DNA of 64,000 bases. It comes from Pseudomonadota bacterium. Its GTDB lineage: Bacteria; Pseudomonadota; Gammaproteobacteria; Steroidobacterales; MnTg04. Shown here one piece after another: positions 1-64,000 of this stretch. The notes beneath the pieces were generated by a model. That model was given only the letters and a program-made list of their open reading frames with translations, was not told the DNA's origin and searched no databases. The position numbers and the translations under genes were made by a program. Numbering within the stretch: the stretch's first letter is position 1; every line of letters begins with the position of its first letter. Location: assembly GCA_022560735.1 (NCBI GenBank), contig JADFSO010000007.1, positions 18,980 through 82,979 of the forward strand, given 5' to 3'.

Positions 1-1
1 A

Positions 2-220
2 CGCGGCGACGAGTCGTACAACCTGGAACTGTCGCGCGAGCGTGCCGATGCGATAGTAGCGGCCTTGATCGGCTTTGGCGTGCCGGCGGCAAACCTGCAG
101 GTCCATGCGCACGGCGAGGTCAGTGGCGGTACCCAGGGCGACCTCGATGCTTACGCGCTGGAGCGCCGGGTGACCATGCGCCTGGTCGAGCCAAGCGCGG
201 GCCAGGTAGCGAGTAACTGA
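2..220 (+). CDS. OmpA-family peptidoglycan-binding protein, C-terminal part (5' truncated by window; PdsO-like)
   Basis: Frame 2 reads RGDESYNLELSRERADAIVAAL...HGE...YALERRV, an OmpA C-terminal domain signature; stop TGA at 218-220; not in ORF track. Confidence 0.8.
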   Translation, partial: RGDESYNLELSRERADAIVAALIGFGVPAANLQVHAHGEVSGGTQGDLDAYALERRVTMRLVEPSAGQVASN

Positions 221-250
221 CACCCGCTTGGCTTGCAAAATGCGCGGAGC

Positions 251-283
251 AGGGGTCGAACCCATGGGGTTCGGCCCTTTTTT
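251..283 (+). terminator. Rho-independent terminator
   Basis: AGGGGTCGAACCC-ATG-GGGTTCGGCCC stem followed by T6. Confidence 0.8.
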
Positions 284-357
284 CTGTTGCGCACGCGCTG
301 GCGAATTGCGACACTGACCGCCGTTTTTTCCATTAACGGCGATCCGGATCATCGGCG

Positions 358-1401
358 ATGAGCATCAATTTTCGCAGTGACAATGAAGCGCCCGCTGCGC
401 CTGAGATTCTGGACGCGATCGCAGCGGTCAACGTGGGTTTCGTGCATTCTTATGGCGAGGACCAGCTGACTGCCGATCTTGAGCGGAAATTCTCAGAAGT
501 ATTTGCTACCGAAGTGCAGGTTTGGCCGCTGGCAACCGGTACGGCGGCCAACTCACTGGCGATGGCGCAGATTTGTGCGCCCTTTGGCTCGATTTATTGT
601 CACGCAGATGCCCATCTCAATACCGACGAATGTGGCGCGCCGGAATTTTTTACGGCCGGCGCAAAACTGGTGGGTCTCGATGGTGATCATGGCAAGCTCA
701 AGGCGGAAGACCTGGCATCCGCACTCGATGAGACTGGCTATCTCGACGACCACGAAGTGCTGCCGTTGGCTCTCTCCCTCAGTCAGGCGACCGAGTTCGG
801 CACGGTCTATACGCCCGATGAAGTGAAATCCTTGTGCGAAGTCGCTCGCGATCACGATCTCAAGGTGCATATGGATGGCGCTCGTTTTGCCAACGCGGTT
901 CAGTCGCTGGGTGTGGCGCCCGCCGATATCACCTGGAAGGCCGGCATCGATCTGCTGAGCTTCGGCGCGACAAAAAACGGCGCGATGATGGCGGAAGCGC
1001 TGCTGGTGTTCGATCCTGCGCTGGCCGTGCAACTCGGCCGCAAGCGCAAGCGGGCTGGCCACCTGTTGAGCAAGATGCGTTTTGTCTCGGCGCAACTGGA
1101 TGCCTGCCTGGCCGATGATCGCTGGCTAAGATGGGCGGCCAATGCCAATCAGCAAGCGGCGAAATTATCCGCGGGTCTGACCGGGTTGCCTGGCATCGAA
1201 TTGCTGCACCCGGTACAGGCGAACGAAGTCTTCGTCCGCATGGATGAAAAAATATCAGGCGGCCTCTACGAGGCCGATTTCCAGTTTCACCTTTGGCCGG
1301 GTACCCGGGATATTTACCGCCTGGTTTGCGCCTGGTGCACCAAGGACGAAGAGGTCGATGCCTTGTTGAGCAGGGCGTCGCAACTGGCTTCTGCTGGCTG
1401 A
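358..1401 (+). CDS. ltaE: low-specificity L-threonine aldolase (PLP-dependent)
   Basis: FRSDN start, TGTAAN, DECGAPEF, HMDGARFANA, SFGATKNG (PLP Lys). Confidence 0.92.
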   Translation: MSINFRSDNEAPAAPEILDAIAAVNVGFVHSYGEDQLTADLERKFSEVFATEVQVWPLATGTAANSLAMAQICAPFGSIYCHADAHLNTDECGAPEFFTAGAKLVGLDGDHGKLKAEDLASALDETGYLDDHEVLPLALSLSQATEFGTVYTPDEVKSLCEVARDHDLKVHMDGARFANAVQSLGVAPADITWKAGIDLLSFGATKNGAMMAEALLVFDPALAVQLGRKRKRAGHLLSKMRFVSAQLDACLADDRWLRWAANANQQAAKLSAGLTGLPGIELLHPVQANEVFVRMDEKISGGLYEADFQFHLWPGTRDIYRLVCAWCTKDEEVDALLSRASQLASAG

Positions 1402-2853
1402 ATGCCTGCTATTTTCTCCAGGAAATCCTTGATGAGTCGGGTCTGGCCGTGGGTTTCTGCCGGCCTTTGCCTGGCTGCCGCCGGTCCGGCGTTCGCCGAT
1501 GCACCCAGGAACCTGATCCTGATGATACCGGACGGCATGGGACCTGCGGCCGTTACGCTGGCGAGATCGTACTGGGGCGAGCTGGTCATGGACCAGATAC
1601 TGGTCGGCAGCGCGAGCGTCTCATCGAGCAATTATCGCATTCCCGACTCCGGCGCGGCGGCCACGGCGATTGCCACCGGTGTCAATACGCTGAATCGCGC
1701 CATCGCGGTCGATGACGAAGGACAGCCATTGCTGACGCTGATCGAATCGGCGAAAAAAAATGGCCTGCTGACCGGCCTCGTGGTCAGCAGCCCGATTCAG
1801 CATGCGACGCCGGCCGCGTTTACCGCGCACGTCGACCATCGCGACAAGTACCGGCAGATTGCATCGCAGCAACTGGAACTGGGTGTCGATCTGTTACTCG
1901 GTGGGGGCGCCAGGTATCTTGCGCCCGGGCCGGTGACCGATGCAGACATTGCAGATAATGACCTGGCGACCGCGATGCCGTTACCCGGTCAACCGGATAT
2001 TCTGTGGTATCCCGATCTGTATCAGAAAGCGAAGGAAGCAGGCTACCAGCTCATCACGAAGCGAAAGGAGCTTGAGCAGGCGCGCCTGCCGGTATTCGGC
2101 GTTTTCGCGCGCAACTGGCTGACGGCTCCGCTGGACCGGCTTCACGGCGATGGAGACGATGAACCGGACCTGGCGGAAATGACGCGTTTTGCGCTGGACC
2201 GGCTGGCCGATGCCGATCGAGGATTCGTCTTGCTCATCGAAGGCAGCTCGATCGATAGTGCGGGGCATTATTACGATCCGGGCTGGCTGGTTCATGATAT
2301 CGGTGAGTTTGACCGAGCGCTGTCCATTGCGCTGAATTTTGTCAGGCAACGAGAAGATACGCTGCTGGTCGCACTGGCCGATCATGAAACTGGCGGTCTG
2401 AGCCTGGGTCGCATGCTTCGAGACGAGCAGGTCGGTGAAAAAAATTATTCACGCGACTGGAACCTTGAAATTCTCAGAAATCAGAAAGCAACGGTCCTGG
2501 GTATGCTGACGTTGATCAGAAATGGCGGCGACCCGGTTGCTGTATTTGTCGAAAACACCGCTATTGACACGCTTTACCCGGATCAGAAAAAGAATCTGCT
2601 GGCAATCCCCGGGATGGATCTCGAAGACGAGGATATCGAAGAAGACGCGATGCGAGTGATCGGGGCGATACTGAGCAGCCATGTCAAAGTAGACTGGAGT
2701 ACGCGCTTTCATACGGCTGTCGATGTAGGGGTGTATGCTTTTGGTCCCGGGGCGGAGCGCTTTGCCGGCTATCACACGAACTGGCAGATCGGCCGCATGC
2801 TCGGGGAACTTATGAATTTACCCGTGGCTGGCACGACCTCCGGGCGTGAGTAA
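1402..2853 (+). CDS. alkaline phosphatase, exported (start may be ATG 1432)
   Basis: Signal peptide; DGMG, DSGAAATA (catalytic Ser), HATPAAF, EGSSID..GH, ADHETGG, HTAVDV. Confidence 0.92.
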   Translation: MPAIFSRKSLMSRVWPWVSAGLCLAAAGPAFADAPRNLILMIPDGMGPAAVTLARSYWGELVMDQILVGSASVSSSNYRIPDSGAAATAIATGVNTLNRAIAVDDEGQPLLTLIESAKKNGLLTGLVVSSPIQHATPAAFTAHVDHRDKYRQIASQQLELGVDLLLGGGARYLAPGPVTDADIADNDLATAMPLPGQPDILWYPDLYQKAKEAGYQLITKRKELEQARLPVFGVFARNWLTAPLDRLHGDGDDEPDLAEMTRFALDRLADADRGFVLLIEGSSIDSAGHYYDPGWLVHDIGEFDRALSIALNFVRQREDTLLVALADHETGGLSLGRMLRDEQVGEKNYSRDWNLEILRNQKATVLGMLTLIRNGGDPVAVFVENTAIDTLYPDQKKNLLAIPGMDLEDEDIEEDAMRVIGAILSSHVKVDWSTRFHTAVDVGVYAFGPGAERFAGYHTNWQIGRMLGELMNLPVAGTTSGRE

Positions 2854-2854
2854 T

Positions 2855-2868
2855 TTGCCATAGATCAA
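2855..2868 (+). promoter_or_regulatory. candidate FNR-type box upstream of the OsmC gene
   Basis: TTGCC-ATAG-ATCAA versus consensus TTGAT-N4-ATCAA, 58 bp upstream of the ATG. Confidence 0.4.
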
Positions 2869-2926
2869 GGTATCAAGTCGTCAAAATTGTTCGAATAAAG
2901 TCAGTAATTAATATCTGGAGAAAAAA

Positions 2927-3361
2927 ATGCAGGGATTTCCTCACCGTTACCCGGTCAGTGCAAGTGCAAAAAAGGACGGACTGGTTTTGCTCGATTCACC
3001 CGGGGCGCCGCAACTTGCGTCGGCGCCGCCGGTCGAGTTCGATGGTCCAGGCGATCAATGGTCCCCCGAATCATTACTCACCGCGTCGGTGGCCGATTGC
3101 ATAATCCTGACCTTCCGAGCTATTGCAACAGCCTCGGGCCTGGAATGGAACGAACTCGAAATGAATATTGACGGAACGCTCGATCGGGTCGATCGGGTTA
3201 CCCGGTTTACCCATTTCGACATTCAGGCGCGCCTGCGGATTCCCGCAGGGACGGATGCCGGCAAGGCGAAGCAATTGCTCGAAAAGGCCGAGAAAAACTG
3301 CCTCGTCAGCAACTCCCTGAATGCTGAAAAGTCCATCGCGGTCAGCGTGGAAGTCAGCTGA
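2927..3361 (+). CDS. OsmC/Ohr family protein
   Basis: PPVEFDGPGDQWSPESLL..SVADC and AEKNCLVSNSL (two conserved Cys); GGAG RBS. Confidence 0.88.
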   Translation: MQGFPHRYPVSASAKKDGLVLLDSPGAPQLASAPPVEFDGPGDQWSPESLLTASVADCIILTFRAIATASGLEWNELEMNIDGTLDRVDRVTRFTHFDIQARLRIPAGTDAGKAKQLLEKAEKNCLVSNSLNAEKSIAVSVEVS

Positions 3362-3548
3362 TCCTGCTTGAGCCGCGATGATCGCGGCAACATGGATCTT
3401 TGCGGGGCTCAATCTCAGGCTCGGGAGCGTCCACCATTTCGGGAGAGGTCCAGCTGAATGGATGCATAATCGAGTCTTTTTGTGATATTTCCTGTGGAGA
3501 CACGACTAATGACGTAAGGACTGGTCGTTACGAGCTATCGTTGAAAAT

Positions 3549-4886
3549 ATGCCGCCAAATCATGTCTTGAAATCGCCGCTGTGGTCTCGGCCACACCAAT
3601 ACCTGATCGCCACGATATTTGCCGTGGTGATACTGGCGTACCTGGTGATAGCCCTTTATTACCCGATAGCTTTCATATGGTTAACCTATGAAGATCTGAT
3701 CGGGGAGTGGAGTCAGACCTATTTCTTTCTTGCCGCGATGATTTTGTCATTGCGGAATGTTTTCTCAAAATCGAACTACCGATGGTTTTTCGCAATCCTC
3801 GCGGTGGCCTGTGCATACGTCGTACTTGAAGAGATTTCCTGGGGACAAAGAATATTCGGCTTTTCGACACCGGAGTTCTTGAAGGCCCGCAATCTGCAAG
3901 GCGAGGCAAATATTCACAATATTTTCACGGGCCCATACAAAACATTCCTGAAGGATGCCCTGAGCTACACACTGGCCGCCGGTCTGGTGGCATACGGAAT
4001 GTTGTACCCGCTCGCCTGTTCCTTCAAATGGCGGCCCGCCGCCTGGCTGCAAAAACTGGGTGTTGCCGCGCCACCATTGGTTGTAGCGCCCTATTTTGTC
4101 TGTGCAGCCTACCTCGAACTAAAGCCTTTCAGCTTCAACGAGGCGGAAATTGCAGAAATCCTGGTAGCGATGGCGTTGGCGATTACCGCTTTGCATTATC
4201 GGTTCTTGACGGTCCGCGAGCTGTACGCAAATGGAGATTCCTCGTGGAGCGCCGCTCAGTCGAAGAGGTTTAGCCTGTGGGTGGGCGGCCTCGTGATAAC
4301 CGTATTTTCAGTTGCCGGTTTGACCACGGTAGCCGCTTATTCGTCACCCGAGCGAAGGTCGGTCATCGATAACAGGATCGACAACGGCATAGAAAAATTC
4401 GCCGGACGTTATCGCCGATACGACCGCTGCGACATCAGTAACCGTCTGTACGGGCGGTTGCTCGAAGACGATCCTGACGATGTGTCATTGATTCGGAAAA
4501 TGGCCGGGTGCTACCAGTCTCTTGGCGAGCAACACAGCTTTCAGGAGTTTGTCGACCGTGCACTCAGCATCGACCTGGCGAAACTCGAAGAGGACCCAAT
4601 GCGGGCGTCGGTTAATCGCTCTGTGGTTCGCACCTACCGGCTTGCCGGGGAGGAAGCCCTGGCTGATAAATATCTGCTGTATGCATTCGAAATCGGACTC
4701 GAGCGAATCGCGGATCATCCCGACAGCGTCAATGCCTTGTATTCGCTGGGCCGAACCTACTCGTTGGCGAATCAGCCGGAGAAAGCGCTGGAGCTGCTGA
4801 GCCGGGCCTACGAAATGAAACCGGCCTCGTCGAGGTATCGAAAAGCCTACTATCGGGCAAAGCGCAAGGTCGATGAGCAGGGCTAG
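3549..4886 (+). CDS. multi-pass membrane protein with C-terminal TPR repeats
   Basis: Several hydrophobic helices, EEISWGQRIFG..NLQGEANIHN motif, TPR-like ALYSLGRTY..A..LLSRAYEMKP. Confidence 0.7.
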   Translation: MPPNHVLKSPLWSRPHQYLIATIFAVVILAYLVIALYYPIAFIWLTYEDLIGEWSQTYFFLAAMILSLRNVFSKSNYRWFFAILAVACAYVVLEEISWGQRIFGFSTPEFLKARNLQGEANIHNIFTGPYKTFLKDALSYTLAAGLVAYGMLYPLACSFKWRPAAWLQKLGVAAPPLVVAPYFVCAAYLELKPFSFNEAEIAEILVAMALAITALHYRFLTVRELYANGDSSWSAAQSKRFSLWVGGLVITVFSVAGLTTVAAYSSPERRSVIDNRIDNGIEKFAGRYRRYDRCDISNRLYGRLLEDDPDDVSLIRKMAGCYQSLGEQHSFQEFVDRALSIDLAKLEEDPMRASVNRSVVRTYRLAGEEALADKYLLYAFEIGLERIADHPDSVNALYSLGRTYSLANQPEKALELLSRAYEMKPASSRYRKAYYRAKRKVDEQG

Positions 4887-4919
4887 TTACAACGGATTTA
4901 TCGCCTGAAGAAACCGTCA

Positions 4920-5342
4920 CTACTGGTCGCGCGGCGTTACCTTGGCGCGCAGGGTCTTGGTCTTGCCACGCCGTGTCTTGTCATCCAAACGCTTTTTCTT
5001 CGCGTTCCTGCTGGGCCGCGTTTCCTTGCGTATTTTCTTTACCGCGATCGCACTGAGAATCAGGTCCCGCAACCGGTTCAGCGCTGCTTCGCGATTTTGT
5101 TCCTGGCTGCGGTGTTGTTGCGCCTTGATCACGACGATGCCTTCCTTGCTGATGCGTTTGTCCTGATGGCGCAACAATTTTTCCTTCTCGGAATCGCTCA
5201 GCGATGAGCGCTGGATATCGAAACGCAAATGCACCGCGCTCGAGACCTTGTTGACGTTCTGGCCGCCGGCGCCTTGCGCGCGAATCGCCGTAAGTTCGAT
5301 TTCACTGTCCGCGATCTGGATTTTCTCGTTGACTGTCAGCAT
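4920..5342 (-). CDS. arfB: alternative ribosome rescue peptidyl-tRNA hydrolase ArfB
   Basis: GAGGQNVNKVSSAVHLRFD (GGQ motif), RSQEQNRE, basic C-terminal tail; start reassigned to ATG 5342. Confidence 0.93.
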   Translation of the reverse strand: MLTVNEKIQIADSEIELTAIRAQGAGGQNVNKVSSAVHLRFDIQRSSLSDSEKEKLLRHQDKRISKEGIVVIKAQQHRSQEQNREAALNRLRDLILSAIAVKKIRKETRPSRNAKKKRLDDKTRRGKTKTLRAKVTPRDQ

Positions 5343-5367
5343 CAGCGGGTACCGTGCAGGCCAGCGC

Positions 5368-6240
5368 TCAGGATACTCCAGCCCTGGCCGCATTGCGTGA
5401 GCCAAAAATGGCCAGACCGATGCCACCCAGGATCAGGCCAGATGACAAAGTCAACCGCATCGTCAGGCTTTCGGCAAGAAACAGCACACCACCAAGGGCC
5501 GCGATTACCGGCACCGATAACTGCACCGTCGCGGCGCGTGTGGCACTCATCGCGCGAAGCGCTGCGTACCAGATGACGTAACCCAGTCCGGAAGTAAGGG
5601 CGCCCGAAATGATTGCGAGGACGATGCCTTTCGACGACAACCAGATTTCATCGGCAAACCACAGGCTCACCGCAATTGTCGCCGGCACACAGCGGAGGAA
5701 ATTGGATGCCGTGTCGGCGAGGGGGCTACTCGCCTTTCGACCCCGCAGGGAATAAATACCCCAGCACACGCCAGCCAGGACCATCATCGCGGCAGCGCCC
5801 GGTGGCGGAGCCGACAAACCGGGCAGGAGCAGGTAAACCAGACCCAGCAGAGCAAGGATCAGGCCTGTCCACTCCATCCGATGCGGGCGGTCGCCGGATA
5901 AAAGCGCCGCGCCGACCATGGTGATCTGTACCGCCGCAAACAGGATCAAAGCGCCGGCACCGGCATCCAGGCTGATATAGGCAAGCGAGAAGGGCAGTGC
6001 ATAGAGAAAAAGCATCGCCGACGACATCCAGCTTCCTTCCGTGCGCAGCCGATCTTTTTTTAGGCTCGCCAAAACGATAATCAGCAAGGTCGTTGCGCCT
6101 GACAGCAGGCGGATCGAGGTGAAACTGATGGCGTCTATGGTTTCCGCGCCGAGCGCCAACCGGCAGAGTACCGAATTGGCTGCGAAGGCCAGCAGGGCAA
6201 GCGTTGTCAGGGCAAAGTTAATGGAAACGCCGGTGCTTAT
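5368..6240 (-). CDS. DMT/EamA family transporter (start uncertain, possibly ATA at 6240)
   Basis: About 10 TM segments; frame stays open upstream of 6159 giving TTLALLAFAANSVLCRLAL. Confidence 0.85.
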   Translation of the reverse strand: MSTGVSINFALTTLALLAFAANSVLCRLALGAETIDAISFTSIRLLSGATTLLIIVLASLKKDRLRTEGSWMSSAMLFLYALPFSLAYISLDAGAGALILFAAVQITMVGAALLSGDRPHRMEWTGLILALLGLVYLLLPGLSAPPPGAAAMMVLAGVCWGIYSLRGRKASSPLADTASNFLRCVPATIAVSLWFADEIWLSSKGIVLAIISGALTSGLGYVIWYAALRAMSATRAATVQLSVPVIAALGGVLFLAESLTMRLTLSSGLILGGIGLAIFGSRNAARAGVS

Positions 6241-6650
6241 TTGTCTGGATATTTTGCAAAGCGCGGTGCGGATGACATGTCGTCATACCAATGCGCACGG
6301 TTGTCCCAGAAAATGATATTTTCGGGGCGTATACCGGGATCCTCGTCCAGCGAACCCGCCGGAATAACAACCATGTTCCTTTCTGCGGACACCCTGGGTA
6401 CCGGTGAGCCACATTCAGCGCAGAAATTCCGGCCAAAACTTTTCGCGGAATCCAGTTTGAAACCGCGTACCAGGTCTTCACCAGCGGTCCAGCTCAAATC
6501 TTCCGGTTTGGTGAAAATATTGCTGGCATGTGCCGAGCCTGTTGCCTTCCGGCATCTTGAGCAGTGACAGACAAAAAAGGAACTGAACGGGCCGCGCAAT
6601 TCAAATTTCACTTTTCCGCAAAGACAGCTACCGCTAATTACATCGCTCAT
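6237..6650 (-). CDS. GFA (CENP-V) family zinc-binding protein
   Basis: GSCLCG, CHCSRCRK, FCAECGS. Confidence 0.92.
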   Translation of the reverse strand: MSDVISGSCLCGKVKFELRGPFSSFFVCHCSRCRKATGSAHASNIFTKPEDLSWTAGEDLVRGFKLDSAKSFGRNFCAECGSPVPRVSAERNMVVIPAGSLDEDPGIRPENIIFWDNRAHWYDDMSSAPRFAKYPDK

Positions 6651-6685
6651 CGGTCATCTCTCCACATCGGCTTCAATCGAACCGG

Positions 6686-6892
6686 TCAATAATGCGGTGG
6701 CCGCTCATCCGTGTCGGCGCCACCTTCGATCATTTCCGCCAATCCTTTCTGCCGATCAACAAGGTATTTGCAGCTAACGCGCAGTTCTTCAATGTCCTTT
6801 TGCTGGTTGCTCACGATGTCGTTCAAAGTTTGCAAGGTGTCTTCCAGGTAGGCGATTTTTGTTTCGACAGAGTCGATTCTATTATCGGGCAT
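6686..6892 (-). CDS. slyX: SlyX family protein
   Basis: ETKIAYLEDTLQTLNDIV..QQ and C-terminal ERPPHY; start reassigned to ATG 6892. Confidence 0.88.
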   Translation of the reverse strand: MPDNRIDSVETKIAYLEDTLQTLNDIVSNQQKDIEELRVSCKYLVDRQKGLAEMIEGGADTDERPPHY

Positions 6893-6940
6893 GGCGTTTG
6901 GATTCCTTGCGCATGTTTTGGACACCGGCGTGGGCACGCA

Positions 6941-8959
6941 TCAATCCGGCTTCCGGAATTTCAGCGTCATGCGATCGCTCTCGCCGATCGCGAGATATTT
7001 TTCCCGATCGATTTCCTTCAAGCGATACGTCGGAGGCAGTGTCCACACGCCTTGCGGGTGGTCCCTGCTGTCTTTGGCGTTGGCATTGATCTCGCTGCTT
7101 TCGATGAATTCGAAACCAGCCGATTCCGCAAGCTCGATGACGTAGTCCTGGCGGGCATAACCCGAAACAGCTTCCGGGTCCTGCTCTTTTTCAGGGTTGG
7201 CACGGTGCTCCACCACGCCCAGGATGCCGCCCGCCTTTAGTGCGGAATACATGCCGCTGAACGCTTCACGGGCAACGCCTTCTCTCATCCAGTTATGGAC
7301 GTTTCTAAAGGTCAAGACCAGGTCGGCGGAACCCGGCGGGGCGATATCGAGCAGCAGCGGCGGATCGAAAATCGTGACTTCGACTTTGGAATAACTGTTG
7401 GGGTCGGCGGCCAGTTTGTCGTCAAACTTTTCTGCATTCGATCTGAAATACATAATTTCGGAATCGGGGTCATAACTTGCCGCGTATAATTTGCCGTTGT
7501 CCTTCAGATAGGGCGCAAGAATCTCGGTGTACCAGCCACCCCCGCCAGGTGAAATTTCAACGACCGTCATGTCCGGTTCGATGCCAATAAATTCCAGCGT
7601 TTCAAGCGGATGCCGGTATTGGTTGCGGGCCCGGGAAGCTTCGCTGCGGTGATCGCCATCGGCGATGGCGGCGAGGCTTGCCGTCAGGGAGCGGTCGAAT
7701 TCGACGCCGTTGCGCCAGACTTTGACAATCTGGCGAGAGTCTGAAATATCGCGGGTCGGATCGCCATCGATCAATACCAGGTCGGCGAGCAGCCCCACCG
7801 CAATTCGGCCGCGGTCCGCGAGAGCAAACGCGTCGGCCGCGTTGGCCGTCGCCGCCGACAAGGCCTGGCTGGGACTCAGACCTGCCTGGACCAGCAGTTC
7901 CAGTTCGCGGTGCATGCTGATTCCGTGTATAACGCCCGCATTGGGAGGATCGGTACCGGCCACGAGCATGACGCCTGCCTCGTGCAGCCCGCGAACGGCA
8001 TCGAGATACTGATCCAGGTTCTGGAGATTCTGATTTTCATTGCTGGCCGTCAGATTGGCGATCATTTCATCGTCAAGATAGGGCGTCACGGCCGGGTCTT
8101 TTGCGATCAGTGCGCGCGCGCTTCCGATGACGAAGCCATCCGGGACGGACAGCGTTGCGGTGACAAACATGCCTTGCTGCGCAAGCAATCTCGACAACTC
8201 AGGCTCGGCGCCCGATGTGCGCCAGATATGCGCCAGCCCGTCCGCGCCCGCGCCGATGACTGTTCTGACGTCATCGGGTGTTTCGATATGGGCGACAACT
8301 TTCAGGTTTCGCTTATGTGCGGCCTCGACCAGCGCACGCGTGGTAGCGGCGCTCATGGTTGGCATGCCGTTCATTGCCCGCAAGCCGTTGAGTACGATTT
8401 TCTGGTAATCCGCACCATTGGCAACCCGTTCGGCGACGAAAGCGTCTGCCTGTTGTGGACCGTCTACGGTGGGAATGACGATATCGTATTCGGTGCCGTG
8501 GCCACCCGGCGGGGTTGCCAGCATATCGGTCGACAGGAAGTCGGCGACATCGTCGCGGGTTTCCGCGGCCGTTTTCAGAACCGGGAAGTAACCCGGCCAG
8601 GTCATCTGGTCCAGGATAGTCGTTACCCCGAATCGCAAGGCGGTCTGTAGCTGGCTCACGGAAGAGGTGTGGGTATGGGTATCGATCATGCCCGGCAGCA
8701 AAGTCATGCCGCTGGCATCGATGATTTCCAGTCCCCCGGGGAGTTCGCTGCTGTCGCTGATTTCCACGATCAGCCGGTCGCGAATCACCACGTGATATCC
8801 GTCCAGCGTCCGGGTGCCATCGAAGACCCGCGCGTTGGCAATGACAAAACCACTGCCGCCGTTGCTTTGCTCCACGCTTGCGCAACTCGCAATCAATAGC
8901 AGGGGCAGCAACCAGGTGGTGCGTGTGATGTGAGGGATTTTGCTGTGTCTTGTATTCAC
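6941..8959 (-). CDS. lipoprotein: amidohydrolase domain fused to a class I SAM-dependent methyltransferase-like domain
   Basis: Lipobox IASC; PGMIDTHTH, AHI, LAH, AGTD metal ligands; C-terminal RHPLETLEF..VVEISPGGGGWYTEILAP..TFRNVHNW..GESDRMTLKFRKP; GTG 8959 follows AAGGA. Confidence 0.82.
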   Translation of the reverse strand: MNTRHSKIPHITRTTWLLPLLLIASCASVEQSNGGSGFVIANARVFDGTRTLDGYHVVIRDRLIVEISDSSELPGGLEIIDASGMTLLPGMIDTHTHTSSVSQLQTALRFGVTTILDQMTWPGYFPVLKTAAETRDDVADFLSTDMLATPPGGHGTEYDIVIPTVDGPQQADAFVAERVANGADYQKIVLNGLRAMNGMPTMSAATTRALVEAAHKRNLKVVAHIETPDDVRTVIGAGADGLAHIWRTSGAEPELSRLLAQQGMFVTATLSVPDGFVIGSARALIAKDPAVTPYLDDEMIANLTASNENQNLQNLDQYLDAVRGLHEAGVMLVAGTDPPNAGVIHGISMHRELELLVQAGLSPSQALSAATANAADAFALADRGRIAVGLLADLVLIDGDPTRDISDSRQIVKVWRNGVEFDRSLTASLAAIADGDHRSEASRARNQYRHPLETLEFIGIEPDMTVVEISPGGGGWYTEILAPYLKDNGKLYAASYDPDSEIMYFRSNAEKFDDKLAADPNSYSKVEVTIFDPPLLLDIAPPGSADLVLTFRNVHNWMREGVAREAFSGMYSALKAGGILGVVEHRANPEKEQDPEAVSGYARQDYVIELAESAGFEFIESSEINANAKDSRDHPQGVWTLPPTYRLKEIDREKYLAIGESDRMTLKFRKPD

Positions 8960-9056
8960 AAATATTCCTTTTCGGTAGTGACCTCCGCCACGCAGCGGCA
9001 TTTCTCAACCGATATTAGCCTTAAAAAAGACCGGGCGAACGAACAACCGGGAAATA

Positions 9057-9111
9057 TGTAAAGGGTGCTTGACATTTAGCTCGAAAAGCGTAGTGTAAAG
9101 GGTACTTTACA
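9057..9111 (+). promoter_or_regulatory. sigma70 promoter overlapped by two palindromic operators
   Basis: TGTAAAGggtgCTTGACA (9057-9074, includes -35 TTGACA) and TGTAAAGggtaCTTTACA (9094-9111). Confidence 0.75.
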
Positions 9112-9127
9112 CCGGAAGGAGACAGGG

Positions 9128-9511
9128 ATGTCCACCATTACTTTTCATCGATTCCGCCGCGAGTTTCTCCTGGCCGCTGTTTTGGCCGTTGCGTTGATGG
9201 TTGTGATGTATTTGCTGAATCTCGACAGGCAGGCAAACAACGCACTGATCATCGGCCTGATACCGGCATTGCCGGGTCTTGCGGCGGTGGCGGTCCTGAT
9301 GCTGGCCCGGGCACGCATGGATGAACTCGAGCGCAAGATCCACGATGCCGCGCTGGCCTTCGCCTTTGCGAGCAGCCTTTTCCTGCTAGTAGCCTATGGG
9401 GTCCTGCAGGCGTCGATTGGCGCACCTACCCTGAACTGGGCGCTGGCCGCGGCCTTGATGAGTTGCACCTGGGCGATGGGGTGGATCGTCTGCGGGCGTC
9501 TTTACCGGTGA
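9128..9511 (+). CDS. small 4-TM membrane protein
   Basis: Hydrophobic helices, MDELERKI motif, AGGAG RBS, GTGA overlap with the HTH gene. Confidence 0.75.
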   Translation: MSTITFHRFRREFLLAAVLAVALMVVMYLLNLDRQANNALIIGLIPALPGLAAVAVLMLARARMDELERKIHDAALAFAFASSLFLLVAYGVLQASIGAPTLNWALAAALMSCTWAMGWIVCGRLYR

Positions 9512-9699
9512 AGAACAAGGTCAGGGAGTTGCGCGCTGCGATGAACTGGACGCAGGCGGATCTGGCGGAAGCGCTGGATGTGTCACGCCAGACCGTCAAT
9601 GCGATCGAAAGGGAGAAGTACGATCCCAGCCTGCCGCTGGCTTTTCGCATTGCAAAATTGTTTGGCAAGCGCGCCGAGGATGTCTTTATCGCTGATTGA
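9508..9699 (+). CDS. XRE-family helix-turn-helix transcriptional regulator
   Basis: KNKVRELR..WTQADLAEALDVSRQTVNAIEREKYDPSLPLAFRIA; GTG start overlaps upstream stop. Confidence 0.92.
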   Translation: MKNKVRELRAAMNWTQADLAEALDVSRQTVNAIEREKYDPSLPLAFRIAKLFGKRAEDVFIAD

Positions 9700-9721
9700 G
9701 GGGCGAGCGGCAGGCAGCAGC

Positions 9722-9895
9722 TCACTGACCGGAATTTTGGCGCTGCCTGGGTAAGCGGCCGGCTTTTCTCAGCGCCTCCCGCAAAACAAATTCGATCTGC
9801 GCATTGAGGCTGCGCAGATCGTCATTTGCCCAGGCCTGGGTTGCGGCCAGGATTCGTTCATCGACCCTTAGCGCGAACGCTTTGCGGTTACTCAT
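9722..9895 (-). CDS. Arc/ribbon-helix-helix DNA-binding protein (57 aa, not in ORF track)
   Basis: MSNRKAFALRVDERILAATQAWANDDLRSLNAQIEFVLREALRKAGRL; directly downstream of the SPFH gene. Confidence 0.82.
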   Translation of the reverse strand: MSNRKAFALRVDERILAATQAWANDDLRSLNAQIEFVLREALRKAGRLPRQRQNSGQ

Positions 9896-9933
9896 TGCCG
9901 GGAAGCCACCTCACAAACCTGCTGATCCGTCGA

Positions 9934-10803
9934 TCAGGTATAAAGCGAACCGGTATTGAGTACGGGCTGCGCGTTTTCCTCACCGCAAAGTACGATCAGC
10001 AGGTTGCTGACCATCGCGGCCTTGCGTTCCTCGTCCAGATCGACAATTTTTTCCTCGCTGAGCTGTTCGAGCGCCATCTTCACCATGCTGACTGCGCCGT
10101 GCACAATCTGGGTGCGTGCAGCGATAATGGCGGATGCCTGTTGCCTGCGTAACATGGCGTTGGCGATCTCCGGTGCATAGGCCAGGTGGCTGATTCTCGC
10201 CTCGATCACTTTGACGCCGGCTTTTTCAAGGCGTGCCTGAATTTCATCGCGCAAGGCCTCGGCGATGATCGCCGGATGGCTGCGCAACGCCGTGCCTTCG
10301 CCTTCGTGGGGCTCGTATGGATAGGTCGTCGACAGGTTCCTCAACGCGGATTCGGTCTGAATATGAACGAACTCCTGGTAGTCATCGACTTCAAACATAG
10401 CCTCGGCCGTATCGAACACTTTCCAGACGACGACGGCCGCAATTTCGATGGGGCTGCCGCGTGAATCGTTGACCTTGAGCTTGCTGCTTTCAAAATTCCG
10501 CACCCGCGTCGAAACGGCGGTCTTGTTATAAAAAGGGTTAGCCCAGCGCAGGCCGGGATCGCGGCAGGTGCCGACATATTTGCCAAATAACTGCATGACC
10601 TTCGCTTCGTTCGGGTGGACCATGAAAAATCCGAACCACAGAATGAATGTCACCAGTGAGACTATTATCAGGGCCACGCCCTGGCCGATCGAGCCTCTGC
10701 CGATTGCATTCACAAACAGGTAACCGAACAGCAATTGCGCTGCCAGTATCAGCCCGATCAGCGGGTATCCGGATGGGACTTTCTTGACAATTTCCGTAAT
10801 CAT
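9934..10803 (-). CDS. SPFH/band 7 domain membrane protein
   Basis: Two N-terminal TMs, KVND..G.PIEIAAVVVW, LAYAPEIANAMLRRQQA. Confidence 0.92.
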   Translation of the reverse strand: MITEIVKKVPSGYPLIGLILAAQLLFGYLFVNAIGRGSIGQGVALIIVSLVTFILWFGFFMVHPNEAKVMQLFGKYVGTCRDPGLRWANPFYNKTAVSTRVRNFESSKLKVNDSRGSPIEIAAVVVWKVFDTAEAMFEVDDYQEFVHIQTESALRNLSTTYPYEPHEGEGTALRSHPAIIAEALRDEIQARLEKAGVKVIEARISHLAYAPEIANAMLRRQQASAIIAARTQIVHGAVSMVKMALEQLSEEKIVDLDEERKAAMVSNLLIVLCGEENAQPVLNTGSLYT

Positions 10804-10823
10804 GGCTTTGCCTCATAGATATC

Positions 10824-10850
10824 AATATGCTATCATTATGATAGCATATT
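10824..10850. promoter_or_regulatory. perfect 13-bp inverted repeat, probable operator of the SPFH-Arc operon
   Basis: AATATGCTATCAT-T-ATGATAGCATATT, 20 bp upstream of the SPFH start. Confidence 0.7.
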
Positions 10851-10926
10851 ATCCGAAAGTCAACACAGGCTCTTTTCGTGGCCCATAACTGGTGGTTTTT
10901 ACTGAGAATTTTTGCGACGCGCCTGC

Positions 10927-12495
10927 TCAGTTCTCGCATTCGCCCAAAATCTCTTCCCTGATTTCGTCCAGCCAGGGCCGCTGCCGTTGCCGTGGACGGC
11001 CGGCACAAGGCTGGGATCTTGGACAGCTGGTACTCCGCGGGCAAATAATGCTGGCGGGTTCGTCGAGTCCTTGTTCAACCCAGCCGATATTGAGGATTTT
11101 TAAGCTGCTGAGGATCTGCCTGCGCGCCTCTTCCGGTATCACCGCCGAACCATTCTGATTGCGGCAGGCGGCACCGATCATTTCGACTATTCCTGCTGCG
11201 TCATATCCCTGGGACTGCAAAGCTGGCGACAGATCGATGCCGGCACAGATCACGTGCGTATTACCGGCGGAATCTTTCGTACGCAAGGATTCGCAGGCAT
11301 AAAGCCTTGCCTCGTCCTGTTTTTGCAGGACTGAAATTTGTGCATACGGTTTACTGGTCTGCCGTTTCAGCATCCGAAAGACAGCCCATTGCCGGCACGG
11401 GTCCGAAACCATGCGCATGTTTCCCCATGGCAGGGGAATACCATTACCCCGATACACTGCACGCAATTTGCCCGGTGGGTAGGCGTCAAAATAATGCCAA
11501 TGGAGGTAGGGCGATACGGCCGTCATCCGCCGCATGATCAGCGATGGTGTCAGACCGACCTGGTCGCCTGCATTGACGCTGTAGGCAGTCCGAATCAGGA
11601 ACTGGCGAAAAGGCAATTTCGGGCACAACAAGGCGCCGGCGAAGAAAGTGCACTCAAAATCTCGCCAGGCGAAAAGTACGTCGCGCTCCTTGATCTCCTT
11701 GAGCTCTGTTTCCGGTCGCGGCGATGCACCGAGCTGACCGGCCGTCGCCTGGCAGGAACGCAGCCCATCGCCATCATGCAGGACTTTGTGACCAATATGG
11801 CAGGCCAGGTCATATTTCAGCCGTGCTGGTTGATCCTCGAGTTCACGATTCAGGTAGATGGTGCCTGGCGGTTCGAAAAAGGAACGAAAAAGTGTCTTGA
11901 TTTCGAGCCCGGCATCGTCGCGAGCGATAAACGGTTTGCGCGAAAACCATTTGATCTCTAGATTGAGTTTCTTCACGATAGCAAGCAACTCATCCACTCC
12001 GAGCGGGAATTGCTTCCCGCCAATTTCCTCCGCTGCCCTTTCCAGGTCAGGAAATCGATTGTGGCGGGCCTCCTGGTAGGATCGAATCAGCAAGGAGGCA
12101 AATTGCCTGCCGCTGGTTCCGGTCTGTGACAACAACTCGGGCAGAGCTGTTCTTAGCTGCTCACGGGAAAACAAAAAGCCTGGTTCCAGCGGGATGCCAG
12201 CGACACCGCCACTGGTTTTTCCTGCCACCGCAATCGTCGGTTGCGGGCTGTCATCGAGAAACCAGCCAGGATCCTTTTGCAATACTTCCGCAAGCAAGGC
12301 CAGCAATTTTTCGGAAGGCATGCGCTTACCGGTTTCAATCATACTCAGATAAGACACCGACGGAGCGGTCTTGCGATCGACCTGCATGCATCGCAATGAC
12401 AGGTCGTCCAACGTCAACCGATGGCCTTTTCGCAATGTCCTGATCTTCGCGCCGAGAAAATGAGCTTTGCGTAAGTAACCGGTGCCGATCGCCAT
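10927..12495 (-). CDS. XRE-HTH short-chain acyl-CoA regulator family protein (DUF3612-like), probable glyoxylate shunt regulator
   Basis: N-terminal HTH (PSVSYLSMIETGKRMPS), LACHIGH, FFAGALLCP, C-terminal CPRSTSCPR; divergent from aceB. Confidence 0.8.
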   Translation of the reverse strand: MAIGTGYLRKAHFLGAKIRTLRKGHRLTLDDLSLRCMQVDRKTAPSVSYLSMIETGKRMPSEKLLALLAEVLQKDPGWFLDDSPQPTIAVAGKTSGGVAGIPLEPGFLFSREQLRTALPELLSQTGTSGRQFASLLIRSYQEARHNRFPDLERAAEEIGGKQFPLGVDELLAIVKKLNLEIKWFSRKPFIARDDAGLEIKTLFRSFFEPPGTIYLNRELEDQPARLKYDLACHIGHKVLHDGDGLRSCQATAGQLGASPRPETELKEIKERDVLFAWRDFECTFFAGALLCPKLPFRQFLIRTAYSVNAGDQVGLTPSLIMRRMTAVSPYLHWHYFDAYPPGKLRAVYRGNGIPLPWGNMRMVSDPCRQWAVFRMLKRQTSKPYAQISVLQKQDEARLYACESLRTKDSAGNTHVICAGIDLSPALQSQGYDAAGIVEMIGAACRNQNGSAVIPEEARRQILSSLKILNIGWVEQGLDEPASIICPRSTSCPRSQPCAGRPRQRQRPWLDEIREEILGECEN

Positions 12496-12506
12496 ATTTA
12501 ACTCTC

Positions 12507-12544
12507 TTGTGAAATTAACAGTGTAAAATTTTCTTTGTGAAATT
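12507..12544. promoter_or_regulatory. three direct repeats with 14-bp period between the regulator and aceB
   Basis: TTGTGAAATT 12507, GTGTAAAATT 12521, TTGTGAAATT 12535. Confidence 0.65.
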
Positions 12545-12584
12545 TCTCTCGATTATAACAAGCGAGTGGGTAATTATCGATGCC

Positions 12585-14186
12585 ATGAACAAGCCAAATC
12601 CAACCAATGATGCTGTCGAATTGTTGGCGCCAGCCCGCAATTGCGACGCGGAGATCCTGACCCCGGCGGCGATCGGTTTTGTGGCCAGTTTGCACGGCCA
12701 GTTCAATGAACGACGCCTGAAACTTCTCAAAAAGCGTGAGGAATTCCAGGCAGGGCTCGATCAGGGCGAATTGCCCGGGTTCCTGGAAGAAACCCGGGGG
12801 ATACGGGAAGGGAGCTGGAAAGTCCGGCCCGCGCCGGCCGATCTGCTTGATCGAAGAGTGGAAATAACCGGTCCGGTCGAGCGCAAGATGATTATCAACG
12901 CGTTGAATTCCGGCGCGCAGGCCTTTATGGCCGATTTTGAGGATTCCTGTTCACCGACCTGGGCCAACCTGCTCGATGGGCAAATCAATCTGCGCGATGC
13001 CGTGGTTGGAACGATCTCCTTCGAGCATCCGCAAAGCGGCAAACAATATGCCCTGGGCGAGAAGGTCGCGACGCTGATTGTCAGGCCCCGGGGATGGCAC
13101 CTCGAGGAAAAGCACATGCGGGTCGACGGCGTCACCATATCGGCATCCTTGTTCGATTTTGGCCTGTATTTCTTTCACAACGCCGCTGCGCTGCTCGAAA
13201 AAGGCAGCGGCCCCTATTTCTATTTGCCAAAATTGGAAAACCACCTCGAAGCGCGGTTGTGGAACGATGTTTTTGTCGCGGCGCAGGAAATGCTTGGGCT
13301 GAAGACAGGCACCATACGCGCAACCGTGCTGATCGAAACGATATCGGCCGCTTTCGAGATGGACGAAATACTCCACGAGTTACGTGATCATTGCGTGGGT
13401 CTTAACTGCGGCCGCTGGGATTACATTTTCAGTTTCATCAAGAAATTTCGTAACCGCCCGGACTTCGTGTTGCCCGACCGGGCGGCAATCACGATGGAGC
13501 GGCATTTTCTCAAGTCTTATACGGAACTGCTGATCAAAATCTGCCACCGGCGCGGCGCGCACGCGATGGGCGGCATGGCCGCACAAATCCCGATCAAAGG
13601 CGACGATGCCGCCAATGCAGAAGCGCTGGCGAAGGTGCGCGCGGACAAGGAGCGCGAAGCCAATGCGGGTCACGATGGTACCTGGGTGGCCCACCCAGGC
13701 CTGGTACCGGTCGCGCTTGCTGCTTTCGACGCGGTGATGACAGGCCCCAATCAACTCGATGTCCTGCGTGAAGACGTGGATGTTTCGGCAAACGACCTGC
13801 TCAAGGTGCCGCAGGGCGCGTTTACCGTAGCCAGCTTCCGGCACAATATCCGGGTTGGTGTGCAATACCTGGCTACCTGGCTTGGCGGCAATGGCTGCGT
13901 ACCCATGTACCACCTGATGGAAGACACGGCGACTGCTGAAATTTGCCGCGCCCAGCTCTGGCAATGGCTTCGCCATCGGGTTGTCCTCGACAGCGGCGAG
14001 GTTGTGACGCCGGAGCTGTTTGACCGGATTTTCTGCGAAACCATGATCAGCATGCAAAGCAAAACTGCCTGTGGAGGCGCTGCCGATATTCAGATGGACC
14101 TGGCTGCGAAGCTGTTTTCGCAAATGGTGAAGAAGGAATCATTCGACGAATTTCTGACCGTCCCTGCCTACCAATACCTGGACTAG
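12585..14186 (+). CDS. aceB: malate synthase A
   Basis: [56 protein letters not shown]. Confidence 0.96.
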
Positions 14187-14196
14187 GAGACAAAAG

Positions 14197-15483
14197 ATGA
14201 CGCGGAGAATACAGATCGAATTGCTGCAGAAAGAGTGGCTGGAAGAACCGCGCTGGCAAGGCGTTAAGCGCCCGTATGGAGCGGAAGATGTCTTGAGGCT
14301 TCGCGGGTCGGTCCTGGTAGAGCATACCCTTGCCCGTCTGGGCGCGGAGAAATTCTGGCGCGCCCTGCATGGCGAAAAACCGGTCTGCGCGCTCGGCGCC
14401 GTAACCGGCAACCAGGCCATTCAGGAAGTGCAGGCGGGTCTTAATGCGGTTTACTGTTCGGGCTGGCAGGTGGCCGGCGACGGCAACAGCGCTGGCGAGA
14501 TGTATCCGGATCAAAGCCTGTACCCGGTGGATTCGGTCCCGAAAATGGTTGAGCGTATAAACAATGCGCTGCTCAGAACCGACGAGATCCACGGGCTCGA
14601 CGACGACGACTCGATTGACTGGCTGGTGCCCGTCATTGCTGATGCAGAAGCCGGTTTTGGTGGCAACCTCAACGCTTTCGAGCTGATGAAACACATGATT
14701 CGCGCCGGCGCCGCCGGAGTACACTTCGAAGACCAGTTGTCTTCGGCGAAAAAATGCGGACACATGGGCGGTAAAGTTCTAGTTCCGACCCAGGAAGCGA
14801 TTGGCAAATTGGTGGCTGCCAGGCTGGCCGCCGACGTGATGGCAGTGCCCGCATTGGTGATTGCGCGTACCGACGCGAACGGTGCGGGTCTTCTGACAGC
14901 GGACTGTGATGAACGGGATCGCCGGTTCCTGACGGGCGGGCGGTCTGCGGAAGGCTTTTACAACGTGAGAGAAGGTATCGATCAGGCGATCGATCGAGGA
15001 TTGTCATACGCACCTTTTGCTGACCTGATTTGGTGTGAAACTTCGCAACCTGACCTGGCGGAAGCAAGGAAATTTTCTGAAGCCGTCAAAAAGAGATATC
15101 CGGACCAACTTCTCGCATACAACTGTTCGCCCTCGTTTAACTGGAAAGCGAACCTGGACGACAAGACCATGCGGCGTTTTCGGGAGGAACTCGCAGCCAT
15201 GGGCTACCGCTTCCAATTTATAACGCTGGCCGGCTGGCACTCACTGAACCTGGGCATGTTCGAGTTGAGCAGGGCCTACCAGGCAGAAGGAATGTACGCT
15301 TACTCGAATTTCCAGCAGAGAGAATTCAGTAACGAAGAATACGGGTTCCGCGCGACACGGCACCAGAGCTTTGTCGGTACCGGTTATTTTGATACCGTGC
15401 AAACAATCATTGCCGGCGGTCAGGCGTCAACGACTGCGTTAAGCGGAAGCACGGAGCAGGAGCAGTTCCGCCAGGCGGTGTAG
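14197..15483 (+). CDS. aceA: isocitrate lyase
   Basis: [37 protein letters not shown]. Confidence 0.97.
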
Positions 15484-15545
15484 GAATGGCAGCTAAATTC
15501 TTTCACCGTTTGGCACACATCGACGTGATACCTCTTCAGGAGTCT

Positions 15546-16229
15546 TTAATCGTCTCCCATGAAAAGCATAAGAACGTACCAGAACAGCAGGGCGATCGAT
15601 GCGAACAACTGCAAGGACGCGGCCACATGCTGACCCGGCCCGTATTCGTGCAGGATTTTCGAGGTGTCGAAAAGCACGGCGCCACCGGCATAGAGTACCA
15701 TGGCCGCGCTGAACCAAAGACCCAGCGATGAGCCGAACAGAACCGAAAATACGATCATGCCCATTGCCAGCATCCCGCCCCACATCATGAATGGCTGGAG
15801 AAAAGAAAAGTTTTTGCGGGTGACGAAAACCACCGCTGTCAATGCAGTAAATGCCAGCAGAGTTACAACCGCGGCGTTTTCGATCGTGCCCGGCGCGTAG
15901 CTCTCGGCGATATAGAGTAATGGCACAAATATGATTGCTTCGGCTGCGACGAAAGCCGCCAGCGCCAGGTATTGCGTACTTGCCGATTTTGCCGATTGCG
16001 CAGCCCGGCTGGCCAGCCAGGCCACCAGTATGAAACCACCCAGAACCATCAGCCAGCTGACGCCCAGGAGCGCACGCGCTATCGTTTCGGCATACCCAGT
16101 GGTGAACAAATAGTATTCAATAAACACAAAACCGGAGATCGCACCAAACAAATGCGCGTAGGTCTTGAGGATGAAATCGGCTTGCTGTTCGGCCGCCATA
16201 GCGGGAGCGTATTGAATTGTGCGGTTCAT
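15546..16229 (-). CDS. Bax inhibitor-1/YccA family membrane protein
   Basis: 7 TM, TYAHL, RKNFSFL, LFDTSKI, AASLQLFASIALLFWYVL. Confidence 0.88.
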   Translation of the reverse strand: MNRTIQYAPAMAAEQQADFILKTYAHLFGAISGFVFIEYYLFTTGYAETIARALLGVSWLMVLGGFILVAWLASRAAQSAKSASTQYLALAAFVAAEAIIFVPLLYIAESYAPGTIENAAVVTLLAFTALTAVVFVTRKNFSFLQPFMMWGGMLAMGMIVFSVLFGSSLGLWFSAAMVLYAGGAVLFDTSKILHEYGPGQHVAASLQLFASIALLFWYVLMLFMGDD

Positions 16230-16301
16230 GAATGACCTCGGGTTAAGGTGTATTTGGATTGGGTCGAGTATAACAACTAAGCGGTGGCTGCTGAAAACAG
16301 T

Positions 16302-17087
16302 CTATTCGGCGCTCGCGGGCGGGTTATTTTCGCTTTTCGCACTAAATTTGCCATGCGACAGGAAATGGATGGTTTCCTCGATCACACTGGAGTTACTCAT
16401 CATGAAAGGATGGGTGACCGGCAGGGTGACAAATCCGGTCATGCCTTCGACCTTGGTGTTCTCCACGGAGACTTTGCCATCGTCTTGCCCGGGAATGAGC
16501 GATGACAGGATCAGGTTGATACTCTGGGAGCCCGCGATTATGCCCAGTTCGAAGTCGACGGGCCCAAGCTGTGCGGGCAACGCCGTTGCTGCAGTGCCGA
16601 GCTGTTCTCCGGCAGGCCCATTGAGCAATTCGAATCCCGGCAGATTCTTTAATTTGTCGACAACCTCGCTGCCGGCATTCGGTGGCCCGAGCATGACGAC
16701 GCGGCCTAACTGATCCAGGTCGTTGGTTTGAAAATATTGGCGAACTAAAATCCCACCCAACGAATGGGTAACGAAATGAATCGCATCGGCAGACTGTTCC
16801 TGGCATCGATCGATCCCGCTCGCAACAGCAGTTTTCGCAAGCGCTTCGATCGACTGTTCACGAGAGGGGTAATCGATATTCGCGACGCTGAATTTCTCAT
16901 TCTCCAGCGCCGTCTGGAGCTGCTGCATTGAGGCGGAGGTCCTGTTCAATCCGTGCAGCAGAACGACGCAGTCGCCTGCCGAAACCGCACTGGATAGGAA
17001 GAAAAAGAGCGCCGGTGCAACTGCATTCTTCATCGAGAGGGGCGAAATTCGATGGAACATGCGCATGATTTTCCCCTCGCTTGGCAC
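16302..17087 (-). CDS. exported alpha/beta hydrolase (lipase/esterase); start uncertain
   Basis: VVLLHGL, FVTHSLGG, LGPPNAGS, DDGKVSV, THPFMM. Confidence 0.88.
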   Translation of the reverse strand: MPSEGKIMRMFHRISPLSMKNAVAPALFFFLSSAVSAGDCVVLLHGLNRTSASMQQLQTALENEKFSVANIDYPSREQSIEALAKTAVASGIDRCQEQSADAIHFVTHSLGGILVRQYFQTNDLDQLGRVVMLGPPNAGSEVVDKLKNLPGFELLNGPAGEQLGTAATALPAQLGPVDFELGIIAGSQSINLILSSLIPGQDDGKVSVENTKVEGMTGFVTLPVTHPFMMSNSSVIEETIHFLSHGKFSAKSENNPPASAE

Positions 17088-17137
17088 TTTGTTTCAAGGC
17101 CAAAATAATAGACGCAAAATTACCGTGTAAGTTCGCG

Positions 17138-17689
17138 TTAGTATATGTCTTTGGACGAGGTCACGGATTTTGGATAGGCTTCAGGCTGGGAAACTGATTC
17201 GCAATAATACCCGGTTTTGCCCCCGGGTTTTTTGTTGTGCCTGATAATCGTGTAGGTCAGGTTTGGCAGGGTATCTGCGGCACGTGCTGGTGAGACCCAG
17301 GTAAACCTTGGCTCGATCAGTTTGTGTATCCTGCTGGCCGGTTTGTTCGACACGTAAAAGCCTGACTGCTGGTACAGCGTATTTTCCACGTAGTATGTCT
17401 TGCCGGCCTCGATTTTCAATTCAAGGCAGGAGAAGTTGTGGACTCCGGGTTCGAGATGAGTGAAAAAAAATGAACCCTCTTTGACAGCACCCAAAAAACC
17501 GCCGTCTACGTATACGTAGTAATTTTTCGCGCGATTGTAGTAACTGCCGGCTTTAAAGAAATACACCAGCGCCGTATCGTCTCCGGCTTTTGGAATCTCG
17601 CGCAGCACCGGGTATTCGATGATCATGTTTGTACACGCGGACAGAGCGGCAATCAGCGGCGCAGCACATAAAATAGTCAGTAATCGCAT
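17138..17689 (-). CDS. lipoprotein, DUF2846-like, paralog 3
   Basis: MRLLTILCAA..LSAC lipobox; ALVYFF..YVDGGFLGAVKEGSFFFTHLEPGVH..IEAGKTYY. Confidence 0.75.
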   Translation of the reverse strand: MRLLTILCAAPLIAALSACTNMIIEYPVLREIPKAGDDTALVYFFKAGSYYNRAKNYYVYVDGGFLGAVKEGSFFFTHLEPGVHNFSCLELKIEAGKTYYVENTLYQQSGFYVSNKPASRIHKLIEPRFTWVSPARAADTLPNLTYTIIRHNKKPGGKTGYYCESVSQPEAYPKSVTSSKDIY

Positions 17690-17694
17690 TGGTC

Positions 17695-18153
17695 TCACTC
17701 CTTCCTTACCTTCGTATAGGTCAGGCCCCCAACTATCGGCTGGGCGTAGTCTGCCGATCGCAGAACGAATTTCGGCGGGCAAAGAATCAGTGGATCCCAG
17801 CTGTTGCGTCTATAGCCATTATAATTCTCCAGGTAGTATATCTGGCCTGCCTCGATTTCAATTTTCAGGCAAGAAAAGTTGTGTGTTCCGGGTTTTACAT
17901 GAGCAAAAAAGAATGAACCTTCGGCCACCGCGCCTAAAAACTCACCGTCATCGTCTACGTACTCGTAGTTTTTCCTTTTGTGATGGTGGTAACTGCTGTG
18001 ATCGTGGTAATCGGGTCTATAAAAATACACCAGTGCCGCGTCGTCCCTGGCTTGCGGTTGCTCAGGCAATGGCGGATATTCAACAATTCTGTTCACACAC
18101 GCGGGAAGGGCGACAAGCAGCAGTGCAGCACACAGGGGAGTCAGTAATCGCAT
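17695..18153 (-). CDS. lipoprotein, DUF2846-like, paralog 2
   Basis: MRLLTPLCAA..LPAC; ALVYFYRP..DGEFLGAVAEGSFFFAHVKPGTH..IEAGQIYY. Confidence 0.75.
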   Translation of the reverse strand: MRLLTPLCAALLLVALPACVNRIVEYPPLPEQPQARDDAALVYFYRPDYHDHSSYHHHKRKNYEYVDDDGEFLGAVAEGSFFFAHVKPGTHNFSCLKIEIEAGQIYYLENYNGYRRNSWDPLILCPPKFVLRSADYAQPIVGGLTYTKVRKE

Positions 18154-18158
18154 TGGCG

Positions 18159-18626
18159 TCAGTCCTTTCTTATGATGGTATAGCTCAGATGCGCAATTAT
18201 CGGCTGTGCGTATTCTGCTGGTATCGGTGAAAACAATGGGGGACAATTGCTCAACGCGGACTGTCGATCGGTGGCAAAATCCAGGCTTTTATCCACGTCG
18301 TATTGGTAGCCTTCCCCGACAACCAGATAGTATGTCAGGCCGGCATTGAGGCCCAATTTCAGGCAGGGAAAATCGTGTATTCCCGGCGCCAGATGAACGA
18401 AAAAGAATGAACCGTCTTTCACGGCGCCCAGGAATTCGCCGCCATCATAAACGTGATGATTGCGGGCTTGATTGTAGCGATGACTGCGTTTGAAAAAAAA
18501 CACCAGCGCCGCATCATCTGTGGCCTGCGGCATTTCATCCAGCACAGGATTCTCGATAGTCAGATGTGTGCACGCAGAAAGGGCGGCGAAAAACGGCGCA
18601 GCGCAACAAAGAGTCAATAATCGCAT
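18159..18626 (-). CDS. lipoprotein, DUF2846-like, paralog 1
   Basis: MRLLTLCCAA..LSAC; ALVFFF..GGEFLGAVKDGSFFFVHLAPGIH..LNAGLTYY. Confidence 0.75.
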   Translation of the reverse strand: MRLLTLCCAAPFFAALSACTHLTIENPVLDEMPQATDDAALVFFFKRSHRYNQARNHHVYDGGEFLGAVKDGSFFFVHLAPGIHDFPCLKLGLNAGLTYYLVVGEGYQYDVDKSLDFATDRQSALSNCPPLFSPIPAEYAQPIIAHLSYTIIRKD

Positions 18627-18814
18627 CGGTGTCATTCCTTCATTTCAACGAGCCGGCAGCGACGTAGGCAGGTAGCGCGATAATGGGAGATATACCCAAA
18701 TATAGTACAAGAAACGCATTTGCGCTATAAAAAGACTCAGATCCAATTTGTCCGGCGCTTTCGATACACTTAGGCTCCGCTTCGCCGCAGACCATAACGC
18801 CAGGAGAGAATCGT

Positions 18815-20110
18815 ATGCCGATCAGTAAACGCGAATTCTTGAAAATCAGCGGTCTGACCGCCGGTATAGCTGGCCTGTCGGCCGCGGGGCTCACTGCCTG
18901 CAGCAGTTCACCAGATCCTGATGACAACGATGGCGGTGGTAAAGGGCTGGAATCCATAACCGGCGATGTCCAGCCGATCGGTGTCGATGAAAGATTATCG
19001 CGGATCGCCAAAGCGCAGATGCTGATGGTCGATGCGGGGATCGATGCAATCGTGCTGGAACCGGGCTCCGCCATGCTTTATTTCAGTGGCGTTAGCTGGC
19101 GGCGTAGCGAGCGTCTGACCGCGGTGATCATTCCCAGGCGCGGGGAGATCGCCGTCATCACTCCCTATTTTGAAGAGCCGAGCGTGCGCGAGTCGATGAT
19201 TTTTGGCGATGATATACGCACCTGGCACGAACACGAGAGCCCGTTCGACCTCGTCGCCGGCATACTCAAGGATCGTGGGCTCAATCAAGGGGTGATCGGG
19301 CTCGAGGATACCGTGCGCTATTTTGTGGTCAAGGGGATTAAAAAGTCGGTCCGATCGTTCGCAATAACATCGGCGTTACCGGTCACGCTGGGTTGTCGCA
19401 TGTACAAGTCAGAGAATGAAATCGCGCTGATGAAAAAGGCCAGCGAAGTGACCTTGACGGCATTTCGACATGTGTATTCGAGACTGGAAGCAGGGATGAC
19501 GCCGGCCGACGTCAACGCGATGATGTTTGACGCACAGACGGCGTTGGGCGGGGTTGAGGTCTGGAACATGGCCTTGTTTGGCGAGGCCAGCGCTTATCCG
19601 CATGGCACCAACCAGCCACAGGAAATTAAAAAAGGGCAGATTGTGCTGATGGATTGTGGTTGTGCGGTCGAAGGGTACAGATCGGACATCTCGCGCACCT
19701 TTGTTTTGGGCAGTCCAACGAAACGGCAACGGGAAGTCTGGCAAACTGTCCGCAAAGGACAGCAAATTGCTTTCGAAACGGCGACTTTGGGTACACCCGC
19801 CGGCGCGGTCGATGATGCCGTCCGGGCGTATTATGAATCGCTCGGTTACGGCCCGGGTTACCAGACACCCGGTCTGAGTCATCGCACCGGTCACGGAATC
19901 GGCATGGATGGGCACGAAAGCGTCAACTTCGTACATGGCGAAACCACGCCATTGATGTCCGGTATGTGTTTTTCCAACGAGCCGGGCATTTATATTTTTG
20001 GAGAATTCGGTGTGCGCCTGGAAGATTGCCTGTACATGACTCTCCGGGGACCGGCATGGTTTACCGCGCCCCCGGACAGCCTCGATGATCCGATCGGCAG
20101 GATGGGGTAA
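18815..20110 (+). CDS. M24 family Xaa-Pro peptidase, Tat-exported lipoprotein
   Basis: SKREFLK Tat-like signal with LTAC; DCGC..GYRSDISRTF, HRTGHGIGMDGHE, SNEPGIY, GVRLED. Confidence 0.92.
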   Translation: MPISKREFLKISGLTAGIAGLSAAGLTACSSSPDPDDNDGGGKGLESITGDVQPIGVDERLSRIAKAQMLMVDAGIDAIVLEPGSAMLYFSGVSWRRSERLTAVIIPRRGEIAVITPYFEEPSVRESMIFGDDIRTWHEHESPFDLVAGILKDRGLNQGVIGLEDTVRYFVVKGIKKSVRSFAITSALPVTLGCRMYKSENEIALMKKASEVTLTAFRHVYSRLEAGMTPADVNAMMFDAQTALGGVEVWNMALFGEASAYPHGTNQPQEIKKGQIVLMDCGCAVEGYRSDISRTFVLGSPTKRQREVWQTVRKGQQIAFETATLGTPAGAVDDAVRAYYESLGYGPGYQTPGLSHRTGHGIGMDGHESVNFVHGETTPLMSGMCFSNEPGIYIFGEFGVRLEDCLYMTLRGPAWFTAPPDSLDDPIGRMG

Positions 20111-20173
20111 AAGGACAATCGGCGGTCACCGGGCGGAGTCGTGCTGTACTTGGCGAATACGCCACCGGCATTG

Positions 20174-20662
20174 TCAAGCCGCACCTTTTACCTGCTCTGT
20201 CGTTTCCTCATTGCCCGCCAGCAACAAGGGTTCACCCGTTTCCAGCAGCGATTTGAGGCTGCAGATGATGGCGCTCCAGCCCTGGCTTACCTGCTCGTAG
20301 GTCTTGCTGCCGGCCTCAAAGTCGTCGTGGACGATACGCAGACGGCACACACCGGGCATTGCTTCGATTTCGAAAGTCACGCGCGAATGGGATTCGGCCG
20401 CCATATCCTCGTCATACAACGCTCGCCAGGTGTATGACAGCAGCTTCGGTTTTTCTGCCGCGAGGATTTTTCCTTCAACGGCGGCACCACCGCCATTGGC
20501 GCGGTTGAAAACGACCGCTGAGCCCACCTCCCAGTCGGAGCTGATTTCGGTGTTGTGAAAATAAAGGCGGGTAAAGGCCGCGCTGGTCAGTCCCTCCCAG
20601 AGTTTCTCCGGTGTCGTGCGGATAAAAGTTTCATAAATATATTCGGGCTTGTTGCTCATCAT
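20174..20662 (-). CDS. SRPBCC/AHSA1 domain protein
   Basis: YETFIRTTPEKLWEGLT, LSYTW, SRVTFEIE, GWSAIICSLKSLLETG. Confidence 0.9.
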   Translation of the reverse strand: MMSNKPEYIYETFIRTTPEKLWEGLTSAAFTRLYFHNTEISSDWEVGSAVVFNRANGGGAAVEGKILAAEKPKLLSYTWRALYDEDMAAESHSRVTFEIEAMPGVCRLRIVHDDFEAGSKTYEQVSQGWSAIICSLKSLLETGEPLLLAGNEETTEQVKGAA

Positions 20663-20967
20663 TATTTCTCCAGGTTTTTCTTTAGTGCCGATACCACCGT
20701 CATTTGTCTGCGGGCGTATTTTTTCAGCCAGCGCTCGCTGATCTCATGTACCGGCATTGGATTCAGATAATGGTGTTTCTCCCGCCCGGACCAATGGATG
20801 ACGATGAGGCCCGCGTCTTCGAGTATTTGCAGGTGTTTGGAAACCGCCTGCCGGCTGAAGCTCGCGTATTCGCAAAGCTCATTCAAGGTCTGGCCTTCAC
20901 GCGCGAATAGCCGATCCATGATTTCGCGACGACTCCTGTTCGCCAGGGCTTTGAATATCTGATCCAT
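20662..20967 (-). CDS. ArsR/SmtB family transcriptional regulator
   Basis: FKALAN.SRR, SRQAVSKHLQILEDAGLI, GREKHHYLNP; start ATG 20967. Confidence 0.92.
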   Translation of the reverse strand: MDQIFKALANRSRREIMDRLFAREGQTLNELCEYASFSRQAVSKHLQILEDAGLIVIHWSGREKHHYLNPMPVHEISERWLKKYARRQMTVVSALKKNLEK

Positions 20968-20975
20968 CGGGGTCC

Positions 20976-21005
20976 ATAATAGGCAACTAAAATGTTGCAT
21001 GTCAA
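20976..21005 (-). promoter_or_regulatory. sigma70 promoter with internal palindrome (probable ArsR operator)
   Basis: Minus strand TTGACA-18 bp-TATTAT with GCAAC-N6-GTTGC in the spacer; ATG 8 nt after the -10. Confidence 0.7.
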
Positions 21006-21128
21006 GACCTGATCATCGGCCTGGGGGCAGCCTGTGTACCTGTATGGCCCGTGATACACTTTGGTTCTTTCAAGGCCCCGCGCAGAGTAGGCCCGGCATG
21101 CTATCGAAGCCAGGTGTACCGTAAACAA

Positions 21129-23042
21129 ATGCCTACAACGAAGAACCGGAGTTCCGGGCTAAACACTGAAATCACGAGGCGCGATTTTCTTGGTGGCGTG
21201 TTGATCGGCGCGGGCGCAGCCTTGCTGTCGGCACCGGCACCCCTGTTTGCGGCCAAGAACCGGTCACAAGGTGTTTTCAGCGATCCCTGGACCGGTTATG
21301 GCGGTGTCGGCGACTATGCCCACTCCAATGGCAACACGGCTTCGGTTCGACAGGCCGCGCACCTGATTCGTGACGGCCATGGGCCGGCATTGGCGGGGAC
21401 AGCTGAGGATACCGGTGAGATATTCGACATGGTCGTGATCGGCGGTGGCTTCGCCGGTCACGCCGCGGCCTTTCAGTTTCACAAGAAATACGGTGCCGAT
21501 GGGCGTTGCCTGATCCTGGACAACCACCCGATTTTCGGTGGCGAAGCCAAGCAAAATGAGTTCGATGTCGATGGTTATCGACTTTATGGACCGCAAGGCT
21601 CAAACGGCTTTATTTTGCCGACTGGTCATGACGGCTTGTCCGATGAAATATGGCAGGCCACCGGTATGCCGACCGAGTTTGAGTTCGCACAACCGGCGAT
21701 CGGCAGTTCGGATGTGGAGGCTGCGCTGGACAGCTTTGAAACCATGTACTGGGGCGAACGCAGGTTCGATACCGGTTACTTTTTCAAAGACTCGGGTTGG
21801 GTCAGAAACCCGTGGCGTAACAAACTGAAAAATACGCCATGGCCGGAGAATTTCAGAAAGGACATGATTCGCGCGTATGAGCAGCGCCAGAAATATTACG
21901 CTGGCGACGATTTCGATCGCTGGCTCGACAGCATGTCCTACAAGGACTTGCTGGAAAAAGAGATGGGTCTTGACCCAGGCGTTGCCAAATTTGTCGACCC
22001 GATCCTGGCGATCAGCAGCTATGGTCTTTCCAGCGATGTGATATCCGCCTATGCCGCCTATCTGCTGGCCATGCCGGGTACTACCGCCTACGGATCGTTC
22101 GATGTGCTCGATCAATCCCAGGCAGTCAGCCTCAGTTTCCCCGGGGGTAACGCGGGTTATCTGCGGCACATCGTCAGGCACCTGATTCCCGATGCCATCG
22201 AAGGCGGCCGGTCATCCGAGGAGACTTTGAACAATGCCGTGAATTTTTCGGCTCTCGACCGGCCCGGAAACCCGGTCAGCGAGCGCCTTGAAGCAACGGT
22301 GATCGAGGTCTGTCATGAAGGGCCCGCCGATAGCGCCGATTACGTCCGCGTGAGTTATTACCGGGATGGTGAAGTGCGGAGCGTGCGCGCGAAGGCTGCC
22401 GTGCTGTCTATCGGTGGCTGGGTCGCGCGTCACATCGTCAGCGATATGGCGGAGGAAATTGCCTCGGCTTACGAAGATTTTCATCACGGCCCCGTGCTCG
22501 TGGTCAACGTGGCCTTGAGAAACTGGAAATTCCTCGATCGCCTTGGCATTTCCTCGGCGCGGTGGTTCGAAGGTTTTGGCACATTCTGCTCGATACGCCG
22601 GCCGATGATCACCGGCAACAGCCAGCAACCTTTCGACCCTGACAAACCCACTGTCATGACATTTTATGTGCCGTTTAATTACCCCGGCCACGGTATCAAG
22701 GAGCAGGGTGCATTGGCGCGCAATGAGTTGTTGTCGAAGTCTTACCGCCAGTACGAAACGGAAATCCGCCAGCAAATGACCCGAATGTTTGGCGCGGCCG
22801 GCTTCGATGACCAGCGCGATATTGCCGGCATCATCCTCAATCGCTGGGGGCACGCCTATATTGCGCCGCAACCGGGTTTCTATTTCGGCAAGGACGGGCA
22901 GCCTGCGCCGAAGGATGTCGTGAAAAAAGGTTTTGGCAGAATCCATTTCGGTCATTCGGAACTGGGTGCGCGGATGAATTACCGCAACGCCATTTCAGAA
23001 GGCGGCAGGGCGGCGGATCAGGCGATGTCAGTATTAGGCTAA
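21129..23042 (+). CDS. Tat-exported FAD-dependent oxidoreductase (spermidine dehydrogenase SpdH-like)
   Basis: ITRRDFL Tat motif, VIGGGFAG Rossmann motif, LDNHPIFGGEAKQNEF, FPGGNAG, NRWGHAY. Confidence 0.82.
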   Translation: MPTTKNRSSGLNTEITRRDFLGGVLIGAGAALLSAPAPLFAAKNRSQGVFSDPWTGYGGVGDYAHSNGNTASVRQAAHLIRDGHGPALAGTAEDTGEIFDMVVIGGGFAGHAAAFQFHKKYGADGRCLILDNHPIFGGEAKQNEFDVDGYRLYGPQGSNGFILPTGHDGLSDEIWQATGMPTEFEFAQPAIGSSDVEAALDSFETMYWGERRFDTGYFFKDSGWVRNPWRNKLKNTPWPENFRKDMIRAYEQRQKYYAGDDFDRWLDSMSYKDLLEKEMGLDPGVAKFVDPILAISSYGLSSDVISAYAAYLLAMPGTTAYGSFDVLDQSQAVSLSFPGGNAGYLRHIVRHLIPDAIEGGRSSEETLNNAVNFSALDRPGNPVSERLEATVIEVCHEGPADSADYVRVSYYRDGEVRSVRAKAAVLSIGGWVARHIVSDMAEEIASAYEDFHHGPVLVVNVALRNWKFLDRLGISSARWFEGFGTFCSIRRPMITGNSQQPFDPDKPTVMTFYVPFNYPGHGIKEQGALARNELLSKSYRQYETEIRQQMTRMFGAAGFDDQRDIAGIILNRWGHAYIAPQPGFYFGKDGQPAPKDVVKKGFGRIHFGHSELGARMNYRNAISEGGRAADQAMSVLG

Positions 23043-23055
23043 GGAGATAACGCGT

Positions 23056-23589
23056 TTATTTTTCGACAGGCTTTTCGTTTTCGTACCAGACTTTGTCCTC
23101 GGAATACAGCTCATCTTCGCTGAGGCCAAGTTTCTTGAGGGTGCCGGCTTTCTCTGCGTGCTCCCGGACCAGTCGCTGGCAGACGTAGTCGAAGTAGGTG
23201 TCAGAGCCATCGAATTCATCGATGACTTCAGCGGTGGACCGGCGGTCGCGTTCATGTCTTTTTTCTTCGCCGCTCATCGAGGGGATCTTCGCCGCTCCCA
23301 TTTCTGTACCTCGCCGAGGGCGATCGCGCCGGTCGGCGTGGTGTTCGTAGCGGCAGTTACAGATATCGACATCGCAGTCTTCGAGGGGCAGCGCCGGCGC
23401 CTCCTTCGACAGGAAACGAATACCTTTGAGGGCTCTCGCGGTGACGCAGGAACTGCGCAACGATTTAATGGTCACGGAGTGGTATGGGCCGGGTGGCGTT
23501 CCCTGTGTCTTGTCTTCCGGGCGAGACTGATCCGCCGTCTTGCCACTCAAAACGGACTGGATAATTCTGAAAACTCCGGTGCTGCTCAT
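23056..23589 (-). CDS. hypothetical protein with Cys/His motif
   Basis: C..AR.L.G.RFLSKEAP.LPLEDCD..ICNCRYEHHADRR. Confidence 0.6.
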   Translation of the reverse strand: MSSTGVFRIIQSVLSGKTADQSRPEDKTQGTPPGPYHSVTIKSLRSSCVTARALKGIRFLSKEAPALPLEDCDVDICNCRYEHHADRRDRPRRGTEMGAAKIPSMSGEEKRHERDRRSTAEVIDEFDGSDTYFDYVCQRLVREHAEKAGTLKKLGLSEDELYSEDKVWYENEKPVEK

Positions 23590-23745
23590 ACCACAACTCG
23601 ATAGTGGATACCGGGGCTATCCTACAAGGCCTTTGTCGACGGTCTTGGATGTATTTCACACTTCCTGAACATTATGTAACAAAACCTGCCGAGGTATAAA
23701 GGCGGTCGCGATAAATACCCGATTTGATTGGGTGTTCCGGGCAGC

Positions 23746-23770
23746 AAAAAGCCCGCAAAAGCGGGCTTTC
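23746..23770 (-). terminator. intrinsic terminator (possibly bidirectional)
   Basis: AAAAAGCCCGC-AAAA-GCGGGCTTTC downstream of the OMP gene. Confidence 0.8.
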
Positions 23771-23799
23771 TGGTCTATTTCGTCCTTGCTGATAGTCAA

Positions 23800-24456
23800 T
23801 CAGAAATTGAAACTCAGGCCAATAGATACGACCGGGTAGGCTTTGTAGTTGTCCAGCGCGCTTTGCAACTGCGCCGTTTCCGCGGCGAGTTCGGCCTGAA
23901 AATTCGGATCCAGTGCGATCGGGCCGCTGGCGGTCATGCCGACTATGGGTGTGCCCTGCCAAAGTACGCCGAGGTCGATATTCAAACCCACTGTGTCGGC
24001 AAGCCTGAAATCGGCGCCGACGCCCAGGTAAGGGGCAGTTTTATCGAAGGTAACCGCCGCGTTGAGCGTGCCAACCTCGGCACCCGTATAGGTCATGCCA
24101 CCGATATCAAAGGTCGCGGTTTGCTGGCTGACCAGTTTGACCTCATTTTTGTTGGAAAATATGCCGGCAGTCAGCCGGAAAGGACTCATCGGTGCGCGCA
24201 GATTTGCTGTCGCGTAAAATGTATTCAGATCCAGTTCGGAATCGTAATCGATACCGGCTTCAGCGGCGGTGGTGTCATAAGTATATTTGTTCAGCCCGGC
24301 GCGGAAATCCAGTATTGGGGTCGGCCGCCAGGTCGCTTCAAAGCCGATACCCAAGGTGCCGCCTTTCGCGCCAAACCATAAATTGTCGTCTGCAATGGCA
24401 GCTTGGGTGCCCAGCATGCCCAGCCCAGTCAGGGCAAGCAATATCCGTATTTTCAC
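23800..24456 (-). CDS. outer membrane beta-barrel protein
   Basis: Signal peptide after GGAGGA RBS (GTG 24456), GTLGIGFE, APYLGVG, C-terminal LSFNF. Confidence 0.82.
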   Translation of the reverse strand: MKIRILLALTGLGMLGTQAAIADDNLWFGAKGGTLGIGFEATWRPTPILDFRAGLNKYTYDTTAAEAGIDYDSELDLNTFYATANLRAPMSPFRLTAGIFSNKNEVKLVSQQTATFDIGGMTYTGAEVGTLNAAVTFDKTAPYLGVGADFRLADTVGLNIDLGVLWQGTPIVGMTASGPIALDPNFQAELAAETAQLQSALDNYKAYPVVSIGLSFNF

Positions 24457-24537
24457 ACTCGTTCCTCCGGCGCCGCCATCAGGCTGTGCGCAATCGTCCA
24501 TGACGCACGTAGCCTAGTCCGCGGTATTGCGACAATA

Positions 24538-24553
24538 TGTGAATCAGGTCACG
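24538..24553. promoter_or_regulatory. candidate CRP-type site
   Basis: TGTGA-ATCAGG-TCACG versus TGTGA-N6-TCACA, upstream of the OMP gene. Confidence 0.45.
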
Positions 24554-24754
24554 AAACTGCGTTCAGGGCATGAAACGCCTGGATTTTGGGATTTCAGGCA
24601 CGAAAGCCGCGGCAGCGGCGTGAATTTTTGATCTGTTTTCATCGGTTAGCAAACATAGCGTATGTGCCGAGCAATGGCCTGAATGCGCTGGCAGAACCTT
24701 GTTTCACCGATTCCTGCAGTGCAACTTGAACCCGCCCGAAACAGAGTCTAGGGT

Positions 24755-25264
24755 ATGACCACCCAAGTGAACTGGTGGACCGTATCTGACTTGATTCTGT
24801 TTCTCAAAAACCTTGCGTTTACGATAGTCGCGCCGGGCACGGCCGCTTTCTTGATTCCCTGGTTGATCGTTGGTGGTCGGCGCACCGAACTGGGCTTCAT
24901 GACCATGGTCTCGATCTTGCTTTTTGTCGTGGGCTCAGCGATCTATTTGTGGTGTGTCTGGGATTTCGCGACCTTTGGCCGGGGTACGCCCGCACCCATC
25001 GACCCGCCGAAAAAACTGGTCGTTCGTGGCCTGTATCAGTATTCAAGGAACCCCATGGTTGTTGGTGTGCTTATCCTGATCCTGGCGTGGGCCGTTTCTT
25101 TCAAGGCCATCATTCTTGTAGTCTATGCGCTGATCGTTGGTCTCGCATTTCATGCGGTTATCGTTATTTACGAGGAACCTCACCTGCGAAAATTGTTTGG
25201 CGACTCGTATCTCGATTACTGTGCCCGCGTGCCGCGCTGGTTGCCGCGCTTCCGGGCGAAATGA
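24755..25264 (+). CDS. isoprenylcysteine carboxyl methyltransferase family membrane protein
   Basis: GRGTPAPIDPPKKLVVRGLYQYSRNPM, EEPHL...FG..Y..Y...VPRW. Confidence 0.88.
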   Translation: MTTQVNWWTVSDLILFLKNLAFTIVAPGTAAFLIPWLIVGGRRTELGFMTMVSILLFVVGSAIYLWCVWDFATFGRGTPAPIDPPKKLVVRGLYQYSRNPMVVGVLILILAWAVSFKAIILVVYALIVGLAFHAVIVIYEEPHLRKLFGDSYLDYCARVPRWLPRFRAK

Positions 25265-25313
25265 GCCGCTTTTCGCCTGGAATCCTGCACGCTCAGAGCG
25301 ATCATTGACAGTA

Positions 25314-27770
25314 TCAAGAGCCTGCCGGTGGTAGTCGAAAAAAGGCGCCGGTGTTAACGACCACGGCTGCCGCCACATACAGCGCAAGGGCCAGCAGAAT
25401 CACTGCCGTAAAGCCAAACTCAATCGCCAGGAGCGTCCCCAGCGATGCGCTCACGACCGAAGCATACCCATTAATGCCCCAGGCCCACGGGATAAAATCC
25501 GGTGCTTTGCTGGCGACCTGGCCAAGACCAAGCGGAAAAGGCATACCCATGCAAAATGCCAGTGGCGCGATCATCAGCAGCGCAATCGGTATCTTGATCG
25601 CGTCGCGCTGCCCGATAAGGCGGTCGAACAATTCAGGCAACAGAAACAAATAAACCAGGGCAACGGAGACGATTCCTGTCACGGCATAGGCGACCAGGTA
25701 CAGTCGACGGCCTCGGTAGCGCCGCACCAGCGTCTGCGAATAGCCGCTGCCCAGCCCGGCGAAAACCAGGAAGCCGCTCAGCACGACGGCGACCGAGTAA
25801 AGGGGATGACCCAGGAACAGGATGAATTTTTGAATGAAAGCCATTTCCACGAACAAGAAAGCCAGGCCGAGGAGAAAGAAATACCCACCCATCCGGGTGC
25901 CGGCGCCTCGAGGCCAGCGGCGCTTTACGATCCAAAGCGGGAAAAGAATTAAAGCGGCGCCTGCCAGGATTGACTGGATCAAGGTGGCAACCAGCACCAG
26001 ATAACCCCATTCGATCAGTCCGGCGCCACCGCGCTTGCGCAGCGACAGCAATTCGGGCAGCGTGCGCCATTTGAAAAAATGGAAAAAATAGGGCTTGTCG
26101 TCGGTGGCCGGTTCGATCTGGAATTTATAACGTTCGAGAAAATCGGCAGCTCCCTGACCCGCCAGCGCGGTCGCACCGTTAAACAAGAAGGGCTGATCCA
26201 GCAGGTTATACCGGTTTGCTTCGCTGGCGTTCATCGATGGATAAAAAGCGGTATCAAAAGAGTTGCTTTTGCAAAATTCCTTGATGGTTGCGATTTCCCT
26301 GGCGGAAAAATCGCCGTTTTTGACCAGCATCGTGCTGGTATTCCAGCTCCGGATCAGGGCAATGCTCTGTGCGGGATCGGCTGCTCCAGCCCGCTTCAGC
26401 GCCTCGGTCACCGTGGCAAATAACTTCAGGCTGTCGCGAGGTGGCACCTTGAGCCATCGTGTGATCGCGAGCATGCCTTCGGGTGCGATATGTTGCATGT
26501 ATTCACCGATGGCCTCGACGGTGTAAAGATAACTTTCACTCAGTGCCTGGACGCCCGTTCCGGATGCAGCAAAAGAATCCAGCAGCGCTATGTGTATCAG
26601 ATCGTACCGGGCAGTACTTCTGGCGACAAAAGAGCGGGCCTCGTCGGTGTATACATCGATACGCTCATCGTCGTATAAGTGCCCGGCAAAATCGGCATAA
26701 GTGTCGCCAACCAGCTCCGTCACCTGTGGATTCAGTTCGACGGCGTCGATTGCACGGGCGCCGTGATAGATGGCAAACAGCACATCCGTACCGCCACCGG
26801 CGCCAAGGACCAGCACCTTTGGTCTGTCGAGCAAACGATATGGCAGTGCGGCGGTAACATCGTCCATGTACGCGAGCGCATCCAGGTTGCCATCGAAGCG
26901 CGTAATTACGCTCATCGCATCGCCGTCAGTAAACAAAGCGAGTTGAGCCGGAGGCTCAGATTGTGTGTTCAGGCTCAGGCCCGGTGCGTCCCGAAACGGG
27001 ATGGTCGGACTCTCGACGACGGCCAACAGACCCAGCGGGCTCGAATATTGTCCCAGTACGCGGGCATCGATGACCTGCAAGGCCTGGCTTTGTCCCTTGA
27101 ACTGGGATATCCGAAAATCCGGCCAATTCTTCGGCAAGACGAACACCAGGCCAATAAGAAAAATGCCCAGCGTAAGCATGAGGCGGTTGCGCACTGGCGA
27201 CCCGACGGCATGGCCCACCAATGCCGATGCAGCCAACGCGAATACCGCCAGTAACCGCAGCGCGTTTTGCGGCGACAGCAGAAAAAGGGCCGCGACAACC
27301 AGCAGCGCCCCGGTTCCCGCGCCCACGAGATCGAAAAAATAAATACGGCTGATGTGTTCCTTCAGACAAGTGAAAGCGAGGCCAATACAGCTGGCCGCAA
27401 AAAAAAATGGCACGAAGAACACCAGGTACATCAGCGACAGGTAGATCAGCTGACGCGGATCCCAGCCTATCTCCAGCGCATTGAAAGGCACGAGCTGTCC
27501 CAGCGCAAAACAAATAATCATGGCAACGCTGAAAAATACCGCGCTGACGCTAAAAGCCAGGGCAAAATGAGGAACGATCAAGCGTTTACTCAGCGCGATA
27601 AAAGAGCCGCTCGCGCCATAGCCAAGGAGTGCGAGGCTGATGATCATGTAGGCAAAATGATGCCACTGCACGATCGACAGTAATCGCATCAACAGAATTT
27701 CATAGCCGATTGCGGCCATGGAGATGAGCGATACAGAGAAAAATACAAAGCGGGGGGTTTGTGTTTTCAC
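25314..27770 (-). CDS. membrane protein with spermidine-synthase-like SAM-binding domain
   Basis: N- and C-terminal TM bundles, VLVLGAGGGTD, AVELNP, ATDDKPYF, WAWGING. Confidence 0.8.
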   Translation of the reverse strand: MKTQTPRFVFFSVSLISMAAIGYEILLMRLLSIVQWHHFAYMIISLALLGYGASGSFIALSKRLIVPHFALAFSVSAVFFSVAMIICFALGQLVPFNALEIGWDPRQLIYLSLMYLVFFVPFFFAASCIGLAFTCLKEHISRIYFFDLVGAGTGALLVVAALFLLSPQNALRLLAVFALAASALVGHAVGSPVRNRLMLTLGIFLIGLVFVLPKNWPDFRISQFKGQSQALQVIDARVLGQYSSPLGLLAVVESPTIPFRDAPGLSLNTQSEPPAQLALFTDGDAMSVITRFDGNLDALAYMDDVTAALPYRLLDRPKVLVLGAGGGTDVLFAIYHGARAIDAVELNPQVTELVGDTYADFAGHLYDDERIDVYTDEARSFVARSTARYDLIHIALLDSFAASGTGVQALSESYLYTVEAIGEYMQHIAPEGMLAITRWLKVPPRDSLKLFATVTEALKRAGAADPAQSIALIRSWNTSTMLVKNGDFSAREIATIKEFCKSNSFDTAFYPSMNASEANRYNLLDQPFLFNGATALAGQGAADFLERYKFQIEPATDDKPYFFHFFKWRTLPELLSLRKRGGAGLIEWGYLVLVATLIQSILAGAALILFPLWIVKRRWPRGAGTRMGGYFFLLGLAFLFVEMAFIQKFILFLGHPLYSVAVVLSGFLVFAGLGSGYSQTLVRRYRGRRLYLVAYAVTGIVSVALVYLFLLPELFDRLIGQRDAIKIPIALLMIAPLAFCMGMPFPLGLGQVASKAPDFIPWAWGINGYASVVSASLGTLLAIEFGFTAVILLALALYVAAAVVVNTGAFFRLPPAGS

Positions 27771-27809
27771 ATTGTCTTTCCGGCTGGTGTTTTCCCCGGA
27801 TAACTGCGC

Positions 27810-28547
27810 CTAATGCTCGCCTGTCAGTGGTACGAATATCACCGGGATGACTTGCCGCGTTTTGACTTCCCCGGTCTCGGTCTTTTCGATCAACAAAAGT
27901 TGCTGGGTCAGGAATCGGCCGCCGACCGGGATCACCATGCGTCCCCCACGGCGCAGTTGCCTGACCAGGTAGGGTGGCACATGACTCGCCGCGGCGGTCA
28001 CGACGATCGCGTCGAAGGGGCCATGCTCGGCCCAGCCGTAATAGCCATCGCTCAGGCGGGTCGTGACATTGTCAAAGCCAAGCAATTGCAGCCGCGCCGC
28101 AGCCTGTGTTGCCAGCGGCTTGATTATTTCAATGCTGTAGACGCTTTTTACGAGACCTGACAGGATTGCCGCCTGGTACCCTGAACCGGTACCGATCTCG
28201 AGAACTACATCGTCGCTGTCAGGCTCTATCAGGTCGGTCATCAAAGCCACGATATACGGTTGCGATATGGTCTGGCCAAAGCCGATCGGCAAGGGACGAT
28301 TCGCATACGCAAAACGCTTTTGCGCGTCGGGAACAAATTCATGACGTTGCACGCTGGCCATGGACTGCATTACCCGCTTGGCAAACGCCTGATCACCGTT
28401 AAGCCGCGCATACTCTTCGATCTCGGCGACCATGGCGGCCCGATCGACCGCATATTGCGCATCGTCTGCGAATATCACGAACGATACGCTCGCCAGCAGG
28501 ATGAAAACCGCGGCCCTACTGCGGTAGATTTTCTTGTATAAATTCAT
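27810..28547 (-). CDS. pcm: protein-L-isoaspartate(D-aspartate) O-methyltransferase
   Basis: PLPIGFGQTISQPYIVALM, VLEIGTGSGYQAA, PFDAIVVTAA, FVPL. Confidence 0.93.
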   Translation of the reverse strand: MNLYKKIYRSRAAVFILLASVSFVIFADDAQYAVDRAAMVAEIEEYARLNGDQAFAKRVMQSMASVQRHEFVPDAQKRFAYANRPLPIGFGQTISQPYIVALMTDLIEPDSDDVVLEIGTGSGYQAAILSGLVKSVYSIEIIKPLATQAAARLQLLGFDNVTTRLSDGYYGWAEHGPFDAIVVTAAASHVPPYLVRQLRRGGRMVIPVGGRFLTQQLLLIEKTETGEVKTRQVIPVIFVPLTGEH

Positions 28548-29343
28548 TGAGTCCTGACAAATAACGATCCCCGCTCAGCAGGAATCCATTGTTATGGTCG
28601 CCCCAGATTTCCAGCAGCGACTTCGGTTCCGCTGCCGAGTTGTAAATCGCTTCGGCCATGGTAAAGGGAATGATCTCATCGTCCCGGCTGTGGATCACCA
28701 GCAAAGGACAGTGCAGCCGGCTCACGTATAGTTTCACCGGGTAATCAAGCCGGGTGATCAAGCGCACCGGCATAAAAGGGTAGAGCTTGCGCGCCATGTC
28801 CAGCGCCGAACTGAAGCTGGATTCGATAATCAGGGCCGCTGGCCTGTACTGGTTTGCCAGCCAGGCGGCAACCGCGCCGCCGAGCGAACGGCCAAAAACG
28901 ATGATCCTGTCCGCTGCCACCTCACGGTTGCTGACCAGGTAGTGCCAGGCAGCCTCGGCATCCAGATAAGTTCCTTGCTCAGAAGGTTTTCCCTGGCTTT
29001 GGCCATAACCCCGATAGTCGATGATCAGGGTGTCCAGACCCAGCTCGCGGAAGATCGCGATGCTGTCGAGGCGGTGGGAGATATTGCCGGCATTGCCGTG
29101 CAGGAACAGGACGACCCCGCGGGCTTGGGCTGCCGGCACATACCAGCCGTGCAATTTCAATCCGTCGCTGGTTTCCAGCGTGACATCTTCATAGTCGAAT
29201 CCGGCGTCTCGCGGAGTAGCGGTCAGGGCCCGACCGGGAAGATTGGACAGGAACACCATCCTGTCCTGGAACAAAAACAACATCAACGCCAGCAGAACAT
29301 AGAAACTGGCTGCGGCGATTAACAGTGTGAGAAAACCACGCAT
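28516..29343 (-). CDS. alpha/beta hydrolase (ABHD/BEM46-like)
   Basis: N-terminal TM, HGNAGNIS, DYRGYG, GRSLGG, HSRDDEIIP, GDHN. Confidence 0.9.
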   Translation of the reverse strand: MRGFLTLLIAAASFYVLLALMLFLFQDRMVFLSNLPGRALTATPRDAGFDYEDVTLETSDGLKLHGWYVPAAQARGVVLFLHGNAGNISHRLDSIAIFRELGLDTLIIDYRGYGQSQGKPSEQGTYLDAEAAWHYLVSNREVAADRIIVFGRSLGGAVAAWLANQYRPAALIIESSFSSALDMARKLYPFMPVRLITRLDYPVKLYVSRLHCPLLVIHSRDDEIIPFTMAEAIYNSAAEPKSLLEIWGDHNNGFLLSGDRYLSGLNEFIQENLPQ

Positions 29344-29522
29344 GCTTGCAAAGGGCTCTGATCCAATTGGGTTCCCGTACGAAGCTGATCCTAGCCTAGG
29401 TACAGAATCACTCCTTTGCAACCAATGCCTGGCTATAATCGCCTGGTTTTACCGGGATGTCGACCCGCACTATTGTGCTATTTCGTGCGATGGAACAAAT
29501 GGCCCGGTTCTGGCTGCCTTGT

Positions 29523-30020
29523 TCAAACATGCCCGCGGCTGTTGAAAAGACCCAGAAACAGGTTGGCGATCAGGAAAAAGCTGCCGATCAATATTCCGCC
29601 GACACCGATATAAACGAAAAACTCCGTCAGAATATGATCATGCGCCGCGCCACGGCCCATCGACGGCGCCAGCAAGAACATGCTTAGCCAGGACAACGGG
29701 TAGAAGCTGCCGAGGCCGATCGATAGTGCAGATATTGTTTGAAATTTTGGCGCCAGGTCCGAGAACAATACAAGAATAATCAACCCCAGGCAGAATGCGG
29801 CAATTCCCCCGGCATGAAAGTGCGCCCGTTGTGCGTAACGCCAGATCTTGTCCTGACTCGCTTCGTTGTGCAGCTCGGGATGAGCCGCTATGCCATCGGT
29901 AACGTAATCTTTGAAGGCGTCTTCATTGATGCCAAATGAGATCCCAAGACCGATATTGAAAAAAAGCCCGAGCAGAACAATGGCGAGCCCCGCTTTAACG
30001 ATGGATAGATCGACTGACAT
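29523..30020 (-). CDS. hypothetical 4-TM membrane protein
   Basis: Hydrophobic helices, RAHFHAGG motif; AAGGA RBS. Confidence 0.65.
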   Translation of the reverse strand: MSVDLSIVKAGLAIVLLGLFFNIGLGISFGINEDAFKDYVTDGIAAHPELHNEASQDKIWRYAQRAHFHAGGIAAFCLGLIILVLFSDLAPKFQTISALSIGLGSFYPLSWLSMFLLAPSMGRGAAHDHILTEFFVYIGVGGILIGSFFLIANLFLGLFNSRGHV

Positions 30021-30319
30021 TGTTGAGTTTCCTTTAACGCGCGGGGCGCTCGTAAACAGCCTTATGCCATCATAACGCGATTATTAGAATCCAATAAATA
30101 CGTGGAACTACCCGGAAATCGAGTCATAAGTTGCCATTGAACCCCACGCCCGCATCCGGCCCAACGCCGGCCAATGCAAATCATATGCAAGCGGCATCCA
30201 GCCAGTCGATCATGGCAGTGGCGAATAATGGGCATCTGCGGCAGGATGACCGCTGCGGTTTCCAATCCGAGATTTGGAATGTGGGTAACAAAAACAATCA
30301 ATGGGAGAAGTCCAAATGA

Positions 30320-30481
30320 ACCTATGTGCTGGCGGAAACCAGCGGGGCCCTGGGCACTGTCTGCATTTATCAGGCCAGCAGTGAGGAAGCGATTCGCGAG
30401 CATGCTGAGGCTGCCGGCCTGCCCGTGACCGAGATCATTCCTATTGCCGACACGGTGATAGTCCGACCCGATCCTGAGTAA
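30320..30481 (+). pseudogene. C-terminal fragment of a DUF4242-like protein
   Basis: TYVLAETSGALGTVCIYQASSEEAIREHAEAAGLPVTEIIPIADTVIVRPDPE, preceded in frame by TGA and unrelated sequence. Confidence 0.65.
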
Positions 30482-30643
30482 GTCTTAACGCCAGGCGCGA
30501 TGTTCGCTACCTGCCAATAGGGTCGATATAGAAATAATTGTTCAAACGCCGGTTGGTGGGCTTTTTAGCTGCCTTTGTTAGCGTAAGTAATTGTCGCCTC
30601 CGATCCACTCTTGACCGGTTGCGATGGATCGTCAGAGGTGGCT

Positions 30644-31024
30644 TCAAGTTTGCTTGTTCGACAGAAACCACTCTCGCGCTGCATCGATGTCACGGAAGAT
30701 GCGCCGCTCGCTTGGAGCGATCTCTTCTGCGAATACCCCATACATCCTGGCCAGACCGTATTCAAGGTCGCGCTCGACCACCAGGTTGACTCGATTTGCG
30801 AACCGGGGAAGGTGAGGAACAAGAAAGCGGGCGATTGATTTCAGATCCTCGGCACTTACTTTGGAGAAATCGCACCGACTGTAGTCAAAGATCGTATCCA
30901 TGCCATCGACGAAGCCGGGGTGTGCGAACAGGGCCTCGACAGCTTTTATTATTTCGGCAGCGCTCGATGCTTCACCTACATCGACCAGGGCTATCGCTGA
31001 CTCGCGGTCTATTTGAACATCCAT
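30644..31024 (-). CDS. STAS/SpoIIAA-like hypothetical protein
   Basis: DLEYGLARMY..IFRDIDAAREWF; GCAGGT RBS-like sequence. Confidence 0.65.
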   Translation of the reverse strand: MDVQIDRESAIALVDVGEASSAAEIIKAVEALFAHPGFVDGMDTIFDYSRCDFSKVSAEDLKSIARFLVPHLPRFANRVNLVVERDLEYGLARMYGVFAEEIAPSERRIFRDIDAAREWFLSNKQT

Positions 31025-31043
31025 ACCTGCGGGAACGCACCTT

Positions 31044-31958
31044 TCAACTGGATCGATTCAGGTAATAACTTCGCCTGCAGCCATGATTATGGTCGAGTTC
31101 CAGAATAACATCGGCGGTGTCAGGCAAAGACACCAGGTTTTGACTGGTCAAGCGCTCATAATGCTGCAGGAATCGTACCAACCGCTCGCTGTCCATTATA
31201 CTTTCGGCAGCGGTGGGCGTGATCGCGGCAAGTTTTTCCTCTTGCTTTAGACGCCAGCGGTGCACGGCGCCCATATTTGGTGCGCGCAGAAAAATTAGCG
31301 CGTCCAATTGCGCGAATAAATCGGCATACCCCCCCCCGAGTTGCTCATTGACATAGCGACGCCATGCACCAGACGGGTCTTCATCACGCTCCAGTGCATT
31401 GGCAGGCTGCAGCAACGCAGCGTCTGGCTGTGGCTTGCTGCCGACGCACCAGCCTTCGAGAATGATCAGATCGACCGGTCCGGCGATAACGGGCCAGGTA
31501 TCCCGGTTCGCGCGATCGTCGCGCGCCTTGTCGAAGCGCGGCAACGATAAGCGGGTTTCTGCAGCAAGGTTTCTGAGTCTCTCGACACAGGTAGCAAGCA
31601 TTTGCATATCATGAGTGCCGGGAACGCCTCTGGTTTCCAGCAATGGGTGAATACGCTTGCCTAATTCTCTGCGCTCTGCCTTTCCCAGGTAAAAGTCATC
31701 GATCGACAAAACCGCTACGCGCCAGCCGGCATTCGATTCAAGCGCGAGTCGCAGGAAGGCCGCAAGCGTTGATTTCCCCGTACCCTGTGCGCCATTGATT
31801 CCAGCGAAGAGCGTTTCGTCCGGCGCGCGCTGTTGTATCAGCCACCTTGCCAGGGGCGAATAGTGTTCATCGATCAAGTCACCGAACTTCTCGGGTAGGC
31901 GATGCTGGGAAATAAAATCCTTCAGTTGCTGGTTCGTCAATATGTGTCGCTCTTGCAT
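31044..31958 (-). CDS. P-loop kinase, D-glycerate 3-kinase (GLYK)-like
   Basis: GINGAQGTGKSTL, LSIDDFYL, TRGVPGTHD, PRFDKARDDR, ILEGWCVG. Confidence 0.85.
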   Translation of the reverse strand: MQERHILTNQQLKDFISQHRLPEKFGDLIDEHYSPLARWLIQQRAPDETLFAGINGAQGTGKSTLAAFLRLALESNAGWRVAVLSIDDFYLGKAERRELGKRIHPLLETRGVPGTHDMQMLATCVERLRNLAAETRLSLPRFDKARDDRANRDTWPVIAGPVDLIILEGWCVGSKPQPDAALLQPANALERDEDPSGAWRRYVNEQLGGGYADLFAQLDALIFLRAPNMGAVHRWRLKQEEKLAAITPTAAESIMDSERLVRFLQHYERLTSQNLVSLPDTADVILELDHNHGCRRSYYLNRSS

Positions 31959-32016
31959 CGGTCAGCCCCAAAGCTTCTGTGTGCGAGGGCTGAAAGACTC
32001 TGCGTTCGGCGACTCT

Positions 32017-32196
32017 TCAGATGGGCTTGCCGGGAGCGCGATTGAAATCATCATCGCTGACCTGAGGAAATGCATATTTGTAGCCAAAGCATACGGCCAT
32101 CCCGTAAAACAGCACGTCGATAATCTCGAACGTCGACGCCAGCAACTCACCGTAAAATACGTGATGGCATGGTCTTGTTTGAAAGGGCCCAGGCAT
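32017..32196 (-). pseudogene. possible remnant of a membrane protein C-terminus
   Basis: 59-aa frame containing STFEIIDVLFYGMAVCFGYKYAF; in-frame stops just upstream. Confidence 0.3.
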
Positions 32197-32384
32197 TGGA
32201 CATCACAAACGCAAGTTAATGTAGCCAAAGCAATACTAATCACAAATCAATGCATAGAAACATTTCATTGCCTTTTTATCGCTGAATTCTTAGCAAATTA
32301 TAGTCCAAATGTAGTATATAAGGCTCATAAATTGATAAGACTGCGAGTCGTGCGGGGAGCGGGAACAATGACGGCGGTATACCC

Positions 32385-34361
32385 ATGAAGTTATTTTTGT
32401 TGCTTTTATTGTTCATTTCGCAGGCAATTGGTGGCTCGGAAGCTCAAGCAATAAAACCAGAAGACCTGTTTGCTCCCTATGAGTTTAGTTATGCGAAAAT
32501 ATCGCCGGATGGTAAATATCTAGCGGTGCTTGCAGCAAAACCTGATGCAAAATATTCTCACAAATTGTTATTGGTCGACCTGGATTCAGGGAACGTGAAA
32601 ACGCTGGTTGATGTCCCCGATCAAAATGTGTCCTGGATTTCCTGGGCCAATAACAACAAGCTACTGTACGGAATGAAAGTTAGCAGGTATGCGCCAAGGA
32701 ATATCGGCTTTAACCTGGGTATATACGCGACTGATCTGGTTGATCTAAATACCGTGAGAATCCCGAAAATGTATGGGACTCCCTCCGCGGCCAATCTCCT
32801 GGACACCGTTCCAAGCGACCCGAACCATGTTCTGATGGACTTGCCGGACCACCGGAAATCGATGTTCCCGATCATTTACAGGGTTAATATTAACGATGGC
32901 GAGTCGAAACAAATCAATCTTAATGACGCGAATATCATTAAATGGATTGTAGATAACGACGGGCAGCCTCGCGCCGGCAGGAGTTTGGAGCGCAAACGAA
33001 ATGATCTTTTGGGTAAAATTGTTTATCGCGCGCGAGGCAGTAAGGAGTGGAAATCGATCAAGGCAACAGGTCTCCACGACTTCGATACGATTAGCTTTGA
33101 TTCAGATAATCAGCATTTATTGCTGTCGAGTAGTGCCGGCTCGGACAGGCAGAAATTGTTTCGTTTCGATATCGAGACGGGAGAATATGGTGATCCGCTC
33201 GCCAGCGATTCCATATACGACGTTTCCGGATTCCTGATGCAGGATCGGGCAGGGCATCCAATCTATTTTCGTTACCCCACGGAGAAGTACAAAAAGCTCT
33301 TTTTCAGCCAAGAGTGGGCTGACAGGCAGGCTACTTTGGACGACGCATTGCCAAATAGAGAAAACAGAATTATCGGCTGGTCAGATGATGAAAAACGCCT
33401 TTTGGTTTCCTCGTGGAGCGACAGGCATCCTGGCGAGTACTATCTTTATGACGAAGCTGAGGGAAAGCTACGCTTTTTAGTATCTAAAGCGGCCTGGATC
33501 GATCCAGGCAATATGGCGGAAATGCAGCCGATCGTTTTCCAATCACGCGATGGCCTGGACATACACGGCTACCTGACCTTGCCGCAAAACGCAATTGGCA
33601 CATCCGTGCCGTTGCTTGTTTTTGCCAATGGCGGAATGGGGTCACGCAATGTCTGGGGATATGATCGGGGAGCCCAGTTTTTTGCGAGCCGGGGATACGC
33701 GGTAATGCAAATAAATACTCGTGGTACAGCAGGATATGGCGAAGACTTTGCCGCGAAAGGACATCGCCAACTGACAGGGAGAGTGCTGGATGATCTCGCT
33801 GATGCGGTTCATTGGGGTATAGAAAAAGGCGTTGTCACACCAGGAAAAGTTTGCATTTACGGGAAAGACTTTGGTGGCTACATGGTCTTGATGGCGTTAG
33901 CCAGGGTTCCCGATCTTTTTCATTGTGGTGTTGAATATGGTGCTCCCGTCGACCTGAGCATCCTTTTCAAAGTCGCGAAATGGGCGGACAAAATCATCGG
34001 CGGGTTCGAGGTGACAAAAGCAATGAGATTATTTGTTGGCGATCCACGCAAGGAGCGTAAGCTGCTTGACCGCATGTCACCAATAAATCGTGTGGCAGAT
34101 ATCAAAGCTTCATTACTGGTAATTGAGCACGTTCCGAAAACTGACAAAAAGACCAAACCAAATGACTTTAGCAAGGATTTACGGGAGTTCGTCAAAAAAC
34201 TCACGGGCCAAGGCAACCATGTTGAGCATGAGGAAGTACCTTACGTTGTCGATGGCTTGTCCAGCGCGGAGGAGAAAGTCGATTTTTACACCAAAGTAGC
34301 TGCGTTCCTGGATAGACAAATCGGCAGTGAATCAGCAGTGCTGGAAACTGAGCATGACTAA
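32385..34361 (+). CDS. S9 prolyl oligopeptidase-family protein, apparently non-catalytic
   Basis: Signal peptide, ISPDGK propeller, SRDGLDIHGYLTLP, FFASRGYAVMQINTRG; nucleophile elbow reads GKDFGGY. Confidence 0.8.
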   Translation: MKLFLLLLLFISQAIGGSEAQAIKPEDLFAPYEFSYAKISPDGKYLAVLAAKPDAKYSHKLLLVDLDSGNVKTLVDVPDQNVSWISWANNNKLLYGMKVSRYAPRNIGFNLGIYATDLVDLNTVRIPKMYGTPSAANLLDTVPSDPNHVLMDLPDHRKSMFPIIYRVNINDGESKQINLNDANIIKWIVDNDGQPRAGRSLERKRNDLLGKIVYRARGSKEWKSIKATGLHDFDTISFDSDNQHLLLSSSAGSDRQKLFRFDIETGEYGDPLASDSIYDVSGFLMQDRAGHPIYFRYPTEKYKKLFFSQEWADRQATLDDALPNRENRIIGWSDDEKRLLVSSWSDRHPGEYYLYDEAEGKLRFLVSKAAWIDPGNMAEMQPIVFQSRDGLDIHGYLTLPQNAIGTSVPLLVFANGGMGSRNVWGYDRGAQFFASRGYAVMQINTRGTAGYGEDFAAKGHRQLTGRVLDDLADAVHWGIEKGVVTPGKVCIYGKDFGGYMVLMALARVPDLFHCGVEYGAPVDLSILFKVAKWADKIIGGFEVTKAMRLFVGDPRKERKLLDRMSPINRVADIKASLLVIEHVPKTDKKTKPNDFSKDLREFVKKLTGQGNHVEHEEVPYVVDGLSSAEEKVDFYTKVAAFLDRQIGSESAVLETEHD

Positions 34362-34432
34362 ATAAACTCCGTGGACTGGCAGTTACACAGAATTTCCTGG
34401 AGGCACGTTATGCTCGGTGTCAGTCACCATAT

Positions 34433-35737
34433 TCACCCCTGCATATTTTCTATCAACGCATCGCCAAACTCGCTGCACTTCAACAAGGTCGCGCCATCCA
34501 TCTGTCTTTCGAAGTCGTAAGTTACGGTCTTGTTGGCGATGGTCTTGTCCATTGCGGCGACGATCTTGTCCGCTGCTTCGTCCCAGCCCATGTAGCGCAT
34601 CATCAGTTCGCCGGAGAGAATCACCGAGCCGGGGTTGACCTTGTCCTGGCCGGCGTATTTCGGTGCGGTGCCATGGGTGGCCTCGAAAATTGCGATACCG
34701 TTGCTGTAGTTGATGTTGCCACCCGGGGCTATGCCGATGCCGCCGATCTGGGCAGCCAGCGCATCGGAGAGATAATCGCCGTTCAGATTCAATGTCGCGA
34801 TCACATCGAAATCGTTGGGCCGGGTCAGTATTTGTTGCAGCATGATATCGGCGATCGTGTCCTTGATCAGGATCTTGCCCGCAGCCAGCGCCGCTTTTTG
34901 TTCGGTATTCGCCTCGTCTTCGCCTGTTTCCGCCTTGGTCCGTTCCCATTGCTCCCAGGTATAGACGTATTCACCGAATTCTTTCTCGGCCAGCGCGTAG
35001 CCCCAGTTACGGAACGCACCTTCGGTGTATTTCATGATGTTGCCTTTGTGCACAAAAGTAACGCTCTTGCGTTTTTGTGCGATGGCGTATTGCAAAGCCG
35101 AGCGCACCAGCCTTTCGGTGCCCTGGCGTGAGACGGGCTTGATGCCGATGCCGGAGGTCTGCGGGAAACGGATTTTCTTGAAGCGATCGGGAAAAGCTTC
35201 CATGAAAATTTCCAGGAAACGCTGCACGTCTTCGCTGCCTTCCTCGAACTCGATGCCGGCGTAAATGTCCTCGGTATTTTCGCGGAAAATAACCATGTCC
35301 ACGGCACCGGGGTTTTTGACCGGGGAGGGCACGCCTTCGAACCAGCGCACCGGGCGCAGGCAAACATACAGGTCGAGCAACTGGCGTAACGCGACATTGA
35401 GCGATCGCATGCCGCCGCCAATGGGGGTAGTCAGCGGGCCCTTGATCGAGACCAGGTAGTCGCGGCATGCCTGCACGGTTTCATCGGGCAACCAGTTCTC
35501 GAACTGGTCGTAAGCTTTTTGCCCGGCAAAAATCTCCAGCCAGTGAATTTTGCGCTCGCCGCCGTAGGCTTTTTCCACGGCAGAATCGAGTACGCGCACC
35601 GCGGCGCGCCAGATATCGGGACCGATGCCATCGCCTTCGATAAAGGGGATGATGGGGTTGTTCGGTACATTGAGGTCGCCGTTTTCAACGGTGATTTTTG
35701 CGCCGCCGATCGGGGCTTGGTATTTCGGGTTGCTCAT
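34433..35737 (-). CDS. icd: NADP-dependent isocitrate dehydrogenase
   Basis: [65 protein letters not shown]. Confidence 0.97.
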
Positions 35738-35787
35738 ATTGGGTCAGTGCCTTTTTTGCTGTGATTGAAGGTTGCGGTAGATCCATT

Positions 35788-37763
35788 TTATGGTTGTGCG
35801 TAGCGTATTTCCACAAACAGGCTGCGGGCCCGGCCCGGCGTATAGCGGAAGCGGCCAAAGGCGAAATCGGCGCGCTCGGCATAATGGCTGTCGACCAGGT
35901 TATTGAGTCTGAGCGCCGCCGACCAGTTCGGGCTGAAACGCTTGTTCAGCCTGAGATTCAGCAGATTGTGGCCGGTGTAATTGCCGCCAGCCCAGCGCAG
36001 TTGCACGCTGCCGAGACGCCGCGGTGCGCTACCCATTTCATCGCCGGAAGTAATGGTGGTGCCGCCGGCAAGCTGCTGGCTGAAATCGTAGCGGTGCAGG
36101 GCATAGCTGGCGGCGGCCTGCAGCGACCATGTGCCGTTGATTTGCCAGTACACGCTGGTTTCCAGACCGGTGTGCCGGGTCTTGCCGTTGTCGATGTTAA
36201 ATCCATTCGCGTCGCGCAGGATGACGTTGCGTTTTTTCATCGCGTAAATGGTGACGTCGTATTCGAGTGTTTCACCAATGCTTTTGAGCCCGAGTTCGAA
36301 GCTGTCCAGGATCACCGAATCGAGATTGGCGATCTGCTGCTGGCTTTGCAATCGGTATAGTTCGGTGCTTTGCGGCGGGCGGAAGCCGCGGCTTAGCGAA
36401 GCATAGAGGGTGCGCCGCCGTCCGAGGTGGTACAACGCGCCGAGCTTGGGCGCGAGCTCGAAAAATCCGTCCTCACGGTCGGCCGGGCGAGTGTGCAGGC
36501 AGCCGCCAAAACCGCAGGGCGTTCCATCGTCGCGGTTGTTGCCGTCTGCCATGCGATTATCGTAATCGTAACGCAGATACTCAGCGCGCAGCCCGGCGTT
36601 TAGTTCCCAGCGACCGGTTTCGTGTTGTATCTGAATATAAGGTGCGGCCATGTACGCGTTGACGGTGTAGTCGTAGTGTTTGCCGGCCGGGCGGGTTTCG
36701 ATCAGGAAGGCCGAGCCATTGCTGATGGTGTTGGCCTGAATTTCCTCGAGAAAACCATGCGTGTATTCGAGGTCGAGGCCGTATATCAAGGAGCCCGATG
36801 GCCGGGTTACGTGGCGGCTGAATAACAGGCCGATGCTGTTTTGACCGTTGTCTTCGTCGGGCTCTCCTGGCAGGAAGTGCTGGCGAAACCGGGTGCTGGA
36901 ATGACGGGCATAAAGCCTGAGATCCTGTTTTTGCCGTTCGCCCTCATCCCATGACCAGTGGGTAAGCAGGCGCAACGCGCGGTTGTCGCGAAAGGCGCCG
37001 GCCGCATCATTGCCGGCGCTCAGGGTGTCGTCTTTGTACCCGTCCTGACCGGAAACGAAGCCGGCGGTCTGCTGATTGAGATAGGTTGCGGCGAGGGTGG
37101 CGCGGAAATGGCTATGGTCCAGGTCGCGCCGGTAAAAAAGATTCAGCTTGCCCTGGTCATAACCTGAATCGAGGCGCGCTCCGCCATCGTGGGTGCCGTT
37201 GGCGAGCAGGCGCCAGTCGCTGGATTGCCCACCGCTATCGAATTTGACTCGGTAATAGTTGTCGGGGGCCTGCTTCTAAAGAGGTCGACTGTCCCGCCGG
37301 CTGGCGTCAGGAAATTCAGCAAGCCGTGCAAGGCATTGGCGTCATACAGCGCGCTGCCAGGGCCACGGATCACTTCTACGGCCTGCATTTGTTCGCTGTT
37401 GATCTCCATGAGCTGGTTGACGTTGCAGAAACCGGCTGGGCGTATGGCTACGCCGTCTTCGAGAAACAAGAAGGCGCCGCAGGAGCCGGGGCCGGTCAAA
37501 ACAGGCGAGCGGATTGCGCTCAGGTGCTCCTGGCCGCTACCGGCGGTAACCCAGGCGCCGGGCGCCTGCACCAGCAGGTCGGCGATATGCGTGTGGGCAA
37601 GAGCTTGGATTGATTTTTGCTCGATTACCGCGGCATTGCCGGCGAGCTTGAGCGGGTCTTGCGAGTCGCGCATCGCGGTGACGACGACTTCATCGATGGC
37701 TGCCTGCGGGGGGTTGGTTTCGGCGGCTGTTGATGGCGTTACGAGTACGAAGAGGAAAAGCAT
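35788..37763 (-). pseudogene. TonB-dependent receptor, frameshifted near 37270
   Basis: Plug (DEVVVTA, VEVIRGPGSALY) in one frame; barrel continues in another frame from DNYYRVK to the C-terminal FVEIRY. Confidence 0.8.
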
Positions 37764-37794
37764 GCCCGGGAGAAAGTGCCTCCCCTGTGTATTT

Positions 37795-37859
37795 TTCGCG
37801 GCTGAAGTCGCTCCTACAAAGATCTCCTGTTCTTGTAGGAGGGCCTTCAGGCCCGATAA
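37795..37859. repeat. inverted pair of GTAG-type REP-like elements
   Basis: TGTAGGAGCGACTTCAGCCGCGAA (minus, 37795-37818) and TGTAGGAGGGCCTTCAGGCCCGATAA (plus, 37834-37859). Confidence 0.75.
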
Positions 37860-37877
37860 TAGACCATGCCTCAGGCG

Positions 37878-37901
37878 GAAAATAAATCTGTTCCCCTTTT
37901 T
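37878..37901 (+). repeat. AAATAAATCTGTCCCC-type dispersed repeat
   Basis: GAAAATAAATCTGTTCCCCTTTTT; related copies at 38934-39031. Confidence 0.7.
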
Positions 37902-37908
37902 CGAGCCG

Positions 37909-38334
37909 TCAGCGACTTTGTATACGTTCGATCCGGTCACGGACTTCATCCGGGAGGGGCGCCTTGCAATTGTTCTGGTAATCGAAACACACGATCGTTC
38001 CGCTGCCTTCGGCGACGATCTTTCCGGTTGCGTGGCTGGCTATGGCATACAGCATTTTGCAGCGATCTTCTTTCAGCTCGGTAACGCTGGCGCCGACCGA
38101 GACCGTGTCGGGGTAGTTCAACGGGAGTTTGAACCGGCACTCGGTGTGCGCCAGGATCGGGCCGATACCGGTCTTGTCCATGTACTCCATGAAACCGGTC
38201 TGCTCGACATAGGCGATCCGCGCAGACTCGAAATAGCGAAAATAAATGATGTTGTTGACATGGTTGAAAGCATCCATCTCGCCCCAGACCACGGGCAATT
38301 CGATGACCACCGGATAGTCATCGAGGACTTTCAA
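37909..38334 (-). CDS. acyl-CoA thioesterase (4HBT/YbgC hotdog fold)
   Basis: VWGEMDAFNHVNNIIYFRYFESAR, PLNYPD. Confidence 0.92.
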   Translation of the reverse strand: MKVLDDYPVVIELPVVWGEMDAFNHVNNIIYFRYFESARIAYVEQTGFMEYMDKTGIGPILAHTECRFKLPLNYPDTVSVGASVTELKEDRCKMLYAIASHATGKIVAEGSGTIVCFDYQNNCKAPLPDEVRDRIERIQSR

Positions 38335-38561
38335 TTGCCCCGTTCCTTGATCACCAGTTGCGGCCCACCGGGCGGTCCGAAAGTATGCTTGCTAAACACG
38401 CCATAAATGTGCCCGCAGTCGGCGCACTGGGCGACAAAAAACCACGGCTGGCCTTTTTTTGCGGTTTCGGAACTGGGCCGTGAGACGATCTTGTCCATGC
38501 CGCGTACCGCACAGGAGGGGCAGCTGGGATCGGCGATGTCGTTGGATTGTTCTTCGGTCAT
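38331..38561 (-). CDS. small zinc-ribbon protein
   Basis: CPSC and CADCGHIYGV; ATGA-type overlap with the thioesterase gene. Confidence 0.7.
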   Translation of the reverse strand: MTEEQSNDIADPSCPSCAVRGMDKIVSRPSSETAKKGQPWFFVAQCADCGHIYGVFSKHTFGPPGGPQLVIKERGN

Positions 38562-38578
38562 GATCGGATGACTTTGTT

Positions 38579-38604
38579 TTATCGGGCCTGAAGGCCCTCC
38601 TACA
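38579..38604 (-). repeat. GTAG-type REP-like element
   Basis: Exact 26-bp reverse complement of 37834-37859. Confidence 0.8.
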
Positions 38605-38624
38605 AAAAAAATTTAAGACCATTT

Positions 38625-38873
38625 TTAACCGGATTGATCCACTTTTTCGTAGACCAGCGAGGGGCGGTCTCCGCGACGCGAATAGCGGTGCGTGCTGCGC
38701 ATATCCTCGAAAGCGACATCGCGCTGCTCGGTGCTTGCGTACCAGTGAAATTTCTCCCAGCCCTCATCGACCAGGTTACGAAAGGGGTCCTCCCGGTTCA
38801 GCGTCACCTTGATGCCGAATGGCCGCGGTAGACCGCGTTGCTCGGCGAGATTGTGTTCGTCGGAAATTTCCAT
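38625..38873 (-). CDS. small hypothetical protein
   Basis: FGIKVTL..EDPF..L...WEKFHWY....RD.AF.DM...HRYSRRGDRPS; AGGA RBS before ATG 38873. Confidence 0.65.
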   Translation of the reverse strand: MEISDEHNLAEQRGLPRPFGIKVTLNREDPFRNLVDEGWEKFHWYASTEQRDVAFEDMRSTHRYSRRGDRPSLVYEKVDQSG

Positions 38874-38933
38874 GCGCTTCCTGTTGCAGTTGTTGTTAAA
38901 AGAACGCCCCGGCAGCAATATTATTGCATAAAT

Positions 38934-39031
38934 AAGGGGTCAGATTTATTTTGAAAAAAGGGACAGATTTATTTTTGAACCTGCCTCGAGGATACATAGC
39001 GCACGGGGAAAAATAAATCTGTCCCCTTTTT
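38934..39031. repeat. cluster of three AAATAAATCTGTCCCC-type repeats (two tandem, one inverted)
   Basis: AAGGGGTCAGATTTATTTT 38934, AAAAAAGGGACAGATTTATTTTT 38954, GAAAAATAAATCTGTCCCCTTTTT 39008. Confidence 0.75.
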
Positions 39032-39722
39032 AATGGAACTGGCGGTCGTTGGCGCCTTCGCGATCCTGCCAGCGCAGTATTTTTCTGGTGACGAACAGGT
39101 ACACGCGTTTGCCGGTGGCGGCCCAGACGCGGGCGGGCCAGGCCGGCGTATTGAGGATTGCGATTTGCCGCCGGGTCAGTTTTTCCGGGATGTAATTGCG
39201 TTTGTGTTTGAGCAGGTGACGCAGGTCCTCGCGCGCCAGCATCCGGAAAATCGCGCCGCGCTTCGCCGGGCACCAGGCGAGCTGGAAATCCACCAGCGCG
39301 GGCGACCCGTCGGGTGTGACCAGCCAGTTGGCCTCCTTGGCGAGGTCATTGTGGGTAATCCCCGCCCGGTGCAGGCGGCGCAACAGCGTCAATGCCTGGC
39401 GGTAGTAGCCCGGATCGAGAGGCCTTGCCTGCTGCATCGGCTGGCCTGCTATCCAGCCGCGCTCAAGCATCGCCCCGTCCCAGCCGAGCAGGGCGGGTAT
39501 CCCGTCCATCCCGTCTGCATGCAGCAAGGCGCGGGCTTCGCGGCGCGCCAGCCAGCGCGCGATGGGGCGGGCCCACACTCGGGCCGCCGTGGTGTCGCGC
39601 CTAATCCATTGCTCTTCGTTGTGCTCGACCCGCATGATCCGTCCAAACAAATCGGATTTGAGCTGGGTTTCAGCGCTGTCGTGACTATCGCTCAATTTCG
39701 TAAGCCTTTGTTTATTGGACAA
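39030..39722 (-). CDS. small Ser/Thr kinase-like protein (RIO/Kdo-kinase-like)
   Basis: LKSDLFGRI, REARAL, LHRAGITHNDLAKEANWLV, LVDFQLA. Confidence 0.82.
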   Translation of the reverse strand: MSNKQRLTKLSDSHDSAETQLKSDLFGRIMRVEHNEEQWIRRDTTAARVWARPIARWLARREARALLHADGMDGIPALLGWDGAMLERGWIAGQPMQQARPLDPGYYRQALTLLRRLHRAGITHNDLAKEANWLVTPDGSPALVDFQLAWCPAKRGAIFRMLAREDLRHLLKHKRNYIPEKLTRRQIAILNTPAWPARVWAATGKRVYLFVTRKILRWQDREGANDRQFH

Positions 39723-39797
39723 GATTAGCCCCAGCGCGACCGGTTGACCAGTGCCTGCTGGTACAACTGTCCGGGTTTAGCCAGAATGTGGGGGACC

Positions 39798-42700
39798 ATG
39801 AGCGGAACCCAGCGTAAATTGGCTGCCGGCGACGGCAGATCTTCGACCGGCAGTTTTTATGTCGTGGGTGGCCCGGTGCAGTCCGACCGGCCTTGCTATG
39901 TTCTGCGCAAGGCAGACGAAAAGCTGTTCGACAGTCTGCGTGAAAACGACTACTGCTACGTACTGGGTCCGCGCCAGATCGGCAAGTCCAGCCTGATGGC
40001 GGCCACGGCTCGACGTCTCAGCGATGAAGACGAACTGGTTGCCGTCGTCGATCTGACCCAGGTGATCTCCAAACAGGCAGGCACCGACCCATCCCGCTGG
40101 TTCTACGGCATCGCCTACCGGATCGTTCGCGATCTCAGGCTTCGCGTCGACCTGCAATCGTGGTGGCAGGAACGCGGTGCGCTGACCATGCAACATCGCC
40201 TTTTCGATTTTTTCCGGGAAATCGTGCTGGCGAACACGAGCCGCCCGGTCACCGTGTTTTTCGATGAAATAGAAGACACGCTGGGTCTGCCATTTGCGGA
40301 GGAGTTTTTTTCCGGGCTGAGAGCCTGCCATAACTCGCGGGCGGCCGAGCCCGATTTCGAGCGCCTGCGGTTTGTCATTATTGGTGTCGCGACACCGATG
40401 CAGCTGTGCCCGAACCAGGCACATGCGCCGTTTCCGATCAGCCGGCAGATCGATCTCAACGATTTTACGCTGACCGAGGCCGGTGGTCTGCTGCCGGGAC
40501 TCGATCTCGATGCGCAACGGGCGGCCCGGGTGCTTGAACGTATCAGGTACTGGACCGGTGGGCACCCCTACCTGACCCAGAAAATTTGTCGTGCGGTATC
40601 CAGGCGAAAGGTGGGGGAAGAAACCGGCGACACCGTCGATGAGATAGTCAACGAACAGTTCCTGGCGAGAAACCGTGCGCGCGAGGAACCGAATCTCGCA
40701 ATGGTCAGGCGGCGATTATCAACCCGGCGCAAGGATGCAGCGGCGCTGACATTGTATGGAAAACTGTGCAAGGGCAAGGCGATCGCACATGACCCGCGCT
40801 CGCGAGTACATCAGACGCTCTGCCTGGCCGGCCTGGTGCGGGCCAATAAAGAACACCAGCTGGTGGTCAGAAACCGCATCTACAAACAGGTGTTTACGCC
40901 GCGCTGGGTTAACCAGCAATTGCCGTTCGACTGGAAGGGGCTGAGCAAGGCGTTGGTGGTCGGTCTGTTATTGCTGGGCGTGCCTCTTTGGTATACGCAG
41001 ATCCTGCCGCGCCCGTATATCGAAACGCTGAGCGCCGCGACCGAGGATTACCAGCTGGCAATGGCTGCATATAACGATTTGCGCTCGATACCGGGTTATG
41101 GCGAGACCGCGGACCGCCTCTTGTCCGGTGTGCTGATGAGGCGGAGTCTGCGTGCCATGAGCTTGCCGCAGGCGCTGGAAGCGGATCAGGGTTTGCGTAC
41201 CATGCCTGATAACAGTGCATTGGCCGATCAGTTGCTCGCCGGATTCTGGGACCGCCGGGCGCAGCAGGCCGAGCAGGCCGAACAGCGCGACGAGGCCTTG
41301 TTGTTCAGGCTCTACAGCCTGATCGACGATCGGCCCTACCGCAGGCGGCAGATCGCCGAGCTGATCGGCAATGATTACCCGGTTCTGGCTGCGACCATCC
41401 GGCCTCTGGGTCCGTTGCAACAGGCGATCATCAGCGCCGATGGCGAGCGGGTAACGACGCTGGCCGCCGGGGGTTCGTTGCAGGTTTGGGACGGTCGCGA
41501 CGGCACGGCGATGAACCCGGCAGCAACGGTCCTTGCGGCCGAGGAATACGTGGCTCTGGATCGCGAGATACTGGTGGCCCTCGAGGGCCGCATTCGTGGC
41601 GTGAGCCTGGAACTGCTGATCGACCACCCGGACCCGTCCGCGCTCATGATTCGAGTCATTTCACCGCAGGGTACATCGGTGAGCCTGAATTCATCCGCGG
41701 CGAAGAAGACCAGCGACACCCTGGTTTTCGATGCCGGCAGTCACGGCGCGCTGGCGGGTTTCGATCGTGAAGAGATGCGCGGTGGCTGGCAGCTGCATAT
41801 CGAGGATCACCAGAAGCAGGCGCAGGGCAGGCTCATCGGCTGGCGGCTGCGTTTTGCAGGCTTCGACCAGCAAGCGCAACAGGAAATGCTGCCCGCCCCG
41901 ATCAATTTGCCGCAGCCGCGCCGCACGGAAAGAACCCGCATCGTGCTGAGCGCGAGCGGGCGCTATGCCGCGGCCTACAGTGATAGCGAAACTCTGGGTG
42001 GCCTGGTCAACATCTGGGATCTTCATGCCGGCGTGCAGCTATCCCGGCCCGTGCGCGGCGCCGGTCTGGCTCCGTTTGCGTTTGCCGATGACGACCGGCT
42101 TCTGCTGGCGCTGGATGCGGCCGGCGAGAATCTGCTCGCCTGGGATATTCGAGACGGTTCCGTACAGATGACGATCGAAGCGCTGCAACATTTTGCAGAG
42201 GTGCCGGTACTGGGTCCAGCCAACACTCTGATGATGGTCGAGGACCGCGATGAGCAGGGACTGCCCCTGCTGCGGGTTTTTGCGCTGGACCAGCGCAGTG
42301 AACTGACCCGAATCCCGTTTGCGCAAAAACCACGTGCGCTGGCGATAGATCCACAGCAAGGCCGCTGGCTTGCCTCATCCACCGGCGATCGTGCCGTGGA
42401 AATCTGGGATCTCGCGGCCGAGGAACTGGTGGATGAATACCTGCTGGATTTTCCGGTCGATCGCCTGGTGGTTGACCGGCGCGGTCGCTGGCTGGCCGCC
42501 ATCGGGACGGATGGCTCGGTCGATATTCGCGCCGTCGATGGCCGCGGCGGCCGGTCGTTGAGAACCGTGATCAGCGAGTCCGCAGGATTGGTTTTCCACC
42601 CGGCGGAGGACGCGGTCCTGGTCTTGCGCCAGGGCGCCTGGCAGCTGCTCGGCTTGCCCGCGGGAGAAGCCTTGTCGCCACCCTTGCGCCACGTTGGCGG

Positions 42701-43847
42701 CGGCGCCAGCCTCCTGGCCGCGGTGACCGCGGACGGGAAGGTGATGACCGGCAGCGAGGGGCATGCCCTGCGCTTGTGGGATATTCCCGAGTCCGGTTCG
42801 CGATCGGGCAGGGGTTCACGTTATGGCCGCGGCGATGATTTGACCGCGGTCAAGACGAGCCAGGATGGGCAATGGGTGGCTGCCGGTCTAGCCGATGGCG
42901 ACATTCGAATCTGGCAGCGGATCGATGATGAGGTGCGTTCGCAACACCTGCCCGCCGATAGCGCGTTTTCCGCTGCGATAAGCGCGCTGGCTTTTGACCC
43001 GGGCTCAAACCTGGTGGCCGTGGCGGACCGGGCCGGTGCGATTCGCCTGGTAGACCAAGCCAGCGGCGACAGTCTTCTGCTGGGAAGCCAGGCCGGGGTC
43101 GTCGGTCATTTGTTGTTCAGTCCGGATGGCTCGCGACTGGCGGCGGCTGGCGAGTTGGGGGCCCGCCTGTGGTTTGTTGACAGGATCGGCGAATCGGTCC
43201 CGCTGGGCAGCGAGGATCCCGTTTCTCACCTGGTTTTCAGCCCGGACGGCAGTCTGCTGGCGATCAGCCCGGAACTCGGCGAGCTGTCGGTCTGGCATGC
43301 CGCCTCGGGCGACTCGGCCGGGAGCGTCCGGCCGCAGGGCCAGGTCAGCGTGGCGGCATTCAGCCCGGACCAGGGGGTGTTGGCCACCGGCAGCAGGGAT
43401 GGCACCTTACAGTTCTGGGGTCTCGATGATGGCGCGGCGGTCTGGCCGGCCGTACAACTGGGGGGCCCGGTCAGGGAGATGGCGTTTGCCGGCGCAGGCA
43501 GGTCGCTGGTTGCGATCAGCGACGGTTGGGCGCATCTGCTTACCCTGTCTTTTAGCGGGCCGCGGGTTGTGCAAAGCCGGTTTTTGCCCGAACGCATTCC
43601 GCATGGCGGCTTTTTCCTGTCGGGTGATGATCCGCTCAGTCTGCAGTATCTGGATTGGGTCGATGGCGGTGAACACCGGATTCGGACGCTGGAGATGGAC
43701 AGTGCGGAACTGGGAGGCTGGGCCGGCGATAGCGGTGATTTGACCGCGCGCTGGCAGGATCTGCTCAATCTTGCTCTTGACCCGGATGGCCAGATCAGGG
43801 CGGGCGACTCGGTTTTCGATCTTGCCCGCAGCCTGGACGAACGATAA
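39798..43847 (+). CDS. STAND/AAA_35-like NTPase with TM helix, proprotein convertase P-like domain and WD40 repeats
   Basis: Walker A GPRQIGKSS, Walker B VFFDEIE, WTGGHPYLTQ, RNRIYKQVF; TM ALVVGLLLLGVPLWY; P-domain GGWQLHIED..GRLIGWRLRF; many FSPDG/WD repeats. Confidence 0.82.
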   Translation: MSGTQRKLAAGDGRSSTGSFYVVGGPVQSDRPCYVLRKADEKLFDSLRENDYCYVLGPRQIGKSSLMAATARRLSDEDELVAVVDLTQVISKQAGTDPSRWFYGIAYRIVRDLRLRVDLQSWWQERGALTMQHRLFDFFREIVLANTSRPVTVFFDEIEDTLGLPFAEEFFSGLRACHNSRAAEPDFERLRFVIIGVATPMQLCPNQAHAPFPISRQIDLNDFTLTEAGGLLPGLDLDAQRAARVLERIRYWTGGHPYLTQKICRAVSRRKVGEETGDTVDEIVNEQFLARNRAREEPNLAMVRRRLSTRRKDAAALTLYGKLCKGKAIAHDPRSRVHQTLCLAGLVRANKEHQLVVRNRIYKQVFTPRWVNQQLPFDWKGLSKALVVGLLLLGVPLWYTQILPRPYIETLSAATEDYQLAMAAYNDLRSIPGYGETADRLLSGVLMRRSLRAMSLPQALEADQGLRTMPDNSALADQLLAGFWDRRAQQAEQAEQRDEALLFRLYSLIDDRPYRRRQIAELIGNDYPVLAATIRPLGPLQQAIISADGERVTTLAAGGSLQVWDGRDGTAMNPAATVLAAEEYVALDREILVALEGRIRGVSLELLIDHPDPSALMIRVISPQGTSVSLNSSAAKKTSDTLVFDAGSHGALAGFDREEMRGGWQLHIEDHQKQAQGRLIGWRLRFAGFDQQAQQEMLPAPINLPQPRRTERTRIVLSASGRYAAAYSDSETLGGLVNIWDLHAGVQLSRPVRGAGLAPFAFADDDRLLLALDAAGENLLAWDIRDGSVQMTIEALQHFAEVPVLGPANTLMMVEDRDEQGLPLLRVFALDQRSELTRIPFAQKPRALAIDPQQGRWLASSTGDRAVEIWDLAAEELVDEYLLDFPVDRLVVDRRGRWLAAIGTDGSVDIRAVDGRGGRSLRTVISESAGLVFHPAEDAVLVLRQGAWQLLGLPAGEALSPPLRHVGGGASLLAAVTADGKVMTGSEGHALRLWDIPESGSRSGRGSRYGRGDDLTAVKTSQDGQWVAAGLADGDIRIWQRIDDEVRSQHLPADSAFSAAISALAFDPGSNLVAVADRAGAIRLVDQASGDSLLLGSQAGVVGHLLFSPDGSRLAAAGELGARLWFVDRIGESVPLGSEDPVSHLVFSPDGSLLAISPELGELSVWHAASGDSAGSVRPQGQVSVAAFSPDQGVLATGSRDGTLQFWGLDDGAAVWPAVQLGGPVREMAFAGAGRSLVAISDGWAHLLTLSFSGPRVVQSRFLPERIPHGGFFLSGDDPLSLQYLDWVDGGEHRIRTLEMDSAELGGWAGDSGDLTARWQDLLNLALDPDGQIRAGDSVFDLARSLDER

Positions 43848-43867
43848 CAGGCGTGGTCCTGGCCCGG

Positions 43868-44263
43868 CTATTGTTTTCGCATCAGCTTATCGACGGTATT
43901 CAGCAGTTTGCGGTCCACCCAGGGAATTTCGACAAAATCGGCAGCGCCCTGGCGTATCGCTCGAACCGCTATTGATACGTTGCTTTTCCGGCTGAGCAGG
44001 ATCGTGGGGAAGGAGTAGCCGCGCTGCTCCAGCTCGCTCATGAATTCCAGCCCGGTCTGGCCGGGAAGATCCTGGCCGACGATCAGGCAGCCTGGAGACA
44101 GGGCCTCGAGTTTGTCCAGAAACTTGCTGCCACTGGCAAAGGATTTGGTTTGATGTTTGCTGCGCTTGAGCAGCACACCCAGTTTCTTTCGAATATTCGG
44201 ATCGGCATTGATAATGCAGACCAGCCGATTGGCGGGTGTCGTGGTTCTTGATTTGCTTATCAT
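43868..44263 (-). CDS. single-domain FixJ-like receiver with degenerate phosphorylation site
   Basis: REC pattern (PGCLIVGQDLPGQTGLEF, AVRAIRQGAADFVEIPW) lacking the canonical Asp and Lys. Confidence 0.75.
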   Translation of the reverse strand: MISKSRTTTPANRLVCIINADPNIRKKLGVLLKRSKHQTKSFASGSKFLDKLEALSPGCLIVGQDLPGQTGLEFMSELEQRGYSFPTILLSRKSNVSIAVRAIRQGAADFVEIPWVDRKLLNTVDKLMRKQ

Positions 44264-44409
44264 CGGCGTATGCGCATCAAATTCGGCAATCTATCGACCG
44301 TTACAGGTCGATGAGTATTGGCATCCCAACAAGGAGAAAAGAATACGGAAATCTACTTACTGCAGGGGTCGAATCCCCTGACCTCGATAAGCGGGCGGTT
44401 AATACTTGT

Positions 44410-45027
44410 TTATGGATCGCTGTTTGCGGTAATCGACATTCTCACCAGCTGCGCAAGCGAGCGGGCCCGCATCTTCTCCATGACCCTGGCCCGGTGGATC
44501 TCCACGGTGCGTTGGCTGACGTCGAGATCCGCTGCAATTATCTTGTTGGGGTTCCCTTGCACGACCAATTCCATGACTTCTTTTTCACGATTGGTGAGTT
44601 GGTCCATGTGATCGAGTATCTCCCGCTTTTCGCTCAGAATATTGCGGCTGTCGTGATCCTGATCAAGCGCGTGATTGATCCTGTCGATCAGATCCTGGTC
44701 GCGGAACGGTTTTTGGATAAAATCCAGCGCGCCTTTTTTCAGCGCTTCGACCGCCATCGGTACGTCGCCGTGGCCGGTGATAAAAATGATCGGCAAAATC
44801 GCGTTTATTTCATTCAGTCGATCCTGAAGTTCCAGACCGCTCATGCCGGGCATTCGTATATCAAGCACCAGGCAACCGGCGATATTATCATCGTAGAACT
44901 CCAGGAATTCGGTTGCCGAAGCAAAGCTGCGCGACTCGATTCCGATCGATTTCATCAGGAAACTCAGTGAATCGCGGACCGCGTCATCGTCATCAACGAT
45001 AAAAACTATTCTGTTGTTGTCACCCAT
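44410..45027 (-). CDS. fixJ: FixJ-type response regulator
   Basis: IVDDD, LDIRMPGMSG, ITGHGDVPMAV, KPF, LuxR HTH NKIIAADLDVSQRTVEIHRARVMEKM. Confidence 0.88.
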   Translation of the reverse strand: MGDNNRIVFIVDDDDAVRDSLSFLMKSIGIESRSFASATEFLEFYDDNIAGCLVLDIRMPGMSGLELQDRLNEINAILPIIFITGHGDVPMAVEALKKGALDFIQKPFRDQDLIDRINHALDQDHDSRNILSEKREILDHMDQLTNREKEVMELVVQGNPNKIIAADLDVSQRTVEIHRARVMEKMRARSLAQLVRMSITANSDP

Positions 45028-46565
45028 CAGCATTCCGGTTCCTCTATGGCGGTTGGCAGATCGAAGAAAAACAGCGCCCCTGCGTCGTCGTTATTGCGGA
45101 AACTCAAGGTTCCGCCATGCGCCCCTATTATAGTGTGACTGATCGACAGACCGAGACCGATGCCATCTTTTTTAGAGGTCACAAACTGGGTGAACAGATT
45201 ATCCGCCATGTCCTCCGGCACGCCAGTCGCGGAATCGCTGACTTCAACTCGCACCGTTTCCGGATTCGGGCTAAGGCAACGAATGATAATCGTGTGTTGC
45301 CGGTCTTCGCATTCCCCGCAGGCATCGACCGCATTGCGCACGAGATTCAGGACGACCTGCTGGATTTGCACGGGGTCGGCCATGACCAACGGCAGTTCCG
45401 CCGGCAGTTCGTAGACCAGGTTGATGTTGTGTCGTCTGGCGTCCATCTCGACCAGGACATGCAGGTCGTGTATCAGCTCCTTCAGATCCACCTCATGGCG
45501 TTCACTGTCCTTGTGGCGAACGAAATTACGCATGCGGTTGATGACTTTTGCGGCGCGCTGGGCCTGTACGCTGATTTGTTTGAGCGCGTTTCTGAGGTCG
45601 CTTTTCTTGCTGTTACTGGCTTCCAGCATGCGCTCGCAACCCTGCGCAAAAGTACTGATTGCGGTCAGCGGCTGGTTGATTTCGTGTGCCAGGCCGGCGG
45701 CCATTTCACCCAGTAACGTAACGCGGCTAACCTGAGCCAGCCGTTGGCGAGTCTCTTCCGCTTCGATATCCGCGTTGCGCTGGTCCGTAATATCGGTGCC
45801 AGAGCTTAGCGTGCCAATGATTTCCCCATTCTTGTCCCGCAATGCCCGGTTTTGCCACGCGATCAAGCGCGTCCCGCCAGTGTGCGTCAAGACCAGCCCT
45901 TCCACCGTCTCGTAGCCTTCGAAACCGTGCTCGATAACATGCTTGAATACTTTCCTGACCTCGCTGCGCTGGTTCTCCGGGATAAATCCATCGATCCAGG
46001 GTTTGCCAAGCAGGTCTTCTTCCTGCCGATCCAGGATTTCGCAACCACGCCGATTGATCAAGTCGATAAAACCGCCTTTATCGAGTACCAGCAGCATCAC
46101 GCCAGCCACTTCGAGATAGCTTCGTGAGCGATCCCTTTCCTGTATCAATGCAGCCTCGGCCTTTTTTTGTGCGCTGATATCGCGAATGATGCCGACGAAC
46201 CGCGGCTCGTCTCCGATGACGCGTCCGACCGAAAGATCGATCGGGAACAGGCTGCCGTCCTTTCGCTGGGCCACCGATTCGCGCCCGATGCCGATAATCC
46301 GAGCCTCACCGGTGTCCAGGTAATGCTGAATATACCGATCGTGCGCGTCGCGGTCCGGCGCGGGCATCAGGAGGTTGATGCTCTTGCCGTTCAGGTCCCC
46401 TTCCCCGTAGCCGAACAATTTTTCCGTGGCCGGGTTGCAGAATTCGATGATGCCCTTGCCATCGATAATAACAATCGCATTTACCGCTGCCGCGAGCAGG
46501 GCAGCGAGGTGTTTCTCGGCATCTGCCGGGCTCATCCCGGCCAGTACATTGCGCGTGTCGTTCAC
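45027..46565 (-). CDS. fixL: FixL-type heme-PAS/PAS sensor histidine kinase
   Basis: LLMP.PDRDAHDRYIQHYLDTGEARIIGIGRE (heme PAS), GEMAAGLAHEINQPLTAI, QQVVLNLVRNA, GIGLGLSIS. Confidence 0.88.
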   Translation of the reverse strand: MNDTRNVLAGMSPADAEKHLAALLAAAVNAIVIIDGKGIIEFCNPATEKLFGYGEGDLNGKSINLLMPAPDRDAHDRYIQHYLDTGEARIIGIGRESVAQRKDGSLFPIDLSVGRVIGDEPRFVGIIRDISAQKKAEAALIQERDRSRSYLEVAGVMLLVLDKGGFIDLINRRGCEILDRQEEDLLGKPWIDGFIPENQRSEVRKVFKHVIEHGFEGYETVEGLVLTHTGGTRLIAWQNRALRDKNGEIIGTLSSGTDITDQRNADIEAEETRQRLAQVSRVTLLGEMAAGLAHEINQPLTAISTFAQGCERMLEASNSKKSDLRNALKQISVQAQRAAKVINRMRNFVRHKDSERHEVDLKELIHDLHVLVEMDARRHNINLVYELPAELPLVMADPVQIQQVVLNLVRNAVDACGECEDRQHTIIIRCLSPNPETVRVEVSDSATGVPEDMADNLFTQFVTSKKDGIGLGLSISHTIIGAHGGTLSFRNNDDAGALFFFDLPTAIEEPEC

Positions 46566-46879
46566 AGTATGCGACTTGTGTTTGCAAGCTGAGCTGGAAA
46601 TTTAACCTATCTGCCCGTTGCTGTCGCCTGGTTGCGGGCCAGCACGACTACTCTGCCTGCAGCGGGATTTGCCAGTGCTAGCCGTCCCCAAGGGGTCCCG
46701 GTCCAAAAGTATTGGCCGATGGATGTCCTATACTGATCAGTAGGTTCCAGGAACGGCAAAAAGCATTCCTGCCATACCGGCTCCTAAGCCCTGCTTATTC
46801 ATGAATAATCCGGGCTAGGTAACTTTGCGTATGGAAACACAGCACGGCGCGATACATCATAAGGGCTGGTGGCGGGAGC

Positions 46880-47221
46880 ATGCAGATGGCCAATACAGAC
46901 ACTGTCAGGGATTCGCTGATCGAAAAACGGGCGGAGCTGGTTGTCCGTTTGCACAAGATTACCAGCGATGTTCGTCACGCGGACCAGCCGATGGAAGCGG
47001 ATTTTGCTGAACTGGCCGTGCAGCGGGAAAACGACCAGGTCATCGATGCGCTGGGCGAGGCAACCCGCCAGGAGCTGACTCAGGTCAACCGGGCGTTGGC
47101 GAGCATTGACAGCGGAGAGTACGGGTGTTGCAGCGAATGTGGCAAGGAGATCCGTGTCGAAAGGCTGGAGGCGCTGCCATACAGCACCAAGTGCCTGGAA
47201 TGCGCAAGCCGCAGCGAATAA
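46880..47221 (+). CDS. TraR/DksA C4-type zinc finger protein
   Basis: DFAELA tip, YGCCSECGKEI..ERLEALPY..KCLECA. Confidence 0.88.
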   Translation: MQMANTDTVRDSLIEKRAELVVRLHKITSDVRHADQPMEADFAELAVQRENDQVIDALGEATRQELTQVNRALASIDSGEYGCCSECGKEIRVERLEALPYSTKCLECASRSE

Positions 47222-47299
47222 TGTTCCAAAAAAACGACATTTGTTAAAAATTGGCCCGGCAGAGTAGAATCCGGCCATTCACTGTCTCGGGCCGTACGA

Positions 47300-48007
47300 A
47301 TGAACAGACTGCCGCTGGTTTTATTGCCTGCCCTCCTTTTCCTGGGCTGCGCCGAACCTGAAAAGCCAACCGTATCGACAGCGACGCTGATCGAAGACCC
47401 GACCTTGCTGGACGCGGTGCTGGCGCGCTGCACGACGGGGGACGAGAAGCTTCGCGCCAGCCAGGAATGCAAGAATGCGCGTCGCGCTGTCGATGTTGTT
47501 ACCGTAGCGGAGGCGGAGGAAAAAGAAAAAGTCGATCTCGAAGCCCAGTCCGAACGCAAGCGTGCCGCCTTACGCCGACAGCGGGAACGCCTGGATCAGC
47601 AAAGAGAGATTAACGAGGAGCGTGCCGAGAGCGAAGCGGCAGCGAAAGAAGCCGAAGAGCTGACTGGCTCTGCCGAATACGCCGATGCACTGGTTGCAAA
47701 AGAGGTGGTGGTCTTGCCGCCGACCACGCCGATCGGTGCGGTGATCGAGCCGGAAGTCACCGAAGACTCTCCGCTGCGAGGGCTGGATGAGACCGAGATT
47801 TGCACGATCGACCCGGTGGCCTTGTCCGCTGCCGATCTTGAGATGCTGCTGATCGCGTTGCAGGAGGAATGGCAGTTTCGCCAGTCGCGTGTGCAGCCCG
47901 CCGGAGCCGCCGATGGGGAGCAATTGCCGCTGCAGGAACCGGGGTTTGAGGCTGAGCAACGGGAAGACGAACCGGCAGAAGCCTTTTCCGGTGGTGACGG
48001 CGGGTAG
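47300..48007 (+). CDS. hypothetical lipoprotein (EexN-like two-Cys N-domain, coiled coil, acidic tail)
   Basis: Lipobox FLGC; LLDAVLARC...ECKNARRA; charged coiled coil. Confidence 0.55.
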   Translation: MNRLPLVLLPALLFLGCAEPEKPTVSTATLIEDPTLLDAVLARCTTGDEKLRASQECKNARRAVDVVTVAEAEEKEKVDLEAQSERKRAALRRQRERLDQQREINEERAESEAAAKEAEELTGSAEYADALVAKEVVVLPPTTPIGAVIEPEVTEDSPLRGLDETEICTIDPVALSAADLEMLLIALQEEWQFRQSRVQPAGAADGEQLPLQEPGFEAEQREDEPAEAFSGGDGG

Positions 48008-48244
48008 GGGCCTGTCCCACTCAGGGTTGCTCTGCGGCGGCGGCGATCACGCCGCGGCCGGTCCAGGCAGGACTGCCAGAATACCGGCGGGATATCGTGC
48101 GCGGCATGATCGGCGTCTTTGTGCCGATTTGACTCCGCGATGAGTTACCCATATCGGTCTCCGTAGTTCCCCTTATTAACATGCTCGTGCGTCTGGGCTA
48201 GTTTTCCTGTCAGAAAACAACAAAATCGGCACACGGAGAGAGAT

Positions 48245-48991
48245 ATGACGAAGAACAACGCGGCGTTGCGCGCGGTCAGTGCGCCAGGTTTGGCGGAATC
48301 TCAACAGCCATCAGGCATGGGCGGTTGCAGGTCCTGCGCCATTCGCGCCATGTGCCTGCGGCCTCGGGATGCCAGCGTCGTGTGTCTGCCGGGACTAAGA
48401 GCTGCGCGCGCGGACTGTCACCTGGTCCGTGCCGGCGACCCCTGTGAACAATACTGTTTGCCGCGCAGCGGCGCCTTGAAAGCGTATCGAAATACGCCCG
48501 ATGGCCGCGAGCAAGTGATGGGTTTTTACCTGCCGGGGGAACTGGCCGGTCTGGACGGGCTGGCCGATGGCCGGAGCCAGTGGAACCTGGTCACGCTGGA
48601 GGCTAGCTCGCTATGTACGGTAACGCACAAGAACCTTATCGAGGCCGCCGGCCAGGTGCCCGAACTGTTAAACAGCCTGATGCGCCGGCTCAGCAGCGAC
48701 ATGTTGAAAGCTGCAGACCTGGCGACCGGAAGCAGCGCCGAGGCTCGCCTGGCCGGATTCCTGATCGACATTGCTCAACGGATTGGCGATGCGTGCCTTG
48801 ATGGCGCCGTTTTTTGTCTGCCGATGTCGCGCCAGGACATTGCCAGCTACCTGGCGCTGGCGCCGGAGACGATTTCCCGCCTGTTTGCGCGCCTGCGCGA
48901 CGATGGTTTGATCGATGTCGACCGAAAACGGCTGCGGATACTGGACTATCCGGGCTTGTCGCAGATCGCTCAAACTGACCTGGCCGCCTGA
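48245..48991 (+). CDS. Crp/Fnr family regulator (Fnr/FixK-like)
   Basis: N-terminal CRSCAIRAMC, DGREQVMGFYLPGELAGLDG, LPMSRQDIASYLALAPETISR. Confidence 0.88.
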   Translation: MTKNNAALRAVSAPGLAESQQPSGMGGCRSCAIRAMCLRPRDASVVCLPGLRAARADCHLVRAGDPCEQYCLPRSGALKAYRNTPDGREQVMGFYLPGELAGLDGLADGRSQWNLVTLEASSLCTVTHKNLIEAAGQVPELLNSLMRRLSSDMLKAADLATGSSAEARLAGFLIDIAQRIGDACLDGAVFCLPMSRQDIASYLALAPETISRLFARLRDDGLIDVDRKRLRILDYPGLSQIAQTDLAA

Positions 48992-49004
48992 GACCGCGGC
49001 CGGA

Positions 49005-49817
49005 TTATTCGCCGGGGTCGGGCTCGGCTCCTGGTATCGGTTCTGGCGTATAGACCGGGAAGGTCTTGACGCCGCTGCCGCTCTCGCCGTCGTCTGTGCC
49101 CGGTTCGCTGTACTGGATCGCACTGTCGGGGGCCGGCGCGTATTTTGCCAGTGCCGCCATGAACTCGCGGGCTGGCTGCGGCGGCGTGATGTCGCCATAG
49201 ATGATCTCGCCGGCATCGACGGAGTCGCGATGGTAAAATTTGGCGTTTGCCTTGTCGTCTATGGAGATAACCGAGCCATCCAATGCAATACCGATAAACA
49301 GCCCGCGGCTCCTGGAGTATGAATAAACCTCTGCGTCGAACTTGATATCGGTTGCCGCGCTGCCGGAACGGCCGACCGGTCCCGCAGCCACCGATGCATC
49401 CGCGCCGAGGGTCAGTTTGCCGCCGGTGATCCCGTCCACGCCTTTCTTGTTCTTGAAAACCAGGATCAGGTCGGTCTCGGAAATGCCAATCTGCAATCCC
49501 CAGCTACCGCCGGCCAGCTTGATAAAGCTGGGATTGCTCCAGCTGTTGTCCGCTTTGCGCACGCTGATCACGCCCTTGCCAAAGCGGCCGCCAAAAACCA
49601 GGCCCGCCTTCATGACGCCGGGTATGACGGCAACTGCGTAGGCCTTTGTCAGCAAGGACTCGGGGATGCTCGTCTCCCTGATGCGCATGATTTGATCGAG
49701 GACCACGACCGCCTTGTTAATCCGCTTTTCTTCCTTGCTTTGCGCCTGCGCCAGCAACGGCACCAGAAACAGAACTGCAAGGCCCGCAAGCAGGCTGAAT
49801 TTCCTGGACATAGCCAT
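49005..49817 (-). CDS. lipid-binding SYLF/Ysc84 domain protein, exported
   Basis: Signal peptide after GGAG RBS; KAGLVFGGRFGKGV, GGSWGLQIG, LGADASVAAGPVGR, YSYSRSRGLF; the longer ORF in the track is a spurious extension. Confidence 0.9.
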   Translation of the reverse strand: MAMSRKFSLLAGLAVLFLVPLLAQAQSKEEKRINKAVVVLDQIMRIRETSIPESLLTKAYAVAVIPGVMKAGLVFGGRFGKGVISVRKADNSWSNPSFIKLAGGSWGLQIGISETDLILVFKNKKGVDGITGGKLTLGADASVAAGPVGRSGSAATDIKFDAEVYSYSRSRGLFIGIALDGSVISIDDKANAKFYHRDSVDAGEIIYGDITPPQPAREFMAALAKYAPAPDSAIQYSEPGTDDGESGSGVKTFPVYTPEPIPGAEPDPGE

Positions 49818-49988
49818 CTTTATTTCTCCGCGTTTCCGGGTGTGAACCCAAAACCCGCTCAAGGTTCCCGCCGAGGCGGGTAGCGCCAGCTTACTGCAAT
49901 GGTGGCGTGAATATCCAGCGCCCGCGAGTCCGGCTACACTGCGCAAGTCGCCTGCCGTTCTTGCGCCGGAGATAGCATGGAAGGAGCA

Positions 49989-50966
49989 ATGAATTTTCGC
50001 CAGTTTCTGCTGTTTGCAGGCTGCCTGTTGTGGTCCATCGTCGCCACCGCCGACTGGTATACCAACGAGCAGGCGATTATGGGCACGGTCATTCGCACCG
50101 AGTTGTGGAGCGATGATCCGCTGACGGCTGGCGAAGCGATCAGGCTGGTGAACGAGGAAATGCACCGCATCGACCGGTTGATGAGTACCTACAAGCCGGA
50201 TTCCGAGATTTCGCGGGTCAACCGGGACGCGGCGGAAAAACCAGTCAGGATCAGCGCCGAATTGCTGGATCTCCTTGCCAGGGGAATCGAAATGTCGCGG
50301 CTGAGCGGCGGCGCATTCGACATCACTTATGCCAGCATCGGCCAGCTGTATGATTATCGCGCCGGTGTCCGCCCCGATGAACAACAGATTGCAGCCGCCT
50401 TGCCGGCCATCGATTACCGGTTTGTCGAGCTGGACCTCGATGAATGCACCGTATTCTTTAGCAGGCACGGAGTACGGATCGATCTGGGTGGCATCGCCAA
50501 GGGCTACGCGGTCGAGCGCGGTGTGGGTATCCTGCGCGCGCAGGGTATTGAGCACGGGCTGATCAGCGCCGGCGGCGACAGCCGGATCCTGGGCGATCGG
50601 CGGGGTGCGCCATGGATAGTGGGCGTGCGTGACCCGAGAAACAGCGATCGGGTTATCGCCAGGTTGCCGCTCATCGACGAAGCGATTTCCACGTCCGGGG
50701 ACTACGAGCGATTTTTTGAGGAAGACGGGGTTCGTTATCACCACATTATCAGCCCCGCCACTGGCCACTCGGTCAGCGAAGTGCGCAGCGTCACGATTAT
50801 CGGGCCCGACGCGACGATGACCGATGGTCTTGCCACCAGTGTTTTCGTGATGGGCCTGGAAGACGGCTTGCGACTGATCGATTCGCTGGATGATTTTGAA
50901 GCGGTGATCGTCGACCGGCACGGCGCACTGCACCGGTCCGGCGGGTTTCTGCCGCCGCAACAATAA
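49989..50966 (+). CDS. apbE: FAD:protein FMN transferase
   Basis: IMGT, GAFDIT, IDLGGIAKGYAV, AGGD, ISTSGDYERFF, RYHHII.P.TG, DGLAT. Confidence 0.95.
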   Translation: MNFRQFLLFAGCLLWSIVATADWYTNEQAIMGTVIRTELWSDDPLTAGEAIRLVNEEMHRIDRLMSTYKPDSEISRVNRDAAEKPVRISAELLDLLARGIEMSRLSGGAFDITYASIGQLYDYRAGVRPDEQQIAAALPAIDYRFVELDLDECTVFFSRHGVRIDLGGIAKGYAVERGVGILRAQGIEHGLISAGGDSRILGDRRGAPWIVGVRDPRNSDRVIARLPLIDEAISTSGDYERFFEEDGVRYHHIISPATGHSVSEVRSVTIIGPDATMTDGLATSVFVMGLEDGLRLIDSLDDFEAVIVDRHGALHRSGGFLPPQQ

Positions 50967-51407
50967 GCAGCGGTCGCGGCTCCGGGGCCGGCCTCGCCCG
51001 CTTATGTATCAAAGTCAGTGATTGCCAGTCGCGAGCCGTCCCCTGTCTTCGATTGGCGACAAGAAAAGTCCTTTAAAAACAGCATCTTGAAATAAACCGG
51101 GAAATAACTGTTTGCACTTGGCGACGGTTGTTGACGCTATTTTCCATAAAAACCTGCACGGCTCGCGTCCGGGTTTCGCGTTTGTCCTGTAAGCCGATGA
51201 TTTCATGGACGATTTCTCAAACTGGCACGAAAGTTGCCATTTAATGGTGTGTGGCGTTTCTTTATCAGTCACCAGGCCTTCGACAAGGAATCGTCCGGCC
51301 GGGTGATTCAGATCAAGCGCCGCCTGCTGCGAGCCCTCTTAGGTCGAGGGTATTAAAGCGTGCGGTGTTCGATTGACATAAGACGAAAGCCTGTGCACGG
51401 TGCACGG

Positions 51408-51491
51408 TACTGATAAAGGCAAACTCGCCGAAAGGTGAGGACGCAAAGCAACCGGTCTAAGGGATATCCTAGGACGGCGGGGGCTGCCAGT
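51408..51491 (+). ncRNA. cyclic di-GMP-I (GEMM-I) riboswitch
   Basis: GGCAAA-CTCGCC-GAAA-GGTGAG-GACGCAAAGC..CCGGTCTAAG..GACGGCGGGGGCTGCC; P1 ACTG/CAGT; TTGACA at 51373. Confidence 0.92.
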
Positions 51492-51641
51492 TTTTTTGCA
51501 GTTGTTCGACCTTCTCCGTGGAAACCCCGACCGGTCTGTACCTGGCCTGAGTTCACGACCCATGCCAATGGGAGTGGTGAGCCTTGCGCCAGGTTCTTCG
51601 CTTTGTTGCCTCCTGGTTACATTTACGGGACGGGTACGGAT

Positions 51642-54509
51642 ATGGACAAGGTAAACAGGAATAAATCAGCCGGCGTTTTTCTGCTTGCGGCGGTCGCGTT
51701 ATTGCTCGGCAGCTGTGGCGATAGCGCCAGGGAAGAGGTCGTCATCGAAGGCGCCCTGGCGATCGTTTTCGTGCAACGCGGTGTCAACGCGGTTGGCAAC
51801 CCGACCGATGGGATTATTTTCCAGGCCGGCGGTGACCTGATGAGTCTGGATCTTTCCTCGCCGAGCGCGACCATGAGCAATCTGACCGAGACCTACACGG
51901 CAGGCGCCGGCGATGTTTCGGACCCGGAAGTTTCTTTCGATGGGCAACGCGTCCTGTTTGCGATGCGCGGGCCCAATGACCCGACCTGGAACATTTTCGA
52001 ATACGAAATGGCCACCGCCGCGTTGACCCGTATCGTTGCGGACGATCTGCTCGCCAATGCCGGCGATGATGTCGACCCGGCTTACCTGCCCGATGGCCGT
52101 ATCGTGTTCAGTTCGAATCGCCAGGAAAAATCGCGCCAGATCCTGAGTGCAGAAAATACCGAGCAATTTTCTTTCCTCGACGAGTATGAACGCGAGCGCT
52201 CGATCGTCCTGCATGTCATGAATGGCGATGGCAGCGATATTCACCAGATTTCATTTAACCAGAGCCACGACCGCAACCCGACGGTCCTGACCACCGGCGA
52301 AATCATGTTCTCGCGCTGGGATCATGTGGGTAATCGCAACCATTTCCCGATTTTCTTCACCAACCCGGATGGCACCAACATTTTTGTCCAGTACGGCGCG
52401 TTCAGCCCCGGCAACAGCATGCTGCATCCGCGTGAAATGCCTGACGGGCGGGTCATGAGTTCGTTGATGCCATTGTCCGGGACCTTCGAAGGGGGCGCCA
52501 TAGTCGCCGTCGATATCCGTAATTTTTCCGAGTTCAACGAACCCACGGCGGGGGCGCCCGCTGGCGCAGTCGGCCAGGTCGAGGTAACCCCATTGCCGAT
52601 CGAATTTGGCCGGGACGTATCCGAAAACGGACGTTTTACGACGCCGTTTCCGCTTTGGGACGGCACCAACCGCGCGCTGGTTAGCTGGTCGCCGCTGCGC
52701 CCCGAAACGGAGATCGATCCATTTTCCGGCGTGGAAGTCGAGGTTGAAGGCGATCCGCTTTATGGCATTTACATGCTGGACATGGACACCAATTCGATGC
52801 GTCCGATCGCCTTGCCGCAGGATGGCATGGCCTATACGGATGCGATCCCTTTGCAGGCGCGACCCGTGCCAAACACGATTAGCGACAAACCGCTGGATGC
52901 CGCCCTGGCGGCCCAGGGCATGGGCATTATCAACGTCAAGAGCGTTTATGACACCGATGGCCAGGATTTGATGGGTGCGAACATGCTGGTTGGCGGTGAA
53001 AATATCCCGATGATAGCGGCGCCGCCCGGGGATTCACGTTCCATGGTCGCGGACGTGGCGACGATCAAGGATCCGCTGCTGACCACTGCCGCCGGCCGGG
53101 TCGGCCGTTTTATCCGGATTACCCGCGCGGTTTCCACGCCTCGCGGCATATCGATGAACGCCATCGGTGAGAGCGACATGGAGATGCAACGCATCCTTGG
53201 CTATGGGGTTGAAGAGCCCGATGGCTCGTTCCGTTTCAAAGTACCGGCTGACATTGCCCTCGGTGTTGCGGTCGTCGATGCCAATGGCCGCGCGATACAG
53301 ACCCATACCAACTGGCTGCAGGTTCGCCCCGGCGAAACCCGCACCTGTAACGGGTGTCACTCGCCGCGACGCGGCGGCGCGCTCAATGCCGTGCCGATCG
53401 CCGGCGACCATCCCAATACACGGTTGGCAGCGCAATCCGGCGAATCGATGGCCGAAACCCGTACCCGCCTGGATCCGCAGGTCATGGACCTGACCGCCGA
53501 TATGGTTTTCCAGGATGTCTGGACGGACCCGGCGATCCGGGCGCCGGATCCGGACCTGGTGCTTGACTATGCCGGGCTCACGACGGCGGCCCCGGTGAAT
53601 GGGCTGATCAATTATCCGGATCATATTGCCCCGTTGTGGACCAGGGACCGCGGCGCCGATACTTGTATCGCATGTCACAACAGCAACCTGCTCAACGACC
53701 CGGTATCGGTCGGGCTGGATCTGCGCAGCCTGTCGGCGGGCAATGGCCGTTTGTTGTCCTACGAGGAACTGATGATTGGCGATCCGGTCATCGATGCCGC
53801 TACCGGACTACCGATTCTGCGGGTCAGAGACGGCGAAATTGAAGTCGTGCGCCAGGCGCCGCTGGTAGCGACCGGATCCTCACGGCAAAGTTCGCGGACC
53901 AGTCACCTGGTTGAAAAAATTTATGAGCAGGAACTTCGCGCCGGCAAGAACCTGGTCGCGGCCACCGTTGACCACAGCGGCATGATGAACGCATCCGAAC
54001 GGCGCCTGATGGCCGAGTGGATAGATGTTGGCGCACAGTATTACAACAATCCGTTCGATGACGCGAATGGAGACGGCTTTAACAGTCTCAGCGAGGTTCG
54101 TGGCGGAGTGCGCGGTCTTAGCGAAAGCGCATTCAACGCACAGGTCCATCCGATCCTGATGACACGTTGTGCCGCTTGCCATCAGCCGTTTACCGGCAAT
54201 GGCACGCCATCCAACCCGCAAAATCCTGGTTTCAGCCCGAATCGCTTCGTGCTGACCGGGAGCCAGGAAGGCGATTTCAACATTACCGTCAGCATGGTCG
54301 AAAGCGTTTGCCTGCCGGAACAAAGCAGCTTGCTCAAACGACCGATCAGCGACGAGCTCGCCAATCCGCCGCACCCGCGCATCGACGATCCAAATGTTGC
54401 CGACGATCCCAATGACCCGCTGGCCGACGATGTCACCGTGTTGACGATCGCCGACGCCGATTATCAGACTATTTTCAACTGGGTTGCGGACGGCGTTTGC
54501 ATACCATGA
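51642..54509 (+). CDS. hydrazine synthase alpha (HzsA)-related lipoprotein: beta-propeller plus three c-type heme motifs
   Basis: Lipobox LLGSC; PD40-like DPEVSFDG, DPAYLPDGRIVFSSNR, FSRWDH; EPDGSFRFKVPAD..VRPGETRTCNGCH; CIACH; CAACH. Confidence 0.8.
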   Translation: MDKVNRNKSAGVFLLAAVALLLGSCGDSAREEVVIEGALAIVFVQRGVNAVGNPTDGIIFQAGGDLMSLDLSSPSATMSNLTETYTAGAGDVSDPEVSFDGQRVLFAMRGPNDPTWNIFEYEMATAALTRIVADDLLANAGDDVDPAYLPDGRIVFSSNRQEKSRQILSAENTEQFSFLDEYERERSIVLHVMNGDGSDIHQISFNQSHDRNPTVLTTGEIMFSRWDHVGNRNHFPIFFTNPDGTNIFVQYGAFSPGNSMLHPREMPDGRVMSSLMPLSGTFEGGAIVAVDIRNFSEFNEPTAGAPAGAVGQVEVTPLPIEFGRDVSENGRFTTPFPLWDGTNRALVSWSPLRPETEIDPFSGVEVEVEGDPLYGIYMLDMDTNSMRPIALPQDGMAYTDAIPLQARPVPNTISDKPLDAALAAQGMGIINVKSVYDTDGQDLMGANMLVGGENIPMIAAPPGDSRSMVADVATIKDPLLTTAAGRVGRFIRITRAVSTPRGISMNAIGESDMEMQRILGYGVEEPDGSFRFKVPADIALGVAVVDANGRAIQTHTNWLQVRPGETRTCNGCHSPRRGGALNAVPIAGDHPNTRLAAQSGESMAETRTRLDPQVMDLTADMVFQDVWTDPAIRAPDPDLVLDYAGLTTAAPVNGLINYPDHIAPLWTRDRGADTCIACHNSNLLNDPVSVGLDLRSLSAGNGRLLSYEELMIGDPVIDAATGLPILRVRDGEIEVVRQAPLVATGSSRQSSRTSHLVEKIYEQELRAGKNLVAATVDHSGMMNASERRLMAEWIDVGAQYYNNPFDDANGDGFNSLSEVRGGVRGLSESAFNAQVHPILMTRCAACHQPFTGNGTPSNPQNPGFSPNRFVLTGSQEGDFNITVSMVESVCLPEQSSLLKRPISDELANPPHPRIDDPNVADDPNDPLADDVTVLTIADADYQTIFNWVADGVCIP

Positions 54510-54542
54510 ACTGGCGTGGGAAGAGGTATTGGAGATTGATGG

Positions 54543-55061
54543 GTGATGGCTGAATCCAGGTATTTGATCGCAGTGTGCCTGCTCGCACTGGTCGCCGCTT
54601 GTAACGAGGTGGAGAACGAGCAGCAGGCGCAGACCGCGCAATCGCTGTGCCTTGCCGATTTCGAGGCCTGTGTGAATCCGATTTTCGATGGAACACTGAA
54701 TGGCAGCTTGGGGCAAGTTACCTGCTCGGCCAGTGGTTGCCACAACCAGGCCGCCGGTTCGGGTGGCGCCTTCAAGATTTTTGCCAATGCACAGCCAGGA
54801 TCGACCGAGATCCTGGCGAATTTTTTTGCGGCGAAGTCTTTTGCCAACCTGGATAACCCGGCACAGAGCAAACTTCTGCTCGAGCCGCTGCAGGGCGTGT
54901 CTTCGATCAGCGGCACGCATACCGGTGGCGATATTTTTCCGGACACCACCGACCAGTGCTACCAGGCAATTTTTAGCTGGATATCGACCCGCGTTGATGA
55001 CCGCAGCTCGTCGAGTTGCGGTGTCTGCACGGCCGCTGCACTGGCCAGCTGCGGTTTCTGA
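54543..55061 (+). CDS. Cys-rich lipoprotein with atypical CX4CH motif
   Basis: Lipobox VAAC; FEACVNPIF...CSASGCH...SKLLLEPL...HTGG..F...YQAIFSWI, resembling the last domain of the upstream protein. Confidence 0.7.
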   Translation: MMAESRYLIAVCLLALVAACNEVENEQQAQTAQSLCLADFEACVNPIFDGTLNGSLGQVTCSASGCHNQAAGSGGAFKIFANAQPGSTEILANFFAAKSFANLDNPAQSKLLLEPLQGVSSISGTHTGGDIFPDTTDQCYQAIFSWISTRVDDRSSSSCGVCTAAALASCGF

Positions 55062-55172
55062 ACCGGGGCTGTGGTTAGCGCTTATGTAAAAAACTGTGAG
55101 GCGGGTAACGGAACGAGCCGGGCATTAATGAGGAAATGGAGCTTGAAATCGTTACGGACACTGGAAGACCTG

Positions 55173-55904
55173 ATGAATGTGCTTCGGCTCGCCTGCCTGC
55201 TGCTGCTGATTCCGCTGGTGATGGGCGCTGCCGCCTATCAGCGGGTCCAGGTGCAGGATCCATTTATGGATCTGCATACGGGGCCAGGACGTGGTTTCCC
55301 GGCCGTCCAGGTCGTCGAGCGCGGTGAATGGGTGGAGATAATCAAGCGCAAGACCGACTGGTTCAAGGTCAGGAGCGAACAAGACAAGGAAGGTTGGGTG
55401 CACAGAAGTCAGATGGAAAAAACGCTGACAGAAGCGGGCGTAAAGAAAAACTTTCGCGACGTCCTGATGGACGACTATCTGAGCCGTCGTCTCGAGATAG
55501 GTTTTGCGGCTGGCCGTTTTGACGGTGACCCATCGCTGACGGTGCGCGCCAGTTACCGGTTTAACGATTTCATCATCGGCGAATTTAGCCTGAGCCAGGT
55601 CTCGGGCGATTTTTCCAGCTCCAGGATAGTCGACCTCAATGTGCAGCTCGCACCATACAGCGACCACCGCTTCTCTCCGTATTTCAACCTTGGCTTCGGC
55701 CACTTCCGGAATGAGCCAAGGGCGACCCTGGTAAACGCGGTGGATACCAGTGCGACGACGGCGGTAGTCGGTGTCGGTCTGCGTATATACCTGACCCGGC
55801 GATTCATCGTCAGGGTCGATTTCAAAGACTACATCGTGATGATAGATGCGGACCGGAACGAGGAATTTCAGCAATGGATAACGGGCTTTTCATTTTTTTT
55901 CTGA
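55173..55904 (+). CDS. SH3b domain plus outer membrane beta-barrel protein
   Basis: Signal peptide; LHTGPGRGFP..KRKTDWFKVR..EGWV; SPYFNLGFG; C-terminal FSFFF. Confidence 0.82.
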   Translation: MNVLRLACLLLLIPLVMGAAAYQRVQVQDPFMDLHTGPGRGFPAVQVVERGEWVEIIKRKTDWFKVRSEQDKEGWVHRSQMEKTLTEAGVKKNFRDVLMDDYLSRRLEIGFAAGRFDGDPSLTVRASYRFNDFIIGEFSLSQVSGDFSSSRIVDLNVQLAPYSDHRFSPYFNLGFGHFRNEPRATLVNAVDTSATTAVVGVGLRIYLTRRFIVRVDFKDYIVMIDADRNEEFQQWITGFSFFF

Positions 55905-55913
55905 GGCGAGGCA

Positions 55914-56594
55914 ATGTTTAAGCAAGGATTTCGCAAAATAGCCGCACTGTTATTTCTGACCAGCTTCCTTGCCGCCGGTTGCAGCCTGCTTCCGGGGCGG
56001 GGAAATGATCAGGAACCGCAGGAATTACCGCTCGAGGAAGCGCCGGGCCAGGTGATCGCTCCGGCGGTGGAGCGGCGCGACATCAGCGTGCCAAAAATCG
56101 ACACCGAAAACTGGGAGATCGGCCCATACTTTGGTGTGCTCAGTGTCGATGATTTTGGTTCGCGGGCGATTTATGGAATACGCGCGGCTTATCACGTCAG
56201 CGAGGATTTTTTCCTCGAAGGCGCCTATGCGAGATCGACGGTCAGGGATACGAATTTCAGGAACATCGGCCTGCCGATATTTCCGAGCGAGGAAGAAGAC
56301 CTGACTTTTTATAGTTTTTCCCTCGGCTATAACTTCCTGCCCGGCGAGGTGTTCGTCGGCACCAAGTGGGCGATGACCAGCAGCATGTATTTCATTTTCG
56401 GGGTCGGCAATACCGAGTTTATCGGGGAAGACGATCTGACTTATAGCTTCGGCTTCGGGCTGCGCGTGTTGCCGCGGGATTACCTGGCCTTGCGGATCGA
56501 AGCCAAGGACAACATTTTCGAATCCGATTTACTGGGCACAAACGAATACAAACACAACCTGGAATTCAATATTGGATTCAGTGTGTTCTTTTAA
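55914..56594 (+). CDS. outer membrane beta-barrel protein with lipobox
   Basis: LAAGC; IDTENWEIGPYFG, YHVSEDFFLE, GYNFLPGE, C-terminal FSVFF. Confidence 0.82.
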   Translation: MFKQGFRKIAALLFLTSFLAAGCSLLPGRGNDQEPQELPLEEAPGQVIAPAVERRDISVPKIDTENWEIGPYFGVLSVDDFGSRAIYGIRAAYHVSEDFFLEGAYARSTVRDTNFRNIGLPIFPSEEEDLTFYSFSLGYNFLPGEVFVGTKWAMTSSMYFIFGVGNTEFIGEDDLTYSFGFGLRVLPRDYLALRIEAKDNIFESDLLGTNEYKHNLEFNIGFSVFF

Positions 56595-56606
56595 AGGAGT
56601 GGCTCG

Positions 56607-57101
56607 ATGCGTGGAATAAAAATATTGCTGATCTGCCTGCTGCTGCCGCTGACCAACGCCGTTGGCGTGACCGGTCTGGTGGGGCAGCCGGCGCCTGATT
56701 TTGCGTTAAAGAGCCTCAGCGGCGAAAACCTCCGGCTCAGCGAGTTCCGGGGTGAGGTTGTCATGATCAATTTCTGGGCAACCTGGTGCGGTCCCTGCCG
56801 GCAGGAGATGCCTTTGCTCGATGAGCTGCACCGGCGCTACGAGAAAGTGGGTTTCCGTCTGCTCGGCGTCAACATCGACGACGACCGGCGCAGTGCGGCC
56901 AAGATGGTCCGGGTGCTTGGCCTGAGTTTTCCGGTGCTGCTGGATGAGCGCAAGCACGTCAGCCGCCTGTATGACGTCGATGCGATGCCGGCGACGCTGT
57001 TGATCGACCGGACGGGTATCGTCCGCTATATCCACCATGGATACAGATCCGGATATGAGCAAAGTTATGTCGATGAAATACGTGAGTTGCTGAAAGAGTA
57101 A
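56607..57101 (+). CDS. TlpA/ResA-family thiol-disulfide oxidoreductase
   Basis: Signal peptide; APDFAL, INFWATWCGPCRQEMP. Confidence 0.93.
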   Translation: MRGIKILLICLLLPLTNAVGVTGLVGQPAPDFALKSLSGENLRLSEFRGEVVMINFWATWCGPCRQEMPLLDELHRRYEKVGFRLLGVNIDDDRRSAAKMVRVLGLSFPVLLDERKHVSRLYDVDAMPATLLIDRTGIVRYIHHGYRSGYEQSYVDEIRELLKE

Positions 57102-57108
57102 GGCGGGC

Positions 57109-57324
57109 ATGAAGAAACTAACTTTATTGCTGATTGTCCTACTGCTTGGCGCCTGCGCCAGAGAGCCATGGGTGCGGCCGTATGAACGTGAGGCCCTGGC
57201 CGATCCGATGATGTCGTTTAGCCAGGATCCACTGGCCGACAGCACCAGAACGCACGTGTTTGAAGTTCGCGAAGGCGCTCGTGGCGCCGAACAATCACAC
57301 GGGGGCGGTTGTGGCTGCAATTAG
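57109..57324 (+). CDS. DUF4266-like small lipoprotein
   Basis: Lipobox LGAC; VRPYER..LADP.M, C-terminal GGGCGCN. Confidence 0.88.
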   Translation: MKKLTLLLIVLLLGACAREPWVRPYEREALADPMMSFSQDPLADSTRTHVFEVREGARGAEQSHGGGCGCN

Positions 57325-58465
57325 CGAAAGACTGCTTTTCGAGCTCATTACGAGCGGCGCAAATGCGCTCGCTCTGCTGCGTGGTGGACCGACGATACTG
57401 GCTATGCTGTTTGCCGTCGTTATCGCCGGACCTGCCGTTGCAGCCACTTTGCCGGAGGAACGGGCCGACGCGCTCTACCACTATTACAGCGGTGGCGGCA
57501 TCGACGTGCAGGGGCCTGCGCTGCTGGTTCGCAAGAATTTCGCAGAGAAATATTCCGTCACCGCCAGTTATTACCAGGACAGCATCAGCGGCGCCTCGAT
57601 CGACGTCGTGACCAACGCCAGCGCCTACAGCGAAACACGCAACCAGTTCGGGCTGGGGTTCGATTATCTCTATGGCGATACCCTGATGAGTATTTCCTAC
57701 ACCCAAAGCGATGAGAACGACTACGAAGCCAGGACGCTGGATGTCGGGCTCAGCCATGATTTCTTCGGTGGAATGAGTACGCTCGCGCTGGGTTTCAGCC
57801 GCGGCGACGATACGGTCATGCGTGTGGACACCTCGTTCGAAGACACTGTCGACCGTTTCCAGTACCGGCTGGGCTGGACCCAGATTCTGTCTCCCACCTT
57901 CGTTGCCGCGCTCAGCTACGAAGGAATTTCGGAGGAAGGTTTCCTGAACAATCCCTATCGCTCGGCGCGGGTGCTGGGAGCATCGGTCCAGGAACGTTAC
58001 CCACGGACCAGGACCAGCAACGCGCTGGGCATTCAGGCCAACAAATACTGGGGCGACCGCAGTTTTGTCACGCGAGTGAAATACCGTTTTTATGACGATA
58101 CCTGGGGTATTGGCGCGCACAACATCGAATTCATGTTTTCGCGCCGTCTCAGTGAAAAAACCGAGTTTGGCGTGGGGGGTCGTTTTTACACCCAGACTGC
58201 CGCCAATTTTTACAGCGATAACTTTGCCCAGGAATTTCGCTATATGGCGCGCGACAAGGAACTGAGTGATTTCACCAGTGCCTCGATTGGCGGGCGGATT
58301 AGTTATGAGTTGTTCCGTGACCGGGGACGGTTGGCAAAAGGCAAGGTCACGCTGATTTTCGACCGTATTCATTTTGACTATGACAATTTCAGCGACATTC
58401 GAAGCGGCGAGCTCTATGAGTTCAACGCGAATGTCATCCAGATATTTTTTTCTGCCTGGTATTGA
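57311..58465 (+). CDS. DUF3570-like outer membrane beta-barrel (start uncertain)
   Basis: LPEERADALYHYYSGGG, DSISGAS, LNNPYRS, ERYPRTR, YDDTWGI, ARDKELS, C-terminal SAWY; overlaps the end of the DUF4266-like gene. Confidence 0.85.
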   Translation: MAAISERLLFELITSGANALALLRGGPTILAMLFAVVIAGPAVAATLPEERADALYHYYSGGGIDVQGPALLVRKNFAEKYSVTASYYQDSISGASIDVVTNASAYSETRNQFGLGFDYLYGDTLMSISYTQSDENDYEARTLDVGLSHDFFGGMSTLALGFSRGDDTVMRVDTSFEDTVDRFQYRLGWTQILSPTFVAALSYEGISEEGFLNNPYRSARVLGASVQERYPRTRTSNALGIQANKYWGDRSFVTRVKYRFYDDTWGIGAHNIEFMFSRRLSEKTEFGVGGRFYTQTAANFYSDNFAQEFRYMARDKELSDFTSASIGGRISYELFRDRGRLAKGKVTLIFDRIHFDYDNFSDIRSGELYEFNANVIQIFFSAWY

Positions 58466-59037
58466 TTATGAACAGTAGAAATTCTGCCAATCATTTCTTG
58501 CTGGCCCTGGTGTTGATGCTGGGCATGCCCGTAACAAGCCCGGCACAGGAACAACCGGCCGCAGTCATCGACGGGTCCGATAACCGTGAGTTTCGCAGTC
58601 TCGACGACGACATACAGGATCTCAAGCAGGAGGTGCTGGCGCTAAATCGCGATCTGTTCATCCTCGAGGAGGAACTGCTTTTTCCGGCGAATACCCAGGT
58701 CGCGGTATTCGTATCCATGGATGTCGGCACTTTTTTCAGCCTCGACTCCGTACAGATCAAGTTGGACGACAAGGAAGTCTCCAACTACCTGTATACCGAA
58801 CGTGAAGCAAAGGCGCTGCTAAACGGCGGCGTTCACCGTATTTACCTGGGTAATCTGCGCACCGGCAAGCATGAACTGGTCGCCTTTTTCACCGGCAAAG
58901 GAACGCACGATCGGGATTATCGCCGGGGGGCCAGCTTGCAATTCGAAAAAGGCGTGGGGGCGAAGTTTGTCGAACTCAAAATCAGCGACCGGCAAAGCAA
59001 ACTGCAGCCGGAGTTCGTGATCGAGGAATGGGAGTAG
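58462..59037 (+). CDS. exported coiled-coil/beta protein
   Basis: Signal peptide; LKQEVLALNRDLFILEEELLFP, YLYTERE..AL..GGV.RIYLGNL..GKHEL; no HTH visible. Confidence 0.75.
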   Translation: MIMNSRNSANHFLLALVLMLGMPVTSPAQEQPAAVIDGSDNREFRSLDDDIQDLKQEVLALNRDLFILEEELLFPANTQVAVFVSMDVGTFFSLDSVQIKLDDKEVSNYLYTEREAKALLNGGVHRIYLGNLRTGKHELVAFFTGKGTHDRDYRRGASLQFEKGVGAKFVELKISDRQSKLQPEFVIEEWE

Positions 59038-60903
59038 ATGAAGGGACGCATTCACCAGTTGTTGATCGCATTTACGCTGTGCCTTGCTGGCGCGGCGCAG
59101 TTGCATGCGGATGAGGATTCCCTGGAGATTGGCCAGGTTCGGAATCTGCCGTTTGGCGAGGTGCTGTTTTATTTCTACCAGGATGATTATTTCCCGGCCC
59201 TGACCCGGCTGATGGCCGCACAACATCGGGGCGAGCTGGACGATCACGCCGATGACGCGGAGTTGCTGCGGGGCGGCATGATGCTGTCCTATGGTCTGCA
59301 TCGTGATGCCGGCGAGATTTTTAATCGCCTGCTGGATCGCAAGGCGCCCCGGCCGGTCAAGGACAGGGCCTGGTATTTTCTTGCCAGGATCTGGTTCCAG
59401 CGCGGTTATTACGAACGCGCCGAGACGGCGCTGGCTCGCATACTCGCGCCCCTGCCGGAGCACATGCAGGAGCGTCACATGATGCTCAGGGCCCAGGTCA
59501 TGATGGCGCGTGGTGACTTCAATGCCGCCTCCCGCCTGCTGGATGATTGGCGCAGCGATGGCGATCTGGCGAACTTCGCACGCTACAACCTGGGCGTGGC
59601 CCTGGTCCGCCAGGGCAGGCTGAGCGAGGCCACGAGCCAGCTTGAACGGGTCGGGCGCATACGCACCACCGATCTGGAAATGCTGGCGCTGAGAGATCGC
59701 GCCAATCTCGCATTGGGTTTCGCGCTGATCCAGGACCAGCAAGGCCATGCCGCACGCAAAGTGCTTGGCAGGGTTCGCCTGTCCGGGCCGTTTTCCAGCA
59801 AGGCCTTGCTGGGCGCGGGCTGGGCCGACAGCCTGGCCGAGGACTACCAGCGGGCGCTGGTTCCCTGGGGCGCGCTGCAAGATCATCATCTGCTCGACTC
59901 GGCGGTGCTGGAATCCTTGCTGGCCGTGCCCTATGCGCTGGGAAAATTGCAGGCGAACCGGCACGCCGCCGATGCCTATTTGAGTGCAATCCAGGCCTAT
60001 GCGCGGGAGACAGACCAACTGGACCAGGCAATTGCGCGCATGCGTTCGGGCGAGTATCTCAGCCAGCTGCTGCAGGATGACGCGGTAAACGATCCGGGCT
60101 GGAGCTGGCGGCTAAAGACCATTCCGGACAGCAACGAAAGTCGTTACCTGTATTTACTCGTTGCCAGCCATCGATTTCAGGAGGGGCTGAGAAATTATCG
60201 CGATTTACGTTTCCTGCAATACAACCTGGGGCAGTGGTTGCAGAGCCTGGCCGCATTTGACGACATGCTGGACACGCGTGAGCTCGCTTATGCGCAACGC
60301 GAACCCGCGGTGGTTCGGGCGATCGATGAAGTCGATCTCGATTCACTGGCCAGGCGGCAACTGGAGTTTGCGGCCAGGATTTCCGAAATCGACGAAAACA
60401 GCGACTACCTGGCGCTGGCCAGCGCCGCTGAGCAAAGCCAAAACCATCGACTGCGATTGGTCGAAAAGAAACTCGCTCTGCTGCCGTATGGCTCGGAGAC
60501 CAGCGATCTGCGGAAAAAACAACGTCTGTTGGCCGGGGTGCTGAACTGGCGGCTGGAAGCGAGATTCAAAGAGCGGTTGTGGCGGCAAAAGAAAACCCTG
60601 AACGATCTTGACATTGCGATGCTGGACGCGCGGCGACGCAGCGCGAAGGTTTCGCGGGCGCGTACGGAAATGCCCGCCAGATTCGTCCGTTACCGGCAAA
60701 CCATCGATGGCTTGCGACCGCGGGTGCGGGCGATGATCGAGCAGGCCGCAATTATTGCGGCTACCCAGCAGGCGTTTTTGCAGTCGCTGGCGATCGCCGA
60801 GCTGGAAGCGCAGAAGCAACGCCTTTACACCTATCGCGTGCAGGCACGATTTGCCCTGGCGACCATTTATGATCGTGCGACGACGCAGGGGTTTTCGCCA
60901 TGA
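59038..60903 (+). CDS. exported TPR protein with coiled-coil C-terminus
   Basis: Signal peptide; GEVLFYFYQ..YF.ALT.L, ARYNLGVAL, DRANLALG, ALLGAGW, ARFALATIYD. Confidence 0.82.
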   Translation: MKGRIHQLLIAFTLCLAGAAQLHADEDSLEIGQVRNLPFGEVLFYFYQDDYFPALTRLMAAQHRGELDDHADDAELLRGGMMLSYGLHRDAGEIFNRLLDRKAPRPVKDRAWYFLARIWFQRGYYERAETALARILAPLPEHMQERHMMLRAQVMMARGDFNAASRLLDDWRSDGDLANFARYNLGVALVRQGRLSEATSQLERVGRIRTTDLEMLALRDRANLALGFALIQDQQGHAARKVLGRVRLSGPFSSKALLGAGWADSLAEDYQRALVPWGALQDHHLLDSAVLESLLAVPYALGKLQANRHAADAYLSAIQAYARETDQLDQAIARMRSGEYLSQLLQDDAVNDPGWSWRLKTIPDSNESRYLYLLVASHRFQEGLRNYRDLRFLQYNLGQWLQSLAAFDDMLDTRELAYAQREPAVVRAIDEVDLDSLARRQLEFAARISEIDENSDYLALASAAEQSQNHRLRLVEKKLALLPYGSETSDLRKKQRLLAGVLNWRLEARFKERLWRQKKTLNDLDIAMLDARRRSAKVSRARTEMPARFVRYRQTIDGLRPRVRAMIEQAAIIAATQQAFLQSLAIAELEAQKQRLYTYRVQARFALATIYDRATTQGFSP

Positions 60904-63695
60904 ATGCCGTTGCCTGGACAGTGATCGCCGGTTTGTCGCTGTGGCCGTTTGGCAGCAAGAACGACGATGCGGATGTCGAGACCATCGACAGCCTGGATCG
61001 GCAAAAACCGGTGCTGGTTGAGAAAAACAACCCCGATGCCAGCGGGCAGAACGCGATCCGGAACTATCGCGAATTTCTGCGGCTTTATCCGGATGATCCC
61101 GATTTGCGTGCCGAAGCCATGCGCAGGCTGGCCGATCTGCAGCTCGAAGCCGGTGAGGAGCGGATGATCGAAGGTGACCTGGCGATGTTGCAGGGCATCG
61201 AGTACCGCGATGCGGTGCATCTTTACGAGTCCCTGTTAAAACAGAATCCAACCGCCCCGAATAACGATCGTATCCTCTACCAGCTTGCGCGGGCATACGA
61301 AAACACCAACCAGACGGAGAAGGCGCTGGTCGCGCTCGACCAGTTGGTCGGTCAGTATCCCGATTCGCCGATGGCGATCGAGGCGCAATTCCGCCGCGGC
61401 GAAATACTTTTTGTCGCCAAGCGGTATTACCCGGCACAACAGGCCTATGCCGGGGTGGTCGCCGGTGACGATGAGTCCCGCTACTACCAACAGTCCCTGT
61501 ACAAACTTGGCTGGTCGATGTTCAAGCAGGGTGAGTACGAAGACGGCCTGGATGCGTTTTTCGAGTTGCTCGATCGTCGCCTGATCGATGATCAGGGGGA
61601 ACTGATATCGACCGATTTCATGACCCGCCCGGAGCGCGAGCTGATAGACGACGCGTTTCGAGTCAGCAGCATCAGTATTTCCTATCTCGAAGGACCCGCG
61701 ACGCTGGATCGCAGAATGGCCGGCGATACGCCGCCGGTTTATGTCTACCGTCTTTACCAGGGGCTTGGCGACCTGTACCTGGAAAAGGAACGTTACCAGG
61801 ACGCGGCCGAAAGCTATCGTTCCTTTGCGCTAAACCAGCCGCTGCACGAATTGGCGCCGTTGATGCGGACGCGGGTGATCGATACCTACAAGGCGGGCCA
61901 TTTCCCATCCCTGGTGTTGCGGGCCAAACAGGAATTCGTAGACGAATATGATGTCGACAGCGCCTACTGGACCCGACACGACTGGCGGTCCCGAATCGAA
62001 GTGACCGGTCTTTTGCAGGAGCATCTCGATGATCTCGCAACCCATTACCACGCGGTTTCACAGGATGCCGAAGACCCGGAATCTTATGCGCTCGCCGCGG
62101 ATTATTATCGACGCCTGATCCGTGCTTTCCCGGATGATCCCGCCGCCGCCGAAGCCAACTTCCTGCTGGCCGAAATTCTGTTCGATGCCGGTGAATACGA
62201 AGATTCGGCGATCGAGTACGAGCGCACCGCGTATTCCTATCCTTTGTCACCGCATGCGGCGGAAGCCGCTTACGCCGCGGTACTGGCATACCAGGCCCAT
62301 GAGCCGTCTCTGGCAGGTCAGGCTCGCGCAGATTGGCATTTGATGGGGATCGATTCCGCATTGCGCTTTGCCGGGCGCTTCCCGGAACACTTGGAAAGTC
62401 TGCCCGTGCAGACACAGGCAGCCGAAGACTTGTACGAACTCGGCGAATTGCAGGGCGCATTGGCGGCCGCACAGCCGGTACTGGGCGCACAGAACGCGCC
62501 CGATGAGCTGAAGCGCGTCGCCTGGACCGTCGATGGCCACAGCAATTTCGATCTGAACAATTATCCGGCGGCGGAAGTCGCCTATCTCAAGGTCCGCGAG
62601 CTGACGCCAGCCGATAATCCAGGCCTGCCCGATCTCGAGGAGCGGATCGCTTCGTCTGTTTACAAGCAGGGTGAAATTGAGCGCGACAACGGCGATCTGG
62701 AAATGGCCGTCATGCACTTTGCCAGGGTCGGCGAAATGGCGCCCGGATCGAAGATCGTGGTGACCGCCGATTACGATGCGGCCGCGGCTTTACTCGCGAT
62801 GGAAGACTGGTATCGGGCGGCACCGGCACTGGAAGGATTTCGCCGCAAGTATCCCGATCACGAGTCGATCGCCGATATCGGCCGCAGCCTGGCGCAAAGC
62901 TATGAAAAATCGGGCCAGGAGCTGGCGGCCGCGACCGAGTACCGGCGTATCGCGGACGACGAAACGGAGCCCGCCGAGGTCAGGCGCGAGGCGCTGTGGC
63001 ATACCGCCGAGTTGCTGGAGAGCCAGGCGGCGGTCGATGATGCGGCTGAAGTCTGGCAGGAATTTATCAAGCGTCACCCATCGCCGATCGACGATTCGAT
63101 GCAACTGCGTGAAAAACTGGTTGCCTATCACGCCGGCCGGGCCGACGAAAAAGAACGGATCTCGTGGTTGCGGGCAATCGTTGCCGCCGATGCCGCGGCT
63201 GGTGAATCGCGCAGTGACTACAGCCGAACAGTCGCGGCAAAGGCGTCGCTCGACCTGGCACGGCCGAAATTGATTTCATACGTCTCGATCAAGCTCAAAA
63301 TTCCGTTAAAGGACAGCCTGGCGATGAAAAAGAACTTCATGGAGCAGGCATTGGCCGCGTATGCTGCCGCCGCCGATTACGGGATCGCCGAAGTAACAAC
63401 GGAGGCAACCTTTCAAATTGCGGAAATTTATCACCAGCTCAGCCGGGATCTGATGGATTCACAAAGACCGAAAGAGCTGAGCGCGGAGGAGATCGAACAG
63501 TACGACATCTTGCTCGAGGAACAGGCATACCCGTTCGAAGAACAGGCAATCGAAATTCACCAGGCGAACACGGAGAGGGCAGCCAGCGGGTTTTACAACG
63601 AATGGGTACGGGCCAGTTTCGAGGAATTGGCGAAACTCTCGCCGGCACGATATGCGAAGGCGGAAATCAGTGAAAACCATATCAACACAATGTAG
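60900..63695 (+). CDS. large TPR repeat protein
   Basis: Many TPR motifs (LYQLARAYE, FRRGEILF, LYKLGWS); C-terminal QYDILLEEQAYPFEEQAIEIH..N; ATGA overlap. Confidence 0.85.
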   Translation: MNAVAWTVIAGLSLWPFGSKNDDADVETIDSLDRQKPVLVEKNNPDASGQNAIRNYREFLRLYPDDPDLRAEAMRRLADLQLEAGEERMIEGDLAMLQGIEYRDAVHLYESLLKQNPTAPNNDRILYQLARAYENTNQTEKALVALDQLVGQYPDSPMAIEAQFRRGEILFVAKRYYPAQQAYAGVVAGDDESRYYQQSLYKLGWSMFKQGEYEDGLDAFFELLDRRLIDDQGELISTDFMTRPERELIDDAFRVSSISISYLEGPATLDRRMAGDTPPVYVYRLYQGLGDLYLEKERYQDAAESYRSFALNQPLHELAPLMRTRVIDTYKAGHFPSLVLRAKQEFVDEYDVDSAYWTRHDWRSRIEVTGLLQEHLDDLATHYHAVSQDAEDPESYALAADYYRRLIRAFPDDPAAAEANFLLAEILFDAGEYEDSAIEYERTAYSYPLSPHAAEAAYAAVLAYQAHEPSLAGQARADWHLMGIDSALRFAGRFPEHLESLPVQTQAAEDLYELGELQGALAAAQPVLGAQNAPDELKRVAWTVDGHSNFDLNNYPAAEVAYLKVRELTPADNPGLPDLEERIASSVYKQGEIERDNGDLEMAVMHFARVGEMAPGSKIVVTADYDAAAALLAMEDWYRAAPALEGFRRKYPDHESIADIGRSLAQSYEKSGQELAAATEYRRIADDETEPAEVRREALWHTAELLESQAAVDDAAEVWQEFIKRHPSPIDDSMQLREKLVAYHAGRADEKERISWLRAIVAADAAAGESRSDYSRTVAAKASLDLARPKLISYVSIKLKIPLKDSLAMKKNFMEQALAAYAAAADYGIAEVTTEATFQIAEIYHQLSRDLMDSQRPKELSAEEIEQYDILLEEQAYPFEEQAIEIHQANTERAASGFYNEWVRASFEELAKLSPARYAKAEISENHINTM

Positions 63696-64000
63696 GGGCT
63701 TGCTGCTGGCTCTGCTGGTGTCGATCATGCTCAGCGCCTGTTCGACGCTGCCGGTCGGCATGTTTTCGAGTTCCGCGAACCGCGAAAATCCCGCAGCGTA
63801 CGAAGAAGCGCTGGCTTTGATGGATAGCGGGCATCTCGAGGCCGCCGAAACGACGTTGCTGCGCCTGACAAAACGCTACCGCCGGTCCGCCGGGCCGTGG
63901 ATCAATCTATCGATTATTTATGCGCGAACCCAGCGCCATGAACAGGCCGAGGCGGCATTGAACCGCGCCCTGGAGCTGGACCCGCGCAGCGCGGTTGCCT
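63670..64000 (+). CDS. TPR lipoprotein (3' truncated by window; not in ORF track)
   Basis: GTG 63670; lipobox LSAC; YEEALALM, GPWINLSIIY...AEAALNRALELDP. Confidence 0.78.
   Translation, partial: MKTISTQCRGLLLALLVSIMLSACSTLPVGMFSSSANRENPAAYEEALALMDSGHLEAAETTLLRLTKRYRRSAGPWINLSIIYARTQRHEQAEAALNRALELDPRSAVA

Follow-up and report, generated by a model that had tools for sequence, protein, structure and literature searches.

Two described systems come closest to the locus studied here. The first is a flavinylation module composed of ApbE, TlpA, DUF4266 and DUF3570, described by Méheust et al. (2021, PMC8238504), who reported DUF3570 as an ApbE substrate, flavinylated the Chlorobium DUF3570 protein in vitro and put forward the idea of a DsbD/Trx/DUF4266 relay. 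The second is the gammaproteobacterial Agl-Glt core complex described by Luciano et al. (2011, PMC3169522), with three TPR proteins, one MotA/ExbB, two ExbD, one TonB-like protein and an extra gene. The core-bearing taxa listed in that paper are Gammaproteobacteria, one Betaproteobacteria, Deltaproteobacteria and Fibrobacter. In Myxococcus, AglRQS-GltG works via GltD/E/C on the barrels GltA/B, and the lipoprotein CglB becomes exposed. GltA/B are small barrels whose extended N-termini bind GltC and help to expose an outer-membrane lipoprotein (bioRxiv 10.1101/2020.07.22.216333; PMC11761067).

The operon described here merges these two already published systems. It was found in DNA of a marine-sediment bacterium (Pseudomonadota, Steroidobacterales, MnTg04), in a stretch of 64,000 nucleotides that we call the window and whose numbering is used throughout. 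Behind a canonical c-di-GMP-I aptamer lie 17 co-oriented, tightly spaced genes (51409 to ~67966, the contig being read past the window end). They consist of two joined modules, A (outer-membrane redox: the HzsA-like heme lipoprotein, the Cx4CH lipoprotein, the barrels S and O, TlpA, DUF4266 and DUF3570) and B (the Glt-like core: p191, three TPR proteins, p138, a TolQ/ExbB-type stator with two ExbD/TolR, a bitopic TonB-like protein and a PDZ protein). Export signals were judged by eye from the N-termini. The features, those past the window end with positions in locus L001, are the following.

49977-50966, + strand: ApbE (FAD:protein FMN transferase), N-terminus of exported or lipoprotein type; Pfam PF02424, E 1.5e-83
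51409-51492, + strand: c-di-GMP-I (GEMM-I) riboswitch aptamer, Rfam clan CL00126, within a 675-nt leader before the HzsA-like gene
51642-54509, + strand: HzsA-like lipoprotein (beta-propeller, hydrazine-synthase-alpha middle domain); HZS_alpha E 1.9e-18, PD40
54543-55061, + strand: 172-aa lipoprotein with Cx4CH (CSASGCH, residues 61-67) and a C-terminal Cys cluster
55173-55904, + strand: S, an exported SH3 domain with a small outer-membrane beta-barrel; SH3_3 E 1.4e-9, OMP_b-brl E 6e-7
55914-56594, + strand: O, a lipoprotein with an OMP_myx_plus small beta-barrel; TIGR04565 E 1e-38, 132.8 bits (cut-off 60)
56607-57101, + strand: TlpA/ResA-type periplasmic thiol:disulfide oxidoreductase; WCGPC, AhpC-TSA E 3e-32, Redoxin E 2e-29
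57109-57324, + strand: DUF4266 small lipoprotein; PF14086 E 9.9e-21, lipobox, C-terminus GCGCN (CxC)
~57281-58465, + strand: DUF3570, probable outer-membrane barrel; PF12094 E 8e-35, motif D-S-I-S-G-A-S
58462-59037, + strand: p191, an exported 191-aa protein
59038-60903, + strand: 621-aa exported TPR protein at the GltC position; TPR_19 E 2e-11, synteny
60900-63695, + strand: 931-aa TPR protein at the GltD position; TPR_6, TPR_16, YfiO, YbgF-type repeats E 8e-32, synteny
63652-64272 (past the window end; L001 2632-3252), + strand: 206-aa TPR lipoprotein at the GltE position; TPR families, lipobox
L001 3249-3665, + strand: p138, a 138-aa exported protein
L001 3712-4362, + strand: MotA/ExbB
L001 4359-4856, + strand: first ExbD
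L001 4871-5380, + strand: second ExbD
L001 5325-6305, + strand: GltG-like (TonB-like) protein
L001 6314-6946, + strand: PDZ protein

Every gene named in the initial annotation, and the riboswitch, was found where it had been placed, and the HZS_alpha, DUF4266 and DUF3570 profile searches proposed there all gave matches. The start of ApbE was moved to 49977, position 49989 being an internal ATG. Intergenic distances across the gene string, calculated from the gene coordinates, range from -44 to +111 nt, and most junctions are overlaps or gaps of at most 60 nt. At the junction of the modules, the p191 start overlaps the DUF3570 stop or lies 2 nt from it; the DUF3570 start used here follows the protein database, where the protein is 394 aa long. 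RNA-library contigs from two studies (at least 99% identical) span seven junctions, including DUF3570/p191 (58253-58748), but are weak evidence for a transcription unit because such libraries may contain DNA. Since ApbE sits upstream of the riboswitch, it is probably transcribed apart from the string. In relatives, the ApbE gene is found either at this place or between DUF3570 and p191.

Module A extends the module of Méheust et al. by the HzsA-like heme lipoprotein and by a pair of small barrels that are paralogues. The HzsA-like protein carries the lipobox LLLGSC, and the CxxCH heme motif occurs in it three times, at residues 569, 675 and 843; its relatives retain CNGCH and a second CxxCH. 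Its match with PDB 5c2v_A (E 1.2e-9) is significant in the middle domain only. The 172-aa lipoprotein gave zero Pfam or NCBIfam matches and is confined to operons of the window's clade; Cx4CH is present in 7 of 8 aligned homologues, the remaining one having CX6CH. Judged by sequence, S and O are paralogues of the NCBI family OMP_myx_plus: S also matches TIGR04565 (E 8.7e-9), and hhalign of S against the O family gave a probability of 93.7% (E 2e-7). S ends in FSFFF. Both carry N-terminal periplasmic extensions, an SH3 domain in S and a conserved linear motif in O (V-I-x-P-x-V-E-R-R...I-D-T-E-N-F-E in the alignment), and can be likened to Myxococcus GltA/B, which are also small barrels with N-terminal extensions. 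With NCBIfam models, TlpA scored best with ResA (E 1.2e-36), then with TlpA (E 4.7e-22), both under the cut-off. The GCGCN C-terminus is conserved in 21 of 21 DUF4266 homologues. DUF3570 has the conserved site SISGASIDVVTNAS and an aromatic C-terminus. A canonical SGAS/TGAS is present in just 6 of 24 aligned DUF3570 proteins, including that of the window, the others having SSAS, TSAS or a divergent site; flavinylation may therefore not be general. One DsbD gene is encoded in the genome.

Module B has the composition of the core complex of Luciano et al., here preceded by p191. The latter has no Pfam, NCBIfam or PDB match, is represented by at least 8000 database clusters named hypothetical or AraC, and is 54-93% identical inside the order. 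Among the non-motor proteins of the set, conservation is highest in p191, which is invariably gene 1 or 2 of the Glt-like unit. The 621-aa TPR protein appears GltC-like by its position and the published core composition. The motor genes that the initial annotation had foreseen past 64000 (MotA/ExbB, two ExbD, TonB-like) follow immediately in the same orientation, and the C-terminus of the TonB-like protein passes NCBIfam NF033768 (AgmX/PglI C-terminal domain, GltG/GltJ-type) with 61.9 bits for a cut-off of 40; the postulated link to Glt is thereby supported. Its best full-length models are, in order, GltG, generic TonB_C and GltJ. The likeness to Glt lies in this domain and in the composition of the core gene set; the equivalog-level models stay under their cut-offs, with 39.7 bits for GltG (cut-off 650) and, on the 206-aa TPR lipoprotein, 45.7 bits for GltE (cut-off 225, E 4e-12), which ranks under PilW. 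The supposition that sub-modules might have been noted before was right, both being in print (Méheust 2021; Luciano 2011).

The aptamer matches far exceed chance (RF03167, 65.2 bits, E 3.7e-13, gathering score 59; RF01051, 73.0 bits, gathering score 35). The A47-equivalent position is an A. The Rfam "GGC variant" label is unsupported for this aptamer. Close relatives keep the aptamer, which precedes whichever unit carries the Glt-like core. It is immediately before HzsA in 10 genomes with a fused or unresolved layout, and immediately before TlpA-p191 or p191 in 8 genomes with a p191/Glt-like unit that is separate from HzsA, on other contigs or by an insert. Other strong aptamers of the same genome head pilMNOP, an M23 peptidase gene, a gene of unknown kind followed by a VWA lipoprotein gene, and a globin lipoprotein gene.

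Among 41 genomes of the order, 27 have both HzsA and p191, two HzsA alone, five p191 alone and seven neither; both markers are thus found in 27 of the 34 carrying either, although these and the following linkage counts overstate independence because related genomes are kin. H-S-O is contiguous in 20/20 HzsA-centred loci, of which nine run on in the same strand into p191 and the Glt-like core and 11 have the core outside the fetched 20 kb. In three more genomes the modules are on one contig at 7, 19 and 24 kb separation, and in one they are 390 kb apart. We also surveyed 80 named public p191-centred loci, with a flank of at least 9 kb required for the core and HzsA counts. TlpA is directly upstream of p191 in 78 of the 80, the core is complete in 65/65 with sufficient downstream sequence, and an HzsA-like gene is at most 10 kb upstream of p191 in 57/62 with sufficient upstream sequence, 56 being divergent. 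At the class level (one genome per family, n=151), the p191 profile matches 33 genomes; module A genes adjoin p191 in 12 of 20 fetched loci, two with identical gene order. The modules can be fused, divergent about 6 kb apart, or co-directional or convergent within 25 kb, in many families. Six class-level loci read p-C-G-E-x-M-1-2-g (one without E, one without C) with no module A genes nearby; five of these six genomes were searched, and an HzsA-like gene was found in 0/5 and DUF3570 in 1/5. In the complete genome G023, the core adjoins S-O-T-D and there is no HzsA-like gene. A tree of the motor protein did not separate A-linked from A-less cores. The linkage of A and B is recurrent but not obligatory. 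The initial annotation, which proposed a single riboswitch-headed complex and named gene-neighbourhood conservation among its checks, is supported for the Glt link and for a redox-Glt linkage recurring in several arrangements. This linkage is not universal, A-less cores exist, and the aptamer was found only in genomes of the window's order and in none of 14 class-level loci.

We infer from the conserved linkage that A and B work together. As a whole, the best explanation, to which we give a probability of roughly 55%, is that the redox and Glt-like parts act jointly, in a motor-driven control of redox or adhesive contact at the surface, with c-di-GMP setting their expression. The two modules may form one physical complex, and its function could be adhesion, motility, secretion or extracellular electron transfer. 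By analogy with Myxococcus, the stator, driven by protons, and the arm formed by the TonB-like protein would work on S and O by way of the TPR scaffold, and this would control where the heme lipoprotein sits or whether it is exposed at the surface. A thiol-to-flavin relay (DsbD, TlpA, DUF4266, FMN-DUF3570) would link this lipoprotein to cellular reducing power. In this way the cell could gate its contact, redox or adhesive, with solids or oxidants, and c-di-GMP would set expression via the leader RNA.

Alternatively, A and B could be independent neighbours or share just a regulator: A, fed by DsbD, would by itself be a complete thiol/flavin/heme system for outer-membrane electron transfer, B an envelope system of Tol/TonB type whose task is unrelated, and their fusion would result from genome compaction or serve joint c-di-GMP control. 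We consider this rather unlikely, but it is the most probable of the alternatives. Each module occurs without the other, and the available descriptions treat them separately (PMC8238504; PMC3169522). As organisms such as Chlorobium have the DUF3570 module and are absent from the taxa list of Luciano et al., module A presumably can function without B. Where the modules are apart the riboswitch goes with B, and a second TlpA heads B in loci retaining TlpA in A (L008, L020), which suggests that each unit is self-sufficient. However, adjacency persists through at least three rearrangements over many families, and the co-occurrence of the two markers given above also argues for a joint role. Moreover, several fused operons (L006-L009, L018, L104) have ApbE between DUF3570 and p191, and in loci whose module A is divergent or beyond the fetched sequence (L049, L052, L106, L110) TlpA and ApbE are directly upstream of p191, which makes these redox genes part of the B unit.

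The ExbB/ExbD/TonB-like parts could also point to TonB-type uptake, in which a substrate, either redox-active or a metal, would enter through DUF3570 and the small barrels and be processed in the periplasm by the heme, flavin and thiol proteins, for instance in reductive metal assimilation. Méheust et al. (PMC8238504) found a VIT1 iron transporter in 25 DUF3570 clusters and suggested iron assimilation, and the linear motif of O could act as a TonB-box-like handle. This is nevertheless improbable: the operon has no TonB-dependent receptor gene (Plug or TonB_dep_Rec), the gene string has no inner-membrane transporter, the TonB-like protein has a domain of GltG/GltJ type, and known uptake systems include neither three large TPR proteins nor p191. 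We give an equally low chance to a role of the thiol part in maturation only, in which TlpA would maintain the CxxCH cysteines in the HzsA-like apoprotein in the reduced state for heme attachment, and DUF4266 and DUF3570 would serve in assembly or as structural porins and not as an electron relay. The top NCBIfam match of TlpA, ResA, is indeed a cytochrome c maturation reductase, and canonical SGAS is missing from most DUF3570 homologues here. Yet TlpA heads Glt-like units without a cytochrome gene (the 78 of 80 loci above), and DUF4266 keeps its CxC end in all the homologues compared. The TlpA-DUF4266-DUF3570-ApbE set was found in hundreds of clusters, described in the available part of PMC8238504 without mention of cytochromes, and DUF3570 was flavinylated in vitro. 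By its joining of the heme and flavin proteins to motor genes, the operon gives a testable clue to the role of a widespread motor-and-scaffold core that is the ancestor of the myxobacterial gliding machines.

All the genes and elements that the initial annotation had named in this operon were recovered by Pfam and NCBIfam searches, covariance models and motif reading. The window corresponds to G000:C47:18980-82979, G000 being the source genome. The contig extends 16.8 kb beyond the window end, and the motor and TonB-like genes that had been predicted to lie past position 64000 are present there on the same strand, with overlaps or gaps of at most 60 nt.

Features of the operon in the window and beyond its end (window numbering)
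From 49977, + strand: ApbE (Pfam E 1.5e-83)
51409-51492, + strand: c-di-GMP-I clan aptamer (covariance model), within a leader of 675 nt
After the leader, + strand, in order: HzsA-like lipoprotein; 172-aa Cx4CH lipoprotein; S (SH3 domain and small barrel); O (OMP_myx_plus lipoprotein barrel); TlpA (WCGPC)
After TlpA, + strand, in order: DUF4266 protein (end GCGCN); DUF3570 protein (DSISGAS); p191 (exported, 191 aa, no family); TPR proteins of 621, 931 and 206 aa
Past 64000, + strand: p138 (exported, 138 aa)
Past 64000, + strand: MotA/ExbB protein (three TM segments; MotA_ExbB E 1.1e-30)
Past 64000, + strand: two ExbD/TolR proteins (one TM segment each; ExbD E 8.9e-16 and 1.8e-15)
Past 64000, + strand: GltG-like bitopic protein of 326 aa (short cytoplasmic N-terminus, TM 47-65, Pro-rich and Gly-rich linkers, TonB-like C-terminal domain)
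Past 64000, + strand, after the GltG-like gene: PDZ/GspC-like protein
68027-69151 (7007-8131 of L001, the continuation of the operon), + strand, after the PDZ gene: Asp/Arg-hydroxylase-TPR protein; the gene beyond is on the opposite strand

The last of these, in which an LpxO/OlsC-like Asp/Arg beta-hydroxylase is joined to TPR repeats, is likewise found on the same strand 3' of the PDZ gene in L022, one of the public loci described below. It might serve the operon as an accessory that modifies lipids. No terminator-like site was found on the + strand 3' of the PDZ or hydroxylase genes. Directly upstream of ApbE lie genes for a Crp/Fnr-type regulator (48245-48991, +) and an exported Ysc84-domain protein (49005-49820, -). 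The source genome encodes eight MotA/ExbB-family genes, indicating that the stator of this operon is an additional system and that other Tol/TonB sets exist.

Judged from its predicted proteins, the downstream half of the operon, from p191 to the PDZ gene (module B), has the composition of the Agl-Glt core complex. Luciano et al. (2011, PLoS Genet, PMC3169522) describe this complex as the clustered genes gltC, D, E, G, aglR, Q and S plus one extra gene, in Gammaproteobacteria, one betaproteobacterium, Geobacter and Fibrobacter. They call it a "complex of unknown function" and the ancestor of the gliding (Agl-Glt) and spore-coat (Agl-Nfs) machines of Myxococcus. Module B likewise brings together in one region one TolQ/ExbB-like (AglR) and two TolR/ExbD-like (AglQ, AglS) genes, three genes for exported TPR proteins, at least one extra gene absent from Myxococcales and a gene for a bitopic TonB-like protein, whose linker is Pro-rich and whose C-terminal domain is of the GltG/GltJ type. 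The TonB-like C-terminus passes NF033768 (AgmX/PglI) with 61.9 bits for a cut-off of 40, and the GltG model (E 2.3e-10) outranks TonB_C (2.8e-7). The suggestion of a Glt link in the initial annotation is thus supported, both by this domain model and by the motor genes found downstream. The TPR proteins of 621, 931 and 206 aa lie in the order that would be expected of GltC, GltD and GltE; the GltE model matches with E 4e-12, below its cut-off and more weakly than PilW, and the NCBIfam models for GltC and GltD give no match at E 0.01 or better. That the full-length equivalog cut-offs are not reached for GltE or GltG (39.7 versus 650 bits for the latter) is expected for such distant relatives. 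Among control genomes, 14 of which were named in matching searches, Myxococcus not being one of them, the GltG model matched Bacteroides and Corynebacterium only, below cut-off. No Plug or TonB_dep_Rec match occurred in the 19 proteins scanned, so the receptor partner (plug and 22-strand barrel) of a TonB-dependent transport system is missing from them.

In contrast to the published core complex, module B is fused or linked to genes for an HzsA-like lipoprotein, two small barrels, TlpA, DUF4266, DUF3570 and ApbE; TlpA and p191 precede it and, in this order, a c-di-GMP riboswitch leads it. The GltG-like protein has about 46 cytoplasmic residues, without Pfam or NCBIfam match in that part, whereas in Myxococcus GltG this part is far longer and includes an FHA domain. 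For p191, barrel O and the DUF3570 protein, PDB sequence and profile searches gave antibody or unrelated matches at chance level only (E 0.098 or worse). In the ESM Atlas, p191 and DUF3570 each retrieved their own family only, without structure models; in one DUF3570 cluster, 34% of the members carry Porin_4, to be taken as a lead only.

The upstream half (module A, with ApbE linked to it) contains a flavinylation module already in print. According to Méheust et al. (2021, eLife, PMC8238504), clusters of ApbE, DUF3570, a thioredoxin-like protein and DUF4266 occur 227 times with DsbD and 316 times without; the DUF3570 protein of Chlorobium luteolum, the only one for which covalent FMN is demonstrated there, is flavinylated at two [ST]GA[ST] sites, a CxC end of DUF4266 is noted, and the function of the clusters "remains uncertain". 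All four families are found together here, with an exported ApbE, SGAS in DUF3570 (DSISGAS), an [ST]GA[ST] site, the GCGCN end of DUF4266, hence a C-terminal CxC, and a thioredoxin-fold protein with WCGPC. Two differences are that DsbD is non-adjacent, being encoded by a single copy on another contig of the genome, and that AhpC-TSA, Redoxin and Thioredoxin_8 are the families matched by the thioredoxin-fold protein, in place of the PF13899 of the paper. An HzsA-like cytochrome, OMP_myx_plus barrels, TPR proteins and a motor are unmentioned in the text of that paper, whose supplementary tables may list such neighbours. A double site, D-x-[IV]-[ST]-[GS]-A-S-[IV]-D-V-x-[ST]-x-A-S, is kept in 22 of 24 aligned DUF3570 sequences, the Gly being present in only 6 of them; the window has SGAS then TNAS. 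The GCGCN end is conserved in all DUF4266 homologues (21/21).

The first gene after the leader encodes a protein built like HzsA, the alpha subunit of anammox hydrazine synthase (PDB 5C2V), with a beta-propeller, a middle domain carrying the first CxxCH and a C-terminal heme domain. The significant match to 5C2V chain A is confined to that middle domain (E 1.2e-9), where residues 513-580 align to HzsA 500-568, and the score with the HzsA equivalog model NF052339 (62.4 bits) is far below the cut-off of 800. No hydrazine synthase beta- or gamma-subunit gene was found nearby, nor any such domain in the neighbours scanned. Unlike HzsA, the operon protein is a lipoprotein with an extra, third heme domain, in an outer-membrane gene context as opposed to the anammoxosome. 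Two CxxCH are typical of HzsA-like relatives (50/71), and the third lies within a C-terminal extension of the window's clade. The idea that the Cx4CH lipoprotein is a copy of the C-terminal heme domain was dropped because the best local match (E 0.078) is not significant. S and O are paralogous (hhalign probability 93.7%), both being small barrels with aromatic C-terminal residues; S has an SH3 domain, and O a conserved linear motif within an otherwise variable N-terminal linker. In MtrCAB-type porin-cytochrome conduits for extracellular electron transfer, a heme lipoprotein is encoded with outer-membrane barrels, with a periplasmic decaheme partner and a 26-strand barrel. The present operon shares with them a heme lipoprotein encoded alongside outer-membrane barrels, a resemblance of idea only: its hemes number just 2-3, genes for a periplasmic decaheme partner and a 26-strand barrel are both missing, and flavin and thiol carriers are there instead.

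The association of both modules was followed at three taxonomic depths. Among 41 genomes of the order, an HzsA-like gene is found in 29 and a p191 profile match in 32; comparing the two tables gives both markers in 27, HzsA only in 2, p191 only in 5 and neither in 7, one unpublished genome (G022) being included in the first three of these tallies. One of the two HzsA-only genomes is 76% complete and the match in the other is a weak fragment. Twenty HzsA-centred loci were chosen for spread from the 28 relatives with a match. The HzsA-like gene, S and O are contiguous in all 20, and the string from HzsA through S, O, TlpA and DUF4266 to DUF3570 is complete in 17, two lacking TlpA and one being cut at a contig end. 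Nine of the 20 strings continue into (ApbE)-p191-TPR-TPR-TPR-p138-MotA-ExbD-ExbD-GltG-like. Elsewhere, the modules are divergent and 7 kb apart (G040), 19-24 kb apart on one contig (G031, G034) or 390 kb apart (G014), and in the remaining genomes they are on separate contigs of draft assemblies.

A scan of named public genomes with the p191 alignment gave at least 474 relatives, the best 80 of which are mostly Steroidobacteraceae or Gammaproteobacteria MAGs, the closest being "Bacterium MnTg04" (88% identity). In these best 80 loci, TlpA lies just upstream of p191 in 78, the core is complete in all 65 with at least 9 kb downstream, and an HzsA-like gene is present within 10 kb in 57 of the 62 with at least 9 kb upstream. 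This gene is divergent, with a gap of about 6 kb, in 56 of the 57. In three such Steroidobacteraceae loci inspected (L048 3615-8958, L056 and L024), the gap holds three conserved genes between HzsA-like and TlpA-p191, one for a protein (about 400 aa) that weakly matches DUF1585/PSD2, one for a Laminin_G_3 lipoprotein (about 830 aa) and one for a Tat-signal-like protein without family (about 535 aa). In Steroidobacteraceae, all three may belong to the system as well.

At class level (one genome per family), p191 occurs in 33 of 151 genomes. Module A genes are adjacent in 12 of the 20 loci fetched from the 32 other matching genomes, with a gene order identical to that of the window in L102 and L107. 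Six class-level loci with a low-scoring p191 have the core only (one without the gene coded E, one without that coded C), and a search of five of these genomes found an HzsA-like gene in 0/5 and DUF3570 in 1/5. In the complete genome G023 (locus L113, contig C12), the Glt-like core is divergent from S-O-TlpA-DUF3570 and no HzsA-like gene was found anywhere in the genome with this query; hence the core can occur together with the barrels and DUF3570 where the heme lipoprotein is missing. Whether the low-scoring loci form a group of their own ("type 2") was judged on a motor tree of 40 rows (MotA+ExbD+ExbD), with 16 loci of the Steroidobacteraceae set, five more of the 80 named loci (L022, L050, L052, L079, L083) and two omitted for lack of a gene (L008, L108). 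They are not a clade on this tree, where cores without module A require 4 changes and starred branches force at least 2 of these; the tree does not separate single from multiple gain of module A. Though inflated by kinship of the genomes, the counts at all levels, taken with the core-only loci, show that across a large set of Gammaproteobacteria the gene-order link between the two modules is strong and withstands rearrangement without being obligatory.

The leader aptamer matches RF01051 over its full length (model positions 1-87; 73.0 bits, gathering score 35) and so belongs to this family. The label given by cmscan was RF03167 (c-di-GMP-I-GGC), for which 65.2 bits is barely above the gathering score of 59; the same leader is labelled RF01051 in L002 and RF03167 in L003, from two genomes of one genus. 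"GGC" presumably denotes G replacing A at the position equivalent to A47, and the RF03167 consensus (...GACGCGAAG...) has G there. In Vibrio cholerae Vc2, the ligand contacts are G20, A47 and C92, with a G20-A47 spacing of 27 nt that is equal in Vc1 (PMC4744006). The present aptamer has a G20-equivalent at G10 and, 27 nt further, an A47-equivalent at A37, within GACGCAAAG; A is found at this position in all six leaders compared. The GGC variant was rejected on the grounds of this A and of labels that flip among close relatives. With the Vc2/Vc1 spacing, both equivalent nucleotides, the full-length match and the higher RF01051 score, 51409-51492 is read as a canonical class-I c-di-GMP aptamer. 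In a literature search covering a minority of subscription journals, the downstream gene types of this operon were not found reported for the class. A hairpin followed by U7 lies directly 3' of the aptamer in the window and in G001 and is absent from G006 and G025; no T-run is common to the six leaders, and no conserved terminator or other platform element was found among those compared. The fold of the leader has a z-score of -1.7, and a promoter scan gave 0 sigma-70-like sites in it.

Among the matches listed in 41 relatives, with a cmscan check on 20 order-level loci, the riboswitch is immediately 5' of HzsA in at least 10 genomes (G000-G006, G011, G025 and the unpublished G022) and immediately 5' of TlpA-p191 or p191 in at least 8 others (G007, G009, G020, G021, G024, G030, G031, G038). 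In the latter, the p191/Glt-like unit begins apart from HzsA, located on a different contig or, within the co-oriented strings of G021 and G038, beyond an insert. No riboswitch was detected in the fused operons of two other families (L006, L007, L009, L018) or in the 14 class-level loci scanned. From this placement and absence, the riboswitch is best described as a lineage-specific regulator that follows whichever transcription unit holds the Glt-like core. In G038 (L008 9413-9632), ApbE is separated from the c-di-GMP riboswitch of TlpA-p191 by a cobalamin riboswitch together with inserted genes spanning about 2 kb. In one genus (L011 1555-1640, - strand; G015:C156:12889-12974), the HzsA-like gene has a c-di-GMP-I aptamer about 1 kb away that is on the opposite strand and would thus control the divergent neighbour and not the HzsA-like gene.

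The source genome has seven RF01051 matches. Besides that of the operon, four are strong (59-79 bits), standing ahead of pilMNOP, a globin lipoprotein, an M23 peptidase and an unknown 486-aa gene with a VWA lipoprotein after it; of two weak ones (38 and 35 bits), one heads cyclopropane-fatty-acid synthase and the other precedes a 172-aa ORF. The pilus aptamer (78.5 bits; L122, G000:C20:45952-49128) lies about 320 nt 5' of pilM-pilN-pilO-pilP, which suggests that in this genome a riboswitch controls type IV pilus assembly. The globin-domain lipoprotein is headed by a long aptamer copy (G000:C1:271-385). Such copies of 113-114 nt, up to about 20 per genome and often a few hundred bases from contig ends, also occur in G001, G006 and G035. 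They point to a repeated element or gene family at which assemblies break.

The operon stretch is nearly complete in marine-sediment metagenomes of several studies, and is covered in part (24-61% of sampled words) by four RNA-Seq runs from two studies. Contigs from these RNA runs, at least 99% identical, bridge HzsA/Cx4CH, S/O, O/TlpA, TlpA/DUF4266/DUF3570, DUF3570/p191, p191/TPR621 and TPR621/TPR931. The riboswitch and 5' end of the first gene (51313-51783) are without contig cover in the four runs, a gap that carries no meaning, and depths per contig cannot rank genes. Because RNA libraries may contain DNA and a bridging contig is not a single transcript, these contigs are only compatible with co-transcription.

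The flavinylation module (Méheust 2021) and the Agl-Glt core (Luciano 2011) are each separately in print. By gene content and order, what is new is their conserved coupling in one operon, each system being without assigned function, together with the constant partners p191, TlpA heading the core, the HzsA-S-O triad and the riboswitch; some of these neighbours may already be listed in Supplementary file 1 of Méheust 2021 (five genes either side of DUF3570 or ApbE) or in Figure S1 and Tables S2-S3 of Luciano 2011. Within the same journal coverage and among the matches listed, no joint report was found of Agl-Glt with flavinylation, ApbE, hydrazine synthase, a c-di-GMP riboswitch or a multiheme protein. 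Papers listed for DUF3570/DUF4266 either gave no mention of Glt or were, by title and abstract, on macroalgal genomes, and the matches listed for TIGR04565, OMP_myx_plus, HZS_alpha and PF18582 were on anammox or general topics.

The initial annotation had proposed one trans-envelope complex coupling redox chemistry to a Glt-like scaffold. We put the probability that the two modules are functionally coupled slightly above even, at roughly 0.55. In Myxococcus, the small barrels GltA and GltB bind GltC through extended N-termini, and this platform of barrels, acted on by the motor, controls whether the lipoprotein adhesin CglB is exposed at the surface (bioRxiv 10.1101/2020.07.22.216333; PMC11761067). 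By analogy with GltA/B-CglB, the HzsA-like lipoprotein, always beside S and O, could be the cargo, and the two barrels its outer-membrane platform. The mechanism that we favour would be a motor-controlled outer-membrane redox and adhesion platform, its detailed steps being held much less likely than the coupling itself. The original role of the Agl-Glt core might be to position, gate or expose, by means of proton-motive force, an outer-membrane redox lipoprotein on a GltA/B-like barrel pair, with a thiol-to-flavin relay via the flavinylated barrel wiring this cargo to the cell; this full scheme is speculative and on balance improbable.

The operon joins two published questions, namely the role of the core complex in non-gliding bacteria and the purpose of DUF3570/DUF4266/thioredoxin flavinylation. 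From the linkage, concrete candidate partners of the core emerge: the heme lipoprotein as possible cargo, the two paralogous small barrels as possible outer-membrane platform, and p191, a highly conserved family without Pfam entry, as possible core member. The linkage further points to an energy input for the redox module. In this order, the c-di-GMP riboswitch ties the system to a signal that also fronts pilMNOP here. Marine-sediment and soil Gammaproteobacteria are among the carriers, and of the named loci (the best 80 of at least 474) most are from Steroidobacteraceae MAGs. Since the genus Steroidobacter has cultured members, knock-outs and surface-exposure assays look feasible. If the improbable full scheme with its ancestral role for the core is true, the gliding and spore-coat machines of myxobacteria would descend from an energised surface redox/adhesion apparatus, and DUF3570 systems would be the first motor-coupled outer-membrane electron conduit.
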